In this document: piece after piece, positions 1 to 64,000 of the stretch | Position numbering within the stretch: the first letter of the stretch is position 1 | Layout of the letters: every line of letters begins with the position of its first letter | Origin: Carcharhinus amblyrhynchos | Lineage: Eukaryota | Direction: 5' to 3' | Length of the DNA stretch: 64,000 bases | NCBI GenBank assembly: GCA_965287045.1 | Contig: OZ336878.1 | Location: 110,422,001 to 110,486,000, forward strand | Program-made: the position numbers and the translations under genes | The notes under the pieces: model-generated | Told to the model about the DNA's origin: nothing | What the model saw: the letters and a program-made list of their open reading frames with translations, nothing else | The model's database searches: none

Positions 1-785
1 GATATTTTGGCCTTGGAGGGAGTGCAGAGGAGGTTTACTAGGCTGATACCGGAGTTGAGGGGGTTGACCTATGAGGTTCACAATAATGATCCCTGAATAG
101 AGAGCTTGTCGTCTGAGGAACAGTTCAGGGCTGTGGGTCAGTACTCATTGGAGTTGAGAAAGATGAGGGAGGATCTTATTGAAGCTTACAGGATACTGCC
201 AGGCCTGGAGACAATGTTTCCACTCGTAGGAAAAACTAGAACCAGAGGGCACAACCTTAGGCTAATGGGGCGATTGTTTAAAACACAGATGAGGAGGGAT
301 TTCTTCAGTCAGAGAGTGATGAATCTGAGGAGAGGCTGAATAAACTAGGCTTGTACTCGTTAGAGTTTAGAAGAATGAGGGGAGATCTCATTGAGACATA
401 TAAGATGATGAATGGGATGGATAGGATAGAGGTGGAGAGACTCTTCCCGCTCAGAAAGGACAGTAGGACTAGGGGGCACAGACTCAAGATAAAGGGGGGG
501 GGCGGTTTAGAATGGAGTTGAGGAGGAACTTCTTCACTCAAAGGGTGGTGAATCTCTGGAATTCTCTGCCCGTTGAAGTGGTGGAGGCTGCCTCACTAAA
601 TATTTTTAAGACGCGGATTGATGGGTTTTTGATAAGAGAGGGTTTTTGATTAAGGGTTATGGGGAGAGGGCGGGAATGTGGAACTGAGCCACGACAGATC
701 AGCCATGATCTTATTGAATGGCGGGGCAGGCTCGAAGGGCTAGATGGCCTACTCCTACTCCTAGTTCATATGTTCTTATGTTCTT
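1..785 (+). mobile_element. CR1-clade (HER1-like) LINE 3' fragments, two juxtaposed pieces
   Basis: Degenerate ORF2 C-terminus (LxSLExRRxRGDLIExYK, TRGHxxK, RxxFFSQRVVxxWNxLP) followed by 3' UTR ending in TTCTTATG-type repeats. Confidence 0.9.
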
Positions 786-1190
786 GTCTCTTTGGTCTAC
801 CTACAACTTGTGTGTTCCATTGCAACTTGACAGCTTACCAATGATTCTAGGCCCTACGGTCCTGAGTGCCTCACTCCCCAATACCCCGCATCGACCAACC
901 CAACCTGACCGACTGCCCTCCAGATAATCTAATGATCAGACCTTCCCAACTACCCCGCCTATCACCCCACACTATTGGACACCCCTTCCCGCACCACCAC
1001 ATCCTGAGTGCACCTCCCCCTAAGCAACCGACATATTTTCCCATCCCCCGATCAGCCTTCCGGCCCTTCCGCCCCATTCACCCTCAGATCTAATCCCCAC
1101 TCCGACCACCCCAAATAGACCCACTTAGCAACTCACACATCCAGCCAGCCGTTCGCGCAGCCATCCACCCACTTACCCACTTACGCAATT

Positions 1191-1495
1191 ACGGCACGGT
1201 AGCACAGTGGTTAGCACTGCTGCTTCACAGCTCCAGGGTTCTGGGTTCGATTCTCGGCTCAGGTCACTGTCTGTTTGGAGTTTGTACATTTTCCTCGAGT
1301 CTGCGTGGGTTTCCAACCACAGTCCAAAGATGCGCGGGTTATGTTGATTGGCTATGCTAAGAAATTGCCCCTTAGTGTCCAGGGAGTGGAGGTTAGAGGG
1401 ATTAATATGTGGGGGCCTGGGTGGGATTGTGTTCGGTGCAGACTCGATGGGCCGAAGGGCCTCTTTCTGCACTGTAGGGATCTACGCTCTATGAT
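1191..1495 (+). mobile_element. HE1-type tRNA-derived SINE (present in copy 1 only)
   Basis: Head cggcacggtagcacagtggttagcactgctg with B-box-like ggttcgattc; tail gggccgaagggcctctttctgcactgtaggga. Confidence 0.85.
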
Positions 1496-2602
1496 CTGCT
1501 CACTCATCCGCTCACCCACCTGTTCCTCCTTCACAGTCACTGATCACCCACACGCTGAATGTCTTTGAGATCTGTAACCACTTTCCCTGAGTGCGGCAGT
1601 TGACGTTCTGAGAAGGGACAGTGCACCCTGCCCTGCCCCCTAGTGGGTGACTGCGTTGAAACATCGCTGTTGCAGTCCCGCCTGGATGGACTGCGACCGT
1701 CGCAGTCAGCAGCTATCGCCACCCTACATCAACAACTAATGATCCAAGGCCTAACTTGTTTCCGATATGATAAAAATAGCAACCGGAGGTGACGGAGGTC
1801 ATATGTTGCTCAATGTCCTACCATTGAGATCAGACAGAGGTTGATTGCAGCAGTTTCACTCAGAAGGTAATGCGCGCAGCAATATAACAATTATTCCAAC
1901 CTGGGATGTCTCCATCTAGCTCAGTCCAATGCAAAGATATCCGATTAAACTTTAACAAAGCAGGTAAATTTAAATTATTTAAATTGTTAACAGTTGGAAG
2001 GTACAGCCTGTATATGTGGTTCTTTGGAGCTCCTGGCTAATTCTTTCCTCTCAATCATCACTTTTAGAGAAAGGTCGCTTAGTCTTTGGTACATTTCTAT
2101 TCATGGAAACTTGCTGTGGTCAAATTGGCAACTCTCGTTTCCTACATTGCAATCCCAGAAGATCACTGTACTGAAAGCTCTTCGCCAAGTCTAATGGTCC
2201 GGAGGGAGGAAATGAAGTCGAGCATTATTCTTTATTTCTTTGTCCTGTATATTAAGGAAGATTTTAAGTAACCCGTCCGTCCTCTCAAGATGTAACGAAA
2301 GATTATTTTCTGAAGCCGAGGCTGAGGTTGATTTCCGCGAGAGTTATAACTGGACGTTACATTTTCTAGTGTGTTTGATAATTAATAAATGAGACCAGCT
2401 TCTCAATTGATTTCAAACAGGAAATCAGTTAGAATTCCTGCCAGTTAGTCTCCACTGTTATATTGCAGCGACCTCCAGCTATAAAAACAAATGCACTAAA
2501 TTTAACTGCTTCACCTATTTTGTTTTGTTCACAATGTTGAATGATTTGCCATGAAAAATGTTACAAAATACCACTCATTTGTCCACAGGCAACCGCGAAG
2601 CC

Positions 2603-2645
2603 ATGCTATGCAATAGAATCGTTTGGTCATTGCTGTTGTTCTCTG
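2603..2645 (+). CDS. NCR3: NKp30/NCR3-like gene A, signal peptide exon (MLCNRIVWSLLLFS-G)
   Basis: gccATG at 2603, hydrophobic leader, phase-1 donor G|gtaagt at 2645/2646, acceptor ccacag| at 2588; in frame with V exon at 5457. Confidence 0.85.
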
Positions 2646-2689
2646 GTAAGTAATCTGCACCCGGGCTCTCTCATTTGTCTATGAATAAA

Positions 2690-3130
2690 CGTATGTACAC
2701 ACACGCATACCCAGAGTTACACATCCACACAGATACTTGTTATCGAGGTTTATGCACCAATATATACATATATATCTACTTATATTAGAAACAAATATTT
2801 AAATATTTCACGCAGAAGCGTCGACACACACATCTGTAAAGATATCTATATTATTCAGATGCGTACTTCATATAGAGGTATAAATGCATACATATAAACA
2901 TATTGCACAAACACACATCCACACGCACAGATACGTACGCACACATACTCCCACATGTATGCACACACATACATGTACACAAACGAACACACACATATAT
3001 CAACATATACACACATACACTCAGGCACGCACGGACACATCCACACACTCAAACGCACACACACACACACACGGGCACATACATCAACACACTCTCCCAC
3101 ACACAGACATACACACAAGCACACACACAC
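2690..3130. repeat. Degenerate (CA)n/(CATA)n simple repeat
   Basis: Visible acacac/atacac runs; paralog at about 24000-24565. Confidence 0.9.
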
Positions 3131-3625
3131 TGAAGCCCCTCATACCTAGAACCGTTCTCGTAAATCTTTTTCGCAATGTCTTCAATCCATTCAAATCATT
3201 TTTGGGATGCCGGAACAGCGTGTGGGGAGAGATTGGGTCAGTTCGGATCACAGAAGAGTTTAGATGGAGCTTAGACAAAGGTAGGGCGATCTCATAAATA
3301 CCGATAATATTCTAGCAGGACTTGACAGGGTAGATGCAGGAAGGGATATTCCCGATGTGGGGTGTCCAGAACCATGGGTCACAGCCTAAGGACACAGAGT
3401 AAACATTTTAGGTCTGAGATGAGGAGGAAGTTCTTCAATCAGAGAGTGGTGAGCCCGTGGACTTCGCTGGCACAGAAAGCACAGATATAACTCTTGAGGC
3501 TAAAAGTAGAGGAGGGGCGGGAATAGGGTACTGAGTTGGATGATCAGCAATTAATATAATGAATGATAGGAAAGGCTGGAAGGGTTGAATTTAGTACTCC
3601 TGCCCCTATTTTATATGTTCCTATG
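3131..3625. mobile_element. CR1 LINE 3' fragment with inverted 5' piece
   Basis: About 3131-3245 is minus-strand CR1 (KRFTRxxxGMRG); about 3250-3625 is plus-strand CR1 3' end; same structure at about 24583-25098. Confidence 0.7.
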
Positions 3626-4137
3626 TCTGTAAAGTGCGATGGCCAAAATGTTATTTTACACAGGGTTTACATAACTTCTGTGCCCCATTAATAAATGCTG
3701 TCTATTTCATTAACAGCCGCCTCCTCCCCATTCTGCCACCTTCAATGACTTATGCACATACACATCGGGGTGGCTCTGTTCCTACAGAGTAGGACCCTTC
3801 ATTTTTCTCTTCTCCCTTCGTGTTTGTTCTACCAGAACGAATCACTTCACAATTCTCTGCGTTAAATTAAATCTCCCATTTGACCCCCGATTCCAGCAAA
3901 CTGTCCATATGCCATTTCGAACTCCGCCACTATCCTCATCGCCCTTCACAATGCTTTCAAATTTTTAATGCTCCACAATTTTAGAAAATGGTGCCCTGAG
4001 AATCAAGGTCATTTATCTATGCAACGTCACAGGTTTCTTATTCCTTGTCGCTCTTTGGCGATTGTGCAAAGACGGAGCTACCACTCCGCCTCGCATATAA
4101 AGCTCGGAGCAACAATGTAGCGTGGCGCGACTATTGC

Positions 4138-4180
4138 ATGTTTACCGGAGTTACCGACTCCAGAGTTACAGTCTACCAAG
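4138..4180 (+). pseudogene. Truncated relic of the V-exon 5' end with dead acceptor (AG to CG)
   Basis: atgtttaccggagttaccgactccagagttacagtc matches atgtttacag|gagttactgactctggagttacagtc at the V exon start (27326 onward). Confidence 0.7.
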
Positions 4181-4811
4181 CAAGGATAGAGAATGATAAG
4201 AATTGTTGACCCTGTTTCCCTCTTTACGATTATGTGGACATTTTAATTTGTCTTTATATGCACAAGAAGAGTCTGGCTCAAAAAAAAGGACAGGTAACCA
4301 CTAAGACTTAATATTTTCGACTCCCTGGCTGGAATGTATACCTTGAGTGTGCTTGAACCGTGCTGAAAAAGTGCCCGATTTTCCTACAATTTCGAATTCT
4401 AATTTATCACCAGTTTTTTATTTACATACGCGCCTCATTTGTAACTTAGGCTCCCAGCTAGTGTAAGGTGGCATTTGCTTTAAAGCGTAATATTCACGCT
4501 TCTGACCTGCTTTCGGGAACACTGTGGAGCCAATGAAATATTTGCAAGTAGAGGCTTCAGTTGTTCGGCAGTAGCTGCCGCCAGCGCCAGTTGAAACGTA
4601 TTGTAGTCAATTCCCATTAAATGAAGGGCAGCTTCAGCCTCGTTGCTCCTCTTTATTTGTGGTTTTGGCTGAGGGGTAGAAAGAAAAGTCTCAGAAAGCA
4701 GACCCGAAGGTAGATTGAACATCAGAAATAAAGCCGGAAAATATCACTCGGAATTCAGGCGGTACTCAATGTACATTCAGGTCGGGCAATGGCTGGGGAG
4801 AAACAGGGAGA

Positions 4812-4945
4812 CCGGGGGAGAGATTCTCCGGCCTCCAAGCAGTGTGATTCTGGCCGGCGGGTGGTGGAGCGTTGTTTACCAGCGGATGAAAAATATCCCA
4901 TTGACCATGCAGCAAGAAACCAGCAGGAGAATCCCGCCAAAGAAT
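4812..4945. mobile_element. Short MITE-like element with imperfect terminal inverted repeats
   Basis: gggggagattctcc ... ggagaatcccgcc; the paralog at about 26281-26830 carries a SINE insertion. Confidence 0.45.
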
Positions 4946-4984
4946 GGAGCGGCCAGGACCTTGTAGCCTTAAGTGTTAATTTTA

Positions 4985-5272
4985 CTTATTAATTTCAAAG
5001 AAGTCTTACATTAACACTGCAATGAAGTTACTGTGGAAAGCCCTCAGTCGCCACACTCCGACGCCTGTTCGGGTACACTGACGGAGAATTTAGCACGGCC
5101 AATGCACCCTAACCAGCACATCTTTCAGATTGTAGGAGGAAACCGGAGCACCCGGAGGAAACCCACGCAGACACGGGGACAAGGTGCAGAATCCGCACAG
5201 ACAGTGACCTAAGCCGGGAATCGAACCCGGGTCCCTAGCACTGTGAGGCAGCAGCTAACCACTGCGTCACCA
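4985..5272 (-). mobile_element. SINE with HE1-like head and alternative tail (family B)
   Basis: Reverse complement of HE1-type head plus tail gtgtggcgact..gggcttt.cacagtaacttcattgcagtgttaatgtaag. Confidence 0.8.
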
Positions 5273-5456
5273 TGTCATAAATCAATGACCCTTCTTCAGA
5301 AAACTGAAGCGTTAAAATGACCCGTTGCGCGACTGAGCTTCTTGTTGCTGTCAGCCCATTGCTGATATCCATTTCAGAGCCCAGTGTTTCTGTAACTCAA
5401 AACCAACAATGTGGAGTGGCCTGACTGTTGATGAGGGTATAAATTTATATTTACAG

Positions 5457-5810
5457 GAGTTACTGACTCTGGAGTTACAGTCAAGCAAACACCGAACTCT
5501 GTTAGTGTTAAAGAAGGCGACGCCATCCATCTGTATTGTAGCTTCAGCGAGAATGCGACCGATTCAAGAAACAGAGCTATTGGTTCAGTCACTTGGTATA
5601 AAGATTTCCGAACCTGTGAAGTCCGCAACAACTGCAGAGAATATATCGGACGTGTTCAGAATTCTGATGTATCTTCCTTCCGCGAATTCAGAAACGCATC
5701 CATATCGATAACCAATGTGACCCTGAACGACACAGGGAAGTATTACTGTGAGGTGGAGCTTGTGATCGGCGTAAAGGGGACGGGAGAAGGAACAGATGTC
5801 ACAGTAAATC
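5457..5810 (+). CDS. NCR3: NKp30/NCR3-like gene A, single VJ-type IgV domain exon
   Basis: ttacag| ... C|gtgagt, 354 nt, phase 1/1, open. VKQTP..VKEGDAIHLYC..RAIGSVTWYK..EVRN..YIGRV..ASISITNVTLNDTGKYYCEVE..GTGEGTDVTV; AIGSVTW, EVRN and GTGxGT motifs match human NKp30. Confidence 0.9.
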
Positions 5811-7792
5811 GTGAGTTTGTGTTGCACCTGTAGCCTCACATTCCTTACAAATTGACACGTAAATGGGAGCTAAGGATAATTAATCCACCCCCAGATTGAA
5901 AGTCCCCCATGCTGGGTCTTGCCCACACAAATTGAATGCTGACGGGATCGGATGCAACCCTCAGGGTTTCACTCTATCCGGGTTTACTATGTTTCTACAA
6001 TAGTGGAGAAGAATTCTGGACCAGGTATAAAGCACAGTCACAACACCATGCAATGGTTTCAGCCCCCTGTGTCTGTGCGTGCTTGTTGTACAAGCTCACC
6101 TCTAAAGTAACACAATGTGCCCCAATCCCTAGCACTTTTCCGAAACCGTATCATATTGTACTTTGAACGCTCGATCCTTAATTAATTCACTTTTAAAATT
6201 CAGAACTAGCTGCCTCCAACACACTCTGAACCAGTGGATTCCAGATCCTAACCACTCAGTGCATGAAATGAATGCTTTATTTCCCTCATGCCCTTGTTGG
6301 CAGATTACCTGAAGTCCATCTCATCTCCTTATCGACTCTATCATAATAGGGAACAGTTTAACTCTAACTACTCTGTCCAGACCCTCGTGCATTTATTGCC
6401 CATCCCATTTTTTTTATTGAATTCAAATTCCACCACTTGCCATGTTGGGATTCGAACCCTGGTCCCCAGAACATTAATTGAATTTCAGGATTAATAGTCA
6501 CCTAGATAGGCATAAGTATTAAAGCTATAAATTCATGTTGCATTCGGCAAAAACACTCAGCTGCTGTTACATAAACACGAACATAGCAAAATAGGAGCAG
6601 TAATAGTTTATCGCTGGATTGTGGATCCAACTTCACATCCCGCCTGCCTACCATAACCCCGATTCCCTTGTTAACCACGACCACATTACAGTGGAATGGG
6701 TGGAAGTGCACAAACTTCATTTCTAGAATAATCCTAACGTAAAAAAGTGACAGAAAAGTAAACTTGGTTGGATATCCTTTCTGCATTATTTACTGTCACT
6801 TGACGACAATACTTGCCACTAGGGAATCATCATTCCAAGAATTTGAGCAAGACAAGTCAGAATAGAAAGGAGGATTCCAGTTAGGCGAGGATTCACCAGA
6901 CCATTCTCTTTCTATATGTCCGATATCAAGATACGGTATTGGCGAAATAGGCAAACAAATTATTGGAACACACTTTCCCCTCCACCAGCAGAAATTAAAA
7001 CAAGGCAGGAACATAGATTGTCATTTGTTGTCGCAACGAAACTGAAGACATTCCAGCCATTTTTATAGTTGGGACATTCATTGTGTACAGTTGGGTGCTG
7101 AGTCAGAACTCGAGATATCCCCAGGGTTGGCAAAATCCAGCAATAAATATTCAGGCTCCAGCTACTGGAAAATAAGTAATTTATGTGTACGCCAAACAAA
7201 TTCGAGAAAGTGGTGAGGGGGGGGGGGGGGCCGGGGGGGCGAGAGGGGCGGTGGAGGGGTACTGGAAAAGAAATAATTTATTTGTATGCCAAACAAATTC
7301 AAGAAAGAGGTGGGGAGGGGGTGCGAGAGGGGTAGTGGAGGGGTGGGGTAGTGCGGGCGCGGGGAGAGAGAGAGTTGTGCAGAACATTGTACAACAGCTC
7401 ATTTCACCATCCCCCTAACACTCCACTAAACGATCCGCGAGGAAATCTTGTGTTCACCGAACTGGCACGTTCTATCGGCTTTATCTGCTCACCATCTCTC
7501 TGCACCAGCGCTCTTGTCTCTCACCCTCAGTTAGTTTGCTTTCAACTAAAATGTACGACCAGCAACGGCCATCACCCAAACACAAATAGGGATGGTGGCT
7601 GACACATTATTTTGACTTTTCTGCTCATTTGCTCGGTGATCTGTGCACCGAGGTTTGAAATTCATCTTGCGGTTTCTCAACTGAAGCCCAGAATACCTGC
7701 ACCACCTCCACCCCCCTCCTCCTCCCCACTTCCCATCAAAAACACAGATGGGAAGAAAAAACATTTTTTTTGTTGCTGTTTTCTCTCTAAAG

Positions 7793-7930
7793 ATCATGTT
7801 GATTCTGAAGTAACAACACCTCCAAGTCAATGGAACACTTATCTGCTTATTTTCTCAGTGTTGGCTTTTGTGGTACTTGCTGTCATCCTGACTAAACTAA
7901 TTTATATTCTGCAATGCTGTAGACCACCAG
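7793..7930 (+). CDS. NCR3: Gene A stalk/transmembrane exon (HHVDSEVTTPPSQWNTYLLIFSVLAFVVLAVILTKLIYILQCCRPP-G)
   Basis: ttctctctaaag| acceptor, CAG|gtaatt donor, 138 nt, phase 1/1, in frame with V exon, hydrophobic span. Confidence 0.85.
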
Positions 7931-8129
7931 GTAATTATTCTGAATTCAGCCTATTTTACAACAAGGCGTGAATGACTATATGACTGAAGAATAGCATTGC
8001 TGATCTATGGCTTACATTGTTATACACCTACAATGTCTCTGAAATAATTAGCATGATTAATAATTACAGTAATACCAGCATTTCCATGAATATTCTTATT
8101 TTCCAAAGGGAGTTTTTTTAAAGTTAACA

Positions 8130-8370
8130 GCTAATTTATTAGCCACAAGTAAGGCTCCCATTAACACTGCAATAAAGTTACTGCGAAATTCCCCTAGTCG
8201 TCACAGCCCGGTTCATGTTCGGGTCAATGCACTTAACCAGCACGTCTTTCAGAATGTGGGAGGAAACCCGCAGGGAGACTCCACACAGTCACCCAAGCTG
8301 GGAATCGAACTTGGGTCCCTGGCGCGGTGAAGCAGCGGTGCTAACCACTGTGCTACCATGCCGCCCATGC
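8130..8370 (-). mobile_element. SINE family B
   Basis: Same head and tail motifs as 4985-5272. Confidence 0.75.
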
Positions 8371-8779
8371 GTTAAATTTAGAAAATTATTTATAACCTGA
8401 CATAACTTGAAGCTGCAAATATCATGGCTCGTGTCATAGTTGTATATTAATTATATAAGATAAACTGGACAGTCAGCCACTCGGCTCAACCAATCCATGC
8501 TGCTCCTTATGCTCCATTCGAACCTCCTCCTAAATTTTTTAAAAATCTAAATATATGATTATAACCATTCGTATTCGCTTCCCTCATTTGTTTGCCTGCA
8601 TTACCCTTACGGATGTACTTTGCTTTAATATCCTGTGATATTCTAACCATCATTAAAAACGATGGACAACAATTTTGTGTCAAGTGTGAAAAACAGCGTC
8701 GTGCCTGATGCTATGAACTCCCTCCCGACATCCTTTCAATAAATAACTTAATTGGGTGAGTTGTTTTTTTCTGAAACAT

Positions 8780-9750
8780 GCCATGTGCACACAGATACAT
8801 ACACGTGTACATATATGCACACACAACCAGAGACACACACACAGACACACATATAATCATACACGCACATATACACAATGGTGACACGCACAGATGCATA
8901 CTAACCAGCACACAGAAGTACACACAGACACGACACACAATAGACACATGCAGGCACATTCGTATAGCTACATAAACACACAGGCACACATGGACACAGG
9001 CACAATCACACACTTCGGAACACATACTGATGCAGACACTGGCAGACATACATAGATATCTACAGACCCACACACAGCAATACATAAAGACATGCACACA
9101 ACACACACAGACACCTATATGGACACATGTATACACACACACAGACATAGACGCACATGCAAACACATTATGTGCACACGCACATATGCACACATATAAA
9201 CGCACACATGCAAACACAAACAGACAAACACAGAAATACATACTGACACATGCACACAACACGCACACATAGACACATACATGTATACACGCACACAATC
9301 ACACATTTATGCACACACTTACATGCAGGTGTAGATGCAATCACACACATACAGACATAGACGTGCACACATATATACAGACCCACACACTGAAATATAT
9401 ACAGACACGCACACACATGCACAGATACATATATATATACATGTGTACATACAGAGAGACAGACATACAGAGAATCACTCACTTTTGCACATCCATTGAC
9501 AACTGGACACATACAGACACTGACAGACACATACTGATACATACAGATCCACAAACTTAAATACATTCAGAGACGTACAAACAACACATAGACACACACA
9601 TGCATACACGCACTCACACACACACACAAACACTCACTTATGCAGACATACATACAATCACACACATATAGACACGAAGAGATATACAAATACATAGAGA
9701 CCCACACACTGAAATACATACAGACACAGAAATACATACAAAGACACATA
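8780..9750. repeat. Long degenerate CA/CATA/CAGA simple repeat
   Basis: Low-complexity acacac tract near the duplication endpoint. Confidence 0.9.
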
Positions 9751-10143
9751 AATGAAAGAATAAGGAAATTCTTGCACAGCGCAAGATATAACACTCCATC
9801 TCCGAAAACCAGCCACTCTGAAATCTATAGGTTTATAATACACAGCCTTACATTCACTGAACTCTCGTTTCCCCGTGGCTTTATCTACTGGCCATCTTTA
9901 GCCCGTGTCTTTGTGCTCAGTTGACACTTTTTGAACTGAAACTTACGCCTAACTAAAGCGTGCGACAGCGCAGGCTAGCACGCAAAACATTTGTTTCCTT
10001 TATCTGCTCGTCATCTTCGTGCTGTGGCACTCGGCACCGAAGCTGGCGGAAGGTTTCTCAAATAAAGCGTAGAGTTAACATCAAAAGCAGAGTGGAGGAA
10101 AGAAAAAACTGTTGTTTCTTTTTTGTTTGTTTTCTCTCTGTAG

Positions 10144-10611
10144 GTCGCTTTAATTCGGAAGGGACATCGCTTGCAAATCAAGGGAACGTTTATCGGCTCA
10201 TAGCGTCAGCGTTGGTGCTAGTATTGCTGGCATTCATCTTTCGGACGGCTCGGTGGCACAGTGGTTAACACGGCTGCCTTACAGCTCCAGCGACCGGGGT
10301 TCGTATTCCAGTCTTGGGCGACCGTCTGTAGAGTTTGCACGTTCTCCCCGTATCTGCGTGGGTTTCCTCCGGGTGCGCCGGTTTCCTCCCAGACTCCAAA
10401 GACGTGTGGATTACATGGATTGGCCATGCTAAATTGACCCTTAGTATCAACGGGATTAAGCATGGTAAATACTTGGGATTATGGGTATAGAGCCTGGGTG
10501 GGATTGTTGTTAGTGCAGGGTCGATGGGCTGAATGGCCTTCTTCTGCACTGTAGGGTTCAATAAATTCTATTCTATTTTCAAATTTCCTCCTCACTGCTG
10601 CAGACCTCTCG
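10144..10611 (+). pseudogene. Divergent paralogous TM exon (RFNSEGTSLANQGNVYRLIASALVLVLLAFIF..HCCRPL) interrupted by a SINE; donor mutated
   Basis: tttctctctgtag| acceptor; upstream intron resembles 7470-7790; after the SINE, tgctgcagacctctcg|ctaattat matches tgctgtagaccaccag|gtaattat. Confidence 0.8.
10243..10576 (+). mobile_element. Full-length HE1-type SINE inserted in the pseudo-TM exon
   Basis: Complete head-to-tail SINE motifs. Confidence 0.9.
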
Positions 10612-11244
10612 CTAATTATACTAAATTCAACTTGATTACTAAGTAGAGTAAGTTACTGCAGACCTATATCTTCCCTGCAGTGTGTTGAATACCGTATATG
10701 TAAAAGGACACCGCGATTAGTTTAACTCACGATGCAATGTATCTAGAGCGACACTAAATCAAAATGATGTTAATCACAATAATGACAGCGTTGGCTACGA
10801 TTATTTTGTTTAACAAATGGAACTGAACAAGGCCATTGTTAGAACTTTGCATATTTTGAAATCAGAAATACCATGGTTTGTACCATAGATGTGTTTTGAT
10901 TACCGCAGAATCAATTAATGGAAAGACCGATATAGTCACATCTCCTGATTCGGTTCCCAGCTTGGGTCACTGCCTTAGCAGAGTATGCATGTTCTCCCAT
11001 TGTCTGTGTAGATTTGCTTCAGGTTTCCTTTCACACTGCGGGTTAGGTGGATTGGCCATGTTAAATGCGCAGGGTAACTATTATAGGGCGGGGGAGTGAC
11101 CCTCGGTAGAGTGCTCTTTCACAGGGTCGCTGCAGACTTGATGGGGAATGATTGGGATTCTGTGCACTGTGTTCGGCGAAAGGGGCGTGAAGAAAGCAAA
11201 GAGACTGGGCAATCGGCCACCTGCCATGCTGTGTCCTATGATTT

Positions 11245-11655
11245 AGAAAAATGAGGGGAGATCTCATTGAGACGTATAAGATGATGAATGGGATGGATAG
11301 GATAGAGGTGGAGAGACTCTTCCCGCTCAGAAAAGACAGTAGGACTAGGGGGCACAGCCTCAAGATAAAGGGGAGGCGGTTTAGAACGGAGTTGAGGAGG
11401 AACTTCTTCACTCAAAGGGTGGTGAATCTCTGGAATTCTCTGCCCGTTGAAGTGGTGGAGGCTGCCTCGCTAAATATTTTTAAGAAGCGGGTTGATGGGT
11501 TCTTGATAAGAGAGGGGATTAATGGTTATGGGGAGAGGGCGGGAAAGTGGAACTGAGCCACAACAGATCAGCCATGATCTTATTGAATGGCGGGGCAGGC
11601 TCGAAGGGCTAGATGGCCTACTCCTGCTCCTATTTCTTATGTTCTTATGTTCTAT
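11245..11655 (+). mobile_element. Young CR1/HER1 LINE 3' end
   Basis: ORF 11251-11556 RGDLIETYK..TRGHSLKI..FFTQRVVNLWNSLP; nearly identical to 366-785. Confidence 0.92.
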
Positions 11656-12834
11656 TCTGTGACAAAGCCAAGTACTGTCCCCACATGCTCCACGCCATGA
11701 GAGAGAACGTGACCAAATTCTCTCGCAAAATAATTTTCATAGAAATCCATAATCGCTTCAATTGACCTGACGTGGATAGATTTGGGAAGCTTAGGGAGAA
11801 AGCAGCCAATGTTGCCGAGTCCAGGAAGAAACGTGAATCTTATGACGAGATATAGCTTGCGTTTACGTAGCTCTTTCCACCGTGTAAAACAACCTAATGT
11901 AAATCATTATTAAGCAACAGTTGACACTACAGTGAGATATTCCAGCAGCTTATCCAAGAGCTGGGATGAACTGATAGACTCTCAGGACAGTCTTAAAGGA
12001 GAAATGAGAGGACGTGAGGCGGAAACGGAAAGAAAAGAGAAAGGGAAATTGTGTTATAACTAACTATGTTTCAGTTAGTTACAAGAATAAAAAAAATGAC
12101 TGCTACCCACCAATGTGCGCCACAGTTGTCACATATTGAATGATTGATTTAATGTCTTCGCTCCATTGAATTACAGTCTGGTCATCAAAATTGAAGAAGG
12201 AACGCTTACCTAATTGTGCATCCGAGTAAACCTCAGAATGTTTCACTACTTTATAGCATTTTTGATCAATTTGCCCCAGGCTTTGCGGATCACAGTGTTT
12301 TTGTCACATCATATATAAGGTCTCAGGCAATGGTGCGCTGAGAAACTAAATGGCCGGAATTCTCCCATCCCGTCCGCCACTAGAATTTTAGCGGGCGCGT
12401 TGCGGAGCATGTGAAACGCCACTGACGGTCGGGTGGGAATTTTTGGCTTTAAGACCAGCGCGGTCGGAAAATTCCCAGTTCAAAATGAAAGTCTGTGTTA
12501 AGGAAAGAGCACATTTTCTCCTAAAGTTTTCACTTTTATTAATCACTGAAATACGCCATTTTGGACTATTACTGTTCTTCCAGCTTGAAAATATGCAATC
12601 AATTTAAAATGCGTATAGGTCAAAGAATTAAACAAGGAATCCAGGCTGTAAATGCGGTATGTGATAAAACTCAATGAAAACCATCGGTTTTGATTTGCAC
12701 TGTGGTTAATGTGGCTATTTTTGAGGAAGAAAGATGCAAAGCTAAGGTTCACGTTAACAAAATCAGCATGGTGAATATAATTGGAATAGAGGAAAACAGA
12801 AGTAAGATAGAGCGACTCGTTTAACATTTGGGAT

Positions 12835-13070
12835 GTGTTTTTTTTATTCATGTTTGGGACATGGATGTCGCTGCCTGGCCAGCATTTATTGCCCATCCAT
12901 AGTTGCCCTTGAGAAGGTGGTGGGGAGCTGCCGTCTTGAATCGCTGCAGTCCACGTGTTGTGGGTTGACCTGCAATGCCGTTAGCGTTAGGGGGGAAATT
13001 CCAGGATTCTTACCCAGCGACTGCGAATGAACGGCAATATATTTATAACTGAGAATAGTGAGAGGTTTGG
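12835..13070 (-). mobile_element. 3' end of a second LINE family (gggcaataaatgctggcc tail)
   Basis: Reverse complement of the tail seen at 20270-20470. Confidence 0.6.
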
Positions 13071-14149
13071 AGAGCCTAGTGTCAACATGGCTGCAGCCGG
13101 AAATGGAGATAGAAAGAGAAATCACCAAGGCACACAGCTGGCACTGTGAATCAACATTTGTTAACAAATGGACGTCTTCTTCAAATGCTTTCTAAGGAAT
13201 CCGAAAAAGTTAGGATCGGGGGTGAGGTGCGAGGCTCACACGCAACACTAGTATTATGCAAGAGTTTCAAATTGAATTTTTGTATTGATGCTGAATAGAA
13301 CTGTAGCCTGCTTGATATTAAACTTAATTCTATGGACATTTCCCGTGATACATTTAACAACGTCAAATTCTAACACATATGTGGCAATATATTAATGCCA
13401 GGCCGTAATGTCATAAGGCGTAGGTGGAGAGGTCGGTCATTCGGCCCATCGAGTCTGCTCCGCCATTCAGTGAGACCAGGGCTAATCTGATAAGATATTT
13501 CTCGACTCCACTTTCTCGCTGTGTCCCTTACTGATTAAAAATCCGTCCACCTCAGGCTTTAACATACTTAACGACCCAACCTCTGCAAACTTTTGCGGTA
13601 AAGAATTCCACAGATTCACTATCGAAACGAGGACTGCAGTTCGTGATTTACCCATGAAAAAGCCTTGTATCACATTTATTAGTTTTTGTCGAGAAATGTT
13701 CAGAGTTCATTCGTTCGTTGAAATAACCTGCCAGCCCTCACATATATTTCTTACCTGATTATAACGAGAACTTTAGTCTTTATAGTCTTTAGTCTATCGC
13801 ATGGGAGGTTGCCTGCATGGTGTGTTAATTTGTTCTCGTATTATATGAGCGATTTTCTGCTCTAAATATATCCTTTATTGCAGATTACCCCGCTGTATGT
13901 ATCTGATATAGGGACTCGGACTTTTTCCATTGTCGCCAACTTGCCACGCTTTGTGAAAGGAATTATTGACAATTGCCGTGTTCACGCTGCCAAGGTCGAG
14001 ATTCATTTGGGAGTTTGACCTTTGTAACGTGGGCGCTAGCTGACCCAAGTTCTCGAAGCTGTCCGGGCATTGTGTTAATCCTTATTTATCAGTGGGTCTT
14101 CCTGGTAACCGCTTGCAAACCCAAACTGTCATTTGCTGTCCCAAAGCTG

Positions 14150-14395
14150 TCTGTGTGGAGTTTGTACATTCTCCCTGTGTCTGCGTGGGTTTCCTCTGGG
14201 GGCTCTGGTTTCCTCTCACTGTCCAAAGATGTGCGGGTTAGGGTGAATTGGCCATGTTAAATTGCCCCTTAGTGTCAGGGGGGCTAGCTAGGGTAATTGC
14301 ATGGGGTAATGGGGATAGGGCGAGGGGGGAGGATTATGTTCCGTGCAGACTCAAGGGGCCGAATGGCCTCCTTCTGCACTGTAGGAATTCTATGA
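14150..14395 (+). mobile_element. 5'-truncated HE1-type SINE
   Basis: ctgtgtggagtttgtacattctcc ... gggccgaatggcctccttctgcactgtagg. Confidence 0.8.
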
Positions 14396-14668
14396 ATGCA
14401 ACATGCAACAGTGAACAGTATAATCATAATTAAATACCAACATGCAGTCAAAAGAAAAATGTTTCCACAACGAATGCTAGGTTCGCCCTACTGCTCCGTG
14501 TGATTTCCATTTCGGGTTTTCAATCAAAAGATGCTCAGTACAAGTTAAGAAATCAACGATTGACTCGAAGTTAAAAGCAATTGAAGATAGTAGTGCGCTA
14601 TTGTAGACGTTTACAAGCTGAAGCAAGTGACTTAACATAATCACAATATTTGTTCAAAAAAATTGCAG

Positions 14669-14905
14669 GGCGGAGTCATGTTGGAAAACTATGATTTATG
14701 AGAAGCTGAACCTCAGTCAAACAGCCACCCTCCTGATGCGATTGTGTGCAAGACAACGAGGTCATGCGTACAAAGCAAAAACACATAGCGAGAGGAGAGG
14801 TGTCACTCCCGGACAGCAACGGAGAATCTCAATTGCAGACATTTTATAAATTGTAACCGGATCTAGAGGCGGCTATTAGCATCAACAGAAATCGCTTTGA
14901 TGCTT
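14669..14905 (+). pseudogene. Decayed paralog of the ITIM cytoplasmic exon (TMIYEKLNLS..SLPDSNGES), frameshifted and internally deleted
   Basis: ttgcag| acceptor; aligns by eye with 41712-41867 and then jumps to 41992-42060. Confidence 0.75.
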
Positions 14906-15979
14906 AGCACCCATTTTGATAAGGATTGGGTTGGTTTATTTGTTCTGCCATCCACAGTTTAAAAGTTTAAAGTTCGGATTGGACATTAATAAATTGCTAC
15001 TTGAAAGTTCTGCATATTTAAACATAATAAGTATTCTTGCCCTTGATTGCGGAGGTGTGCTGAAAGTAATTTTTGTATCAGTAATTTGAGTGATTGATTC
15101 AGCGCTGCAATGATTCCTTCTCACCAAGCTCAAAGCGCCGTACATTGGGGATGGACACTGATTTATTGTTGTCCTTTTCTGAACCAAACCTGTTACATTT
15201 CGCTGTATTTGCGTCCCCCAATCGGCAGTCTTCTAATTTCATGCATTTTTTCGAAGTGCGATTTTGTTAACCAAACTTTAAAATCAATTATTTGTCATGC
15301 GTTCTCGAGATAAGGGCATAACAAGAGATGTGGTTCAGACGCCCCCTGCAGTCCCCTTCATCATCGAATACGATCACTCCGGATGTTTTGTCAATTTCCT
15401 GTCATACCTACATCGTTTAATTCCATTAGGGCAGTCTTGTCCAACATTTGCGCCTTGAAAAGGGCCACATTTTTATTTATCCCCCTTCAAGGCGCGGAGC
15501 CAATGAACAAATTTCGGGATGAAAAGGCTCCGTCCAACTTTGAGCGGATTTCTTTTTTAAATTGCGGTGTTGAGAAAAAGGAACAATTGCTGAACAAAAA
15601 TAAAGCAACATTAAACAGTAAGCTGTTAAGGAGTGTATTCAATAAAAATTGCCGGAGTGTGAGAGGGTTAGAGTGTGTGTGCCAGGCTCTATCAGTGTAA
15701 GGGTGCGCTCAGTAATCCACTGGGAGTAAATGCCTGTATGTGTTGGTGTGTGCTGGGAAACTGAGTGCGAATAAGGCGGACACAGTCACTCTCAATCCTG
15801 CACACCCGCAATTGCTCAGGCACAGACAGACAGAGACACACAAAGTCAATTTCTCTCACTTCCTCACCACACCCATCACCCCGCCCTTACCGCCCGCCCC
15901 CAACACCCCCACCCTCCCCACCCAAGACCATCTGTTCCGCCTGTCGCACAGACAATTCCTCGGTAAATTGTTCAATCTT

Positions 15980-16850
15980 ACTTCGACACACACTCAGTCA
16001 CTCATGCACGCTCTCATTCACTCAATCACACACACACACAGACACGCATCCCACATGAACACATGCACCAAAACACTCTTATTCTCTCACTCCCACGTTC
16101 ACACTCTCTCATTTCCGAACCCACACATCCACACTCAGTCCCTCACTCCCATGCACATAGTCTTTCACTGCCTCATCCACACATGCACACTCACTCCCTC
16201 AGTCCCATGCACATACACACTCTCAATCCCTCACCTATTTACACCCCCATGTTCCCTCACTCCCATGCACACACTCCTTCTCACTCCCACGTCGGTACTC
16301 GCTCTCACTCCCAAACCTTCATATCTATACTCACGTCCTCTCTCCCGCACCCACATATCCCCACTCACTCCCATTCACACACTCATTACCTCGTTCCTGT
16401 TCAGAAGCGCTCACTCTCTCACTCTGACAAACATATATAAATAGATAGACGGATAGATAGATAGATACGCACACAGCCTCTTTCGTCCCATATACATTCA
16501 TCCTCTTGCAATCCACCCCCACACACGCCCACTCTCTTGTACTACCATACATGCACAATTCTCTCCCCACACACACACACTCAATCTCTCTTCCATATAC
16601 ACATTTATGCGTTCTCACTCCCCCCACACATCCACTTTCTGTCTCTCACGCACAAATTCGCTCTCTGCCCACACACTATGTCCCACAAACACACATACAA
16701 TCAATCTTTCATCTCCGCCCCCACCGACGCATAAACATTCTAACACCGACTCACGCCTCACTCTCTCAGTGCCACCCACACAAAAAACACTCATTCTCCT
16801 GCACTTCCAAACATAAGCATAATATCTCATACAAGACTCACACACATTGC
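15980..16850. repeat. Degenerate CA/CT-rich simple repeat
   Basis: cactca/cacaca/ctctc runs. Confidence 0.85.
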
Positions 16851-17414
16851 TACCATCTTCCTCACCCCGGCCCTCTCCCGCTGACCCACCCGAACCAACA
16901 GTCCCAGGGACTATGGCATTGCAAAGGTCACGCTGTACTTCACTTCCCAGGCATTGATCCCTCGTTCACATCCTGGCACTCAGCTCTCGACGCTCAGTTC
17001 CCCAACATTCTGCCCCTCGGCATTCTGCCCACTGTAGACGGATCCCTGACATTCTACTTTACTGCACTCTAGTCCCCGATCATTTTGCATCATTTTGGCT
17101 GAACCCGAAGTCCGCACTAATCCTGATCCTGAATCAAAGCTGGTTTCTCTTCCCCATTTGCTGCTGTAAGTTTCTTTAGTGAGACAAATGGCATGTAATT
17201 ATAGGGGAAACACATTGAAGATTCCTTCAAGTCAACTGGCATTTTGAAAACTGCCTCTAGAGGCCAAATACAGGGGTTTCCAGGACCGCATCTGGCCTGC
17301 GGATTATACGTTGGACAAGACTATCTTAGAGATCTATCTATCTTAATGACTATTATCTGCAACACATTGGGTAAGGTAATTAGTGATTCAAAACGTTAGC
17401 AGTGAAGATATTTA

Positions 17415-17695
17415 TTTTATTAGTGTCACAAATTGGCTTACATTGTCTCAGCAATGAAGTTACCGTAAAAATCCTCTAGTTACCACATTCCGGCACATGT
17501 TCAGGTACACTGAAGGAGAATTTAACTTGGCCAATACACCTAACCAGCACATGTTTCGGACTGTGAGAGGAAACACACGCAGATACAGGGAGAACGTGCA
17601 AAATCCACACAGACAGCGACCCAAACAGGGAATTAAACCCGGGTCCCTGGTACTGTGGAGCAGCAGCGCTAACTGGCACTGTGAAGCCACAGCGT
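17415..17695 (-). mobile_element. SINE family B
   Basis: tttattagtgtcacaa..ggcttacatt.. tail and HE1-like head. Confidence 0.75.
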
Positions 17696-17954
17696 CGCCC
17701 TCTGCTACCTTTACATCTCTGTCCTAAACAGCTGATCTTTCATCTTGGCTGGGTATTTCTAATTTGTGATGCTCAGGGGGAAATCTCTTCAACATTTACC
17801 CTAACAAAGCCCCTTCAGGATCGGATTAAAGGCCAGTCAGCTGAAATTCTCTCTCGCTTTATCTTTCCGAAAATACTGACTCCTCTGATGATTGGTTCTA
17901 GAGTTTCCCCTGATTATTTCAGATTTCCAGCACTCACACTGTCATGGAATAATA

Positions 17955-18255
17955 GAATCATTGAAACCTGCACTGCAGAAGGAGGTCATTCGGCCCATCG
18001 AGTCTGCACCAACCACAATCTCACCCTCTCACCACGCATTTACCCTAGCTAGTACCGTTGGCATTAATGGACAATTTAGGATGGCCAACCCACCTAACCA
18101 GCACATCTTTAGACTGGGGGAGAAAACCGGAGCAATCCCAAGCAGAAACAGGGAAAATGTACAAATGCCACACAGACAGTGAAACGAGCCTTGGAATTGA
18201 ACACGGGTCTTTGGCGTTGTGAAGCAGCCATGATAACCACTATGCCACCATCCCA
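17955..18255 (-). mobile_element. HE1-type SINE
   Basis: cactgcagaaggaggtcattcggcccatcgagtctgcacc ... Confidence 0.8.
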
Positions 18256-18444
18256 CCCCATCTGTTACTTCAGGATCTTCTATGTTTCAATGAGATCACC
18301 TCTCATTCTATTGATTAAAGTTCTAATCTATTCCAACTCTCGTCAGAGACAACTTTCGCCATAATAGTCAAGTACACCATTCTGAAGAGAAGTGGACCAA
18401 ACCTGCCAGCAGTCCTCCACGTATGGCCTCACAAAAACCCTGTA

Positions 18445-19100
18445 GTTCATAGAACATTACAGCGCAGTACAGGCCCTTCGGCCCTCGATGTTGCGCCGAC
18501 TAGTGGAACCAATCTAATGACCCTCTAACCTAAACTATTCCAATGTTATCCATATGCCTATCCACTGACCATTTGAACGCCCTTAAAGTTGGCGAGTCCA
18601 CGACTGCTGCAGGCAGGGCATTCCACGCCCTTACTACCCTCTGAGTAAAGAACCTACCTCTGACATCCGTCCTATAACTACCACCCCTTAAGTTAAAGCC
18701 ATGTCCCCTCGTGTTAGCCATCGCCATCCGAGGAAAAAGGCTCTCGCTGTCCACCCTTTCCAATCCTCTGATCATCTTGTATGCCTCAATTAGGTCACCT
18801 CGTAACCTTCTTCTTTCTAATGAAAACAACCTCAAGTCCCTCAGCCTTTCCTCATAAGACCTTCCCACCATACCAGGCAACATCCTGGTAAACCTCCTCT
18901 GCACCCTTTCCAATGCCTCCACTTCTTTCTTATAATGCGGCGACCAGAACTGTACGCAACACTCCAAGTGCGGCCGCACTAGAGTTTTGTACAGTTGTAA
19001 CATGACCTCACGGCCCCGAAGTTCAATCCCTCGGCCAATAAAAGCTAACACACCGCACACCTTCTTAACAACCTTATCAACCTGGGTGCCAACTTTCAGG
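18445..19100 (-). mobile_element. CR1 LINE 3' fragment (ORF2 C-terminus)
   Basis: ORF 18530-19060: LYKTLVRPHLE.CVQFWSP..LERVQRRFTRM..RGDLIE..TRGH..FFTQRVV.AWNALP. Confidence 0.93.
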
Positions 19101-19349
19101 GTACCACAGCAAGTCTTCCTGAGTGCTGCTCCCCAGCTCCTTTGCAGTACAGTTGAACATGTCCGTAGCTTTTCTAGCCACTTACAGTGCCTGCATGGTA
19201 AATTCCTACGTCATTTGTGTACACTAAAGCATCTGCGAAGGTTAATGCTAATCACTCTTACATTGTTTTCGAAAATCTAATTTTCTATCGTTCTTTCCAA
19301 AGGGAATAACTCGTGTTTCTCCACATTGTGCTCAACTTGTCACGTTGTT

Positions 19350-19695
19350 AGAATCCCTAGTGCAGAAGGAGGCTATTCGGCCCATCGAGTCTGCACTGCC
19401 CTCAATCCCACCCAAGCCCTATTCCTGTAACCCCACTTATTTACCTGCTAATTCCCCACGGCACTGGGGTCAATTTCGGCATGGCCAATCAACCTAACCA
19501 GCACATCTTTGGACTGTGCGAGGAAACCGGAGCACACGGAGGAAACGCACACAGACACGGGAATGGATTGTGCAGAGTGACTCCCAGCGTGATATTGAAA
19601 CTGGAACTGTGTACAGTGAGCGAAGGCCAGAATTGAACCAGGGTCCCTAATTCTGTGAGGCAGCAGAGTTAATCATTGCGTCAGCGTGCCGCCGT
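19350..19695 (-). mobile_element. HE1-type SINE
   Basis: Characteristic tail and head motifs in reverse. Confidence 0.8.
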
Positions 19696-20269
19696 TGGCT
19701 CCCTATCCATTGCCATCTAGACATCCTGACGTATTGCAACATTTGTTCCCCAATATCTACCCTGTCAGATACTTCCTCAAAAACACCAATCAATTTCCCA
19801 GACAAGATCTCATTTTCATGAAATCACAATGACCCGAAATGAATGGAATCGAAGCAAACCCTACAGCCCAGCAAAGGCCTTGGATTTAACTTCTCCGATC
19901 CTTTCTGCTGCGACAATCATTATGGGTAAGACGGAAATTTTGGCAAACTATTTCGAAGTACGTTGAATTCGGGCGGGGATTTCCGATCTCGCCGTGGGCG
20001 CGACCGGACGATTTGGCCAGTGACCTTCCGGGGTCCTTTGCCACAGGCGCAAATTCTCTTATGACCAGGAATCCCCGTCAGAGGGCCATAACGGAATTTG
20101 TGGTGGGGAGAACTTAAAAGATCTTGCCCTCCCCGCTCCCTCCTCCTGCCACTTAATCTAGTTCAGGCCCAGCTAGACAAAGGGCTTAACTACCATTGAT
20201 TTTCACATATTGAAATATTCCCGAATGACATTACTCCATAGCTTCCGGGGACATCTGTGACCGGAATAC

Positions 20270-20470
20270 TTGGAAAGTTATCACCGTTTCTTCACTGTGG
20301 CTGAGTTAAAATCCTGGGATCCCCACCCTATCGGGCGTGTCTACACCTCAGGGTCTGCAGCGGTTCAAGAAGACAGCTCACTACCACCTTCGCAAGGGCA
20401 ACTACTGATGGGCACTAATTGCTGGCCTTGCCAGCGATGTCCACATCCCATAAAATGAAGAGAATTAAAA
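20270..20470 (+). mobile_element. 3' end of second LINE family
   Basis: ctgcagcggttcaagaagacagctcactaccacctt..gatgggcactaattgctggcc..A-rich end. Confidence 0.6.
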
Positions 20471-20804
20471 AATATCTTTGTCCTACTCTGATGAATTGCC
20501 ACAGAATGGAATTATTAATTCTGCTTCTCTCCATAGATGTTGTCTGAACATTTCCAGCATTTGAACAAAATATATTTCAGAGTTCCAGCTTCTGCTGTTA
20601 TTCGTTACTGTTGTACACGCAAATAGAACAACGCTTCAAAGGTACTTTAACAACTGAAACGTATTTTGGGTCCTTGGGAAACGCTGCAAAGCTAATTTTG
20701 TTTCTGTTATTGAACTCTGATTTTAGACAATTAGTCAAATCTGACAGAGCCCCAAATATACAACCCAACAGGCAGTCAGGAACTAACGTTCATTTCTGAC
20801 ATTA

Positions 20805-21290
20805 TGTGGAGATGCAGAGTTGTACCGGGGTGGAGACAGTAAGAAGTCTGTCCCACCTTTTGGTAAGCGCTCTCCAAGGCGGCCTTCAAAACATAGGACA
20901 ACGCAGAATCACCTAACAGAAACTGATGGCCAAGTTCCACACACATGAGGACAGCCTCAACCGGGATCTTGGGTTCATGTTACAGTACCTGTAACCCCCA
21001 TCATTTGGCCTGGGCTTGCAAAATCCTACTAATCGTCCTGCCTTGAGACAAGTCGCATCTCTCTAACCTGTGTTTATCCCTTTCTCCACACGTGTTGTCT
21101 GTACCTGTAAAGACTTGATTACCTGTAAAGACTCACATTCCAACCATTGTCTTGCAACTCTGTCTCCGTCCATATATGCTGTGTTTATGAACCCACTTGT
21201 CCACTCAACTGATAAAGGGACAGCCCTCCGAAAGCTCATAATTCCAGATAAACCTGTTGGACTTTAATCCGGTGCTGTGAAACTTCTTAC
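20805..21290. mobile_element. Penelope-like element terminal fragment (short inverted piece plus + strand piece)
   Basis: Shares blocks with 35866-36930 and 55430-55545 (aaccgggatcttgggttcatg; aaacctgttggactttaa). Confidence 0.6.
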
Positions 21291-21584
21291 CTTCTGACAT
21301 TGTCATTGGCTATCCCTCAATTCGATATTGGTAGTTACTCAGAGATGTGTGTTTCCACCATGCGTCCTCATATGCCTAACTTGCTGATCTTTGGCCTCAT
21401 GGGTCAGGGTGAGTCAGGAGGCACGGAAGTGCAGCCGTTGTTTGCTTGTCCTTCCGTATCTATTCAATTGTAGACAATTGGTAACACGTACCAGACATGA
21501 ATATCAGTGCTGCCATAGGTCAAGGAAAGCTATAGATGTTTTTGTCATATTTTCTTAGTTTTGTCCATGAACATGAGTCATTTA

Positions 21585-21950
21585 GTGGGAGGTGATGGCT
21601 TTGTGTTATTATCACCAGACTATTCAGCCAGCAACTCAGCTAATGTTCTGGTGTCCAGGGTTCGAATCCCACCGTGGCAAATGGTGAAATTTGAATGCAA
21701 TAAAAATAGTATCTGGAATTAAGTATCTATCGATGAGAATGGAACTATTGTCCATTGTCAGAAATGAAACTTCTGGTTTACTAATGTCTTATAGAGACAT
21801 TAAAATCCTTACCTGGGCTGGCTTACATGTGACTCCAGAGCCACAGCAATGTTGTTGACTCTCAACTACTCTCCAAGTCTAATTACGGATGGGCAATACA
21901 TGCTGGCCAGCCAGCGACACCAATGTCCCACAAATGAATGAGAAGAAAAT
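21585..21950 (+). mobile_element. SINE family C (tRNA-like head, LINE-like gggcaataaatgctggcc tail)
   Basis: gggttcgaatccc B-box; recurs at about 26385, 29375(-), 38225, 48170(-). Confidence 0.75.
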
Positions 21951-23915
21951 GACTTGTACAAATAGTACAGGGGCCTGACCACTGTTGGCGCTGTCAGCCA
22001 GCGTTACCGTGAAATGGGAGGTCGCCATGTTGCTCACTTCATTCAAATCATGAGAGGAGATTCTATCGAGCAATTATCGCCGGCCTATTGTTAAGCAGCT
22101 CCACAATTCTGAAATCAAGTGCTCTCTGCCGCACAGAATCTTGCGTCAACTGCGCAAGCCACGCTGCATCACAAAGAAATCAACAAAGTCTTCTGAAATG
22201 TACCGAATGCTGGTACTTTGTGAAAATAAACATCTGGCTGACATAAAACCCCACCATTATTTTGGCTGATCACCTTTCAATCTCATTTGTTGAACCTGCC
22301 TTTTCTCAGGCTATCTGGGCATTATTTCTGTAGTAAATATCTTTCCTCCGTGTTGTTACGCTTTAGCATACGAACTTTTGCACATGCAATGGAATTGCGG
22401 AGCAATGCAAATGTCCGAATAGCTGAATTGTGCTGCCCGGGACTCTCTGCAAATGTCCCTTCCGCTAAGTCGCTTATTCAGTGTGAGTGACTTAGCACTG
22501 TATATCCCGATTTGTAACCTTAGAAAAGGTACGCTGTTCAATCACTGGCGTGACCACCCCAATTTAGCCGACCTTCACCAACCTGACAGCTTACCAATGA
22601 CCCTAAACCCTATGGATCCCAATGCCTCACTCCCCAATACCCCGCATCGACCGTCCCAACCTGACCGACTGCCCTCCAGACAATCTAGTGATCGGACCTT
22701 TCCACCTACCCCACCTACCACCCCCACTACTGGACACTCTCCCCCTCCCCGACCATTCCATCCTGATTTCCCCTCCCCCCCACAAGCAACCGACCTTTTC
22801 TTCCCATCCCCCGATCAGCCTTCCGACCCCTCGCCCCACTCATCCTCGGACCGAATCTCGACCTCAATTACCTAATACAGACTCACTCACCAAACGACAC
22901 ACGCAGCCAGCCGTTCGCACAGTCATCTACCCACTTACCCACTGACACAACTACTCACACACTCAATCACGCACACATTCACTCACACCATCACTCAGTC
23001 ACTCAGCCAACTGCTCACCCACCCGTTCATCCGTTCACCCACCTGTCCCCCCTTGACAGTCACCCACACACTGAATGTCTTTGAGATCTGTAACCACTTC
23101 CCTGAGTGCGGCAGTTGATGTTCCGAGAAGGGACATTGTACCCCGCCCTGCCCCCGAGTAGGTGACTGCTTTGAAATATTGCTGTTGCAGTCGCGCCAGG
23201 AAATCCCGCCTGGATGGACTGCGACCATCGCAGTCAGCGGCCATCATCCCGATCATGACCTCTGACAGAAATATGTCTACTAATGACTGATGATCCCAGG
23301 CCTAGCTCATTTCCGGTACGATAATAATAGCAACCGGAGATGACGAAGCTGATATGATGCTTACCACAAGTGTATCACTGACTAATCAAAACCCTACCCT
23401 TGAGATCAGACAGAGGTTGATTGCAGCAGTTTCACTCAGAAGGTGATGGTTCTACTTTGTAATTGATGCGGGCAGCAATATAACAATTATTCCAACCTGG
23501 ATGTCTCCATCTGCTTGTATGGCTCAATCCAGATGTCTGATTAAACTTTAACAAAGCAGGTAAGTTGGTATAAATTCCAAAGTAATTCGTCCGTCCTCTC
23601 AAGATGTAACGAAAGATTATTTTCAGAAGCCGAGGCCGTGGTTAAGTTCCACGAGGGTTACAATTGGACGTTACATTTTCTAGTGTGTTTGATAATTAAT
23701 AAGTGAGATCAGGTTCTCAATTGATTTCAAACAGGAAATCAGTTAGAATTCCTGCCAGTTAGTCTCCACTGTTACATTGCAGCGACCTCCGGCTATAACG
23801 ACAAACGCACTAAATTTAACTGCTTCATCTCTTTTGTTCCCGATGTTGAATGAATTGCTGTGAAAAAATGTTATTAATAAATACTACTCATCTATCCACA
23901 GACAACTGCGAAGCC

Positions 23916-23958
23916 ATGCTATGCAATCGAATCGTTTGGTCATTGTTGTTGCTCTCTG
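23916..23958 (+). CDS. NCR3: NKp30/NCR3-like gene B, signal peptide exon (MLCNRIVWSLLLLS-G)
   Basis: ccacag| acceptor at 23901, gccATG, G|gtaagt donor, phase 1. Confidence 0.85.
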
Positions 23959-25587
23959 GTAAGTAATCTGCACCCGGGCTCTCTCATGTGTCTATTAATA
24001 AGCATATATACACACACGCATACACACAGCATTACACATCCACACAGATACTTGTTATCGAGGTTTATATACCCATATATGCGTGTATTATATATCTACT
24101 TATATTAGAAACAAACATTTAAATATTTCACGCAGAGACATCGATACACACATCTGTAAATATATCATCTATATTATTCAGATACGTATTTCACATAGAG
24201 GTATAAATGCATATGCATAAACATATTGCACACACACACACTTCCACACGCACAGATACGCACGCACACATACTCCCACATGCATGCACACATATGTGCA
24301 CAGACATGCATGTACACAAAAGAACACGCACACATACCAACATATATATATACACACACACACATACTCAGGCACACACGGACTCATCCATACACTCAAA
24401 CACATACACACTCACACGGGCACATACACTCAAACGCACACAACACACGGGTACATACATCAACACTCTCTCACACACACAGGCATACACACAAACACAC
24501 ACACACAAACACACACACACACACACATGCACACAGACAGATATAGACACACACGCACACGCATAGGAATTACTGGCAAATAACTGAAGCTCCTCATCCC
24601 TGGAACCATTCTCGTGAATCTTTTTCGCAATTTGTTCAATCCATCCAAATCAGTTTTGGGATGCGGGAACAGCGTGTGGGGACATAATGGGTCGGTTCGG
24701 ATCATTAGATGGAGCTTAGACAAATATGGGGTGATCTCATAAATACCGATAATTTCTAACAAGACTAGACAGGGTAAATGCATTAAGGGATATTCCCGAT
24801 AGTAGGATGTCCAGAACCAGGAGTCACAGCCTAAGGATACACGGTTAACAGTTTAAGTTTGCGATGAGGAGAAAGTTCTTCATTCAGAGAGTGGTGAGCC
24901 TGTGGACTTCGCTAGCACAGAAAGCAGTTGACTGCAAAACATCGTATGTTTTCAAGAAGGAAGTAGATATAGCTCTTGAGCTAAATGTAGAGGAGAGGCG
25001 GGAATAGGGTACTGAGTTGGATGATCATCAATTAATATAATGAAAGGCTGGAAGGGCTGTATTTCATACTCCTGCCCCTATTTTATATGTTCCTATGTTT
25101 GTAAAGTGTGATGGCCAAAATATTATTTTATACAGGGTCGACATAACCTCTGTGCCCCATTAATAAATGCTGTATACTTCATTAACAGCCGCCTCCTCCC
25201 CATTCCGCCACCTTCAACGATTTATGCACGTACAATCGGGGTGACTCTTTATTTTTCTCTTATCTCTTCGTGTTTTTTCTACCAAAACGAATCACTTCAC
25301 AGCTCTCTGCATTAAATCAAATCCCCCATTTGACCCCCGGTTCCAGCAAACTGTCCATATGCCATTTCGAACTCCTCCACTATCCTCATCGCCCTTCACA
25401 ATGCCGTCAAAATTTTTATGCTTCACAACTTTAGAAAATTGTGCCCTGTGAATCAAGGTCATTGATACATGTAATATCATAGGTTTCTTATTCCTTGTCG
25501 CTCTTTGGCGATTGTGCAAAGGCGGAGTTGCCACCCCTCCTCGCGTATAAAGCTCGGAGCAACAATGTAGCGTGGCGCGACTATTGC

Positions 25588-25630
25588 ATGTTTACCGGAG
25601 TTACCGACTCTAGAGTTACAGTCTACCAAG
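25588..25630 (+). pseudogene. Second copy of the truncated V-exon 5' relic
   Basis: atgtttaccggagttaccgactctagagttacagtc. Confidence 0.7.
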
Positions 25631-26384
25631 CAAGGATAGAGAATGATAAGAATTGTTGACCCTGTTTCCCTCTTTACGATTACATGGACATTTTAATTTG
25701 CCTTTACATGCACAAGAGGAGTCTGGCTAAAAAAAAAGACAGGTAACCACTAAGATTTAATATTTTCGACTCACTGGATAGAGTGAAAACCTGCAGTGTG
25801 CTTGACCGCTTGCTGAAAAAGTGCCCGATTTTCCTACAATTTGGATTTTAATTTATCACCAGTTTTTTTTATATACACGCCTAGTTGGTAACTTAGCTCC
25901 CCCCCCACCCCGCCCACCCCTAGCTAGTGTAAGATAGCATTTGCACTAAAGCGTAATATTCACGCTTCTGACCTGCTTTCGGGAACACAGTGGAGCCAAT
26001 GAAATATTTGCAAGCAAAGACTTCCATTGTTCTGCAGCAGTTGCCGCCAGCGCCAGATAAAATGTATTGTAGTCAATTCCCGTTAAATGAAGGGCAGCTT
26101 CAGCCTCGTTGCTCCTCTTCATTTGTGGTTTAGGCTGAGGGGTAGAAAGAAAAGTCTCAGAAAGCAGACTCTAAGATAGATTGCACATCAGAAATAAAGC
26201 TGGAAAATATCATTCGGAATTCAGGCAGTACTCAGTGTACACTCAGGGCGAGCAAAGGTTGGCGAGAAACAGGGAGACACGGCGAGAGATTCTCCGCTCT
26301 CCAAGCCGTGTGATTCCGGCCGGCGGGTGGTGGCGCGTTGTTTGCCAGCGGCGTGATTCACTGGTGCCACCGCTATCAACGGGG

Positions 26385-26757
26385 AGGTGGAGGCTTATCG
26401 GTATTTTCTCTAGGCTATTAATCCAGAAACTCAGCCAATGTTGTGGGGACCCGGGTGCGAATCCCGCCAAATTCCAAATTCAAATTTCACTGGTGGAATT
26501 TGACTGCAACACAAAATTCCTGGAATTAAGAATCTATTGATGAACATGAAACCATTGTTGATTGTCGGAAAAACCCATCTGGTTCACCAATGTCCTTTAG
26601 GAAAGCAAATCTGCCCGTTCTTACCTGGTCTGCCCTGCATGTGACTTCAAAGCCATGGCAATGCAGCTGACTCTCAACTACCCTCGGGCAGCTTGGGATG
26701 GACAATAAATGCGGCTCCAGCCAGCCATGACTGTGTCCCATGAACGAAAGAAAAAAT
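26385..26757 (+). mobile_element. SINE family C inserted into the MITE-like element (copy 2 only)
   Basis: Flanks ..agcgg / aaaaat.tcccattgac are contiguous in copy 1 at about 4885. Confidence 0.8.
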
Positions 26758-26879
26758 GTCCCATTGACGTCACCCCATGCTAGCAAGAAACCAGCAGGAG
26801 AATCCCGACAGTGTGAATGGCCAAAGAATTGCGGCCAGGATCTTTTAATCTTTAATATTAATTTTACTCATTAATCTCA

Positions 26880-27160
26880 AAGTAGTCTTAATTTAACACT
26901 GCAATGAAGTTACTGTGAAAAACCCTCAGTCGTCACACTCCGGCGCCTGTTCGGGTATACTGAGAGAGAATTCAACATTAGCAATGCACCCTAACCAGCA
27001 CATCTTTCGGACTGTAGGAGGAAACGAGAGCACCCGGAGGAAACCCACACAGACAAGGGGAGAAGGTGCAGACCCCGCACAGAGAGTGACCCAAGCCGGG
27101 AATCGAACCCGGGTCCCTAGCAGTGTGAGGCAGCAATGCTAACCACTGTGTCACCATGTC
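26880..27160 (-). mobile_element. SINE family B (paralog of 4985-5272)
   Basis: Same position within the duplicated block. Confidence 0.8.
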
Positions 27161-27335
27161 ATAAATCGATGACCCTTCTTCAGAAAACTGAAGCGTTAAA
27201 ATGACCCGTTGCGCGACTGAACTGCTTGTTGCTGTTAGCTGTGATATCCATTTCAGAGCCCAGTGTTTCTGTAACTCAAAACCAACAATGTGAAGTGGCC
27301 TGACTGTTAATGAGGATATAAATTTATGTTTACAG

Positions 27336-27689
27336 GAGTTACTGACTCTGGAGTTACAGTCAAGCAGACACCGAACTCTGTTAGTGTTAAAGAAGGCGAC
27401 ACCATCCACCTGTATTGTAGCTTCAGCGAGATTGCGACCGATTCAAGAAACGGAGCTATTGGTTCAGCCACTTGGTATAAAGATTTCCGAACCTGTGAAG
27501 TCTGCCACAACTGCACAGAATATATCGGACGTGTTCAGAATTCTGATGTATCTTCCTTCCGCGAATTCAGAAACGCATCCATATCAATAACCAATGTGAC
27601 CCTGAACGACACAGGGAAGTATTACTGTGAGGTGGAGCTTGTGTTCGGCGTAAAGGGGACCGGAGAAGGAACAGATGTCACAGTAAATC
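27336..27689 (+). CDS. NCR3: NKp30/NCR3-like gene B, VJ-type IgV exon
   Basis: ttacag| ... C|gtgagt, 354 nt, open (ORF 27326-27712), canonical Cys/Trp/DxGxYYC/GxGT. Confidence 0.9.
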
Positions 27690-29374
27690 GTGAGTTTGTG
27701 TTGCACCTGTAGCCTCACATTCTTTCCAAATTGACACGTAAATGGGAACTAGGGATAATTAATCCACCCGCAGATTGAAAGTCCCCCATGCTGGGTCTTG
27801 CCCACACAAATTGAATGCTGACGAGATCGGATGCAATCCTCGGGATTTCACTCTGTCCGGGTTTGCTATGTTTCTACAATAGTGGAGGAGAATTCTGGAC
27901 CAGGTATAAAGCACAGTCACAACACCATACAATGGTTTCAGCCCCCTGTGTCTGTGCATGCTTGTTGTGCAAGCTCATTTCTGGAGCAACACAATGTGCC
28001 CCAATCCCTGGCACTTTTCTTAAACAGTATCACATTCTATTTTGAACGTTAGATCCTTATTTACTTCTCTGTTAAAACCCAGAACTAGTTATCTCCAACA
28101 CAGTCTGAACGAGTGGATTCCAGATCCTAACCACTCAGTGCGTGAAATGAATGCTTTATCTCCCTCGTGCCCTTGTTGGCGGATCACCTGAAGTCCATCT
28201 CATCTCCTTCTCGACACTATTGTAATAGTTTGACTCCAACTAGTCTGCCCAGACCCTCGTGATTGTGCACGCCTCTATGATATCTCTTTTTAACCTCTCG
28301 CCTTTGAGGAGAAACAGGCCTAGAGGGTTCTCCAATCTATCTACAAGCTGAAGTCTCTCAAACCTGGAAATATTTTGATAAATCGTTTCTGCATACTCTC
28401 CAAAGCTTTAACATCGTTTTGGAAAGTTTGGCAGCCAGAATTGGGAACAATGCCCCAGTTGAGGCCGAACTGGCGTTTAAGTTTTTTAAAAAATCGTCAT
28501 AGCTTCCTTACTTCTGCATTCAGTGCCTCCGTTCATAAATTCTTAAATGCAGTATGCTTGCAAACCACTTTCTCAACGCACCCTGGTAACTCCATCGATT
28601 TCCGCACATATACCCTCATAGGGGATTTTCACAATAACTTCATTGCAGTGTTAATGTAAGCCTACTTGTGGCACTAATATGTTTTAAAAATTCATTCGTG
28701 GGGCATGGGTGTCTCTGGCCAGGCCAGCATTTATTGCCCGCCCCTAGTTGCCATTGAGAAGATGGTGTTGGTCTGCCTCTTGAATGGCTGCAGTCCATGA
28801 GAGCAGACTGCAGTCCATGGCATTAACTTAACTTTAACTCATATATTTCCTGTCCCTCCATGTTTCCCGCCCTCCTGACAATTCAGGGATGCATCTCAAC
28901 TGTCCTTGGGGAACTTTCAACTTCAAGTGAGTTGCCCTATTGAATACTGCACTTTACAATTTTTTTGCTACCATATCCAGACACTTTGTTAAGTCATGTT
29001 TAATTCCGACTTTGACATCATTGTCTTCCTTATTAATAACACATACAAAACATTAAGTTGTTCCTCAGCCATTCCTTATACTTCCATGCGTAATTTTTAG
29101 TCCCTAATCGACCTGATACTTGCCCTAACCACCGGTTTCTACTAAAGTGCTTGTAGACTTTTGGATTCCTTCATGTTAGCTTCCAATCACTCCTTGTGGT
29201 CTCCCTTCGCCTCTTTGGTTTCCTTTTCATTCCCTCTATGTTCCTATTTTCAATCTGCTTCTTATTTGTATTGATAATAAATATAGAATAGACAATCAAC
29301 CTTAATTTACTCTCTTCCTCATCATGCAGCGAGTGCTAATGTAGTGTACCCTGATTTTTACCCTTGTGGAACTT

Positions 29375-29770
29375 TATTTTTATTCATTCGTTGGACCTGG
29401 GCCTCGCTGCTTGGTCAGCATTTATTGCCCATCCCAAGTTGCCCTTGGGAAGGTGGTGGTGAACTGCCCTGTTGAAACGCAGAATGGCTTGCTCGGCCAT
29501 TTCAGAGGGAAGTTGAGAGTCAACCACGTTGCTGTGGCTCTGGAGTCACATATTGGCCAGAACAGGCAAGGACGGCAGATTTCCTCCCCCAAAGAATATT
29601 AGTGAACCAGATGGGGTTTTCCAACAATCGACAATGGTTTCATGGTCATCAGTGCATTCTTAATTGCTTTTTTTTATTGAATTCAAATTCCACCACCTGC
29701 TATGGTGGAATTCGAACCCTGGTCCCCAGTACAATAACTGGGTTTCAGGATTAATAGTCATGTAGGTAGG
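29375..29770 (-). mobile_element. SINE family C
   Basis: cagcatttattgcccatccc ... ggaattcgaaccc in reverse. Confidence 0.75.
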
Positions 29771-30935
29771 CCTAGGTATTAAAGTTACAAGTTAATGTTG
29801 CATTCGGCAAAAATACCCAGCTTCTGTTACATAAACACGAAATGGGAACAGTAACAGGTTATCATTGGATTGTGGATCCAACTTCACATCCCGCCTGCCC
29901 ACCATAATCCTGATTCCCTTGTTAACCACGACTAATTACAGCGGAATGGGTGAAACTGTACGAACTTCATTTCTAGAATAATCCTAATATTAAAAAAAGT
30001 GACAGAAAAGTAAACTTGATTTGGGCGATTCTTATTTTGCATTATTTACTGTCACGTGACGGCAATGCTTGCCATTAGGGAATCATCATTCCAAGAATTT
30101 GAACGAGACAAGTCAGAATAGAAAGGAGGATTTCAGTTAGGCGAGGATTCACCAGACCATTTTCTTTCTATATGTCCGATATCAAGATACCGTATTGGCG
30201 AAATAGGCAAACAAAATATTGGAACACACTTTCCTTTCCACCAGCAGAAATTAAAACAAAGCAGCAAGAACATAGATTGTCATTTGCTGTAACAACGAAG
30301 CTGAAGACATTCCAGCCATTTTTATATTTGGGATATTCAGTATGCCCAGCTGGCTGCTGAGTCAGAACTCGAAATATCTCCAGGGTTGGCAAAACACAGC
30401 AATAAGAATTCAGCCTGCAGCAAATGGAAAATAAATAATTTATTTGTACGCCCAGAAATACGAGAGAGGGGTGTGGGGGCGGTTGGAGAGGTGGAAGGGG
30501 GGAAGGGATACAGTTGTGCAGAACATTGTGCATCTGTTCACTTCACATCCCCCTACAATCAATCAAACAATCTCCGAGGAAATCTTGTATTCGTGGAACT
30601 GGTGCGTTCTAAAGGCTTTATCTGCTCACTATCTGTCTGCCGTTCGGCGCCAATGCTCTTGGTTCTCACCCTAAGTTACTTTGCTTTCAACTAAAATGTA
30701 CGACCAGCAATGGTTATCACCCAAACACAAATGGGGATGGTGGTTGACACGTTATTTTGACTTTTCTGCTCATTAGCTTGGGGCTCTGTGCATCGAGGTG
30801 CTGAAACTCACCTGCGGTTTTTCAACTGAAGTATGAAGCTCAGAATAGCTCCCCCACCCCCACACCCACCCCCCATCAAAAACACAGTAGCGGATGGAAA
30901 GAAAGACATGGTTTACTGTTGTTTGCTTTCTAAAG

Positions 30936-31068
30936 GTCATGTTGATTCTGAAGTGACAACACCGCCAAGCCAATGGAACACATATCTGCTTATTTTCTCC
31001 GTGCTGGCTTTTGTGGCACTCGTTCTCATCCTAAGTAATTTATATTCTGCAATGCAGGGGACCACCAG
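30936..31068 (+). CDS. NCR3: Gene B stalk/TM exon with a 5-bp deletion; donor at 31068 (frameshifted) or cryptic in-frame donor at 31034
   Basis: ctttctaaag| acceptor; RHVDSEVTTPPSQWNTYLLIFSVLAFVALVLIL; 133 nt versus 138 nt in gene A. Confidence 0.85.
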
Positions 31069-31299
31069 GTAATTATTCTGAATTCAGTCTATTTTACAAT
31101 GTGGAATGAGAACTTAACACCTATTTCTTTCCTGCAAGGCATGAATGACTATATGTCTGAAGAATAGCATGGCTGATCTATGGCTTACATTGTTATAAAC
31201 CTACAGTGTCTCCACAATAATCAGCATGATTGATAATTGCAGTAATACCAGCATTTCCATGAATATTCTTATATTGCAAAAGGAATTTTTAGTTAACTT

Positions 31300-31560
31300 A
31301 TTAGTCTCAAGTAAGGCTTACATCAACACTGTAATGAAATTACTGTGAAATTCTCCTATTCGTCACAGTCCAACGCCTGTTCAGGTCAATGCAGCTAACC
31401 ACCAAGTCTTTCAGAATGTGGGAGGAAGCCTGAACACCGGAAGGAAACCCGCGCAGATACAGGGAGCAATCCACGTAGACAGTCACCGAAGCTGGGAATC
31501 GAACTTGAGCCCCTGGCGCTGTGAAGCAGCAGTGCTGAGCATTGTGCTACCATGCCGCCC
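31300..31560 (-). mobile_element. SINE family B (paralog of 8130-8370)
   Basis: Same position within the duplicated block. Confidence 0.75.
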
Positions 31561-32099
31561 ACTACTTACGTTAAATTTAGAAAATTATTTATAACTTCGC
31601 ATAACTTGAAGCTGCAAATATCATGGCCTGTGTCATAGGTAGATATTAATTATGATGGATATACGGGAGAGTCAGGCCACTCGGCTTAACCAATCCATGC
31701 CGCTCCCATTCAAACTTTCTCCTAACATTTTAAAAATTTAAATATATCATTATAACCATTTATACCTTCTTCCCTCATTTGCTTGCCTGCATTCCCTTAC
31801 ATGTGTCTATACTATTTGCACTAACCAGCCCTCTGTGGTAACAAGTCCCATATTTTTACCAGCTTTTGGGGAAGAGATTGCTTCTGAATTGCCTATCGGA
31901 TTTCTTTGCCACCATATTATATTGATGGATTCTATTTATATACTTCCCCACAAGAGGAATCGTTCTTTTTATATCCACTCCATCAAACCTACCATAATAT
32001 TTGAAGTCCTGTTTTCGGTAACCATTCAAACATTATTTTCCGAGAGAGGTGGGAAGAAGCCTACCGATCCCTACCATATACCTTACCGAAGCCTACCAC

Positions 32100-33087
32100 A
32101 TACATAGACGATCTGGAGGAGGGGGCTGAGTGTAGGGTAACAAAGTTTGCTGATGACACAAAGGTGAGTGGAAAAGCGAATTGCGTGGAGGACGCGGAAA
32201 GTCTGCAGAGAGATTTGGATAGGCTGAGTGAGTGAGCGAGGACCTGGCAGATGGAGTATAACGTTAGCAAATGTGAGGTTATCCACTTTGGAAGAAATAA
32301 TAGTAGGATGGAATATTATTTAAATGGTGAAAGGCTGCAGCATGCTACTGTGTGGAGGGACCTGGGGGTCCTTGTGCACGAATCACAAAAACCCAGTCTG
32401 CAGGCGCAGCAGGTGATCAAGAAGGCGAATGGAATGTTGGCCTTTATAGCGAGGGGCGTAGAATATAAAAACAGGGAGGTCTTGCTGCAACTGTACAAGG
32501 CACTGGTGAGGCCGCAAATGGAGCACTGTCTGCAGTTTTGGTCCCCCTAATTGTGAAAGGATATATTGGCCTTGGAGGGAGTACAGAGAAGGTTCACCAG
32601 GCTGATACCAGAGATGAGGGGGTTTGCTTATGAGCAGAGATTGAATAGATTGGGTCTGTACTCGTTGGAGTTTAGAAGGCCGAGGGGGGCTCTTGTAGAG
32701 ACTTACAAGATAATGAAGGGGCTAGATAGGTTAGAGGCAGAGAGATTCTTTCCACTGAGAAAGGAAACCAGAACCAGAGGGCACAGCCTCAACATAAGGG
32801 AGGGGGGGGGGTGCAGTTTAGAACAGAGTTGAGGAAGAACTTCTTCTCTCAGAGGGTGGTGAATCTCTGGAATTCTCTGCCCATTGAAGTGGTGGAGGCT
32901 ACCTCGTTGATTATATTTAAGCCTCGGGTAGATAGATTTCTGATCGATAAGAGAATTAAGGGTTATGGGGAGCAGGTGGGTAAGTGGAACTGATCCACTT
33001 CAAATCAGCCATGATCTTATTGAATGGCGGGGCAGGCTCGAAGGGCTAAATGGCCTACTCCTGCTCCTATTTCTTATGTTCTTATGA
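32100..33087 (+). mobile_element. CR1/HER1 LINE 3' ~1 kb, disabled RT
   Basis: KFADDTK motif at about 32142, ORFs 32251-32550, 32566-32832, 32811-32993, TTCTTATG tail. Confidence 0.93.
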
Positions 33088-34076
33088 TCTGCTCCTGATA
33101 CCCATGGGATTCTGATATCTTCCTTGTATATCTTCTCTGCATCATCTCCAGTGTCGATATCATTTTCATAACATGCTCACCATAGCTATACTCTGCATTC
33201 TAAGTGCAATCTAACCAAGATTCAATCCAGGTTTAGCGTAATTTCCATACTTTCAGTTCTCTCCCCCTAGAAATAACGGCTAGTACTTGGCTTGCTTTGC
33301 TCATCTGTAGCAATCTTTAGTGGTTGATGTATTTGTACTATGAAATCCTTCTGGTCCTATATCCCACTTGGGCGTGCAACTTACAGGTGATAAATTACCC
33401 CCTTATTCTTCCTACTAACATGTACCATTTTACCATTAAATGTTGAAATTTATTTGCGAATTTACTTCCCTTCAATTTTATTAGCATTCTATGCAATTTG
33501 CTGGAGACCTCCTCAATATTAGCGATTCAGCCCCAAAGTGGAGTCATTGGGCAATTTAGAAATTGTGCGTTTGATTCCAAAGCCAATTTGTTAACATAAG
33601 CACCGACCATCAGTGATCTCAACACTGATCCTTGTGAGTTACAATTTTATTCACTTTGAATACCTGCTCTTTGATTCAACTCTCTGTTTTCTAGCTTGAC
33701 GTCAGATAGCTTGTCATTCTGGCATCTATCCCTTAAATGCACATTTTCTGGCCTTGTTGATTAGTCCAGGCATATTATCAATTCCTTTAGAAAATCCTGA
33801 TAAATTACACCCATTCCATTGCCGTTCTCTTTTTCTTTTACCTCCACTTAAAATCCCATAGTTTCAATAAGATCCTCCTTTATCCTTCTAAACTGAAACG
33901 ACTATAGATCCACAGTCCTCAACTCTTCCTCATAAGACAAGCTCTTCACTCCAGGGATCATTTTGTGAACGTCCTTTGGAGGTATAACTGACCAGACAGA
34001 GTGTTCCCTTTCCAAATCGATGCACGACAATGTTCTTCATATCGTACTTTTTTTTTCTGATCCCTGCTTTGGTAAG

Positions 34077-34152
34077 GCATCCGGAATAAGGAGGTGAACT
34101 AGCATCCGGAATAAGGTAGATGAACAGCATCCGGAATAAGGTAGGTGAACTT
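34077..34152 (+). repeat. Three tandem ~25-bp copies of gcatccggaataagg(t)aggtgaac at the LINE 5' junction
   Basis: Direct reading; the third copy continues into the LINE endonuclease region. Confidence 0.85.
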
Positions 34153-35865
34153 GGAGCATGGATTGGCACTGGGACTATGATGTTATGGCCATTACGGAGA
34201 CATGGTTAGAGCAGGAACAGGCTGGTTGTTTTAAGTTCCGGGGTATAGACGATTCAGTAAGGGTAGGGAAGGTGTTAAAAGAGGTGGAGGAGTATCATTG
34301 TTAATCAAGGATAGTTTAATGGCTGCAGAAAGGCAGTTCAAGGGGGACCTGCCTACTGAGGTAATCGGGGCTGAAGTTAGAAATAGGAAAGGAGCAGTCG
34401 CGTTGTTAAGAGTTTTCTATAGGCGCCCAACTAGTAATAGAGATGTGGTGGAAGAAATTGCAAAGCAGATTATGGATAGGTGTGGAGGTCACAGGGTAGT
34501 TGTCATGGGTGACTTTAACTTTCCAAATATTGATTGGAACTTTTATAGGTCGAATAGTTCGGATGGGGCAATTTTTGCACAGTGTGTGCAAGAGGGTTTC
34601 CTATCACAATATGTGGATAGGCCGACAAGTAGTGGGGCCACGTTGGACTTGGTACTGGGTCATGAACCAGGCTAAATATTAGATTTGTTTGTGGGAGAGC
34701 ACTTTGGAGATAGTGACTATATTTTGGTGCCTTTCATTATTGCAATGGAGAGGGATAGGGCCATACGGCAGGGCAATGTTTATAATTGAGAGAGGGGTAA
34801 TTATGATGCGATTAGGCAAGAATTAAGGAGCAAAAGATGGGAACAGAAACTGTTAGGGAAAGGCACAAATGAAAAGTGGAGCTTGTTCAAGGAACAACGA
34901 CTGCGTGTCTTTGAGAGGTATGTCCCTGTCAAGCAGGGAGGAAATGGCCGAGTGAGGGAACTATGGCTCACAAAAGAGGTTGAATGTCTTGAAAAAGGAA
35001 GCGTATGTAAGGATGAGAAAACAAGGTTCAGTTGGGTCGCTTGAGGGTTACAAGGTAGCAAGGAATGAGCTAAAAAAACGGGCTTAAGAGAGGTAGGAGG
35101 GGGCATGAGAAGTCCTTGGTGGGTTGGATCAAGGAAAACCCCAAGGCTATTTACTCTTATGTGAGAAATAAAAGAATGACCAGGGTGAGGTTAGAGCTGC
35201 TCAAGGAAAGTCGTGGGAACTTGTGCATAAAGTCAGAAGATATGGAAGAGGCGACAAATGAGGGGCCATGTTTTTGAAGATGAGAGTGTGATACAGGCTG
35301 AAAGGCTGGAGGAGATAGATGTTTTGAGGGAAGATGTATTAGCAATTTTGAAAAATCTGAGGGTTGATAAACTCCCTGGGCCAGATGGGATATATCCTAG
35401 GATTCTTTGGGAGGCAAGGGATGAGATTACAGAGCCTTTGGCTTTGATCTTTTGGTCCTCACTGTCCACGGGGATAGTACCAGAGGACTGGAGAGTGGCA
35501 AATGTTGGTTCTCTCTTCAAGAAGGGTAATAAGACGCTGGTAATTATAGGCTGGTTAGTCTTTGGTGGTCAGTAGTTTAATGGAAAAGGTCCTGATGGAT
35601 AGGGTTTATGACCATTTGGAAAGATGCAACTTAATCTGGGATAGTCAACACAGATTTGTGAAGGATAAGTCTTGCCTCACAAATTTGATTGAATTCTTTG
35701 AGGAAGTAACTAAGTGTGCAGATGAAGGTAGAGCAGTCGTATACATGGTTTTTAGTAAGGCATTTGATAAGGTTTCCCATGGTGAGCTGATGAAGAAAGT
35801 AAGGTGGTGTGGCATAGACGGAAATTTGGGCAATTGGGTAAGTATCTGGCTATCTCATAAGTCAT
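34126..35865 (+). mobile_element. Degenerate CR1 ORF2: APE endonuclease plus N-terminal RT
   Basis: AITETW, VVMGDFNFPNIDW, ATLDLVL, PGPDGIYPRIL, PEDWRVANV, SCLTNLIEFFEEVT, FSKAFDKV. Confidence 0.92.
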
Positions 35866-36930
35866 GATGTGGAGATGCCGGCGTTGGACTGGGGTAAACA
35901 CAGTAAGAAGTCTCAACACCAGGCTAAAGTCCAACAGGTTTATTTGATAGTAAACTTCACTAGCTTTCGGACCACTGTTCCTTCGTCAGGTGAGTGGAGG
36001 GCTCTGATCACAAGCAGGGCTTATAAAGGCACACACAATTTACAGAATACTGATTAGAATGTGAGCCTATACAGCTAATCTGCTATTCAAGTCTTAAAGG
36101 CGCAGACAGTGTGAGTGGAGATAGCATTAAGCATAGGTTAAAGAGATGTGTATTGTCTCCAGACAGGACAGTAAGTGAGATGTTGCAAATTCAGGCAAGT
36201 CATGGGGGTTTCAGATAGTGCGACATGAACCCAAGGTCCTGGTTGAGGCCACCCTCATGTGTGCGGAACTTGGCTATCAGTTTCTGCTCAGCGACTCTGG
36301 GCTGTTGTATGTCGTGAAGGCCACCTTGGAGAACGTTTACTCGAAGATCAGAGGCCAAATGCCCGTGACCGTTGAAGTGCTCACCAACAGGAAGGGAACA
36401 ACCGGGATCTTGGGTTCATGTGAAACATATTGAAACATATAAGATGATTAGAGGTTTAGATAGGGTGGATAGTGATAGCCTTTTTCCTCGGATGGAGAAA
36501 GCTAGCACGAGGGGGCATGGCTTTAAATTAAGGGGGGGGGGGGGTAGTTATAGGACGGATGTCAGGGGTTGGTTCTTTACCCAGAGGGTGGTGAGGGACT
36601 GGAATGCCCTGCCTGCTGCAGTTGTAAATGCGCCTAGTTTGGGGGCGTTTAAGAGATCTGTGGATAGGTTTATGGACGAAAAGGGATTGGTTTAGATTAG
36701 TGGGTCAGTGTTTTTTTTTAAAAAACTGGTCGGCGCAACATCGTGGGCCGAAGGGCCTGTTCTGCGCTGTAATGTTCTATGTTCTATGTCGCGCTATCTG
36801 TAACCTCCATGACTTGCCTGAACTTGCAACAACTCACTTTCTGTCCGGTCTGGAGACAATACACATCTCTTTAACCTATGCTAAATGCCATCTCCACTCA
36901 CATTGTCTGCACCTTTAAGACTTGTTCCTG
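35866..36930. mobile_element. Penelope-like fragment with inverted arms, containing a nested CR1 3' end (about 36421-36787)
   Basis: About 36080-36245 is the reverse complement of 36400-36420 joined to 36786-36920; CR1 ORF 36372-36695. Confidence 0.7.
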
Positions 36931-37447
36931 CGAAGCTCTAAGAGCAGGAGGGTCTCTAAATGTTTAGTCCTGGTGACCAACAAGGGCGAATAAAATAAAG
37001 TTGACGCTATTGTCAATACTTCAGGCAAAAAGTAATAACGAAACACACGTGAACATGTTAGGCGTTGCTTGCAATATACTAATTTGAAAAAGGATGGTTT
37101 TAAAGTAGGAAGAGGAGCAGAGTGGAGTAGAGATGGAACGGGGAACAACAGGAGAATGAAAAGTACGAGGCTGTCCGAACTGCAGCAATGAAAAATCGTC
37201 ACTGCGGCACTACATTGCATTAGATGTTATTTTCAGAATTCATAAAATTACAGCGTGGTGATCGAAGTTGCAAAATATTAAAAACTTATGTTGCTCAACT
37301 TAGAAAACCTCGTTAGTTTAAATTTAAATAATTGCTCCAAAGGCCATCTTACTCTTAAATGATCCAAATTTTAAAAAAAACACATTACAAGATTAATAAC
37401 GGTGAGTTAGAAATAATATGATTTGTAAAATTAAAAATTAAACTGAC

Positions 37448-37742
37448 CCGGCGCGGTGGCATTGCTACCTCACAGCGCCAGGGACCCGGGTTCACATCCC
37501 GCCTTGAGTCACTGTCTGTGTGGAGTTTGTACATTCTCACGGTGTCTGTGTGGGTTTCCTCCAGGTGCTCCAGTTTGTTCCCACAGTCCAAAGACGTGAA
37601 TGGTCATACTGAATTGCCCCTTAGTATCATGGAGACTCGCAGGGTAAATGCATGGGGCTACGGGAATGGGGCGGGTGGGATTGTGGTCGGTGCAGACTCG
37701 ATGGGCCGAATGGTCTCCTTCTGCACTCTTGGTGTTCTATGA
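37448..37742 (+). mobile_element. HE1-type SINE
   Basis: Head and tail motifs. Confidence 0.8.
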
Positions 37743-37856
37743 CAATGAGGAAATTTATTTCGGAATGAAAGTTTGAATTTACTACTGGCTGTCATATTCG
37801 GATTGCGAGTTATGTTCCAGTTTTAAAATCTCTAATCTATTTAATACATTTCATAG

Positions 37857-37888
37857 GTAAAAGAAATGGAGCCCAAACAGTAAAAGAG
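37857..37888 (+). CDS. NCR3: Gene B first cytoplasmic micro-exon (xKRNGAQTVKE)
   Basis: catttcatag| acceptor, GAG|gtacgt donor, 32 nt; converts phase 1 to phase 0 exactly as needed to join the TM exon to the ITIM exon. Confidence 0.65.
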
Positions 37889-38224
37889 GTACGTACCATA
37901 TTTTAATTCTCACTCTTGATTTGTACTATGATAAATCGCCATTACTCTGAAGTTAGACTAAGTTATAAGATTCTAGATTCAGGGGAACATGATAATACAA
38001 ATGATCAGAATGGATTGAGACAAATAACATCTGAAGTTCGTGTTTCTTAGAGCTCTGGCTTTGGTTACGGCAAGTAGATTGCAGTAGGTAAGGAACTTTG
38101 AAAGAGATGTGCAACTTATGGTCGAGCCGCATAGCTGGCGAAATTAGTCCGCCGTCTATTATCAAATGGATGTGCTAGCCCAGTGCTTTCTATAGGATGG
38201 GGCCGAGGTAAGAGTGAGATATGG

Positions 38225-38553
38225 GGAGGCGACCGCCTACTGGTGTTATCTCTAGACTACCCATCCATGAAGCTCAACTAATGTTCTGCGGATGATGCTT
38301 CGAATCCTGGAATTTTACACTAGTTTTCAAAAAAGCTGGAATAAATAACCTATTGATGACCATGGAACCATTGTCGATTGTCCATGTGGTTCATTTAGAT
38401 CCTTTCGGGAAGGAAATCCTTACCTGGTCTGGCCTACATGTGACTCCAGAGCCACAGCAATGTGGTTGACTCGCAACTGCCCCCGGGCAACAAGGGATGG
38501 AAAATAAATGCTGGCTAGCCAGTGACGCCCACGTTCACGAATGAATAAAAAAA
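38225..38553 (+). mobile_element. SINE family C
   Basis: gactccagagccacagcaatgtggttgactc..aataaatgctggc..A tail. Confidence 0.75.
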
Positions 38554-38969
38554 GTATGCAACACCCACACTGGTTGCAAATGATCATCTTATCCGATATC
38601 ACTAAAGGGTAGATGACGTCCTTATTCACTGGTCATCCGCCCACAAGAATGCAAACATTTAAATTCCTAATACAAATCAATCGTCAACTTGGCTACTACC
38701 TCTCGTGACTTTCCTTACACATACAGCCATGAACAACACCAGGTCATGTTTATCAATTCTGTCTCCAAAATTTGCCCATTCTCTCTGTTCTCACCTTATC
38801 TCTTAATCAAGCTATTTTCTTCCTTCTTCATATTCAGCGATGGCAATTTGTTCTTTTTTTGTATTGGGAACGGTAATACGAATTAGACCTTGATTTCAGT
38901 GATCCCCACATGCAGGCTATTTACATCATAGAATCGACAGGGATATAATCTTGGGGGTCTTATAGAGAT

Positions 38970-39375
38970 ATATTAGGGATCTTATAGAGACATATAAGAT
39001 AATGAAGGGGCTAGAGAGGGTAGAGGTAGAGAGATTCTTCCGGCTTAGAAAGGATAGCTGAACTAGAGGGCACAGCCTCAAAATAAGTGGGGGGGGGGGG
39101 GTGCAGTTTAGATCGGAGTTGTGGAGGAACTTCTTCACTCAAAGGGTGGTGAGTCTCTGGAATTCTCTGCCCATTGAAGTGGTGGAGGCTAACTCGCTGA
39201 ATATATTTAAGTCGCGGGTAGATAGGTTTCTGATAGACAGGGGAATTAAGGGTTATGGGGAGAAAGCGGGAAAGTGGAATGATCCACTTCAGATCAGCCA
39301 TGGTCTTATTGAATGGCGGGGCAGGCTCGAAGGGCTAGATGGCCTACTCCTGCTCCTATTTCTTATGTTCTTATA
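38970..39375 (+). mobile_element. CR1/HER1 LINE 3' end
   Basis: FFTQRVVSLWNSLP; 3' UTR nearly identical to 11560-11650. Confidence 0.9.
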
Positions 39376-39379
39376 TTCT

Positions 39380-39674
39380 TACAGTGCAGAAGGATGCCAT
39401 TTGGCCCATCGAATCTGCACAGCCCACAATCTCACCCAGGTTATATCCCCATAACCTCAAGCATTTGTCCTAACTAACTCCCCTCCCCTCCCAAGGGGCA
39501 ATTTGGCATGGCTAATTCACCTAACTCGCACACCCTTGGAGTACGGGAGGAAACCGCAGCAAACGTTTGCATACACAGGGAGAAAGTGCAAACTCCACAC
39601 AGACAGTGGCCCAAGTGAGAATCAAACCCAGGTCCCTGGTGCTGTGTGGCATCCGTGCTAACCACTGTGCCACC
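39380..39674 (-). mobile_element. HE1-type SINE directly abutting a 5S-like sequence
   Basis: Head ggtggcacagtggttagcac begins at 39674 on the minus strand. Confidence 0.8.
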
Positions 39675-39797
39675 AAAAGCTTTCTACACCTCGGATTGCT
39701 AGAAAGTCTCCCATCCAAGTACTAACTAGGCCTGAGTCTGCTTAGCTTCCCGACATCAGACTAGATTGGGCATTTTCAGACTGGTAAGGTTGTGGAC
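39675..39797 (-). pseudogene. Full-length degenerate 5S rRNA copy
   Basis: Reverse complement contains ..ctgatgtcgggaagctaagcag..ggcctagttagtacttggatgggagac..gctttt, i.e. 5S box A/IE/box C; about 120 nt; many substitutions. Confidence 0.9.
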
Positions 39798-40269
39798 TGC
39801 ATGTAGAGACTGCATTCTCTGCGAGTCCTCTCCAGCAAGGCATTTCAGCTCCAGCTGTTACTTGTGCCGCTTAGTACAGGGCAACGTTGACACTCGCAAA
39901 GTTGAGACTCAGTTGGGTCTTTCGGCTCAGCGCTGTAGACTTAAACTGAACTTCAGTGTCGAAGGCGACAGAGTGCAGACCTACTAGAACTACAAAACCT
40001 TTCGTGCAACCGATTACGAATTCAAATTGAGATTTTCTGCCCTGAACGTAATCGACAACGCCGAATTGGGGAAACATACTGATCAGTTTACCAGCTAACT
40101 GTGTCCAATTCCCACGATGAATGTCAACTGGCCACTGGAAAACGACACTCATAATGATTGTATGGCGACCATTACCGAAAGATTGCTTTAAATGTGTTTT
40201 TTTTCGGCAACAGCCAGGAAGAGAATCTCCTTTTTATAATATCACTAACTTTTGCATAACCCTATTCAT

Positions 40270-40760
40270 AGAATCGCTACAGTGTAGAAGGAGGCTCATT
40301 CGGCCCATCAAGTCTGCACCAACCCTCCGACAGAGCATCTTATTCAGGACGCCCCCTCCCCCATCCAATCTCTGTAACTCCATTTACTTAGCCACGCTGA
40401 TCCCCCTGACCTACACATCTTTAGACACTAAGAGGCAATTTAATATGGCCAATCCACGTAACCTGAACATATTTGGACACTAAGGGACAATTTAGCATGG
40501 CCAATCCACCTAACCTGTACATCTTTGGACACTAAGTGGCAATTTAGCACAGATAATCTGCATGACCTACACCTCTTTTGACACTAAGGGACAATTTAAC
40601 AGGGCAAATGCACCTAACCAGCATATATTTGGACTGTAAGAGGAAGCGGGAGCACTGGTGGGAACACACGAAGACACGGGGAGAACGTGCACGCCCCGCA
40701 CAGTCACCCAAGGCTGGAACCGAACCCGTGTCCCTGGTGCTGTGAGTCAACAGTGCAAAG
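40270..40760 (-). mobile_element. HE1-type SINE with four internal ~52-bp tandem units
   Basis: gacactaag.g.caattt repeated four times at about 40420-40610. Confidence 0.8.
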
Positions 40761-41239
40761 TGAGTCATACACTGCATGTATGTTGTTGTGAATGAAGCTA
40801 TGGATTTTTTTTTTCAGCGTATTCTGGAATAGCGAACACGGTTCATTTGTTTTAATTTGTTTACGGGATAGGGGCCAACATTTACTGTCCATCCCTAGTT
40901 GCCCTTCAGAAGGTGCTGGTGAGCTGCTCTTTTGAACCTCTGAAGTCCCTGAGGTGTAGGCACATCCAGAGTGCTGTTAGGGATGAAACCCAATCCGGGC
41001 TAAATATCAGAACATGCTTACAATGGGTATTTGCATAAACCGTCGGGGTTTTAAGTAACATTAGTTTCTCCGCATTGTACTTGTGATATGAGAAAGAAAC
41101 TTTTCAATCGAAACCAATAGCAATGGCTCAGTAAAATTGAACATTAGTGACACTGCAGTATCGTTTGTATTCTCCACAACCTGGGTGATCTGATCGCCCT
41201 TCTTATCAAATTTTGGAATAAATCATCTCCTTAATTCAT

Positions 41240-41690
41240 CAGGATGTTGCCTGGTCTCGAGGGTGTTGGAAATGAGAAGGGGTTGCATAAGCTAGGATTA
41301 TTTTCACTGGAAAGACGGAGGCTGAGGAGGGATCCGATAGAGGTCTACAAAATTATGAGAAGAGTGGGCAGGGTGAATAGTCAGTCTTTTTCCAAGTGTC
41401 AATTACAAAGGGGCACAGGTTCAGGGGGAGAAGGAGAAAGTTTACGGGAGATGTGCGGGGGAGGTTTTTCCCGCAGACACCGATGGGTGTCTGGAACGTG
41501 CTGCCAGAGGAGGTGGTGGAAGCAGACACATGAGTAACATTTAAGAGGCATCTGGATGGGTAAAGGAATAGAGAGGGAATAGAGAGATACGGACGGAGTA
41601 AAGGCAGAAGAGTTCTATTTAGTTTAGTTCAGCAATCATGATCGGCGCTTGAAGGGTCAAGGAGCCTGTTCCTGTGCTGTTCTTTTCATC
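41240..41690 (+). mobile_element. Old CR1 3' fragment
   Basis: LGLFSLERRRLRRDxIEVYKIM (ORF 41244-41537). Confidence 0.85.
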
Positions 41691-41711
41691 ATTCTTTTGC
41701 GCTAATTTAAG

Positions 41712-41966
41712 GAGGAAGGCACGTCGGAAACTCTCGTCTATGCAAAGCTGAACATCAGCCACCAGCCTACTGACAGGACTGTGCATGAGAGGGCCAGGGC
41801 ACCGGTTCAGAATAAAAAGCCAAGAGAGACTCGGGCGGCGCCACTCCCAGAGAGCAGTGGAGAACCTGTTGTATACGCGCCATTGAAGGAGTCAATTCCG
41901 TTGGAGCCCGTGGAGACCCGACGAAGGAATGAAGAGCAAACCGTATATGGGAGAGTGAGAGTGTAG
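41712..41966 (+). CDS. NCR3: Gene B terminal cytoplasmic exon with ITIM (LVYAKL), ITIM (VVYAPL) and ITSM (TVYGRV)
   Basis: tttaag| acceptor, 84 open codons plus TAG: EEGTSETLVYAKLNISH..GEPVVYAPLKES..EEQTVYGRVRV*. Confidence 0.85.
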   Translation, partial: EEGTSETLVYAKLNISHQPTDRTVHERARAPVQNKKPRETRAAPLPESSGEPVVYAPLKESIPLEPVETRRRNEEQTVYGRVRV

Positions 41967-42134
41967 CGGCTGCTTTAACATGTCCATTCCTCAATGGAAA
42001 GCATTTTGTCAATTTTAACCAGGCGGATATTGTAATTAACGAAGTTAATTTGATGTTCAATAATTATTGGAAAGATGGATAAATATCCCATTGGCTTAGA
42101 TTTTAGTGACATTGTTACTCTTGCTTTACACAAT

Positions 42135-43620
42135 CCTCCCCGTGTCTGCGTGGATTTCCTCCGGGTGCTCCAGTTCTTCCGCCGCCCCCTCCCCCACCCC
42201 CCACCCCCCACACTACGAAGACATGCGAATGAGGTTGACTGGCCATGCTAAATTGCCCCTTAGTGTTACGGGGATTAGAGGGGTAAATGTGTGCGGTTAC
42301 GGGAATAGGGCCTGTGTGGGATTGTTGTCGGTGCAGGTTCGATGTGCCGAGTGGCCTCCTTCTGCTCTTTAGGATTGTATGCACCATCCTGATGACCGAT
42401 CGGCTAAAATTTCAACAGAAGTAATCCCTCTTCTAATTAAACATAGAATCATAGAACCCTACAGTGCAGAAGAAGGCCATTCGGCCCAACGAGTCTGCAC
42501 CGACCACAAACCCACTCAGGCCCTATCCCCATGGCATTTACTCTAGCTAACCCCTTAACATAAAAGAGCAATTCAGCATGGCCAACCCACCTAATCTGCA
42601 CATCTTTAGCCTGTGGGAGGAAACCGGACCACCTGGAGGAAACCCACACGGACACGGGGAGAACGTACAAACCCCACATAGTCACCCAAAGCCGGAACCT
42701 AACCCTGGTCCTGGCGCTGTGAGGCAGCAGTGTTTACCACAGTGCGCTTTTCACCTTCTGAAGGCTGAATTTTGAAGTGGTGACACAGTGGTTAGCACTG
42801 CTAACTTACAGTGGCTAGGGTTATTCCCGACTTGGGTCACTGTCTATACGGAGTCTGTGCATTCTCCCGTGTCGGCGTGCGTTCCCTCCTGCAGTCCAAA
42901 AGACATGCTGGTTCGGTGCAGTGGCCATCCTAACTTCTCTCTCAGTGTACCCAAACAGGTGCTGGAGTTAAAGTTTATTTATTAGTGTCACAAGAAGACT
43001 TACATTCGCACTGCGCTGAAGTTACTTTGAAAAGCCCCCAGTTGTTGCCCTCTAGCGCCTGTCGGGATACACGGAATGAAGAATTTAGCACGGCCAATGC
43101 ACCTAACCAGCACGTCTTTCAGACTGTGGGAGGAAACTGGAGCACCCAGAGGAAAGCCGCGCAGACTTGGCGAGAACATGCAAACTCCGCATAGGCTGTG
43201 ACCCAAGCTGGGAATCGAACCCGGGGCCCCTGGCACTGTGCCACCCTAAGGTGACCAGTAGGGGTTTTTCGTAAAAACGTCATTGCAGTGTTACTGCAAG
43301 CCTACTCGTGACAATAATAAATAAACTTTAACTTTCGCGCCTGTTCGGCTACGCTGAGGGAGAATATAACACGGCCATTGCATCTAACTTTCCGACTGTG
43401 GGAGGAAACCGGAGTCCCTGGAGGAAACCCACTCAGACATGGTGATAATGTGCAAACTCTACACAGACAGTGACCCAAGCGGAGAATCGAATGGTATTGT
43501 GAGACAGTAGTGCAAACCAGTATGCCACGGTGCCGCCCTAGTGTGGCGACTAGGGGATTTTCACAGTAACATCATGGCAGTGTTAATGTAAGCCTGCTTA
43601 TGACATTAATAAATAAACTT
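42135..43620. mobile_element. Dense cluster of HE1-type and family-B SINEs in alternating and nested orientation
   Basis: (+)42135-42380, (-)42445-42745, (+)42777-42967 interrupted by (-)42968-43247 and resuming 43248-43335, (-)43335-43540, (+) tail 43541-43620. Confidence 0.8.
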
Positions 43621-46346
43621 TCACAGGTATAAATTAAAAAATAAATTGTACATGAATGGCAATGACTGGCCTAAATGGCGAACATCAGTTGATTTGTCTG
43701 CAATTCCTTGAAGTAATCAAACCTAGCCACTCAACGCTGGTTATGAATAACACCAATATCTTAGTCTCAGAGCAGCAATGATCGTGCCTTTTATTGGAAG
43801 ATCAGTACTGCCTGGAACTTGTAAATTATGCCTGAGGGATAAGTGTCACCAGCTGAAGCCAGTCGAATTCAACCTCTTGTATGTTAACAGCCGCTCCACC
43901 GTTTTGCAAAGTTTTGTTGAAGCTTTGAACTTGGTCTGTCACTAACCAACAATCGGAATGAACATTACATACTTCCCCAAGAAAGGGTGCTCAGTGGTTA
44001 CTGTCATCGTTACTTCTCTGCATAATGTCTCCTTCTACTTCAGAAACTTATCCAGCTGATTTCAAAGCTCCCTTCACTTTGACGTTCGTTTAGTAACGCA
44101 GATGTGTTTTTACTTTACATTGATGTATCCATGGCTGCCACCATGTTTTGAGATTGGTCATTCTGTCTTGGACTCAAGGCATGGGGCTTGCTGCTTAGAC
44201 AGTGCGCAGACATCCTCTGTTACCTGGTTATCTCTTGTTTATTAATACTACATTTAAACAAGTTATGGGATATACATGTCACTCCTAGGCATGGTTCCAA
44301 CTTCGCTTTCGAGTGTCTAGCCCATGACTAATTAGAGTCACCACTGCATAATCATACATTAGCATATCCCATTTGTTAAACCTTTATGTAAACACATTGC
44401 TGCCACTGTGTTCTCACCAGAGCAACAGTTTCTGCTCTAGTATTCTAGCTCCAAATGTAATAAAGTCAAACATGCCTTTTGTCTTTCTAATTGTTTACAG
44501 TAGCCGTATGTTGAGTCTCTGGGTCCTTTGTACCAGGACACTCTGATAACAAACACAAGAGCATAAGGAATCAGAGCAGCTGCAGACAATATGGCCCCTC
44601 AAGCCCACTCCACTTTTGAATATGACCATGATTCTTCGGCCTCACCTCCAGTTTCTTGCCTAGCCCCATATCCTTTGATTACCTTTGTACCACCGAGAGG
44701 TGGCGACAGAGAGTCCCAAAGATACCCATCCAGCTGAGTGACAAGACAGCTTCATTTCCTGCCTTAATAATCCCCCCTCTATCCTGAGACTGCTCCCCCC
44801 TCTAGATTCCCCAGCAAGAGAAACAACCTCTGAGTGCCTACCGCAAGAACCTTCTTTTAAATTTTGCATGCTTCAATGAAGCGACCTGATACTTTCTGTG
44901 TTGACCAAATAAGGGAAGTTGTTTGAGTTATGCTAGCCTTCTTGTCACCATGGTTTCCCGCAATGTCCATATATACTTAACGCGATGTGACCTACGTGCA
45001 GTTTGGGATAAACATTATGGAGTTGTGTACAAATAACTTAATTGGCCGCGATCAAACATTGTGATCGGTTTCAGATGATATAGCTGGCTGAGTCCCAGAG
45101 AACTTGAAGATTGGGAGAGTCTGGGGATAAAGAATAGTGTTTCAGCCTTTGCTTCCAGTGACAACTCGAATTCCACCATCACAAGTGTGCCATGAAGAAT
45201 ATCTTCGGAGTTGACAACCCCGAGGAAGAATTTACACCAGGAACTGACCTGGGCTGTTCGGTCAAAAGTCAGGGTAGTACTCATTTTTAATGAAAGAGTT
45301 AAAATTAAAGAGTTAAAGTTAAAACTTAGAGAGTTAACGTTGGAGAATTGAAGTGAAAGAGTTAACGTTTCGAGTTTTCCTATTTAATGTGTCAACTTAA
45401 CTAAAGTTTCTGTAAGTGAATTTGAGTCGACTCCTGTTCCTTTGTCCATTATACTAAACTAAGTACCTGGAAAGAAACTGAACAATACAGATTACATCTG
45501 AAATAACAAATATTTAAAAACCTCGCTTAATCTCTCTCCAGCTCCAGAAGAAGTGGGTGATTGAAGTCCACATCAATATTCACTGCTCAAAGAATTTTCA
45601 TTACAATCTTCCTCTAGAACCAAATCTTCCGAAATGAAGTCAGGGAAGGAGACTAAAAGGGGATCTGAAGAAAAGCTTGCTCACCCAGTGGGTGGTGGGA
45701 ATCTAGAATTCACTGCCTGAAACACTGGTAGATGCGGACAATCTCACAACATTCTTACTTGTGACTAATAAATAAATAAATATTTGAAAAGTATTTACAT
45801 GAACACTTGAAATGCCATAGCATACGAGGGTAGGGAGCAAGTGCTGGAAAATGGGATTCCAATAGCTAGACGTTTGATTGCACGATAGAGGGAAGGGCCT
45901 TTTCCAAAATTACAAGACTCTAACATCATTGGCAGATAACTCGAAGGCGCTTTTCCTACATTACACAGAACAACTGAGGAAAGTACAGAATTGGCGGCAG
46001 AGTTCCTTGGGACGCCCTAAGGTCGGAAGGTGCTACACAAACTCAATAATTTTCCCATTTCTATTTCAAATTCTCACGTCAGTAACTCAATGCATATGAG
46101 AACTAGATAATCAATCCTCTTTTAAATAACAGATCAATGGGGAAAGAACTGGAAGCACTTAAGCGAGTTGGGTGGAGGTAGAATTCAAAGCATGCAGTTA
46201 TCAGAAAAGGAAGATTGTTCAAGATTACATCGTTAAAGCGGGAAAACTGAGTCAGGCGAGTTATTCATGCAAAGAGCCGATGCAGGTACGATGGCCCAAA
46301 TGGTCTGCTTTTGCGCCGTAATGTTTCTGTGATTCTGCGATGCGAT

Positions 46347-46424
46347 TTCCCTTTAGAGATTGTGCATTACCAGAATGCGGAAGTATTCTTCCCTTTAGAG
46401 ATTGTGCATTACCAGAATGCGGAA
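46347..46424 (+). repeat. Perfect 36-bp direct repeat, period 42
   Basis: ttccctttagagattgtgcattaccagaatgcggaa twice. Confidence 0.9.
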
Positions 46425-46659
46425 ACATTTTCCCAAATTTGCGCACCGGAATTCCCAATTAGGTCAGAGTTATCTGTTGAAGTAATCACAACCTGCATTT
46501 TCGATTTAACCGCATCTCATTGGCTGCATTTGGATATCTACTTCCTCATTATAATATCTATAGCTATAATTCCCCCTACCTTCACCGCATTGGTTTGCAG
46601 CCGCGTAATTCGCAGCATGTTGATGGTACATTTCGTGTGGCAGATTGATCGAGAGATTC

Positions 46660-47050
46660 AATAAACTGGGTTTGTTCTCTCTGGAAAGACGGAGGCTGAG
46701 GGGCGACCTGATGGATGGTTATAAGGAGCATAGATAAGGTGAACAGTTGGGAGCTTTTCCTCTGGGCAGAACTGACAATCACAAGGCGGCGCCAGTTCGA
46801 GGTAAGGGGGAAAGGTTCAGGGGAGATGTGCGGGGGAAGGTTTTACACAGACGGGAGTGGGAACCTAAGCACTACCAATGAGGTGGTTGAGGCAGGTAGG
46901 TTAGCGACATTTAAGACTTATCTGGATAGATACGTGAACAGACCGGGGATAGAGAGGTATAAGCGGTTGGTCTAGATAGAACGACGTGATCGGTGCAGGC
47001 TTGGAGGGTCAAAGGGCCTGTTCCTCCGCTATACTGTTCTTTGTTCTTGC
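46660..47050 (+). mobile_element. Old CR1 3' fragment
   Basis: gggtttgttctctctggaaagacggaggctgaggggcgacctgat ... aagggcctgttcc. Confidence 0.8.
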
Positions 47051-47789
47051 AACGTGTGACTTATTGCCATCCCTCACCACCTACACATTCGCAAGGAATC
47101 AATGAAGACTATTGGATGAGAATTCCCCTGCGGGTTTGCTGCATCCGCTTCATGAAGCTTTCGATTTGACCTGGTTGAAAGTGACATGTTCACCTTTTGG
47201 TTGCTGGTGACTCAGTGTGAACAATATTGGTGGAGGGAATGCAGGCTGCCCGATCTATCTTTGGAAAGGAGAGTGACAGACAGTTATCAGTTACTTTCCT
47301 TGTATCTCTGAAGGTAAGTCCATTCGATCAGCGATTCTCCTTTATTTAGTACGATTGGAAGAAGTGGGAACAGCTGAGGCGGAAAATTACCTCTGCGACC
47401 TCCGAGCCATTTTGAAGGTAGAATCGGTGTGTTGTGGCTACAGTTGTATTCGCTTTTGAGCTTAAAATTCAATGTTCGTTAAAAGTGCGCTTAAGATAAA
47501 TTCTATATTACCAATTGAATGCAAGTTTTATATGCATTATTGTTAGAAACATACATATTTCAAGATCATTATTAATGTGTCGCAATCTCTCTGTGGGGAA
47601 AATGCATGGAATATACAAATATTCCTCACTATGTCTTCAATAGATGTTCTCGATGCGGAAAATGGAGAATCTGCAAAGGTGTTCCTTCATCAGAGGGAGA
47701 CAAAGCAGGGGAGTAGTCATTAGATGGATGGGCACAAGGAGAAACCAATACATTAGAAACTCATCAATGTTATGTCATGGAATGAATCA

Positions 47790-48070
47790 TTGAACCCCGA
47801 CAGTGCAGAAAGAGGCCATTCGGACCATCGAGTCTGCACCGACAGCAATCCTATCCAGGCTCTATCACAGTAGCTCCTCTGATACTAAGGGGCAATTTAA
47901 TATGTCCAATCCACCTAACCCATACATCTTTGGTGTGTGGGAAGAAACTGGAACAAACCCAGACAGACAAGAAGAGAACGTGCAAACTCCACACAGACAG
48001 TCACCTGAGCCGGAATTAAACACAGGTCCTTGGCGCTGTGAGGCGGCAGTGCTAACCATTGTGCCGCTGC
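47790..48070 (-). mobile_element. HE1-type SINE
   Basis: Tail and head motifs. Confidence 0.8.
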
Positions 48071-48169
48071 CCCCCAACTCCCACCCCCGCCCCCGGACCC
48101 CCCCACCCCCGCGTTTTAAGTTAACAGGAGAAACTGAAGGCCTTGATTTCTAAGTCGAATCAAAGGTTT

Positions 48170-48483
48170 TTTTTAATTATTCATTTATTGGACATCAGCG
48201 TCGCTGGCTGACCAGCTTTTGTTGCCCGTCCCTAGTTGTCCTGGGAGGGCAGTTGAGAGTCAACCATATTGCTGCGGATCTGGAGTCATGTGTAGACCAG
48301 ATGGGGTTTTCCGACAATAAACAATGATTCCACGATCATCAGTAGATACTTAATTCCAGATTTTATTTATTGAATTCAAATTCTGCCATCTGCCGTGGCG
48401 GGATTCGAATCCGGGTCCCCAGAACATTAGCTGAGTTTCTGGATTAATAGTCTAGCGATAATACCATTAGCCGTTGCCTCCCC
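48170..48483 (-). mobile_element. SINE family C
   Basis: gggattcgaatccgggtccccagaacattagctgagtttctggattaatagtctagcgataatacc. Confidence 0.8.
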
Positions 48484-48484
48484 G

Positions 48485-48790
48485 AAGGTCGGAGGCTGAA
48501 TGCCCTTAACTGCTGAAGTGTTCCCCGACGGAAAGGGAACATTCCTGCCTAGCGATTGTTGCACAGCGTCTATTCATCCATTGCCGTATGTCTGCACCGT
48601 CTTGCCGATGTACCATACCTGAGGACAACGTTTCCTGCAGCGTATGAGGTAGGCAACGTTGACAGAATGGCATGAATATGAGTATATGTGGGTGTTGTTC
48701 TCATGTGTGATGGTGGTACCCATGTCGATGGTCCGGCACGTCTTGAAGAGATTGCCGTAGCAAGATTGTGCGGTGTGAACAGGCGCGGCC
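48485..48790 (-). mobile_element. Penelope-like GIY-YIG endonuclease fragment
   Basis: Minus-strand CKTC-like/YSCHSVNVAYLIRCRKRCPQVWYIGKT motif in ORF 48574-48957. Confidence 0.75.
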
Positions 48791-48868
48791 ACACATGGAG
48801 AAGGGGAATGTGTCACTATGTTGCCTATTTCAAAATACGTTTTATGATTTCCAGACCACTGTGAAGCA

Positions 48869-48914
48869 ATGAATCCCGCTAACCTGCTGTGGACCTCGAT
48901 GCTACTATTCTTTA
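48869..48914 (+). CDS. NCR3: NKp30/NCR3-like gene C, signal peptide exon (MNPANLLWTSMLLFF-T)
   Basis: ttccag|accactgtgaagcaATG mirrors gene B ccacag|acaactgcgaagccATG; A|gtaagt phase-1 donor. Confidence 0.85.
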
Positions 48915-48999
48915 GTAAGTGATTTTCTTTAGTACTACCTATTGTGCTGTCCGGCAATTTTGCGTAACCAGAGTCTAGAAGTATATGGGAATACGAATT

Positions 49000-49290
49000 G
49001 GGAGCAAGTGCAGGTCAGTTGACCCCGCGAGCCTGTCCTGCCAATCAATAAATTCATGGTTGATTTGATTGTAACCTCAGTCCCACATTCCTCCCTATCA
49101 CTGATAACCTTTTACCCCCATATTAATCAAGAATCTATCTAGCCCTGCCTTAAAGATATTCAAAGACTTTGCTTCCACTGTCTCTTAAGGAGGTGAATGT
49201 CAGAGATCCAAGACCCTCTCAGAGAAAAGAAACTTTTCCTCATCTGTGTCTGAAATGGGCGACCCGTTATTTTTGAAGCGTGACCAGCAA
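49000..49290 (-). mobile_element. CR1 3' fragment
   Basis: Reverse-complement CR1 3' UTR/ORF2 end motifs. Confidence 0.7.
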
Positions 49291-49419
49291 ATGATGAAGT
49301 AGAGAATCATTTGATAAAATTAATTATACGATGTTTGATAATCCGACCGTTGTAGCAAATAATACAGGGAAGCGTTACCTCAGTTTGTACATTAACTGGC
49401 TTCCGCATTTGTCTTCCAG

Positions 49420-49773
49420 CAACAACTGCTAGCAAGATCAAAGTGTTTCAAGAACCGCCCTCCATTGTGACAACCGAGGGAAAGACAGTCTACCTTCTCT
49501 GCACTTACAGTACATCTCATACTCAACAGAACGGAGCTTTCTCCTGGCACAGGAACACCAAAAATGGAACCGAAGAAACCAGAGTGACAAATAAATCTGA
49601 AAAATACTTGGGTAGGATTTTCGAGGTGGACAGACCATCTTTCAAAGCCAATCAAAACGCTTCTATTGCGATCAAAAACGTGAAACAGGATGACTCAGGC
49701 ATCTATTATTGTCAGGTGGAGATATTATTCGGCGTGAAAGATATTGGACCTGGAACAATACTAACAGTTGAAC
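49420..49773 (+). CDS. NCR3: NKp30/NCR3-like gene C, VJ-type IgV exon
   Basis: gtcttccag| ... C|gtaagt, 354 nt; KVFQEPPSIVTTEGKTVYLLC..GAFSW..YLGRI..ASIAIKNVKQDDSGIYYCQVEILFGVKDIGPGTILTVE. Confidence 0.9.
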
Positions 49774-49819
49774 GTAAGTTTATACAGTTGGTACTAGAAT
49801 AAGAATCCATGTGTTTGCA

Positions 49820-49921
49820 TGTGTGTGTGTGTGTGTGTGTGTTTGTATCTGTGTGTGTGTGTGAGACTGTAGACAGATGGACAAAGGTCGAGAGATATTA
49901 TGGACTCAGAGATTGAAAGAC

Positions 49922-49981
<60 letters not shown>

Positions 49982-50015
49982 GGATGGATCGATGGATCGA
50001 TGGGTAGATAGATTA
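49820..50015. repeat. (GT)n and (GATA)n microsatellites
   Basis: Direct reading: 49820-49862 and 49920-50015. Confidence 0.95.
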
Positions 50016-50604
50016 TAGGTACATACATACATATGTACATAGAAGGAAATTGATTGATAGAATATTTTCATTCCATATTTACTACAAAATGCGTAACCGT
50101 TATAATATTTCAGCAATATATCAGAATGACTATCTCAAAAACACATTTCCCAGCCTCACAGTATGGGGTTGAGTGAGTGGATGCAGATATGCGTCTCACA
50201 AGGCACACAGCTGACATGTATTAAGTATAATGGGTAGCCAAAGAGCACGCATTCGGAGTGGTATTCCATACAGCTAAATGTGTACTAATGATCTTGCTTC
50301 TTAGATCATCTAGTTCGACTTTAATCCTGATGTTGACTTTCTTTTTACTCAATAATTTACCCATTCCTTAATGCCATTGTTACATCATCCAAAACATTGA
50401 CAATGCTTCTTTCTGCTTTAATAAAGGAACTTTTTTTTACAATTTGTTCAGGATGCCATTGAACTAATAAATTAAGTGCATGTTACATAATTCTCTATCG
50501 TGTGTGTGGCAATATAATGAGGCTTTCATTGCACTGATTATTTCGAGATAGTCATCCTCATATATTGCAGAAATATTTTGTAGTAAATATGGACTGAAAG
50601 TATT

Positions 50605-50746
50605 NNNNNNNNNNNNNNNNNNNNNNNNNNNNNNNNNNNNNNNNNNNNNNNNNNNNNNNNNNNNNNNNNNNNNNNNNNNNNNNNNNNNNNNNNNNNNNNN
50701 NNNNNNNNNNNNNNNNNNNNNNNNNNNNNNNNNNNNNNNNNNNNNN
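50605..50746. other. Assembly gap (142 N) in the gene C V-TM intron
   Basis: Run of N. Confidence 1.
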
Positions 50747-50856
50747 CCCACACGAGTGTCTAAGAGAATGGCGAACAAGCTGAGTGAATATTGCGATGAG
50801 CTGCCGGAGTGAATCTAAGAAACTATTTCCTGAATTTAATTGTTACCTTTCTATAG

Positions 50857-51059
50857 ACCAGAAGCAACCCAATAAAAGCGGAGATTCGTTAGCTCGTAAG
50901 CTGATTGTGATGGGAGTGAAACTTGCAGTGTTTGCTGTGTTCATCATTATAACAATATCTTTCGTGCATTTCTACGATTCTCGAGGTTCTCCAGCGTCAT
51001 ATAATTCAGGTCGAGAGGAGATTGATTCATCCTGGAAATGTTACATGGAAATCGGTTAA
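50857..51059 (+). CDS. NCR3: Gene C stalk/TM/short tail exon with intramembrane Lys (LIVMGVKLAVFAVFIIITISFVHF)
   Basis: cctttctatag| acceptor, phase 1, in frame with V exon, open to TAA at 51059. Confidence 0.8.
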
Positions 51060-51514
51060 AATGAACCGATGGACATTTTGGACCGTGTGTATTTACAATT
51101 GATTCTGAAGTGAAATTACAAGTGCAATCATTGTAGTTGTTAAGTGCAAACGCAAAAGTATGCCACACGGCAGAACGTAACTTCTGTTCAAACATATTCG
51201 TACGTCCCTCTTTTTCTTCATGCAATTTCATATGAGAGTATTTTAATATTCAAATATGCATTCTGTGTTCTTGAAGTAATGAAACCCGTTCGTTGAAGTG
51301 TGTTTTATAGGAAGATGCTTATATTCCACGTGCGACTTTCAGTGATTTTACCTAGTGAGCCAACAAAATCAATGTCAACATGCGAAGATAGTCACATGTC
51401 TTCCCTTCTCTAGGAGATAGAGGAGCTGGTTAGGTGCTCGAAGGTGGAATATAACATTAGTATCTTAAAAATTTAAAAAGTGTGCACGCGCAAGTAGAAC
51501 ATTGTGAGCGTGTA

Positions 51515-51860
51515 TGGGCGGCACGGTAGCATTGTGGTTACAGTGTCTCAAAGCTCCAGGGACCTGGGCTCGATTCCCGGCTTGGGCGACTGTCTGTGTG
51601 AAGTTTGCACATTCTCCCCGTGTCTGCGTGGGTTTCCTCCGGGTGTTCCGGTTTCCTTCCACAGTCCAAAGATGTTCGGGTTAGGTTGATTGGCCATACT
51701 GTATTGTCCCCCATAGTGTCCCTGGATGTGTAGGTTAGAGGGACTGGCGGGATAAATGTATGGAGTTGTGGAGGTAGGGCCTAGGTGGGATTGTTGTAGG
51801 TGCAGATTCGATGGGCCGAACGACCTCCTTCTGCACCGTAGGGTTTCTACGATTCTATGA
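51515..51860 (+). mobile_element. Full-length HE1-type SINE
   Basis: gggcggcacggtagc ... gattctatga. Confidence 0.88.
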
Positions 51861-52344
51861 TTTCACATTATAAACGGTCGTTTTTTTGTGCTGTCTCCTT
51901 CGTAACCATTAAATATTAACGCGTTCTGCATAATTAATACATATGCATCTCTGGAGTTCAAGTTCAAATTCTAGTTTGCAATATAGGGAAGGTTTTGCTT
52001 CATAACAAACATTCAATTCATTGGCAAAACATCCCTTAAATTCAAACCACAGTCTGACAGAATAATGTTGATTTAACAGAGAAGTGTGACTATTCTCTGC
52101 AGATGCGAATCAATGTAATTATTTTGCACTTATTTCTATGCCTCTTCGTTAATTATGTGTTCCCGGAAGGAGCAGTTAGGCATTGAAATTTTACTCAGCT
52201 TTGTACACTCATTCAACAACTAAAATAATCTTACGTGAGGCGCAGCACAACCTATGGGCAACAATAAAGTCCCAATACTACGAAACAACAATGTGACTTA
52301 ACACGGCCTTCAGAACTAACGGTGGTCTTTCATGTGTTGTCACC

Positions 52345-52690
52345 ATGGATAGAATCAATAATCGGGGTCTTTTTCCCAGGGTAGGAATGTCAAAAACTAG
52401 GGGACAAAGGTCTAAGGTAAAGGGGGAAAGTTTAAAGGAGATGCGAGAGGCAAGTATTTTTACAAAGGATGGTAAGTGCGCTGCCAGAGGAGGTGGTAGA
52501 AGTAGATACCCAAATACAATAGCAACGTTTAAGAGACATCTTGACAGATACATGGATAGACAGGGAACTGTCGGATACAGACTGCATATTGGCAAAAGGC
52601 CTTCAGTTTAGAAAGACGTCATCTGTCGACTCAGGCCTACTGTACCGAAGGGCTTGTTCCTGTGCGGACTGTTCTTTGTCCATTCTTGAT
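52345..52690 (+). mobile_element. Old CR1 3' fragment
   Basis: LFPRVGMSKTRG..FKRHLDRYM. Confidence 0.75.
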
Positions 52691-53084
52691 GATGTGATTC
52701 CATACTGTCTAGCGACTTTGTAACATTTTGGACTGTTACTCACAACCTCTTATTCTTTTGACTTTTGCAAAGGACATTGCTGGCAAATCTCTTCCAAAGT
52801 TAGGAAGATACTTTGCTGGAAAAGAGGCGAAATCAGTAGCTTAAATCAAAACTAAGCAAGGCATAAATGGCGGATATAGATTTGAACAGCTTGATTAACA
52901 AAAGGTGAAAGGTCATTGGCCGTAGGCAGGAATGTGAGGTTGAGATGGTTGATGGAGTGTGCGCAGTGAGGCGCTCAGTTGCATATTCCTGCACCTTATG
53001 TAAAACTTGATTGTAAACAATATTGCAGCATATAAGTCTTTAAGTAAACCAACCTTAAAATTTAACAATGCAAATGACTCGAAA

Positions 53085-53360
53085 GTTTAAAGTTTATTAG
53101 TCACAAGTAGGCTCACATTCACACAGCAAGATTCTGTGAAAATCCCCTAGTCGGCCACACTCCGACACTTGTTCGGGTATATTGAGGGAGAATTAAGCAT
53201 GGCCAATCCACCTAACCAGCACATCTTTTGGACTGTGGGAGTAAGCCCACGCAGACTCGGGGAGAACGTGTGATCTCCACACAGACAGTGACCGAAGACG
53301 GGAGTCAAACCTGGGTCCCTGGCGCTGTGAGGCAGCAGTGCTAACCACCGTGCCACCCTA
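53085..53360 (-). mobile_element. SINE family B
   Basis: aaagtttattagtcacaagtaggct..aaaatcccctagtcg. Confidence 0.8.
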
Positions 53361-54637
53361 TTTTCAGTCAAAAACTGAAAGCGCAATGAATTCAACCTGA
53401 CGATGTGTGAATAATGGATGTAAAACAGAATGCCGACCTTTCATTTCTATTCTATAATTTAAGGGCACTTGCATTTTGCGATGTGTTGTAATTTTATTTG
53501 CATTCCCTAAAATAATTATGAAATTATTTAACAATTGTGTAATTGGAAAATGTTTATTTTTAACTTATCGTTTGAAGCTGTTATGAATTTATTTGTATTG
53601 TCACAAAACGGCATTTGGTCCATGAGTATTTCTTGTTTAACTAACCATCAATCTAGCTAAAACATAATGTTTTTATTTAAATGGTTGCGAAGCATTGAGA
53701 AACAACGGGTGTCTCAGTTGCGCATCATTGTTTTATGACCTTTGCATTTCTTCTTGGGATGTGGTCAACCATTCATATCCGTCAAGGTTGTCTTGAGCCA
53801 TGAAATGTGTTTGTACTGTTTTTATCCACGTGGGACCCGAGCCACGCTGCGTCCCGACATCGGAATTGTAGCTATTTGCATGCCCATTGCGACGAACGTG
53901 AAAGCTCCCATACTTTTATTTCCCCCATAACATCAGGGAAATTCGCTGATTCATTCCTTCCAGTTTCAAAGTTTCGTCTGCTGGGGTCAGGATGCAGTGA
54001 TAATCAGCACCATTCGATCCTGCCGCCGCGCTGAATTCTATCCAAACCATGTCTAGATTACAAATCCAGGGTTGCAGTGGGAAGCTACCGAACAATTAAG
54101 ATAACTGTTCACTTCTCATTGACAAGACACTTCTGTTTTGCTTTTGTTAACCAGCTATATTTGTAGCTATAAATATCAATGACTGATAGAACCGCGAACC
54201 TGGCTCCTTGAGGCAGCTTGTACATATCGGGAAACTTGTCCTTAGGTCTGAGAATATTAATCAATGTTAGGCTTATTAACAGATATGGGCAATTAGCGTC
54301 TTTCTAAGTCAGCCTAACCTATAGAAAGATTGACAAAAATCTCTCAGCAGCCCTCTTCATTATTACATCACCAATTTGTGATCTGTGGGACTGTCAATGT
54401 AAGACAAACTGACCATGGATCAAAATTATTTCGCATTATACACCCATCGAGCCTAACAAGCAATCCATTCTGCTGAGCCTTACTGTTCATCCACAAAGAT
54501 GAGTGGTGTTCAAAACACTTGTGACTCGATGGTTAATGCTCATTTCACGTGGTTTGTTAGCCGGCTCCAGTACACAACAACTTATAATGGGCTCTGTGTG
54601 CCCCTTTAAAAGTTTAAGAGTTAGTAGTGGTTAGAGT

Positions 54638-54800
54638 GATTGGGTGCAGTTTCGTTTTCAGATAGCACGCAGGGAAGTTCCGCTCAACTGTTTTGTTCTT
54701 ATATCATGTTGCCGCAGCGAATTGCTTAAAGGGTAGTAAAACTGCGTGGTGGGGAAGTTCAGGCGATGCGAAATGAATCATAAATTTGTGTTGTGGTACA
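54638..54800 (+). promoter_or_regulatory. Candidate immune-inducible element: inverted CCAAT, ISRE-like AGTTTCGTTTTC, kB-like GGGAAGTTCC
   Basis: Motif matches only (54648-54659; 54672-54681); no functional data. Confidence 0.3.
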
Positions 54801-55019
54801 GATCCCGCTTCTTGCTAAATAACAGAAGCATACCTCATTATCTTACCGTTTCACAGTCTGTGTTTCTGCCACAAATCGATCAAAATGCTCTCTGCATTAT
54901 TATGGGCCTTTTTTCTTCATCTGCTATTTCCCCCGGCAAACGAAATATCGAATATGTATAATGAGCCATTGAAAAAACTATAGCACTTATAAATGCGACA
55001 TTGTATAGTAATGCTGCCA

Positions 55020-55340
55020 TAGAAACCCTACAGTGCAGAAAGAGGTCATTCGGCCCATCCAGTCCGCGCCAACAACAATCCCAACCAGGCTCTACTCCCG
55101 TATCCCTACATATTTACCCAGTAATCTCTCTAACTTCGCATCCCAAGACACTAAGGGCAATTTAGCTTAGCCAATCCACCTAGCACGTACATCTTTGGAC
55201 TGTGGGAGGAAACCGACACAGACACGGAGAGAATGTGCAAACTCCACATGGACAGTAACCTGAGCCGGGAATCGAACCCAAGTCCCTGGAACTGTGAAGC
55301 AACAGTGCTAACCACTATGCTGCTATGCTACCATGCTACC
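55020..55340 (-). mobile_element. HE1-type SINE
   Basis: Tail and head motifs. Confidence 0.82.
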
Positions 55341-56039
55341 CGTCCATTGTGCTCCCTCAACACCGAGAGTTCTGACAAATACCAGATCATGGTAATCAAT
55401 TTAGAGTACAAAAGTTTCACAAGTCAGGTAACGAAGGAGCAGTGCTCCAAAAGCTTGTGATTCCAAATAAACCCGTTAGACTTTAACCTGGTGTTATGAG
55501 ATTTCTTATTGAGCCCACCCCAGTCCAACACCGGCATCTCCACACCAATTTAGAGTAACGCTGCTCTCCATACAATAAGTTTCAATAAATTAAATTTCAA
55601 TATTAAATTAATATCAATATATGTTATTCTTGAACTTTAAATAAACTACACTGAATTTGGGACCAGCAGCAAAACACCAACTCCTCTTGCCCCACCTAGT
55701 GGTGCACACCATATCTGTTCACATAGCAAGATTTTTCCCGGAAGAGGGCACTAGCTTGTGGACATAACTTGAGGGATGTCATTTATCGTCAGTGCAAACA
55801 AACTCAAAGCTTGAAGGAGTCGGGCTTCACACAAACGAGGCAGACCAGACACCGCCTACCACTGGTGCGTTGGAAAGGACGCAAGATAAGTGGTAGGGTT
55901 GACTGGAGCTGATGACTTCTAGATGAAAGGAGGGGATGTAACCTACAGCGCCATAATACCGCCCAGCGAATTCACACTTTATTGCGCATACGTCTGTCCT
56001 CACACATTCCATAGGGCTTTGTATTCGAATTTATCATCG

Positions 56040-57080
56040 AATCATAGAAGTATTCAGTGTAGAAGAGGCCCTCCGGCCCATCAAGTCTGCACCAATACGT
56101 GGGAAACACCTGAGCTCCCAGCCAGTACCATTCACCAGCACTTGGCCCATAGCCTTGAATTTTATGATGTGACAAGTGTTCATCCAGGTACTTTTTAAAG
56201 GGTATAAGGCAGCCCACCTCTACCACCCTCCCAATGCATTCCAGATCGTCAAAACCCTCTGGATAAAAATGTACTTCCTCACCCCGCCCGACCCCCGTAA
56301 ATATCTTGCCCCTCACCGTGAACTTGTGTCCCTTCAACTAAGGGGCACAGCTTCTCCTTATCCACTCTGCCCTTGCCCCTCATAATCTTGCAATGATTAG
56401 AATTTGAAAAGAAAATCAGTTCGATTTAAAGGGTAGCAGATTAGAGTCATATAGGTGGGATTTTACGGCCTCGCTCGACCGAGACCGGAAATTGCCGACT
56501 GAGGTTCACGGACATGACTCATCCCTCGCCCGCACCAATTCCGTGGTGGGCGAGGCGATAGATCGGCAAAGTCATACAGCGCATAAGAAGGCCTTTCTGC
56601 CCAACCAGTCTGCACCGACAAAACATACCACTAAATTCGCACTAATTCCATTTTCCAGCACTTGCCTCATACCCTTGAAAGCTGTGATGTTTCAAGATCT
56701 CGTCCAAATACGCTTAGAAGGTTGTAACATTTCGGTCCTCCACTTCCCAGGCAACTCATTTCAGATTCCCACCACCTTTTGAGTGAAAAAGTGTTTTCTC
56801 AAATCCCCTCTGGATTTCCTGACCCTTACCCTAAAGCGATGCCCGCTCGTGATTGATCAATCAACAAAGGGGAACAGCTACTCCGTACTCACTCTGTCCA
56901 TACCCTCATAATCTTATACAGTTTAAATATGCCTCTTCTCACCCTCCCTTCTCCGCCTTCTCTGCTCTAGAGATAAAGCCCTGCCAGTCTGGCCTCTCTT
57001 CTTAGCTGAATTGCTCTGTCTCAGGCAACATTCTGGCAGATCTCTTCTGTACGCTCTCCAGTGCAATCACGTGGTACCTA
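56040..57080 (-). mobile_element. Two old CR1 3' fragments (about 56040-56390 and 56570-57080)
   Basis: Reverse-complement KGHKF..FKKYLD motifs and CR1 3' UTR. Confidence 0.7.
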
Positions 57081-57454
57081 TAGTGACATTATAAGATTGT
57101 CCTCTTATGAGGTGTAATTATGCTTTTCTAACACTGCTGAAAGAAAGTTTTCTCTTGGTGCAAGACTAAGGATAAAAGACCTTTGTGAACAGGAAAGGCA
57201 ATTGTATATTCTTCTGAATCCAGTAATTTGAAGAACCCATACTGGGGTACAAAGAGTCTGAAACAGGAAGTCTAAAGTAGAACATTTAATCTGAAGCCAA
57301 AGCAGGCAGGGAAAACGATGAAGCTGATAGAACTAATGTGGCAGCGACAGAAGACAGAAAAAAAAGAGAAAATACTTTTTCAAACACTCAATAATAATCA
57401 AAATCAGATAGAGTCATGCCCCACACTTGCAAAAGTAATTTTCAAGTGTAAGTG

Positions 57455-57775
57455 TGCGTGGTACAGTGGTTCACATTGTCATCTCACAGAGCCAGGGGCC
57501 TAAGTTCAATTCCGGCTTTGGGTAACTGTGTGGAGTTTTTACCTTCTACCCGTGTCTGCGCGGGTTATAGCCAGGTGCTTAGGTTTCTTCCTACACTACA
57601 AGGATATAAGTGTTAGGTTGATGGCCATGCTAAATTACCCCTTAGTATCAGGATGATTAATAGGCTAATCATCCTGACACATGGGGCTACCGGGGTAGAG
57701 CCTGCCTGGGATTGTTGTCGGTGCAGGCTCGATGGGGCAAATGGCTTCCTTCAGCCCTAGAAGGATTTTAGGATT
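57455..57775 (+). mobile_element. Diverged HE1-type SINE
   Basis: Head and tail motifs. Confidence 0.7.
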
Positions 57776-58289
57776 CAAAAACCCTAATGTTTTTAGGACT
57801 TACTCCACCGTTAAAATGAAAGCACAGTTAAACAAAATTATATATTTTCTCACGTCTTTAGTGGGAATAAAACTGCATCTTAAATCATGAAACTCAATGT
57901 GACTCGCGTTAGTTTAACATGGAAGCACCTAACCAGATTAGAATCAATATTTCACTTATTTCAGAGGATAAGTTCTGGTTCTTCATGCGATAATCTGCAA
58001 TGGCATCGAATCACATCAGCCCTGAATAGCAGGATGTTCAATATCCAGTTTCGAAAGCCAAATTTAACAAAATGATGCTCTAAAGAAGTTAGAATGATTA
58101 AGTGAATAAATACTAAAGTTCTGGATTACAAATTGAAATTACAGATAGAAAGCAGAGAGCAACAATTAACAGATCATCATCATCATGGCAGCTATTACTG
58201 GTGTGCCGTAATTGGGCAAATGTTATTTCAGTCGATATAAATGAAGTGGATGTGGACAACATCCGTGGATTACAGGGGGTATCGAAGAC

Positions 58290-60178
58290 TTGGTCAGGAA
58301 GAAGAGGGAGGCATATGTTAGGTCGAAACAACTGGGAACGGAGAGTGCGCTGGAGGGATATAGAGAGGGTAGGAGGGAGCTTAAAAGGGGAGTTAGAAGG
58401 GCGAAAAGAGGGCATGAAATGGCTTTGGCTGATAGGATTAAGGAGAATCCAAAGGCATTTTACTCTTATATTAGGAACAAGAGAGTGGTTAGAGGGAAAA
58501 TTGGTCCTCTTAGGGACAAAGGAGGGGAGCTGTGTATCGAGTCTGAGGGAATGGGGGAGATCCTGAATGAATACTTTGCGTCGGTATTCACGAAGGAGAG
58601 GGGTTTGGTGTCATGTAATGTCTCGGAGGGAGCTGTAGATCAGTGGAAGGAAATATCCATTACGAGGGAGGAAGTGCTAAGGTTTTTAGGTAGCATAAAA
58701 ACGGATAAAACTCTGGGGCCTGATGGTATTTATCCCAGGCTGCTTAGGGAGGTGAAAGATGAAATTGCTGGGCCTCTGACGCAAACCTTTGTCTCTTCCT
58801 TGGACATAGGTGGGGTCCCAGAGGACTGGAGGGTAGCTAATGTGGTACCGCTGTTTAAAAAGGGTAGTAGGGATAACCCTGGTAATTATAGGCCAGTGAG
58901 TTTGACATCGGTGGTAGGAAAATTATTGGAACAAAATCTTAGGGATAGGATGTATGAGCATTTGGAGCGTTGCAATCTGATTAGGGATACGCAACATGGC
59001 TTTGTTCGGGGAGGTCTTGCCTTACGAATCTGGCAGAATTTTTTGAGGAGGTGACAATAACGGTTGACGATGGGCGAGCCGTTGATGTCATCTATATGGA
59101 TTTCAGTAAGGCGTTTGGCAAAGTCCCTCACGGTAGGCTGGTAGAAAAGGTTAAGGCACATGGGATACAAGGGCAGGTAGCTAGGTGGATTGAAAACTGG
59201 CTGGGCAATAGGAGACAGAGAGTAGTAGTGGAAGGGTCCTTTTCTGGCTGGAGGTCAGTCACCAGTGGTGTGCCGCAGGGCTCAGTACTGGGACCTCTCC
59301 TCTTTGTAGTATATATAAACGGCTTGGAAGAGGGCGTACGTGGCGTGATCTGCAAGTTTGCGGATGGCCCCAAGATGGCAGGATTGGCAGATACTGAGGA
59401 GGACTGTCAGGTGACACAGCAGGATATAGATAGGTTGGTATATTGGGCAGATAGATGGCAGATGGAATTTAATCCTCACAAATGCAAGGTGATGCATTTT
59501 GGAAGGGATAATGCAGGGAGGAGTTACGTGATAAAAGGGAGACCGATTAAGAGTATAGAAATACAGAAGGACCTGGGAGTGCAGGTGCACAAGCCTCTGA
59601 AGGTGTCAACACAGGTTGAGAAGGTTGTGAAGAAAGCTTACGGAATGCTAGCCTTTATAGGAAGGGGTATAGAGTATAAGAGCTGCCGTCTAATGCTTCA
59701 GTTGTACAGAACGTTGGTTCGGCCGCACTTGGAGTACTGCATCCAGTTCTGGTCACCTTACTACCGGAAGGACGTGGAGACCCTGGAGAGGGTGCAGAGG
59801 AGGTTTACCAGGACGTTGCCTGGCATGGAAGGACTGAGTTACGAGGAAAGGTTGGAGAAACTGGGGCTCTTCTTAGAAAGACGGAGGTTAAGGGGGGATC
59901 TGATAGAAGTGTATAAAATAATGAAGGTAATAGATAGAGTCAACAGTGGTAGGCTTTCCCCTAGATTGGGGACAATTACGAGAGATCACGATCTAAGGGT
60001 GAGGGGGGAGAAGTATAATTTGGATACTAGAGGAAGGTTTTTCACGCAGAGGGTCGTGGGGGTATGGAACGCGCTGCCAAGTAAGGTGGTGGAGGCAGGC
60101 ACGGTGGACTTGTTTAAGGTTTACTTAGGTAGACACATGAGCGAAACCGGGATGGAGGGTTATAGTAGACGGTATTAA
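58290..60178 (+). mobile_element. 5'-truncated CR1 LINE ORF2 (reverse transcriptase), frameshifted
   Basis: ORFs 58290-59054 and 59051-60178: GPDGIYPR, NYRPVSLTSVVGK, DFSKAF, SGVPQGSVLGPLLF; catalytic FADD altered to FADG. Confidence 0.95.
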
Positions 60179-60769
60179 AAAGGGTCAGAGCCTCCGGACG
60201 ACACCGGAAGCGTAGTATTACATGTTAATGTTTTGTCTCTTTAATCCACAGGTGTCGGTCCACCTTGTTGTCAAACAAGGGGCATGCACACGGTGGGTCG
60301 TGCGTGGGCTGCTCTTGGAGGTTTCGAGAGTGACCTGGTACTTCGTGCCGGTGTGTGTGCTTAATCCTGGACCAGCAGACGGGCACCACAACAGCTCAGT
60401 GACTATCACTGCTAGCTGTGCAGATACATGGATTTGGGCCTGTGTCTGTGGGAGTTTGCGCATTCTCCCTGTGGTTGCGTGGGTTTCCTCCCACACCCCA
60501 AAGATGTGCTCTTAGGCTGATTGGTGTACCAAATTGACCCTACACTATTCTCCCCTGAATCTGGCTACATTAGGGGTTCCATTCACATACACACGGGGCA
60601 GGGTAGGTGTAGGAAAATGCTTTGTTGAAGGGGCGGCGCGGGCTCGTTGGGCCGAAGGGCCTGTTTCCCGTGCTGGGTTGTTCTTTGTTCTTTGTAACAA
60701 ATGCAGTTCTTCCAAGTTTCCAAATTGTATTCCATGTAGTTTTTCTCTCCTTAGCTAAAGACGAAAATA

Positions 60770-61240
60770 CTTGCCAGAGGAGTGCAACAGAGACATACCA
60801 GACTAATCCCTGTGATTAGTGATTGCAGAAATTCTCTTTATATGGTATATATTTTCAAGAAATGAGAGTTGACATTGCTGGAACTTACAAAATTCTTACA
60901 GGCTGTGACAGGGTAAATATGGATGGGATGTTTCCCCTGCCCAGTGAGTCTGGAGCAATGGGGCACTGACCCGGAGTCAGGGGCATTTAAAATTGAGAAG
61001 TGGACGAAATTCTTTACTCGGAGGGTGGCGACTCTTTGGAAATCACGACCCCAGGGAGTTGTAGAAAGCTAATCATTGAGCAGACTCAAATCAGACATCG
61101 CTAGAACATTTGAATGCCAATGATATCAAGGGTAATGGGGGAATATAGCATAGAGATAATCAGCCACGACCTGTTTGAATCGAGAAGTAGGCTCGATGGG
61201 CCAAATGGCTTCCTGCTGCCTTTATTTCCTATGTTCTTAG
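60770..61240 (+). mobile_element. Old CR1 3' fragment
   Basis: Degenerate ORF2 end and 3' UTR ending tttcctatgttctt. Confidence 0.65.
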
Positions 61241-61994
61241 GTCACAGTCTCCGAGAGCAAGTTGGAAAAGTTTTGTGGAGGTAATTTCCGATTTGCTCAG
61301 TTGGTAGTTAAGGGAGCACCCGAATCCCACACTGGCTGATGGTATTTCATAATATTATTCACGTACTAGTTATTTGCCAAAGGAAATATTCATTTGTCGC
61401 ACGCACATTTGCTAACAAAAGCGTATATATAGGTGAGAAATTGAAAAATGGCGCCTGACAAATTCACAGAGACTTTTAGGGAAACTCAAGTTTGTGTTAT
61501 AATTCACAGGTTTCAGTCTGTACAGCGAGACATAGCTTCCGCTGTCTGCTTGTTGCAAACTATACAATCATATGATGCTTCACTGCGACTGATACTATTT
61601 TGCGCATTGCTCAAGAAGGTTGGCAGCGAAAATGAATGCAGCTCTTTCAGAAACTATCTTTGCACAATTTCTGCAAAAGTAGGAACGATGATTCTCGGAA
61701 CATTTGCTCCCAAATGTAACTTCAGTTTCAGACTGAGTGTCTGGCCATGGTGGGCATTTCGCAAGTATTTTTCTTAAACCTTTGTTTCACCAAAACCTTG
61801 AAACTTTTAACACTTCAAGAGCAAGCATTTGGAGATGGCAATTTCAACAAGAGTTCCATTTCGTTATTCTACTGATAAATATCCAGTAGGGATGAATCTT
61901 ACAAGGACGGGAATGAAGCAGATGGTTGCACATTCACCCAAAGGAAGAATACTTAGAAAACTGTTAGCAGGGTTCGCTTCCCACTTTCATGTAT

Positions 61995-62120
61995 AAGAAC
62001 ATAAGAACATAAGAAATAGGAGCAGGAGTAGGCCATCTAGCCCTTCGAGCCTGCCCCGCCATTCAATAAGATCATGGCTGATCTGTCGTGGCTCAGTTCC
62101 ACATTCCCGCCCTCTCTCAT
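61995..62120 (-). mobile_element. Young CR1/HER1 3' UTR
   Basis: aagaacataagaacataagaaataggagcaggagtaggcc.., reverse complement of 11540-11650. Confidence 0.9.
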
Positions 62121-62599
62121 ACAGAGGTATTGCACAATTCTATCTGCATGAGACACGCACTTCAGTTTCTATCCTCTTTTCCTGCCCTTCAAGGAAGTGC
62201 TGACATATCCCTTTAGAAGCTGTGAAATATCTTGTTTTCCGATCGTATTCCATAAATGATTTTATTACAGCAAAAGCAATAGGAACACGCAGAGATCTCA
62301 TTGCAAATATTGCACGGCGCTGTCAAGTTAAGGTGAGTCAAGCTTTATCTTCAGTAAAGCAGCCGACATTTCTGAGTCCCCCTGGCTGACACTCAACTAT
62401 TCTTATTCGCAAATCAGACAGGGCATGGAGAAATGGAAGGTCAAGCTTTTGCCTAACAAAAAAAAAATCGATGAGATCTGGGTGTTGCTGGCAAGGGAAC
62501 GTTTGTCGTTGCTTTGCTAAACCATTTCAGAGTTAAGTATAACCACATTGCTGTGGACCAGCTGTCACATGTAGCACAGACCGGTAAGGATGGCAGATA

Positions 62600-63060
62600 A
62601 GGAGACAGGTCAGAGAAGGTTCACTAGGTTGATCCCAAATATGGTGGGAGCTTCCTATAAGAAGAGATTGAATAGGATTTGGGTCTGTACTCGTTGGAGT
62701 TTGGAAAAATGAGGCAACCTTATTAAGATATATAGGATTCCCAAAGGGCTTGGCAGGTTAGACGCTGAAAGGTTGTTTTCTCTTGTGGGGAGCCGAGGAC
62801 GAGAGGGTATAATCTCAGAATGACAGGTCGCCATATAAAACAGAGATGAGGAGGAATTTCTTCTCTCAGAGGGTAGTAAATTTGTAGAATTCTTTCCTGC
62901 AGAGTGCTGTAGAAGTTGAACCGTTAGTATATTCAAGGCTGCGATAGACAGATTTTTAATCAGTAAGGGTGCCAAGGGTTATGGGGATAAAGTGTGAAAG
63001 TGGAGTTGAGATTATCACGCCAGATTATTCATAATATCATTGAATGTTGGAACAAACTCG
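62600..63060 (+). mobile_element. CR1 3' fragment
   Basis: agaaggttcactagg..tactcgttggagttt..ttcttctctcagagggtagt. Confidence 0.8.
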
Positions 63061-63114
63061 ATCTGCTTAGTTCTGTCCCTTCCATCTCATGGATTACTTC
63101 CCTAAAAGACATTA

Positions 63115-63400
63115 AAGTAAAAGTAAAGTTTATTTATTAGTCACAAATAGGCTTACATTTACACTGTAATAAGGTTCTTATGAAAATCCCCTAGTCGCCA
63201 CACTCCAGCGCTTGTTAGGATATAATGAGGGAGAATTTAATATGGTCAATGCACCTGACCTACACATCTTTGGACTGTGGGAGGAAACCTGCGCAGACAC
63301 AGGAAGAATGTGCAAGCTCCACACAGACAGTAGCCCAACCGGGAAATGAACCTAGATCTCTGTGAGGCAGCAGTGCTAACTACTGTACCACCGCACCACC
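63115..63400 (-). mobile_element. SINE family B
   Basis: aaagtaaaagtaaagtttatttattagtcaca tail. Confidence 0.8.
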
Positions 63401-64000
63401 CCCAACTGAAACCGATGAGTTTTACAATAGATGATCGTTTCAAATTGACCATAACTCAGACTACAATTGAAATCCCGATTTTTTATTGTTAACTGAATTT
63501 CAACTTGGTGTTACTAGCAAGGACGGCTCATGTTTCCCATCCCAAATTGCCCTTGGACAGAATGGCGTACTAGGTCTTTTCAGATGACGCAGAGTTGATT
63601 AACTGCTGTGGTTCAGGAGTCATATGTAGGCCAGACCGCAGAATGTCTTCCTTGATGTTATTTTCAACAGTCAATGATAGTTTCATGATCACCATTCCTG
63701 AGACTAGTTTTAAGTTCCTCACTTATCAACGTCTCCAGAGCATGAGTCTGATCGCTGTTTTGCGCACCCAACCACCTTCCCATCGTTTTGCTTGACATTG
63801 AACGTCTTTGAACTGTAGGAGGAAACCGGAGGACCCGGGAGAAACCTACGTACGTGAAGGGAGAATGTACAAATCCCACACAGCCAACCAAGGCCGTATT
63901 TGAATCTGGCGCTGTGAGCCAGCAATGCTCATAAGTGTCTACAGTTGCTCAGCAATGGCTACATAAGTATTTGTATTTATTTTTCATGCCATATTCTTCT

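Follow-up and report, generated by a model that had tools for sequence, protein, structure and literature searches.

The window analysed here is a stretch of 64,000 nt of the Carcharhinus amblyrhynchos genome, and it contains three NKp30-like genes, A, B and C, arranged in tandem on the same strand within 48.5 kb. Each gene has the leader, V and stalk-transmembrane (TM) layout of a type I protein with phase-1 introns, as in the NCR3/NKp30 family, and all exons mentioned below are on the + strand. Gene A consists of a 43-nt leader exon ending in phase 1 (2603..2645), a VJ-type IgV exon (5457..5810) and a 138-nt stalk/TM exon (7793..7930); gene B has a 43-nt phase-1 leader exon (23916..23958), a VJ-type IgV exon (27336..27689) and a 133-nt stalk/TM exon (30936..31068); and gene C has a 46-nt phase-1 leader exon (48869..48914), a VJ-type IgV exon (49420..49773) and a terminal exon for stalk, TM and short tail (50857..51059). 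The V exons are 354 nt each. The first-pass annotation had described consistent phase-1 introns for the three sets, which is correct for the leader-V and V-TM introns of all genes but not for the strong donor of B's TM exon, which is in phase 2. An assembly gap of 142 N (50605-50746) lies inside the V-TM intron of C and is crossed by the V-TM link of this gene. No flanking marker gene was recognised within the 64-kb window, and none of seven other open frames (46251-46661 on the + strand, 46509-46718 on the - strand and five in repeats) had a Pfam match.

The assignment of A, B and C to the NKp30 family, already proposed in the first pass, was upheld by the best sequence match (A and B), the best single-domain match (C) and the top fold match (B and C). 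In the PDB sequence search NKp30 was the top match for A (E 9e-12) and B; for C, two multi-domain antibody chains ranked above it by summed score, but the best single domain was NKp30, at about 43 versus about 25 bits. Folds were predicted for B and C (pLDDT 88 for the V model of B), and NKp30 occupied Foldseek ranks 1-4 for both models with a TM-score of about 0.8; an ESM Atlas search with C gave generic V-set clusters only. Each of the three V exons encodes a single VJ-type IgV domain, G strand (GxGT) included, and ends at a GT donor; all have a Pfam V-set match (E 1.7e-12 for A and 1.5e-17 for C). A rearranging TCR/Ig V segment would stop short of the G strand, at a recombination signal; here the same exon encodes the G strand and a splice donor follows, and such segments were ruled out. 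The CD28/CTLA4/CD28H group is marked, according to PMC11599192, by prolines (PPP or EIP) in the FG/CDR3 loop; neither motif occurs in that loop of A, B or C, and membership of this group was rejected. Among the 11 residues named in Table II of PMC3135353 as contacts between human NKp30 and B7-H6, about six are identical in A, five in B and four in C, as mapped by alignment. Human NKp30 likewise has a single IgV domain, but it is a single-copy gene with a TM Arg and without an ITIM exon, whereas the shark cluster is multigene and C has Lys.

Genes A and B are related by a duplication (about 2266-8610 versus 23580-31800) that stops short of the tail exons. Their V exons have 12 differences in 354 nt (93% amino acid identity), against about 10% in the flanking introns (p 5e-5), and the first 32 TM codons show eight synonymous and three conservative changes; the ectodomains and TMs of both genes have therefore been constrained or homogenised. 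The orthologue of A and B is a 280-aa protein of Heterodontus francisci annotated as 'natural cytotoxicity triggering receptor 3-like' (P0001 in our set of relatives), which has 66% V identity and the same layout of leader, stalk, TM, linker and tail, and is sister to A+B in both trees. It has one intact frame; the first two tail tyrosines are absent and TVYAAV alone is kept, so that ITIM content varies inside the A/B lineage. The leader of A aligns with that of P0001, and its TM exon is 64% identical to the P0001 counterpart over 44 aa. This exon is in the ancestral frame with a phase-1 donor, the frame being that of the orthologues P0001, P0002 and P0009 across the juxtamembrane region and the linker; the frame of B differs.

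Read-through of A past 7930 meets a stop at 7969-7971, giving 192 aa, and an AATAAA lies at 8171, 200 nt beyond that stop. The TM of A has a Lys, which we rejected as an adaptor site on the basis of its position near the cytoplasmic end and its occurrence in the tail-bearing P0001 and P0002 (position 18 of the 21-residue window). Further downstream is a second, older TM-exon paralogue (10144..10241; 70% DNA identity to A's TM exon), broken at about 10241 by an interspersed repeat with 22 other matches in the window. Although a frame of 174 aa stays open when A's V exon is spliced to 10144, we did not accept this copy as an alternative TM exon of activating type and regard it as likely decay: its hydrophobic run is short, with the Arg at the outer edge, and its frame ends in the repeat. 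No linker-exon paralogue for A was detected in 10250-14660 under the cut-offs used. The claim that A has no intact tail of its own was confirmed, since the only remnant is a frameshifted ITIM-tail-exon paralogue at about 14671..14856, which contains stops and was delineated by tblastn with P0001, reading of three frames and DNA alignment.

Downstream of B are a 32-nt cytoplasmic linker exon (37857..37888; phase 1 in, phase 0 out), which matches the linkers of P0001 and P0009 and has an alternative AAG acceptor at 37864, and a terminal tail exon (41712..41966) with two ITIMs and an ITSM-type motif (LVYAKL, VVYAPL and TVYGRV). The tail exon is 39% identical to the tail of P0001 and 33% to that of P0002, and three such motifs were reached in 1 of 20000 residue shuffles. 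Neither exon shows any damage: the splice sites are good and the three tyrosines are all present, a state that would also be compatible with continued use. The first pass had linked this ITIM-ITIM-ITSM tail to B; the intact tail is indeed downstream of B, but the link is one of position, and with the strongest splice sites its frame does not match that of B. Compared with A, B has a 5-nt deletion in the TM exon, because of which the strong donor at 31068 is in phase 2 and a stop is met at once in the linker exon: the first new codon (37858-37860) is the stop, and the product is a tail-less protein of 177 aa. An ITIM-bearing product of B requires either donor 31034, weak but in frame (260 aa), or the shifted acceptor at 37864 (269 aa), and both routes are open to the tail end. 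Scored with an approximate U1 matrix, not a trained model, donor 31068 matches the consensus at 10 of 11 positions and donor 31034 at 6 of 11; the donors of A's V exon and C's leader also score 6/11, so that 31034 is not dismissible by score alone. No cryptic rescue exon for B passed the cut-offs used in 31120-41650, and there is no AATAAA within 2.3 kb downstream of its TM exon.

Gene C encodes a 202-aa protein whose leader is similar to those of P0013 and P0004 and whose V domain is 64-66% identical to P0013. It had been described as having a mid-TM Lys and a short tail; the Lys (in GVKLAVF) and the tail of roughly 28 aa without an ITIM were found, but within the hydrophobic stretch the Lys occupies position 6-7, which places it in the TM's outer third. 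The same TM type recurs in P0013, P0019, P0042, P0044, P0048 and P0077, and by its sequence C is an intact receptor of predicted activating type, a recurring type among NKp30-like relatives.

In a set of 48 relatives, a TM basic residue without ITIM/ITSM occurs in 17, an ITIM/ITSM without such a residue in 19, both in one and neither in 11. The two states are thus nearly exclusive, and an opposite-signalling design, as predicted from these features, is real across the relatives. On the V-domain trees, which cover NKp30-like relatives only, the Lys-type members are not one clade and the activating-type and ITIM-type members interleave; a single clade of A+B+C, a grouping named after the first tree had been inspected, was rejected (p-AU 1e-5). 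Paired receptors are defined by pairs with very similar ectodomains. KIR, CD300, Siglec, SIRP and LILR resemble the shark family in having clustered genes with ITIM versus charged-TM back-ends, but the V domains of B and C share 39%. Regarding sequence features, tandem clustering is present at our locus, and C has a TM basic residue, a short tail and no ITIM; highly similar ectodomains with opposite signalling are not found in B versus C. B and C belong to distant subfamilies with different predicted ligand faces, and consequently do not resemble each other as the partners in KIR, CD300 or Siglec pairs do. The sole look-alike pair at the locus is A and B (93%), both predicted to be tail-less by default, and closer opposite-type sisters (56-62%) occur only among other database proteins, possibly from different species. 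The first-pass reading of a paired-receptor system built on the NKp30 fold therefore survives as an activating/inhibitory split across relatives; at the locus level it finds no support in the tail of B, out of frame with the strongest sites, or in the distance between B and C, with the single clade rejected. The pairing claim is overstated for this locus, which is not a clean on/off pair.

No NK-cell receptor other than NKp30 is known to be shared all the way from sharks to humans. Kinlein et al. 2021 (Immunogenetics 73:333) reportedly described shark NCR3 as a multigene family of multiple divergent single-VJ-exon genes, as A, B and C are, and that study and earlier Flajnik/Ohta papers are said to include both ITIM and charged-TM NCR3 forms; it is unlikely that B's frameshift is described by Kinlein et al. 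Both forms are also said to occur among the Xenopus XMIV genes, MHC-linked NKp30-related V genes reportedly characterised by Ohta et al. 2006, for which the literature searched gave unrelated papers only. That literature contained no paper on an ITIM-bearing shark NCR3, but key papers were outside its reach, so this is no evidence of novelty. PMC12227049 gives eight NCR3 accessions from nurse shark (MT914154-MT914161). In word-based protein searches, which are insensitive and missed P0002, the V exon of B found only P0001 among 470 candidates of 206-2000 aa, P0001 found itself alone among 1413 proteins of 154-490 aa, and the three V exons matched none of 33 proteins of 64-205 aa. Database protein searches gave no annotated protein for A, B or C, and no database model that settles the splicing of B. 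A, B and C are new members of the known NCR3/NKp30 family in an ordinary expanding and decaying receptor cluster. The interleaving of activating and ITIM back-ends on the V tree supports the view, probably already in print, that the single activating gene of humans is the remnant of a paired-type family.

We consider it about 60% probable that the locus belongs to a multigene cluster of shark NCR3 (NKp30) type in birth-and-death evolution, in which B is tail-less by default and C is of activating type; what this implies for splicing, expression, adaptor use and ligands is predicted from the observed exons, frames and homology. The family has two predicted signalling back-ends, a TM whose outer third contains a basic residue, followed by a short tail, and a TM that lacks this residue, followed by a three-tyrosine tail; these back-ends are found with different V domains. 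The partner of C's Lys is most likely an acidic residue in an ITAM-bearing adaptor. By analogy with human NKp30, whose TM basic residue couples to CD3zeta/FcRgamma (PMC6514059), this adaptor is probably CD3zeta/FcRgamma. A and B would go back to a single recent duplication, the duplicated gene being ancestrally of ITIM type. The A copy probably comprised leader, V and TM only and came to lie in front of an older paralogue whose TM and tail have decayed, so that A is most likely the 192-aa tail-less read-through receptor. B would have retained the tail exons, which the TM-exon deletion throws out of frame, so that its constrained ectodomain is separated from a tail whose ITIMs are intact. The main product of B would be the 177-aa membrane-anchored protein without signalling motifs, possibly a decoy or the product of a decaying inhibitory allele. 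With 28 nt between its stop and the last junction, the transcript should be spared nonsense-mediated decay, and any form that carries the ITIMs would at most be a minor splice variant. An annotation that joins B directly to the tail is accordingly wrong or unproven, and the locus can be read as a snapshot of turnover in which a duplication was partial, a TM exon was broken by a repeat, one tail decayed and another was put out of reach by a frameshift.

A possible, though rather unlikely, alternative is that B is a functional inhibitory receptor beside the activating C, in line with the first-pass proposal though with unlike ectodomains, because 31034 or 37864 compensates for the deletion or because the deletion is confined to an allele or the assembly. 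The tail with its three motifs is intact, the two frames reach its end, the TM left after 31034 still has about 19 hydrophobic residues, and the deletion itself puts 31034 in frame, a possible compensation that would occur by accident in one case out of three. The 34 nt between the two donors carry four changes relative to A, all non-synonymous in A's frame, compared with three non-synonymous and eight synonymous changes in the upstream TM part (p 0.026); this is expected if the stretch has turned into intron, but the frameshift itself accounts for it equally. Moreover, donor 31034 lacks G at -1 and at +5 and competes with a 10/11 donor 34 nt away, and the AAG acceptor at 37864 follows a TAG by 7 nt. 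It may be that only this haplotype or assembly has the deletion, but a 5-nt deletion is not typical of consensus error.

More doubtful is the idea that the single ITIM tail is splice-controlled and not lost, with B toggling between decoy and ITIM-ITIM-ITSM forms through the close donors and acceptors created by the deletion, or with A and B sharing the tail as cassettes; if true, such control would add to the family-wide exchange of back-ends between shark NKp30 V domains. For the cassette form taken as the main explanation, in which A and B are alternative leader-V-TM units on one constant ITIM tail (as in protocadherin or UGT1), A is spliced over 30 kb to the linker and B is tail-less, we see little chance. 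A's TM joined to 37857 and 41712 does give an open 273-aa frame collinear with P0001, and the arrangement would account for an intact TM frame in A together with intact tail exons, though neither gene is complete alone; however, the splice must bypass compatible acceptors at 10144, 27336 and 30936, the poly(A) hexamers at 8171, 8652, 8738 and 10061 must be read through, and partial duplication accounts for the layout without cassettes. Least probable of all is that A and B are both recent pseudogenes and C is the sole functional gene: neither has a default route to a tail, and the clear pseudo-exons at 10144 and 14671 show decay at the locus, but the V exons and 5' TM parts of A and B are far more conserved than the introns, the TM changes are mostly synonymous, and the leaders and splice sites are intact.

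A six-frame scan of the window gave three IgV frames, each followed by a transmembrane (TM) frame, and a single frame that carries three tyrosine motifs; all lie on the + strand. Setting exon edges from splice sites and homologues, we obtained three NKp30/NCR3-like genes on this strand: A (2603-2645, 5457-5810, 7793-7930), B (23916-23958, 27336-27689, 30936-31068) and C (48869-48914, 49420-49773, 50857-51059), the limits of the finding being the ATG of A and the stop of C. The three leader/V/TM sets proposed in the first-pass annotation are present, with 354-nt V exons and phase-1 leader-V and V-TM introns in all three. The interval between B and C contains a linker exon of 32 nt (37857-37888, +) and a terminal exon with LVYAKL, VVYAPL and TVYGRV (41712-41966, +); three motifs occurred in 1 of 20000 shuffles of the latter's peptide.

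The V domains of A, B and C match Pfam V-set. Among PDB sequences, NKp30 ranks first for A (E 9e-12) and B (E 8e-9) and is the best single-domain match for C, where two multi-domain antibody chains rank higher by summed score. When B and C are modelled with AlphaFold (pLDDT 88 and 93), NKp30 occupies Foldseek ranks 1-4 (TM-score about 0.8, rmsd 2.3-2.7), with SIRP and VNAR below it. The proposed NKp30 fold and family is borne out by sequence matches for all three and by Foldseek for B and C. The sole named relative, the Heterodontus francisci NCR3-like protein P0001, has 66% V identity to A and B, which points to a shark as the source of the window. PMC11599192 gives a proline motif as a CD28-type mark; this motif was not found in A, B and C, whose G strand is encoded within the V exon. 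Because of the former the CD28-group genes, and because of the latter the rearranging V segments, were ruled out. A, B and C are real genes of the right family, and they are new members of a family already known. Shark NCR3 and Xenopus XMIV are both reported to include ITIM and charged-TM forms. Kinlein et al. 2021 and its supplements may bear on the novelty of the three genes; no description of an ITIM-bearing shark NCR3 was found in the literature searched, a scope outside which that paper lies. Two other papers cite eight nurse shark NCR3 accessions (PMC12227049) and mention NKp30 as an MHC VJ gene (PMC10751288).

The TM exon of B is, by deletion, 5 nt shorter than that of A. The frame of A, which judging from the alignments is the ancestral one, is collinear with P0001 and two other database relatives (P0002, P0009) along the juxtamembrane stretch and on into the linker; because B lacks 5 nt of this frame, its homologous donor at 31068 is phase 2, and the consistent phase 1 previously described holds only for the leader-V and V-TM introns. 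Splicing from 31068 to the linker exon brings TAA at 37858-37860 and a 177-aa product, identical to that with the intron retained, and skipping the linker gives 189 aa, out of frame too. The first-pass annotation, which linked B to an ITIM-ITIM-ITSM tail, overlooked this deletion; the tail exon itself is intact. Under the usual 50-nt rule for messages with early stops, the B message should survive, since its stop lies only 28 nt from the last junction. When GT/GC donors were combined with acceptors in the vicinity, two rescue routes looked plausible, via donor 31034 (260 aa) or acceptor 37864 (269 aa); the remaining combinations listed need very poor donors, the weak 31034 with secondary acceptors, or a GC donor plus the shifted acceptor, and no cryptic rescue exon lay above the cut-offs. 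Against an approximate U1 consensus of 11 positions, donor 31034 matches at 6 and 31068 at 10, and a score of 6 is also seen in two real donors of the window. An inhibitory state of B is unproven and predicted only through rescue splicing.

Between A and B, 12 of the 354 nt of the V exon are changed, whereas the adjacent introns diverge by about 10% (p 5e-5); in the first 32 TM codons, eight changes are synonymous and three conservative. Both genes still look to be under constraint, while gene conversion could also produce the low V divergence. Of the points that remain, the frameshift in B is the most interesting, as it separates an intact ITIM tail from an ectodomain under apparent constraint. 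The eight A/B V-domain differences (27338-27688 vs 5459-5809) include V44A and I103F, aligned with B7-H6 contact positions; an extra Cys at position 56 occurs in B, P0001 and P0002 and is absent from A.

The C product (202 aa) has the TM Lys and short tail noted earlier, the latter of about 28 aa without ITIM or ITAM, but this Lys lies at TM position 6-7, not mid-TM. PMC6514059 describes binding of CD3zeta/FcRgamma by the TM Arg of human NKp30 and of DAP12 by NKp44 via Lys. Since the Lys of C occupies the site of Arg in other family members, our guess for its adaptor is zeta/gamma, and DAP12 may serve instead. A 142-N assembly gap (50605-50746) in the V-TM intron may hide a missing exon; the V-TM link is supported because the sister of C, P0013 (V identity 64-66%), has the same GxKL-type TM, found also in P0019, P0042, P0044, P0048 and P0077. 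The pairing of an inhibitory B with an activating C was overstated: the family as a whole works like a paired-receptor family, whereas the B and C V domains are only 39% identical, not the similar ectodomains of paired receptors, and by sequence the two are different subfamilies. At the 11 B7-H6 contacts named in Table II of PMC3135353, as mapped onto alignments, identical residues number about 6 in A, 5 in B and 4 in C, with about 4/11 common to B and C.

In self-alignment, the A/B duplication pairs about 2266-8610 with 23580-31800, for the most part at 80-91% identity, and ends short of the tail exons. Downstream of A are an older TM paralogue at 10144, interrupted by a repeat that matches 22 further places in the window, and the remnant of a tail, frameshifted, at about 14671-14856. 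Read-through of A yields 192 aa, with AATAAA at 8171; splicing to the linker at 37857 would give an open frame for a 273-aa ITIM receptor, but three acceptors of compatible phase and a number of poly(A) hexamers would have to be bypassed. The tail of P0001, the orthologue of A and B, lacks the first two tyrosines; as the last motif alone is kept, the inhibitory tail appears to be eroding independently in that lineage.

An HMM search gave 835 proteins at E <=0.001, and from the best 150 we kept 66 (<=330 aa, one V pattern, not mammal-like), leaving out 84, among them P0009 and P0011 for pattern mismatch. A TM was called in 48 of the 66: 17 have only a basic residue at TM 4-10, 19 only ITIM/ITSM, one both and 11 neither (Fisher p 7e-5 for exclusivity, treating relatives as independent). 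The two signalling types require 10 changes (raw count) on a 55-row V tree, and AU tests on a 26-row tree rejected clades of A+B+C (p 1e-5) and of seven Lys-type rows (p 9e-72), both groups having been chosen after the first tree was seen. Opposite types are near sisters in P0011 with P0044/P0048 (56-59%) and P0043 with P0077 (62%), and C and P0077 are 63% identical in the TM exon over 27 aa vs 37% in the V domains; these relations, among gene predictions that may come from different species, suggest that back-ends have been exchanged between V lineages. The database relatives P0003-P0008 and P0010 have NCR3-like V domains in tandem, two to five each, and are either genuine multi-domain forms or predictions in which genes were fused.

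Overlapping open frames on both strands at 46251-46718, of which the + frame encodes a hydrophobic segment and is briefly duplicated internally, have no Pfam match or likeness to NCR3 relatives. Decayed repeats (about 32090-33090, 34200-35860, 58300-60150, 326-784, 11242-11653, 38976-39380), resembling CR1/L2-type LINE fragments, gave no Pfam match. A 5S rRNA-like copy (39678-39797, -; Rfam RF00001, 43 bits vs cut-off 38), probably a pseudogene, lies within the intron before the tail exon and adjoins an interspersed repeat. A SINE-like element has many copies in the window, and a tandem array at 40400-40643, with 4.7 copies of a 52-nt unit, resembles part of it.

Follow-up and report, generated by a model that had tools for sequence, protein, structure and literature searches.

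The question raised by this locus is whether a transmembrane (TM) exon that carries an arginine and is interrupted by a SINE belonged, or still belongs, to an activating receptor, or is the remnant of a dead gene. The window, by which we mean the whole stretch of 64 kb that was analyzed, contains on its + strand a cluster of NCR3/NKp30-like genes in a shark-like genome, and the exon in question, here called X (10144-10611), lies between the first two of them. Our analysis indicates that X is most likely a real, well-defined and ordinary half-gene relic, to which one base change probably gave the look of an activating receptor by chance. The genes around X are the following.

Gene A, 2603-7930, + strand: leader (2603-2645), V exon (5457-5810) and uncharged TM exon (7793-7930).
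Gene B, 23916-41966, + strand: leader, V exon (27336-27689), TM exon (30936-31068), small exon (37857-37888) and tail exon (41712-41966).
Gene C, 48869-50985, + strand: leader, V exon (49420-49773) and TM exon from 50857 with a mid-membrane Lys; the activating-type comparator.

Genes A, B and C each encode an NKp30-like V-type Ig domain in a single exon, giving three V exons in the window (at 5457, 27336 and 49420), and X is without one. The V exon of gene A (5457-5810) matches the Pfam V-set family (E 1.8e-12), its top four PDB matches are all NCR3, with human NKp30 at E 6e-12, and its closest single-V database relative is the horn shark protein XP_067865303.1, annotated as NCR3-like and 66% identical. 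A word-based protein search with this domain returned no matches although relatives exist, the search being insensitive here, and the horn shark protein, compared with the ESM Atlas, retrieved general V-set clusters only. The V domain of gene C is 65% identical to nurse shark NCR3 QTT61904.1, which its TM segment with the mid-membrane Lys also resembles. The donor of gene C after 50985 is weak (GAG/GTTCTC), read-through at this point giving a short-tailed protein of 200 aa, and its V-TM intron contains an assembly gap (50605-50746).

Gene B has an intact tail exon with three tyrosine motifs, LVYAKL, VVYAPL and TVYGRV, which we take, from the consensus, to be ITIM- and ITSM-like. A 5-nt deletion in its TM exon (30936-31068) shifts the frame at the old donor and leads to a 177-aa product; splicing from a second donor, TAA/GTAATT after 31034, would keep the frame into the small exon and ITIM tail and give 260 aa, and through this new donor gene B may have remained a complete inhibitory receptor. 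Gene A is a partial duplicate of gene B, extending from about 823 to 8610, in which the TM exon is intact, the V exon ends at 5810 in phase 1, and tail exons of its own are absent. Unspliced after the TM exon, it reads 191 aa with a short tail and an in-frame stop, followed by an AATAAA at 8171 that lies within an antisense SINE, gene B having AATGAA there. With its uncharged TM segment and a short tail obtained by read-through, gene A (2603-8200) could encode a non-signalling or decoy form. Intron 1 of A and intron 1 of B each contain a short duplicate of the first part of the V exon (4109-4183 and 25559-25633).

The segments that make up X, and the junction that precedes it, are given here in order.

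Junction of A-type and X-type sequence, 8610-9772, no strand assigned: mostly a CA-rich repeat tract (about 8790-9760), without a V exon.
End of the V-TM intron of X, 9772-10143, + strand: homologous to 7375-7792 in A and to about 30584-30935 in B, at a p-distance of 0.33-0.36.
5' half of the TM exon of X, 10144-10242, + strand: stalk, the residues N-V-Y-R and a 15-residue hydrophobic core; no stops and no indels relative to A and B.
SINE in X, 10243-10576, + strand: near-full-length, 334 nt, in sense orientation; supplies RTARWHSG and the stop at 10266-10268.
3' half of the TM exon of X, 10577-10611, + strand: out of frame with the 5' half after removal of the SINE, and followed by the dead donor CTAATT.
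Small cytoplasmic exon of X, 12619-12656, + strand: 38 nt, AG/GT intact, in frame; homolog of 37857-37888 in B (z=18.7, nhmmer E 1.4e-6).
Decayed tail exon of X, 14669-14915, + strand: homology spread over all three frames (z=10.6, nhmmer E 1.4e-10).

X is paralogous to the NCR3/NKp30-like TM exons of genes A and B. The preliminary description had recognized such a divergent paralog from 9960 on; the paralogy is real, but the homologous stretch extends from about 9772 to about 10950, introns on both sides included. Compared with 100 shuffles each, the upstream intron together with the 5' part of the exon aligns at z=21.8 to A and z=13.1 to B, and the downstream part at z=13.9 to B and z=6.2 to A, so that both flanks align to gene A far above the shuffled level. 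The frame from 10143 reads GRFNSEGTSLANQGNVYRLIASALVLVLLAFIF and then RTARWHSG*. Within it the codon at 10194-10196 is CGG (Arg), where A (7843) and B (30986) have CTG (Leu), which bears out the exchange originally described. A PDB search with the X peptide gave no matches at E 10. The acceptor, tag/G at 10143/10144, is intact, with 17 pyrimidines in the 20 upstream positions and a strength at least that of A's acceptor, and the donor is dead, TCG/CTAATT (10612) standing where A and B read CAG/GTAATT; both points had been described correctly. A cryptic donor, AGA/GTAAGT, follows 10647. It had also been proposed that the SINE splits the exon from an end reading HCCRPL. The split is seen, but removal of the SINE gives no in-frame exon: the SINE-free exon has 134 nt, or 130 nt minus one TTTC, compared with 138 nt in A, and the HCCRPL end of X therefore carries further indels.

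The small and tail exons of X were found by searching with the tails of gene B and of the horn shark protein. They differ from those of B by 0.28-0.33, the introns of X differing by 0.33-0.36 and the A/B pairs by 0.08-0.15 (seven segments); because this divergence is at the level of the X introns, unlike that between A and B, the exons belong to X and not to A. In the tail exon, MIYEKL matches LVYAKL of gene B, out of frame with the upstream exons, and the later motifs are lost. X is thus homologous in its TM, small and tail exons to the ITIM-bearing NCR3-like members, while a translatable ITIM tail is precluded by the stop at 10266-10268, the dead donor and a tail in three frames. Judged from these homologies, X is a descendant of the ITIM-tailed NCR3-like subfamily and not a working member of it. 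Neither a leader nor a V exon of X was found in the 64-kb window, and the A-X and X-B intervals likewise yielded no V exon. The A/B homology ends near 8610, and the V exon of A scores at null level against the gap at 8610-9772. A decayed leader candidate at about 8708-8755 was rejected (z=-0.2 against the leader region of A). Intron 4 of X against intron 4 of B, and one part of intron 3 (z=1.7), did not rise above shuffles.

The direction of the Arg change was read from an alignment of 12 database proteins with A, B and X, the proteins comprising nine of the 11 relatives found by search plus P0006, P0152 and P0058; P0157, an isoform, and P0028 were left out. Leu stands at the site in all ten long-tailed elasmobranch proteins (eight genes by isoform grouping), as in A and B, and the remaining two of the 12 are of the Lys type and not comparable at the site. 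The CGG of X is one base from CTG. Since all long-tailed relatives and both A and B have Leu, the Arg is derived, and was gained on the X branch from an uncharged, tyrosine-tailed ancestor. The preliminary description had seen in X the remnant of an older, ancestrally activating Arg-TM paralog that was knocked out by the SINE, and the NxxR context of the Arg and a split of X that predates the A/B split would agree with this; such an ancestry is contradicted, however, by the tail exon homologous to ITIM tails, by the Leu of the ten long-tailed relatives, and by the activating-type relatives of elasmobranchs, which use Lys and another TM sequence. The activating-type shark and ray genes of the family, including gene C, carry a mid-TM Lys in that different sequence, and the arrangement seen in gene C, P0028 and P0063, a mid-TM Lys in a GVKL-like stretch with a short tail, is absent from X. 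An ancestrally activating X appears largely refuted already, and we regard it as very improbable.

The Arg completes an exact N-x-x-R (N-V-Y-R) at the start of the TM segment of X. The NxxR motif is linked to FcR-gamma association in the available parts of three sources (PMC2413239, PMC6557307, PMC4536121), and this context would be a sharper point for FcR-gamma pairing than the N-proximal position of the Arg that was first put forward. NxxR occurs in two of the 63 fetched proteins that include both a V end and a TM segment, namely P0065 and P0163, both short-tailed frog proteins (one annotated as NCR3-like) that are unlike both the shark and ray Lys type and the mammalian LLLRAG type; none of the fetched elasmobranch relatives has it. 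In drift simulations, with 40,000 runs each from the codons of A or B at d 0.13 and 0.22, NxxR arose with a frequency of 0.019-0.025, a Lys or Arg anywhere in the TM region with 0.14-0.34, a stop-free frame with a clean core with 0.15-0.34, and NxxR together with both with 0.004-0.007. The chance of no indels in the 99-nt 5' half is 0.18-0.31.

These frequencies bear on the possibility that X made a real switch from an inhibitory to an activating receptor, in which the TM segment gained NxxR and the SINE severed the ITIM tail, contributing in its place basic stop-transfer residues, a stop codon and a poly(A) signal. Decay of the donor and tail, no longer in use, would have followed; the copy in the window would be an orphaned 3' half, with a complete one perhaps situated farther upstream, outside the window. 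That NxxR and an intact 5' half should coincide by chance is improbable, which argues for such a past switch, but the amino-acid change of this half is near the neutral rate, as set out below. Gain of TM charge together with a tail stop is the route taken by activating KIR (PMC2213150, available part), yet X is without the N-terminal DYT and the C-terminal acidic residues of LRC-type NxxR segments described in the available part of PMC6557307. NxxR with a short tail exists in the frog proteins, though in no elasmobranch relative fetched. Decay of tail and donor would be expected here too, and if X and B had recombined by unequal crossover, an entire X gene should remain upstream, whereas within the window no V exon of X's own is seen. 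We consider a past switch possible, but rather unlikely.

The rate of change was examined in the 5' half of the TM exon of X, where pN is 0.28 against A and 0.31 against B, near intron level, compared with 0.043 between A and B. The Nei-Gojobori dN/dS of 0.40 against A and 0.23 against B is measured along a path that includes the constrained A/B branch, by a method that ignores transition bias. The half carries about a dozen amino-acid changes; it is identical to A at 14 of 31 residues and to horn shark XP_067865303.1 at 19 of 31, a figure of 21 for A and 22 for B. The dead tail of X is identical to that of the horn shark at 24 of 49 residues and the live tail of B at 17 of 49, a comparison that rests, with that of the TM half, on 31 and 49 residues and is biased in favor of X by two tail blocks that were first found with the horn shark query. 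In a two-rate estimate with a functional and a neutral part, the neutral component comes to about 0.38 per residue; by simulation this corresponds to d ~0.18, which would agree with the age of the SINE and fits a neutral relic.

The SINE itself is flanked by TTTC repeats (10239-10242 and 10577-10580), which may represent a target duplication of 4 bp. Matching sequence recurs at 28 further places in the window, and neither ARAGORN nor Rfam recognized the element. It differs from the majority of nine other near-full copies at 48 of 297 sites, the other copies differing by 0.15-0.25, and its distance from other copies, d ~0.18, is an upper bound with subfamilies pooled. X split from A/B at about 0.44 pairwise and A from B at 0.08-0.15, so that the insertion would fall early on the X branch, well before the arrival of gene A. 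Another SINE, which A and B share in the intron that follows their TM exons (8119-8368 and 31284-31562), is absent at the matching place in X and thus entered after X had split off. LINE-like fragments at 366-784, 11242-11653 and 61996-62116 are 94-98% alike and much younger than the SINE copies, one of them lying inside an intron of X and another interrupting the sequence upstream of A. RTARWHSG* is the product of the ordinary head (5' sequence) of the SINE in the frame of X, so the peptide and stop are no sign of selection. The tail of the SINE contains an AATAAA at 10560-10565, the only one among 14 SINE tails examined. The window holds 53 AATAAA on the + strand (0.83 per kb), and the chance of one within 380 nt is 0.27. 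The AATAAA of gene A arose from AATGAA, by the same route as that of the X SINE.

A third possibility is that gene A now uses X. The junctions 5810>10144 and 7930>10144, which the preliminary description had named, are both in frame, and the former leads through RTARWHSG to the TAA at 10266-10268. Gene A would then employ X as an alternative terminal exon (5810>10144), and the predicted 173-aa receptor, with the near-identical V domain of B, the Arg-bearing NxxR TM segment and an 8-residue tail from the SINE, would be the activating partner of inhibitory B. The frame, the strong acceptor, the AATAAA at 10560 and the dead donor, which favors terminal use, all agree with this, but the intact TM exon of A would have to be skipped, its inclusion giving a predicted product of 219 aa with two TM segments, and the in-frame stop after that exon and the AATAAA at 8171 both lie upstream of X. 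The cryptic donor after 10647 would, moreover, render the stop premature. Gene A has no ITIM tail of its own, and by way of the small exon and tail of X it reads 201 aa with an early stop and without an ITIM. Between A and B, 339 of 351 nt of the V exon agree (96.6%; 5459-5809 and 27338-27688), the neighboring introns being 85-92% identical, a likeness above intron level that possibly reflects gene conversion or constraint and that resembles paired receptors with homogenized ligand domains (PMC3210942, available part). The SINE (d ~0.18), however, is much older than the arrival of A (0.08-0.15 pairwise), and the exon had to survive in between. We judge present use improbable. The compound case, in which the SINE completed a switch from inhibitory to activating and gene A now splices its B-like V domain onto X, making a paired activating receptor, is likewise improbable in our estimate.

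We hold it fairly probable, in preference, that X is the 3' half (TM, small and tail exons) of an old ITIM-lineage NCR3/NKp30-like paralog, broken by the SINE and neutral thereafter. The SINE would have entered the TM exon early, placed a stop before the tail and abolished function; decay of the donor, the tail and the 3' half of the TM exon would have followed, with the Leu-to-Arg exchange as one of about a dozen changes by drift. Much later, an out-of-register unequal crossover or a partial duplication would have put a copy of the leader, V and TM exons of B, now gene A, before X, the join falling in the CA-rich tract. This reading draws on X's own small and tail exons downstream, on the Leu of relatives with Arg one base away, on a window in which X has neither V nor leader, on a pN near intron level and on a neutral decay that matches the SINE distance. 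From these data, and from the intact TM exon of gene A, an AATAAA that chance would supply with a frequency of 0.27 and a gene C that already supplies the Lys-TM type, we infer that X has no present use. Against a relic stand the low drift frequencies of NxxR, alone and with an open frame and clean core, the 99 nt without indels, the strength of the acceptor, the sole AATAAA among the SINE tails, a dN/dS below 1, and a distance from the horn shark that is not clearly greater for X than for A. The NxxR and the intact half are much likelier under a switch, yet SINE insertions into coding exons mostly kill genes, and this prior, with the neutral-looking rate, places the relic first.

As a relic, X would exemplify the ordinary turnover of genes, by birth and death, within a cluster of immune receptors, and its use would lie mainly in the annotation of the locus, where A has lost its ITIM tail and X is half a gene. 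If either switch reading were true, a cartilaginous-fish activating receptor would have been made from an inhibitory one, with the FcR-gamma motif gained independently and a new end supplied by a retroelement; if reuse by A were true, one cluster would make a paired activating receptor from a recycled exon.

Among known systems, the nearest are the elasmobranch NCR3/NKp30-like proteins with an uncharged TM segment and a tyrosine-motif tail (horn shark XP_067865303.1, bamboo shark XP_043533738.1), with which X shares the sequence and phase of the TM exon, the small exon and the tail exon; unlike these long-tailed relatives, X has Arg for Leu, the SINE and a dead donor, its tail is frameshifted, and the window contains no V exon belonging to it. 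In the literature covered on NKp30/NCR3 in sharks and on NxxR, which did not include the main shark NCR3 papers, nothing was found on this exon, and PMC10751288 and PMC12227049, in the parts available, mention NKp30/NCR3 only as MHC-linked VJ genes. Mammalian NKp30 (NCR3) is the best PDB match of the V domain of the locus, and its TM Arg binds CD3-zeta or FcR-gamma (PMC6514059, available part). In the three mammalian NCR3 fetched, this Arg is embedded in LLLRAG or LFLRAA, a different context that lacks an Asn at -3, so the Arg of X is not the same inherited residue.

The receptors NKp46/NCR1, LILRA2, PIR-A, GPVI, OSCAR, Fc-alpha-R and Xenopus XFL have N-x-x-R at the start of the hydrophobic segment in common with X, which, if expressed, would also share their short tail (PMC2413239, PMC6557307, PMC4536121, in the parts available). 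In X the motif came from one base change in an uncharged TM segment, and the likeness is in the motif only: X reads ANQG before and RTAR after it, where the LRC type has DYT and acidic C-terminal residues (PMC6557307, available part). HE1, the label given to the SINE in the preliminary description, is a tRNA-derived SINE of zebrafish and elasmobranchs with a tRNA-derived head and a 402-bp consensus, compared with 334 nt in X, and such SINEs supply parts of exons in zebrafish (PMC2911107, available part); the element in X lies inside an existing coding exon. Activating KIR and Ly49 arose from inhibitory homologues by gain of TM charge and loss of the tail through an early stop, in a paired-type cluster, as in X; according to the available part of PMC2213150, the two switch changes in these receptors were substitutions on which both methods agreed, followed by purifying selection, whereas X carries its dozen or so amino-acid changes and takes its stop from a SINE.

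Follow-up and report, generated by a model that had tools for sequence, protein, structure and literature searches.

A decayed inhibitory-type tail exon, probably that of an older paralog, behind an NCR3/NKp30-like gene of Carcharhinus amblyrhynchos

According to passages of a study on KIR, the switch of these receptors to activation needs both a lysine in the transmembrane (TM) segment and a stop codon in the first ITIM (PMC2213150), and NCRs are described, in the part of another source that concerns them, as signalling via a charged TM residue (PMC6514059). The association of a homogenised ligand-binding half with a divergent signalling half is found in Siglec-11/16 (PMC5701461), and has been described as 'merohomogenization' in KLRC, Ly49 and PIR (PMC3210942). 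NCR3 genes are already known in sharks, as stated in sections of PMC12227049 and PMC10751288; the passages searched in PMC11372145 contain nothing on NCR3, and an ITIM/ITSM consensus is supplied by a part of PMC11599192. Our literature searches turned up no paper that deals with the present locus or with inhibitory tails in shark NCR3. There is reportedly a dedicated nurse shark NCR3 paper, that of Kinlein et al. (2021), which may describe such tails.

The window, i.e. the whole stretch of 64,000 nucleotides that was analysed, is rich in SINE and LINE copies and we take it, from what is known of such repeats and from the protein matches, to be elasmobranch-type DNA. It contains three genes, A, B and C, each with one VJ-type Ig V exon. 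These V exons are 354 nt long and in phase 1, and their translations carry a GxGT motif (J-like end GxGTxV); exons were placed by tblastn and by their splice sites. The V-set family PF07686 was found in the V domains of all three genes. For the V domain of gene B, the best match with a solved structure was human NCR3/NKp30 (E = 7.6e-9, residues 5-116, nearly full length), and the best single-domain relatives among 1.84 billion representatives were P0002 (66%), a Heterodontus protein named 'NCR3-like', and P0006 (57%), an unnamed Chiloscyllium protein. By their predicted V domains, genes A, B and C are thus NCR3/NKp30-like. A PD-1 or CD28-family identity, suggested by the ITIM and ITSM tail, was rejected on the same V-domain matches.

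The exon layout known from the cartilaginous-fish NCR3/NKp30 relatives QTT61904.1, XP_067865303.1 and XP_043533738.1 is the same, with a V exon, a stalk/TM exon, a small exon and a last exon with three tyrosines, and the V domains of A and B are 55-66% identical to those of the tailed Heterodontus XP_067865303.1 and Chiloscyllium XP_043533738.1. The elasmobranch branch of this old, NK-receptor-like family includes long tails with tyrosine motifs, unlike human NKp30. Other searches gave less: Pfam had no family for the gene B tail nor for the relic frame described below, the gene B tail had no match in longer proteins among 107 candidates, P0002 used as a protein-search query returned only itself, and an alignment search gave four matches, two of them new.

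In gene B, the following exons were placed:
23916-23958, forward strand: leader exon
27336-27689, forward strand: V exon
30936-31068, forward strand: TM exon, 5 nt shorter than the first TM exon of gene A (TM1), ends in phase 2
37857-37888, forward strand: small cytoplasmic exon, 32 nt
41712-41966, forward strand: last exon, open, 84 aa, with LVYAKL, VVYAPL and TVYGRV

The last exon of gene B has matches in the tails of P0002 (E = 4e-10) and P0006 (E = 1e-8). As an inhibitory reference gene B is not clean, since the deletion of 5 nt in the TM exon shifts the frame: with canonical splicing the product has 177 aa and stops before the ITIM tail. Only an AAG acceptor located 7 nt inside the small exon would lead, by predicted splicing, to a product of 269 aa with all three motifs. 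Because the last exon is intact, the TM lesion would be recent, bypassed, allelic, or an error of the sequence. At 40400-40643, the window also carries a tandem array of a 52-bp SINE-derived unit in 4.7 copies.

When the gene B segment 41690-42100 was compared by blastn with the whole window, we observed a single significant non-self match, between 14661-14829 and 41704-41867 (111/171 identities, 65%; E = 1.3e-12), the other five matches having E values of at least 0.5. Without gaps the identity is 68% (JC 0.41). The match picks up again at gene B 41992, where 23 of 30 ungapped positions are identical and the next best place gives 16/30, and the two pieces beat all of 300 dinucleotide-type shuffles, with scores of 95 (shuffle maximum 38) and 48 (shuffle maximum 39). 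The parallel with the last exon of gene B, which had been noticed earlier behind gene A, is thus significant, and the jump that had been described, to the gene B 3' UTR from 41992 with 124 bp (41868-41991) absent, proved exact in its coordinates. The relic has the following parts:
14669-14829, forward strand: 5' part of the relic last exon, CAG acceptor kept
14685-14688, forward strand: run with an extra A, a +1 frameshift ahead of the first tyrosine
14699-14701, forward strand: stop codon in phase 0
14786-14788, forward strand: TAG in the shifted frame
14827-14829, forward strand: TCT at the deletion junction, where gene B 41868-41991 has no counterpart
14830-14993, forward strand: 3' UTR of the relic, matching gene B 41992-42055
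14988-14993, forward strand: candidate poly(A) signal AATAAA, within the relic 3' UTR

In phase 0 the relic reads GGVMLENYDL* and in phase 1 xRSHVGKL*, so that both frames stop within 10 codons, as had been proposed; that proposal left out phase 2, whose frame runs open through 59 codons of the window allele and contains TMIYEKL. This window allele lacks 4 nt after position 14716, and all four sequencing runs compared (X4, X5, X6 and X9) have those bases, so the 4-nt deletion reads as a recent indel polymorphism. With the four extra bases, the shifted frame is open for 40 codons, and its homology with the P0002 tail continues as far as the TAG at 14786-14788. By its sequence, the relic is a decayed inhibitory-type tail exon, and its motif has Met at -2. 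Methionine at this position is not a canonical ITIM residue. The lesions are not slips of the assembly, since three runs of the probable source sample contain all (share 1.00) of 136 words sampled over 14400-15700; an assembly error in that interval was rejected on this ground.

The open phase 2 of both alleles, its homology with the P0002 tail in the allele with the four extra bases and the TMIYEKLNLS segment, which is unchanged in X6, would suit an exon still alive in the shifted frame, giving a weak inhibitory receptor with a short tail and one tyrosine motif. We consider this extremely improbable: the relic is entered from the exons before it in phase 0, or in phase 1 when splicing leaves out the small exon, a splice to the AG inside the small exon runs into a stop, and the acceptor that lies 7 nt inside the relic would be a GAG. 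GAG is a rare acceptor. The Met at -2 and the presence of the frameshifting 4-nt allele in the window's own sample weigh in the same direction.

The gap corresponds exactly to gene B 41868-41991, and it spans the second ITIM-like motif VVYAPL, the ITSM-like motif TVYGRV and the stop codon. Its length of 124 bp is measured against gene B only, the tails of Heterodontus and Chiloscyllium being ~6 residues longer there. Among the tailed homologues of sharks and rays, all eight that were aligned have sequence across the missing stretch and seven have the distal YxxV/I motif, P0058 ending early. Since these homologues keep the segment, it was lost by the relic and not gained by gene B, and the deletion of the two distal motifs, already proposed, is upheld. 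The CCT said to flank the gap is indeed found in gene B at 41865-41867 and 41989-41991; the relic has TCT at 14827-14829, with two of the three bases kept, and 3.9% of random 124-bp cuts in 41000-43000 give a microhomology of at least 3 bp. The microhomology at the junction is therefore near chance and only suggestive, with breakpoints blurred by the ~35% divergence between relic and gene B.

Reads were compared over 14400-15700 for four of 20 listed runs. X4 has 1 differing letter and comes from the same study as the probable source, so it is not independent; X9 has 13 differing letters in 744 at a depth of ~2, X5 has 39 in ~1086 and X6 has 65 in 1301. The contigs of all four runs (0 to 5% diverged) bridge the deletion junction without insertion or joint, and none of the four has an indel at the extra A. 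Both lesions, common to the four runs, are thus older than the 5% split. In X6, the changes are not fewer in the exon (14/181) than elsewhere (51/1120; Fisher p 0.09, a single comparison with small counts, in which the changes listed up to 14920 are taken as complete). The relic exon shows no sign of constraint in X6. It has the features of a pseudo-exon that decays as a neutral relic: a +1 frameshift, a stop and a deletion common to the runs, with no purifying selection seen in X6.

The exon is preceded by gene A, whose parts are:
823-8610, forward strand: B-homologous block (promoter, leader, V, TM and introns), matching gene B 22579-31800
2603-2645, forward strand: leader exon, 43 nt, phase 1, GT donor, 93% identical to the gene B leader
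5457-5810, forward strand: VJ-type Ig V exon, V-set PF07686, 96.6% identical to the gene B V exon
7793-7930, forward strand: stalk/TM exon TM1, in frame, ends in phase 1, GT donor intact, 89% identical to the gene B TM exon
10144-10611, forward strand: second, decayed stalk/TM exon TM2, acceptor intact, donor GT now CT
12619-12656, forward strand: small cytoplasmic exon of the putative older paralog, 38 nt, AG and GT intact, open, from phase 1 to phase 0

Over nine pieces of the block, genes A and B have 86-97% ungapped identity (JC 0.035-0.15; introns 0.10-0.15), and this homology ends ~680 bp after TM1. Behind the block, TM2, the small exon and the relic follow in gene order, at JC distances of 0.36-0.48 from gene B. 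TM2 is split by a SINE-like repeat at ~10245-10575; it is 65-66% identical to TM1 and to the gene B TM exon (JC 0.45-0.48; score 73 against a shuffle maximum of 42) and is also found by tblastn with P0002 (E = 6e-5). The exon at 12619-12656 matches the small-exon region of gene B (E = 1.3e-6, 71%, JC 0.36-0.37; score 69 against a shuffle maximum of 43). Beyond 8610, those matches of the colinear chain that consist of repeats were removed as SINE/LINE copies; repeat insertions fill the introns of gene B after the TM exon, so that turnover accounts in part for the lack of intron homology in that region.

A first-pass annotation of this DNA had taken the relic as evidence of a lost inhibitory tail, the usual route to activating partners in paired receptor families; in this version, gene A would have been duplicated whole from B, and its own ITIM tail would have decayed as it became the activating partner. 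The relic does lie behind A in the right order and phase, with a stop before the first tyrosine that resembles the short-tail stop in the membrane-proximal ITIM of KIR (passages of PMC2213150), and the V domains of A and B are nearly identical, as in paired receptors, with differences at 8 of 117 residues. However, a tail lost after the A/B duplication should match gene B as well as the introns do, and the relic (JC 0.41) is about four times further from gene B than these neutral introns. In addition, the small exon and TM2, of the same age as the relic, sit between it and the block. TM1 has acquired no new charge either: its lysine is also found in P0002 and P0006, and the activating TM class is a separate one, present in rays too. 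Largely refuted by the two age classes, the loss of gene A's own tail is very unlikely, and the activating route that was tied to it is not supported either, the only TM lysine of gene A being a late one as in these two proteins.

The distances argue instead that the relic belongs to the 3' half of an older paralog, named X here, and that gene A is a chimera. We consider it probable that the 3' pieces are the remains of an old inhibitory-type paralog, and that the resulting gene A is likely non-signalling, with a broken tail. A young B-type block with leader, V and TM would have been set in front of the 3' half of X by unequal crossover or non-homologous recombination, by partial duplication into X, or by conversion of an old gene with two TM exons, all of which fit. 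With a plain unequal crossover, another X-like copy would be expected upstream; in each run the relic exon was covered, at a likeness of at least 80%, by only one contig path, which weighs a little against crossover, even if contigs show presence and not absence. The tail of X would have been killed by the +1 frameshift before the first tyrosine, by the stop and by the deletion of the two distal motifs.

A search of 7900-22500 for remains of the X leader or V exon was negative. A conceptual translation of TM2, small exon and relic has 46/95 identities with P0002 and 34/90 with gene B, the value between gene B and P0002 being 44/90. NQGN is common to TM2 and P0002, and QWNT to TM1, gene B and P0006. 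In a tree of the 3' halves, the supports among X, B, P0002 and P0006 are 57-72, which leaves their order without resolution, and X has no firm placement because the protein searches found no close relative of gene A or gene B. The origin of gene A is ordinary birth-and-death evolution in a fast-changing receptor cluster. Unlike the cartilaginous-fish NCR3 relatives, this gene has two TM exons, halves of different age and a tail cut before the first tyrosine.

The homologies with their two ages, the lesions, the occurrence of these lesions in other samples and organisms, and the reading frames are observed; we infer the chimeric origin of gene A, and likewise its splicing, its expression and a decoy role. 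The likeliest transcript would join leader, V, TM1, small exon and relic into a product of 201 aa: TM1 ends in phase 1, the small exon converts it to phase 0, and the relic then meets the stop ten codons into it, before the tyrosine. Alternative predicted products have 186 aa (small exon skipped), 191 aa (read-through of TM1) and 173 aa (V to TM2), and AATAAA signals are found at 14988, 8171 and 10560. None of the four splice models (173-201 aa) contains a tyrosine motif of the last exon.

In the read-through model, gene A would pass the TM1 donor into intron 3, or the gene would be silent, and the relic would be in no transcript, the 3' half of X being dead DNA. The 191-aa frame with its AATAAA at 8171, the destroyed TM2 and a relic without constraint in X6 agree with this. 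The small exon, however, keeps its AG, its GT and an open frame at JC ~0.36 from B, the relic keeps its CAG acceptor with an AATAAA at 14988, and the GT donor of TM1 is intact, so that we hold an untranscribed relic to be unlikely.

TM1 has no mid-membrane charge; its sole charge is a lysine at position 17 of a 21-residue window, and the tailed inhibitory homologues P0002 and P0006 also have a late lysine, at position 18. In gene A and its relic, no tyrosine motif is in frame with a TM exon, as an inhibitory receptor would require. As for an activating partner, the short ITIM-less tail and the near-identical ectodomain are found and the adaptor-binding TM charge is not. The best reading of these predicted products is that gene A would encode a decoy that competes, without signalling, for the ligand bound by the B-type V domain, or be inert, and would not be activating. 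SIRP-gamma and other Ig decoys are tail-less and charge-less. Like them, gene A has a V-type ectodomain as in the inhibitory paralog, a predicted short tail and no adaptor-binding residue; the SIRP-gamma family is unrelated to it.

As in short-tailed activating KIR, a stop at or before the membrane-proximal ITIM strands ITIM sequence in the 3' UTR; unlike in KIR, where passages of PMC2213150 place the gain of the TM lysine on the same branch, gene A has no new lysine and its tail comes from an older paralog. As far as the sources cited above describe Siglec-11/16, KLRC, Ly49 and PIR, gene A is like them in having a binding half near-identical to that of its neighbour and an old, divergent signalling half. 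It differs from them in that the TM exon is part of what is shared with the neighbour, the old TM exon stays behind as a relic and the partner half would be non-signalling instead of activating. The presence of a decayed ITIM exon downstream of a gene does not imply that this tail was once its own, nor that the gene is becoming activating.

A further arrangement would have gene A alternate between TM1, for a tail-less decoy, and TM2, for an activating receptor, and gene B control its ITIM tail via the acceptor 7 nt inside its small exon. The predicted V-TM2 product of 173 aa has a TM arginine near the outer end as in NKp30; its stop and its AATAAA (10560) come from the inserted SINE. We regard this arrangement as highly improbable; if true, a decoy and an activating receptor, each with the V domain of the inhibitory gene B, would come from one chimeric gene.

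The V exons of A and B (5457-5810 and 27336-27689) are 96.6% identical as compared with ~90% for the introns, and their 12 base differences lead to 8 residue changes; this pattern may reflect later exon conversion or selection that acts on the binding face. Intron 1 carries, in A (4138-4182) as in B (25588-25632), a 45-bp stretch that repeats the V exon start with 82-88% identity and lacks the AG acceptor.

The third gene is arranged as follows:
48869-51059, forward strand: gene C, with leader 48869-48914, V exon 49420-49773 and TM exon from 50857

Its TM lysine is at position 6, and its V domain groups closest to nurse shark NCR3 QTT61904.1 (P0052), with a support of 93. In a survey of TM charges in 16 proteins, a lysine at positions 4-7 was found in gene C, in nurse shark NCR3 and in the stingray proteins P0023 and P0039; for stingray P0037 the window scan chose another stretch, yet the same GVKL is present. 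From these sequences, the activating-type lysine TM appears as a separate old class, common to rays. No tail or small-exon homologue was found behind gene C. A run of 142 N lies in its intron between V and TM (~50530-50680).

By their V domains, the stingray lysine-TM proteins P0023, P0037 and P0039 group with the long-tailed stingray proteins P0038 and P0053 (support 94) and not with gene C, which suggests that V and TM halves were swapped repeatedly in the NCR3-like family. The locus is a modest, concrete case of birth, death and half-gene shuffling in a shark NCR3 cluster. Should A and B both prove tail-less, an inhibitory NCR3 signal, apparently kept by the homologues of horn and bamboo sharks, may have been lost in this species. 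For annotation, it is relevant that the small exon, TM2 and the frameshift of gene B would escape automated models.

Two observations stand beside these. In the Heterodontus P0002 tail, the first two tyrosines are lost and the distal motif is kept, a parallel erosion in an X-like gene. Finally, the window carries at 58245-60178 a long LINE reverse-transcriptase fragment in two frames, which is presumably CR1/L2-like.

Follow-up and report, generated by a model that had tools for sequence, protein, structure and literature searches.

Does Carcharhinus amblyrhynchos encode an inhibitory relative of NKp30? The question is raised by an exon in a 64,000-nucleotide stretch of contig C9 (hereafter the window, to which all positions without the prefix C9 refer). 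The initial annotation had read 41712-41966 as an intact cytoplasmic exon with two ITIMs and a terminal ITSM, attached to an NKp30-like gene. As claimed, the exon is a single open frame of 84 codons ending in TAG. The motifs LVYAKL (41733-41750), VVYAPL (41868-41885) and TVYGRV (41940-41957) lie exactly where they had been placed, and all three tyrosines of the exon sit within them. Two ITIMs plus one ITSM appeared in 6 of 200,000 residue shuffles of the tail exon, and at least three motifs in 18 of 200,000. Among the 150 stop-free segments of at least 84 aa in the six frames of the window, only the tail exon carries three motifs within 84 aa.

We consider it extremely improbable that the motifs arose by chance or that the exon comes from an unrelated gene. 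Such an origin would agree with the searches made with the tail alone, as a word-indexed protein search returned no homolog among 107 candidates and Pfam no family. Searched in its own genome, the exon matched solely itself, since paralogous tails are too divergent for that search; they were found with queries other than the tail exon. However, the shuffle result speaks against chance, and the tail aligns directly to the tails of orthologs matched through the V domain (E about 1e-8). The same three-exon module of transmembrane (TM) exon, micro-exon and tail also recurs in paralogs. Judged by sequence, then, the tail exon is indeed the terminal exon of an NCR3/NKp30-like gene, and orthologs and paralogs both bear out its identity as a cytoplasmic ITIM tail.

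This gene, which we call copy 2, has the exon order leader, V, TM, 32-nt micro-exon and tail (Table 1). Its V exon, one of three complete V exons in the window, matches Pfam V-set (E 1e-12) and has human NKp30 as its top PDB sequence match (E 7.6e-9). NKp30 chains rank 1, 3, 4 and 6 among the 50 PDB matches listed, and the CEACAM1 rows between them score through summed weak stretches. SIRP-alpha gave weaker matches, and no PD-1 or CD28 chain was found among the 50 listed. The V exon is 66% identical to the Heterodontus NCR3-like protein XP_067865303.1 and 57% identical to Chiloscyllium XP_043533738.1, and each of these proteins matches the leader or V, the TM and the tail exons of the window in order. 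Counterparts of the 32-nt micro-exon are present in all three downstream inhibitory-type paralogs, and a 23-nt probe from it has one match in the window. As the definition of the NCR3 family we used a single non-rearranging VJ-type V domain, after portions of PMC12227049 and PMC11599192; in copy 2 one exon encodes the single VJ-type V domain, which includes a J-like GxG strand. Both PMC12227049 and PMC10751288 present NCR3 as a VJ gene that does not rearrange and is linked to the MHC. The assignment to an NKp30/NCR3-like family is thus backed by orthologs and paralogs. Each duplicate also has, ahead of its true V exon, a 36-nt relic of a V-exon start that lacks an AG acceptor (4138-4179 and 25588-25629).

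Table 1. Genes and exons of the NCR3-like locus, in window positions
Feature	Position	Strand	Remarks
Leader exon, copy 1 (upstream duplicate)	2603..2645	+	
V exon, copy 1	5457..5810	+	12/351 coding nt differ from copy 2 (8 non-synonymous)
TM exon, copy 1	7793..7930	+	Intact, 138 nt
Orphan TM exon of older paralog	10144..10242	+	Truncated by a repeat present 16 times in the window
Dead paralogous tail exon	14669..14860	+	65% identity to the 41712-41966 exon in 171 aligned columns; carries a frameshift and stops after 10 codons
Leader exon, copy 2	23916..23958	+	14 codons + 1 nt, phase 1; matches leader of P0006
VJ-type IgV exon, copy 2, NKp30-like	27336..27689	+	Pfam V-set, NKp30 and ortholog matches
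Stalk + uncharged TM exon, copy 2	30936..31068	+	133 nt, exits in phase 2
32-nt micro-exon, copy 2	37857..37888	+	AG/GT-bounded, phase 1 to 0
Terminal cytoplasmic exon, copy 2	41712..41966	+	ITIM, ITIM and ITSM-type motifs; aligns with tails of P0001, P0006, P0053, P0038 and others
Activating-type NCR3-like neighbour	48869..51059	+	Leader 48869-48914, V 49420-49773, TM + short tail 50857-51059

In copy 2, the exon with the ITIM consensus is cytoplasmic and follows an uncharged TM. The TM cores of both copies lack the Arg or Lys of activating NKp30, and the short motif-free tail of the latter is replaced by the 84-residue exon with its three tyrosine motifs. The tail acceptor at 41709-41714 is a tandem NAGNAG (AAG/GAG), so that a splice variant of one residue is possible; the downstream paralogs have the second AG only.

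An ortholog alignment had been proposed as a check on the conservation of the motifs. We aligned the tail with those of eight public single-V, long-tailed proteins from seven shark and ray species, hand-picked from the best 150 matches. The first tyrosine is kept in six of the nine tails, the second in eight and the third in seven, two of the gene models ending before the third tyrosine. Two of the three tyrosines are gone from the horn shark ortholog, where only the last motif survives; in the bamboo shark model, proline occupies Y+3 of the second motif. The threonine that makes the last motif an ITSM occurs at Y-2 in two of the seven aligned tails that reach this position (copy 2 and P0001) and in none of the three cluster paralogs. 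Taken together, these ten homologous tails carry two Thr, six Val or Ile, one Phe and one Ala at this site. The TxYxxV/I motif is present in the exon as claimed, but with so few threonines the suggestion of a switchable receptor is weak. ITIM-type motifs also occur in NCR3-like models of newt, axolotl and lungfish.

The exon is intact; its reading-frame link to the gene in front of it is not. The TM exon of copy 2 is 133 nt long versus 138 nt in copy 1, and the alignment shows one 5-nt gap, near 31027. The deletion is derived, since the TM exon of both orthologs keeps the longer end seen in copy 1. The exon leaves in phase 2, and V, TM and micro-exon together run into a TAA at 37858-37860, 12 residues past the hydrophobic core. 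If the normal donor is used, translation ends on entering the micro-exon and does not reach the tail; skipping the micro-exon also stops the frame early, leaving only alternative joins to bring the tail into frame with V and TM. The initial annotation had let the micro-exon supply the phase bridge from the V exon at 27336 into the tail. The micro-exon is real in the sequence, and its change from phase 1 to 0 would work with a 138-nt TM exon, but not with the 133-nt one. For copy 2 in this assembly, the reading as an intact inhibitory receptor is not supported, as its TM exon is frameshifted ahead of the tail. The premature stop lies 28 nt before the last junction, and the mRNA would escape nonsense-mediated decay by the 50-55 nt rule. 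The shifted TM frame also creates a YxxM motif (LYSAM; 31035-31068) four residues past the hydrophobic core, which is probably a chance occurrence too near the membrane to signal.

The deletion is present in reads and not only in the assembly, because a contig of sequencing run X1 over 30953-31197 reproduces the deleted form exactly, with 0 differences. The contig, from a run that may represent the source sample, disfavours an assembly error as the origin of the deletion, although such contigs give no zygosity and the state of the second haplotype is not readable from them. The comparison with sequencing runs covered 27250-31270, the stretch with the V and TM exons of copy 2. A contig of run X5, from a relative, has 601 letters over 606 reference bases, with 17 substitutions and 15 gap letters; counted over the whole span, this amounts to 5 inserted and 10 omitted letters. 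The contig belongs to the copy-2 type, as copy 1 differs there by 65 mismatches and 78 gap letters. These numbers hint that the relative may be without the TM deletion. A run X8 contig over the TM exon, with 5 extra letters and 17 other letters, was rejected as evidence on the deletion. It may be copy 1, because its differences are near those of copy 1 versus copy 2 (15 mismatches, 5 gaps). Among the rows listed for runs X7 and X8, picked as candidate RNA runs and both covering intron as well as exon, no exon-exon joint was found.

Could copy 2 nevertheless be a working inhibitory receptor? A cryptic donor after 31034 would give a 99-nt TM exon and a frame that is open from V to the natural stop. 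The product, a precursor of roughly 260 aa, would keep the 17-residue hydrophobic core followed by basic residues, and all three motifs behind a membrane-proximal segment 11 residues shorter. The undecayed tail would suit a gene still in use, and the GT of this donor is found in copy 2 but not in copy 1. However, any cryptic donor has a one in three chance of being in frame, and the change that created the GT would be a conservative Leu-to-Val in the old frame, which would need no special explanation. The cryptic donor is also much weaker than the intact donor 34 nt downstream. By U1 pairing, a crude measure of donor strength, it matches the U1 complement at 6 of 11 positions (-4.0 kcal/mol), versus 10 of 11 (-8.1 kcal/mol) for the normal donor at 31068. 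This does not settle the matter, because the V-exon donors are weak as well (6 of 11 positions, -5.8 kcal/mol) yet must be used. On balance, we regard use of the cryptic donor as unlikely.

Far less probable is an unrecognised small exon between 31068 and 37857 that corrects the phase. The Chiloscyllium model is about 12 residues longer in the TM-to-tail region, and four of the eight AG/GT candidates in this intron have the 3n+1 length. Against homologous peptides, however, these candidates score at background (best 15), and three of them use one donor inside a dispersed repeat. Moreover, an exon correcting a young deletion would itself have to be new. Across the three intervals scanned for extra exons, which gave 7, 8 and 8 AG/GT candidates, none resembled homologous peptides.

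The tail might instead serve copy 1, a leader-V-TM duplicate spanning 2603-7930. The V domains of the two copies are 93% identical. Around the V exon, 27200-27800 and 5316-5921 are 95% identical, and the flanking blocks 77-90%; the higher identity at the V exon suggests gene conversion or V-exon constraint, as far as the sequences alone can tell. Copy 1 has an intact TM exon with only a dead tail behind it. An intact tail of its own was not found in the window, nor a micro-exon among the 7 AG/GT candidates scanned. The orphan TM exon at 10144 and the frameshifted tail at 14669 are remains of an older paralog. If the leader at 2603, the V exon at 5457 and the TM exon at 7793 were spliced over about 30 kb to the micro-exon and tail, the join would be open for 258 codons to the natural stop. 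Such a transcript must, however, pass the AATAAA at 8171 and others, and skip the V and TM exons of copy 2, whose splice sites are intact. Read-through of the copy 1 TM exon into its intron would give a simple short-tailed product, and none of the public models aligned shows tail sharing. We therefore consider a tail shared with copy 1 improbable. Slightly more doubtful still is a fully rewired locus, in which the tail-less copy 1 borrows the ITIM/ITSM exon by the 30-kb splice and copy 2 is a tail-less decoy for the same ligand. If true, this would be a variable-cassette, shared-tail NK receptor locus set in an ancient cluster of paired NKp30 genes on the MHC chromosome of the shark.

The reading that we prefer, with moderate confidence, is that the main transcript of copy 2 encodes a membrane-anchored V domain without the tail, through the 5-nt TM frameshift, making it a decoy or a decaying allele. 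We infer donor use, splicing pattern and expression of copy 2 from its sequence. No decay is seen in its tail and micro-exon, which fits a recent lesion and, equally, continued use. The exon is an ITIM-type tail of a paired NCR3-like family, in this assembly probably on a recently frameshifted allele. Receptors with ITIMs generally recruit SHP-1/SHP-2 through the phosphorylated tail. An intact tail of this type would normally do so with SHP-1/SHP-2-type phosphatases and damp lymphocyte activation. In copy 2, the 5-nt deletion shifts the frame and would cut the tail off, leaving a likely non-signalling receptor with its V domain anchored in the membrane. In an intact member, the V domain would bind the ligand and a Src-family kinase would phosphorylate the tail. 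The SHP-1/SHP-2 so recruited would counter the ITAM signal of charged-TM neighbours. The coupling of NCRs to adaptors is treated in part of PMC6514059. The same part mentions one study in which the ITIM of NKp44-1 failed to recruit SHP-1/2, and an ITIM consensus is therefore no guarantee of function.

Potential activating partners lie nearby. The neighbouring gene at 48869-51059 has a lysine in its TM, and TM and tail share one exon. Its V exon at 49420 groups with nurse shark NCR3 (QTT61904.1; 63% identity, support 100/99), unlike the V exon of copy 2, which falls in a separate clade. A nurse shark NCR3 series (MT914154-914161) is named in a portion of PMC12227049. The tree of V domains has 37 rows, after two intended rows without the anchor motif were dropped, and its deep forks are open; a marsupial NCR3 row (P0117) sits on a long branch at one of the open forks. 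The 264 kb around the window contain 12 V-exon matches, six Lys/Arg TM exons and four ITIM-type tails. Three intact inhibitory-type paralogs lie 60-150 kb downstream. In all three, an uncharged TM, a 32-nt micro-exon and a tail read through as one open frame; the tails have 2, 3 and 3 ITIM-type motifs but lack an ITSM. A single residue separates the V exons at C9:110.507 and 110.537 Mb; an ITIM module comes after the first and an Arg-TM exon after the second, a linkage inferred from their order. From its sequence, the cluster likely pairs activating with inhibitory receptors.

The genome holds at least 25 related V exons, all on contig C9, as are all 82 of the MHC class I matches. The latter lie at 89.6-101.1 Mb and the window at 110.42-110.49 Mb, a distance of 9-21 Mb that makes this a chromosome-level linkage only. 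A search of the genome for MHC class II beta gave no match.

Copy 2 resembles human NKp30 in its single VJ-type V exon, and here MHC class I lies on the same contig. In human NKp30 the TM carries a charged residue and a signalling tail is absent (PMC6514059); copy 2, in contrast, has an uncharged TM and a tail with three tyrosines. Isoform C of NKp30 has an ITIM, as stated in a section of one review (PMC12272517). Of the 11 residues that contact B7-H6 in Table II of PMC3135353, copy 2 shares 5 and copy 1 shares 6 in the alignment with NKp30. To go by these residues, the ligand may be B7-H6-like.

The closest relatives are ITIM-tailed elasmobranch models: XP_043533738.1 (Chiloscyllium), XP_067865303.1 and XP_067865595.1 (Heterodontus), XP_041068169.1 (Carcharodon), XP_059827210.1 (Hypanus) and XP_072920858.1 (Hemitrygon). 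They share the arrangement of leader, V, TM, short linker and three-tyrosine tail, and have the nearest V domains in the tree. These models are in frame, whereas copy 2 has the TM frameshift and a partial upstream duplicate, and in most of them Y-2 of the last motif is Val or Ile, not Thr. PD-1 and CD28HL3 are members of the CD28 family with ITIM and ITSM tails, as given in part of PMC11599192. Copy 2 shares with them a single V domain, an uncharged TM and an ITIM followed by a terminal ITSM-type motif, and by analogy a SHP-based mode of action is likely. It differs from them in its three tyrosines and its place in a multigene cluster on the MHC contig. KIR, LILR, SIRP, CD300 and teleost NITR form clusters of charged-TM and ITIM genes with near-identical ectodomains and frequent pseudogenes. 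Unlike these families, the shark cluster is built on an NCR3 V exon.

Mammals keep one activating NKp30, whereas the shark NCR3-like cluster includes adaptor-coupled as well as ITIM-bearing members. In Xenopus, both types are reportedly represented among MHC-linked V genes. We know of no clear KIR or Ly49 orthologs in early jawed vertebrates, and the cluster bears on how NK cells were restrained in these animals. The ITIM-tailed NCR3-like type is itself already present in public gene models of sharks, rays, newt, axolotl and lungfish. In the literature, screened by title and start of abstract, we found no paper on ITIM-bearing shark NCR3 genes; Kinlein 2021 and Flajnik 2012 were outside its scope, and the supplements of PMC11599192 and PMC10751288 may list such genes. 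Being frameshifted here, copy 2 represents the type poorly. The three intact downstream paralogs are better test objects, as is the pair whose V exons differ by one residue.

Several further members of the family were seen on the same contig. The regions C9:110506759-110522830 and 110536494-110540973 (L033-L036) look like a textbook activating/inhibitory pair. Two inhibitory-type NCR3-like genes with three ITIM-type motifs each lie at C9:110564441-110577211 and 110600621-110614022. In the second of these, the GT found at the proximal TM donor of its paralogs is missing, and a donor 24 nt beyond would serve instead. At C9:110552356-110552778, a V exon interrupted by an in-frame stop adds a dead gene to the cluster. 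Another 15 related V-exon matches (L005, L007-L013, L017-L023) form a second cluster at C9:101.5-102.15 Mb, adjoining a large MHC class I array at 100.4-101.1 Mb. Several of its V exons are paired about 2 kb apart, which may represent two-V receptors.
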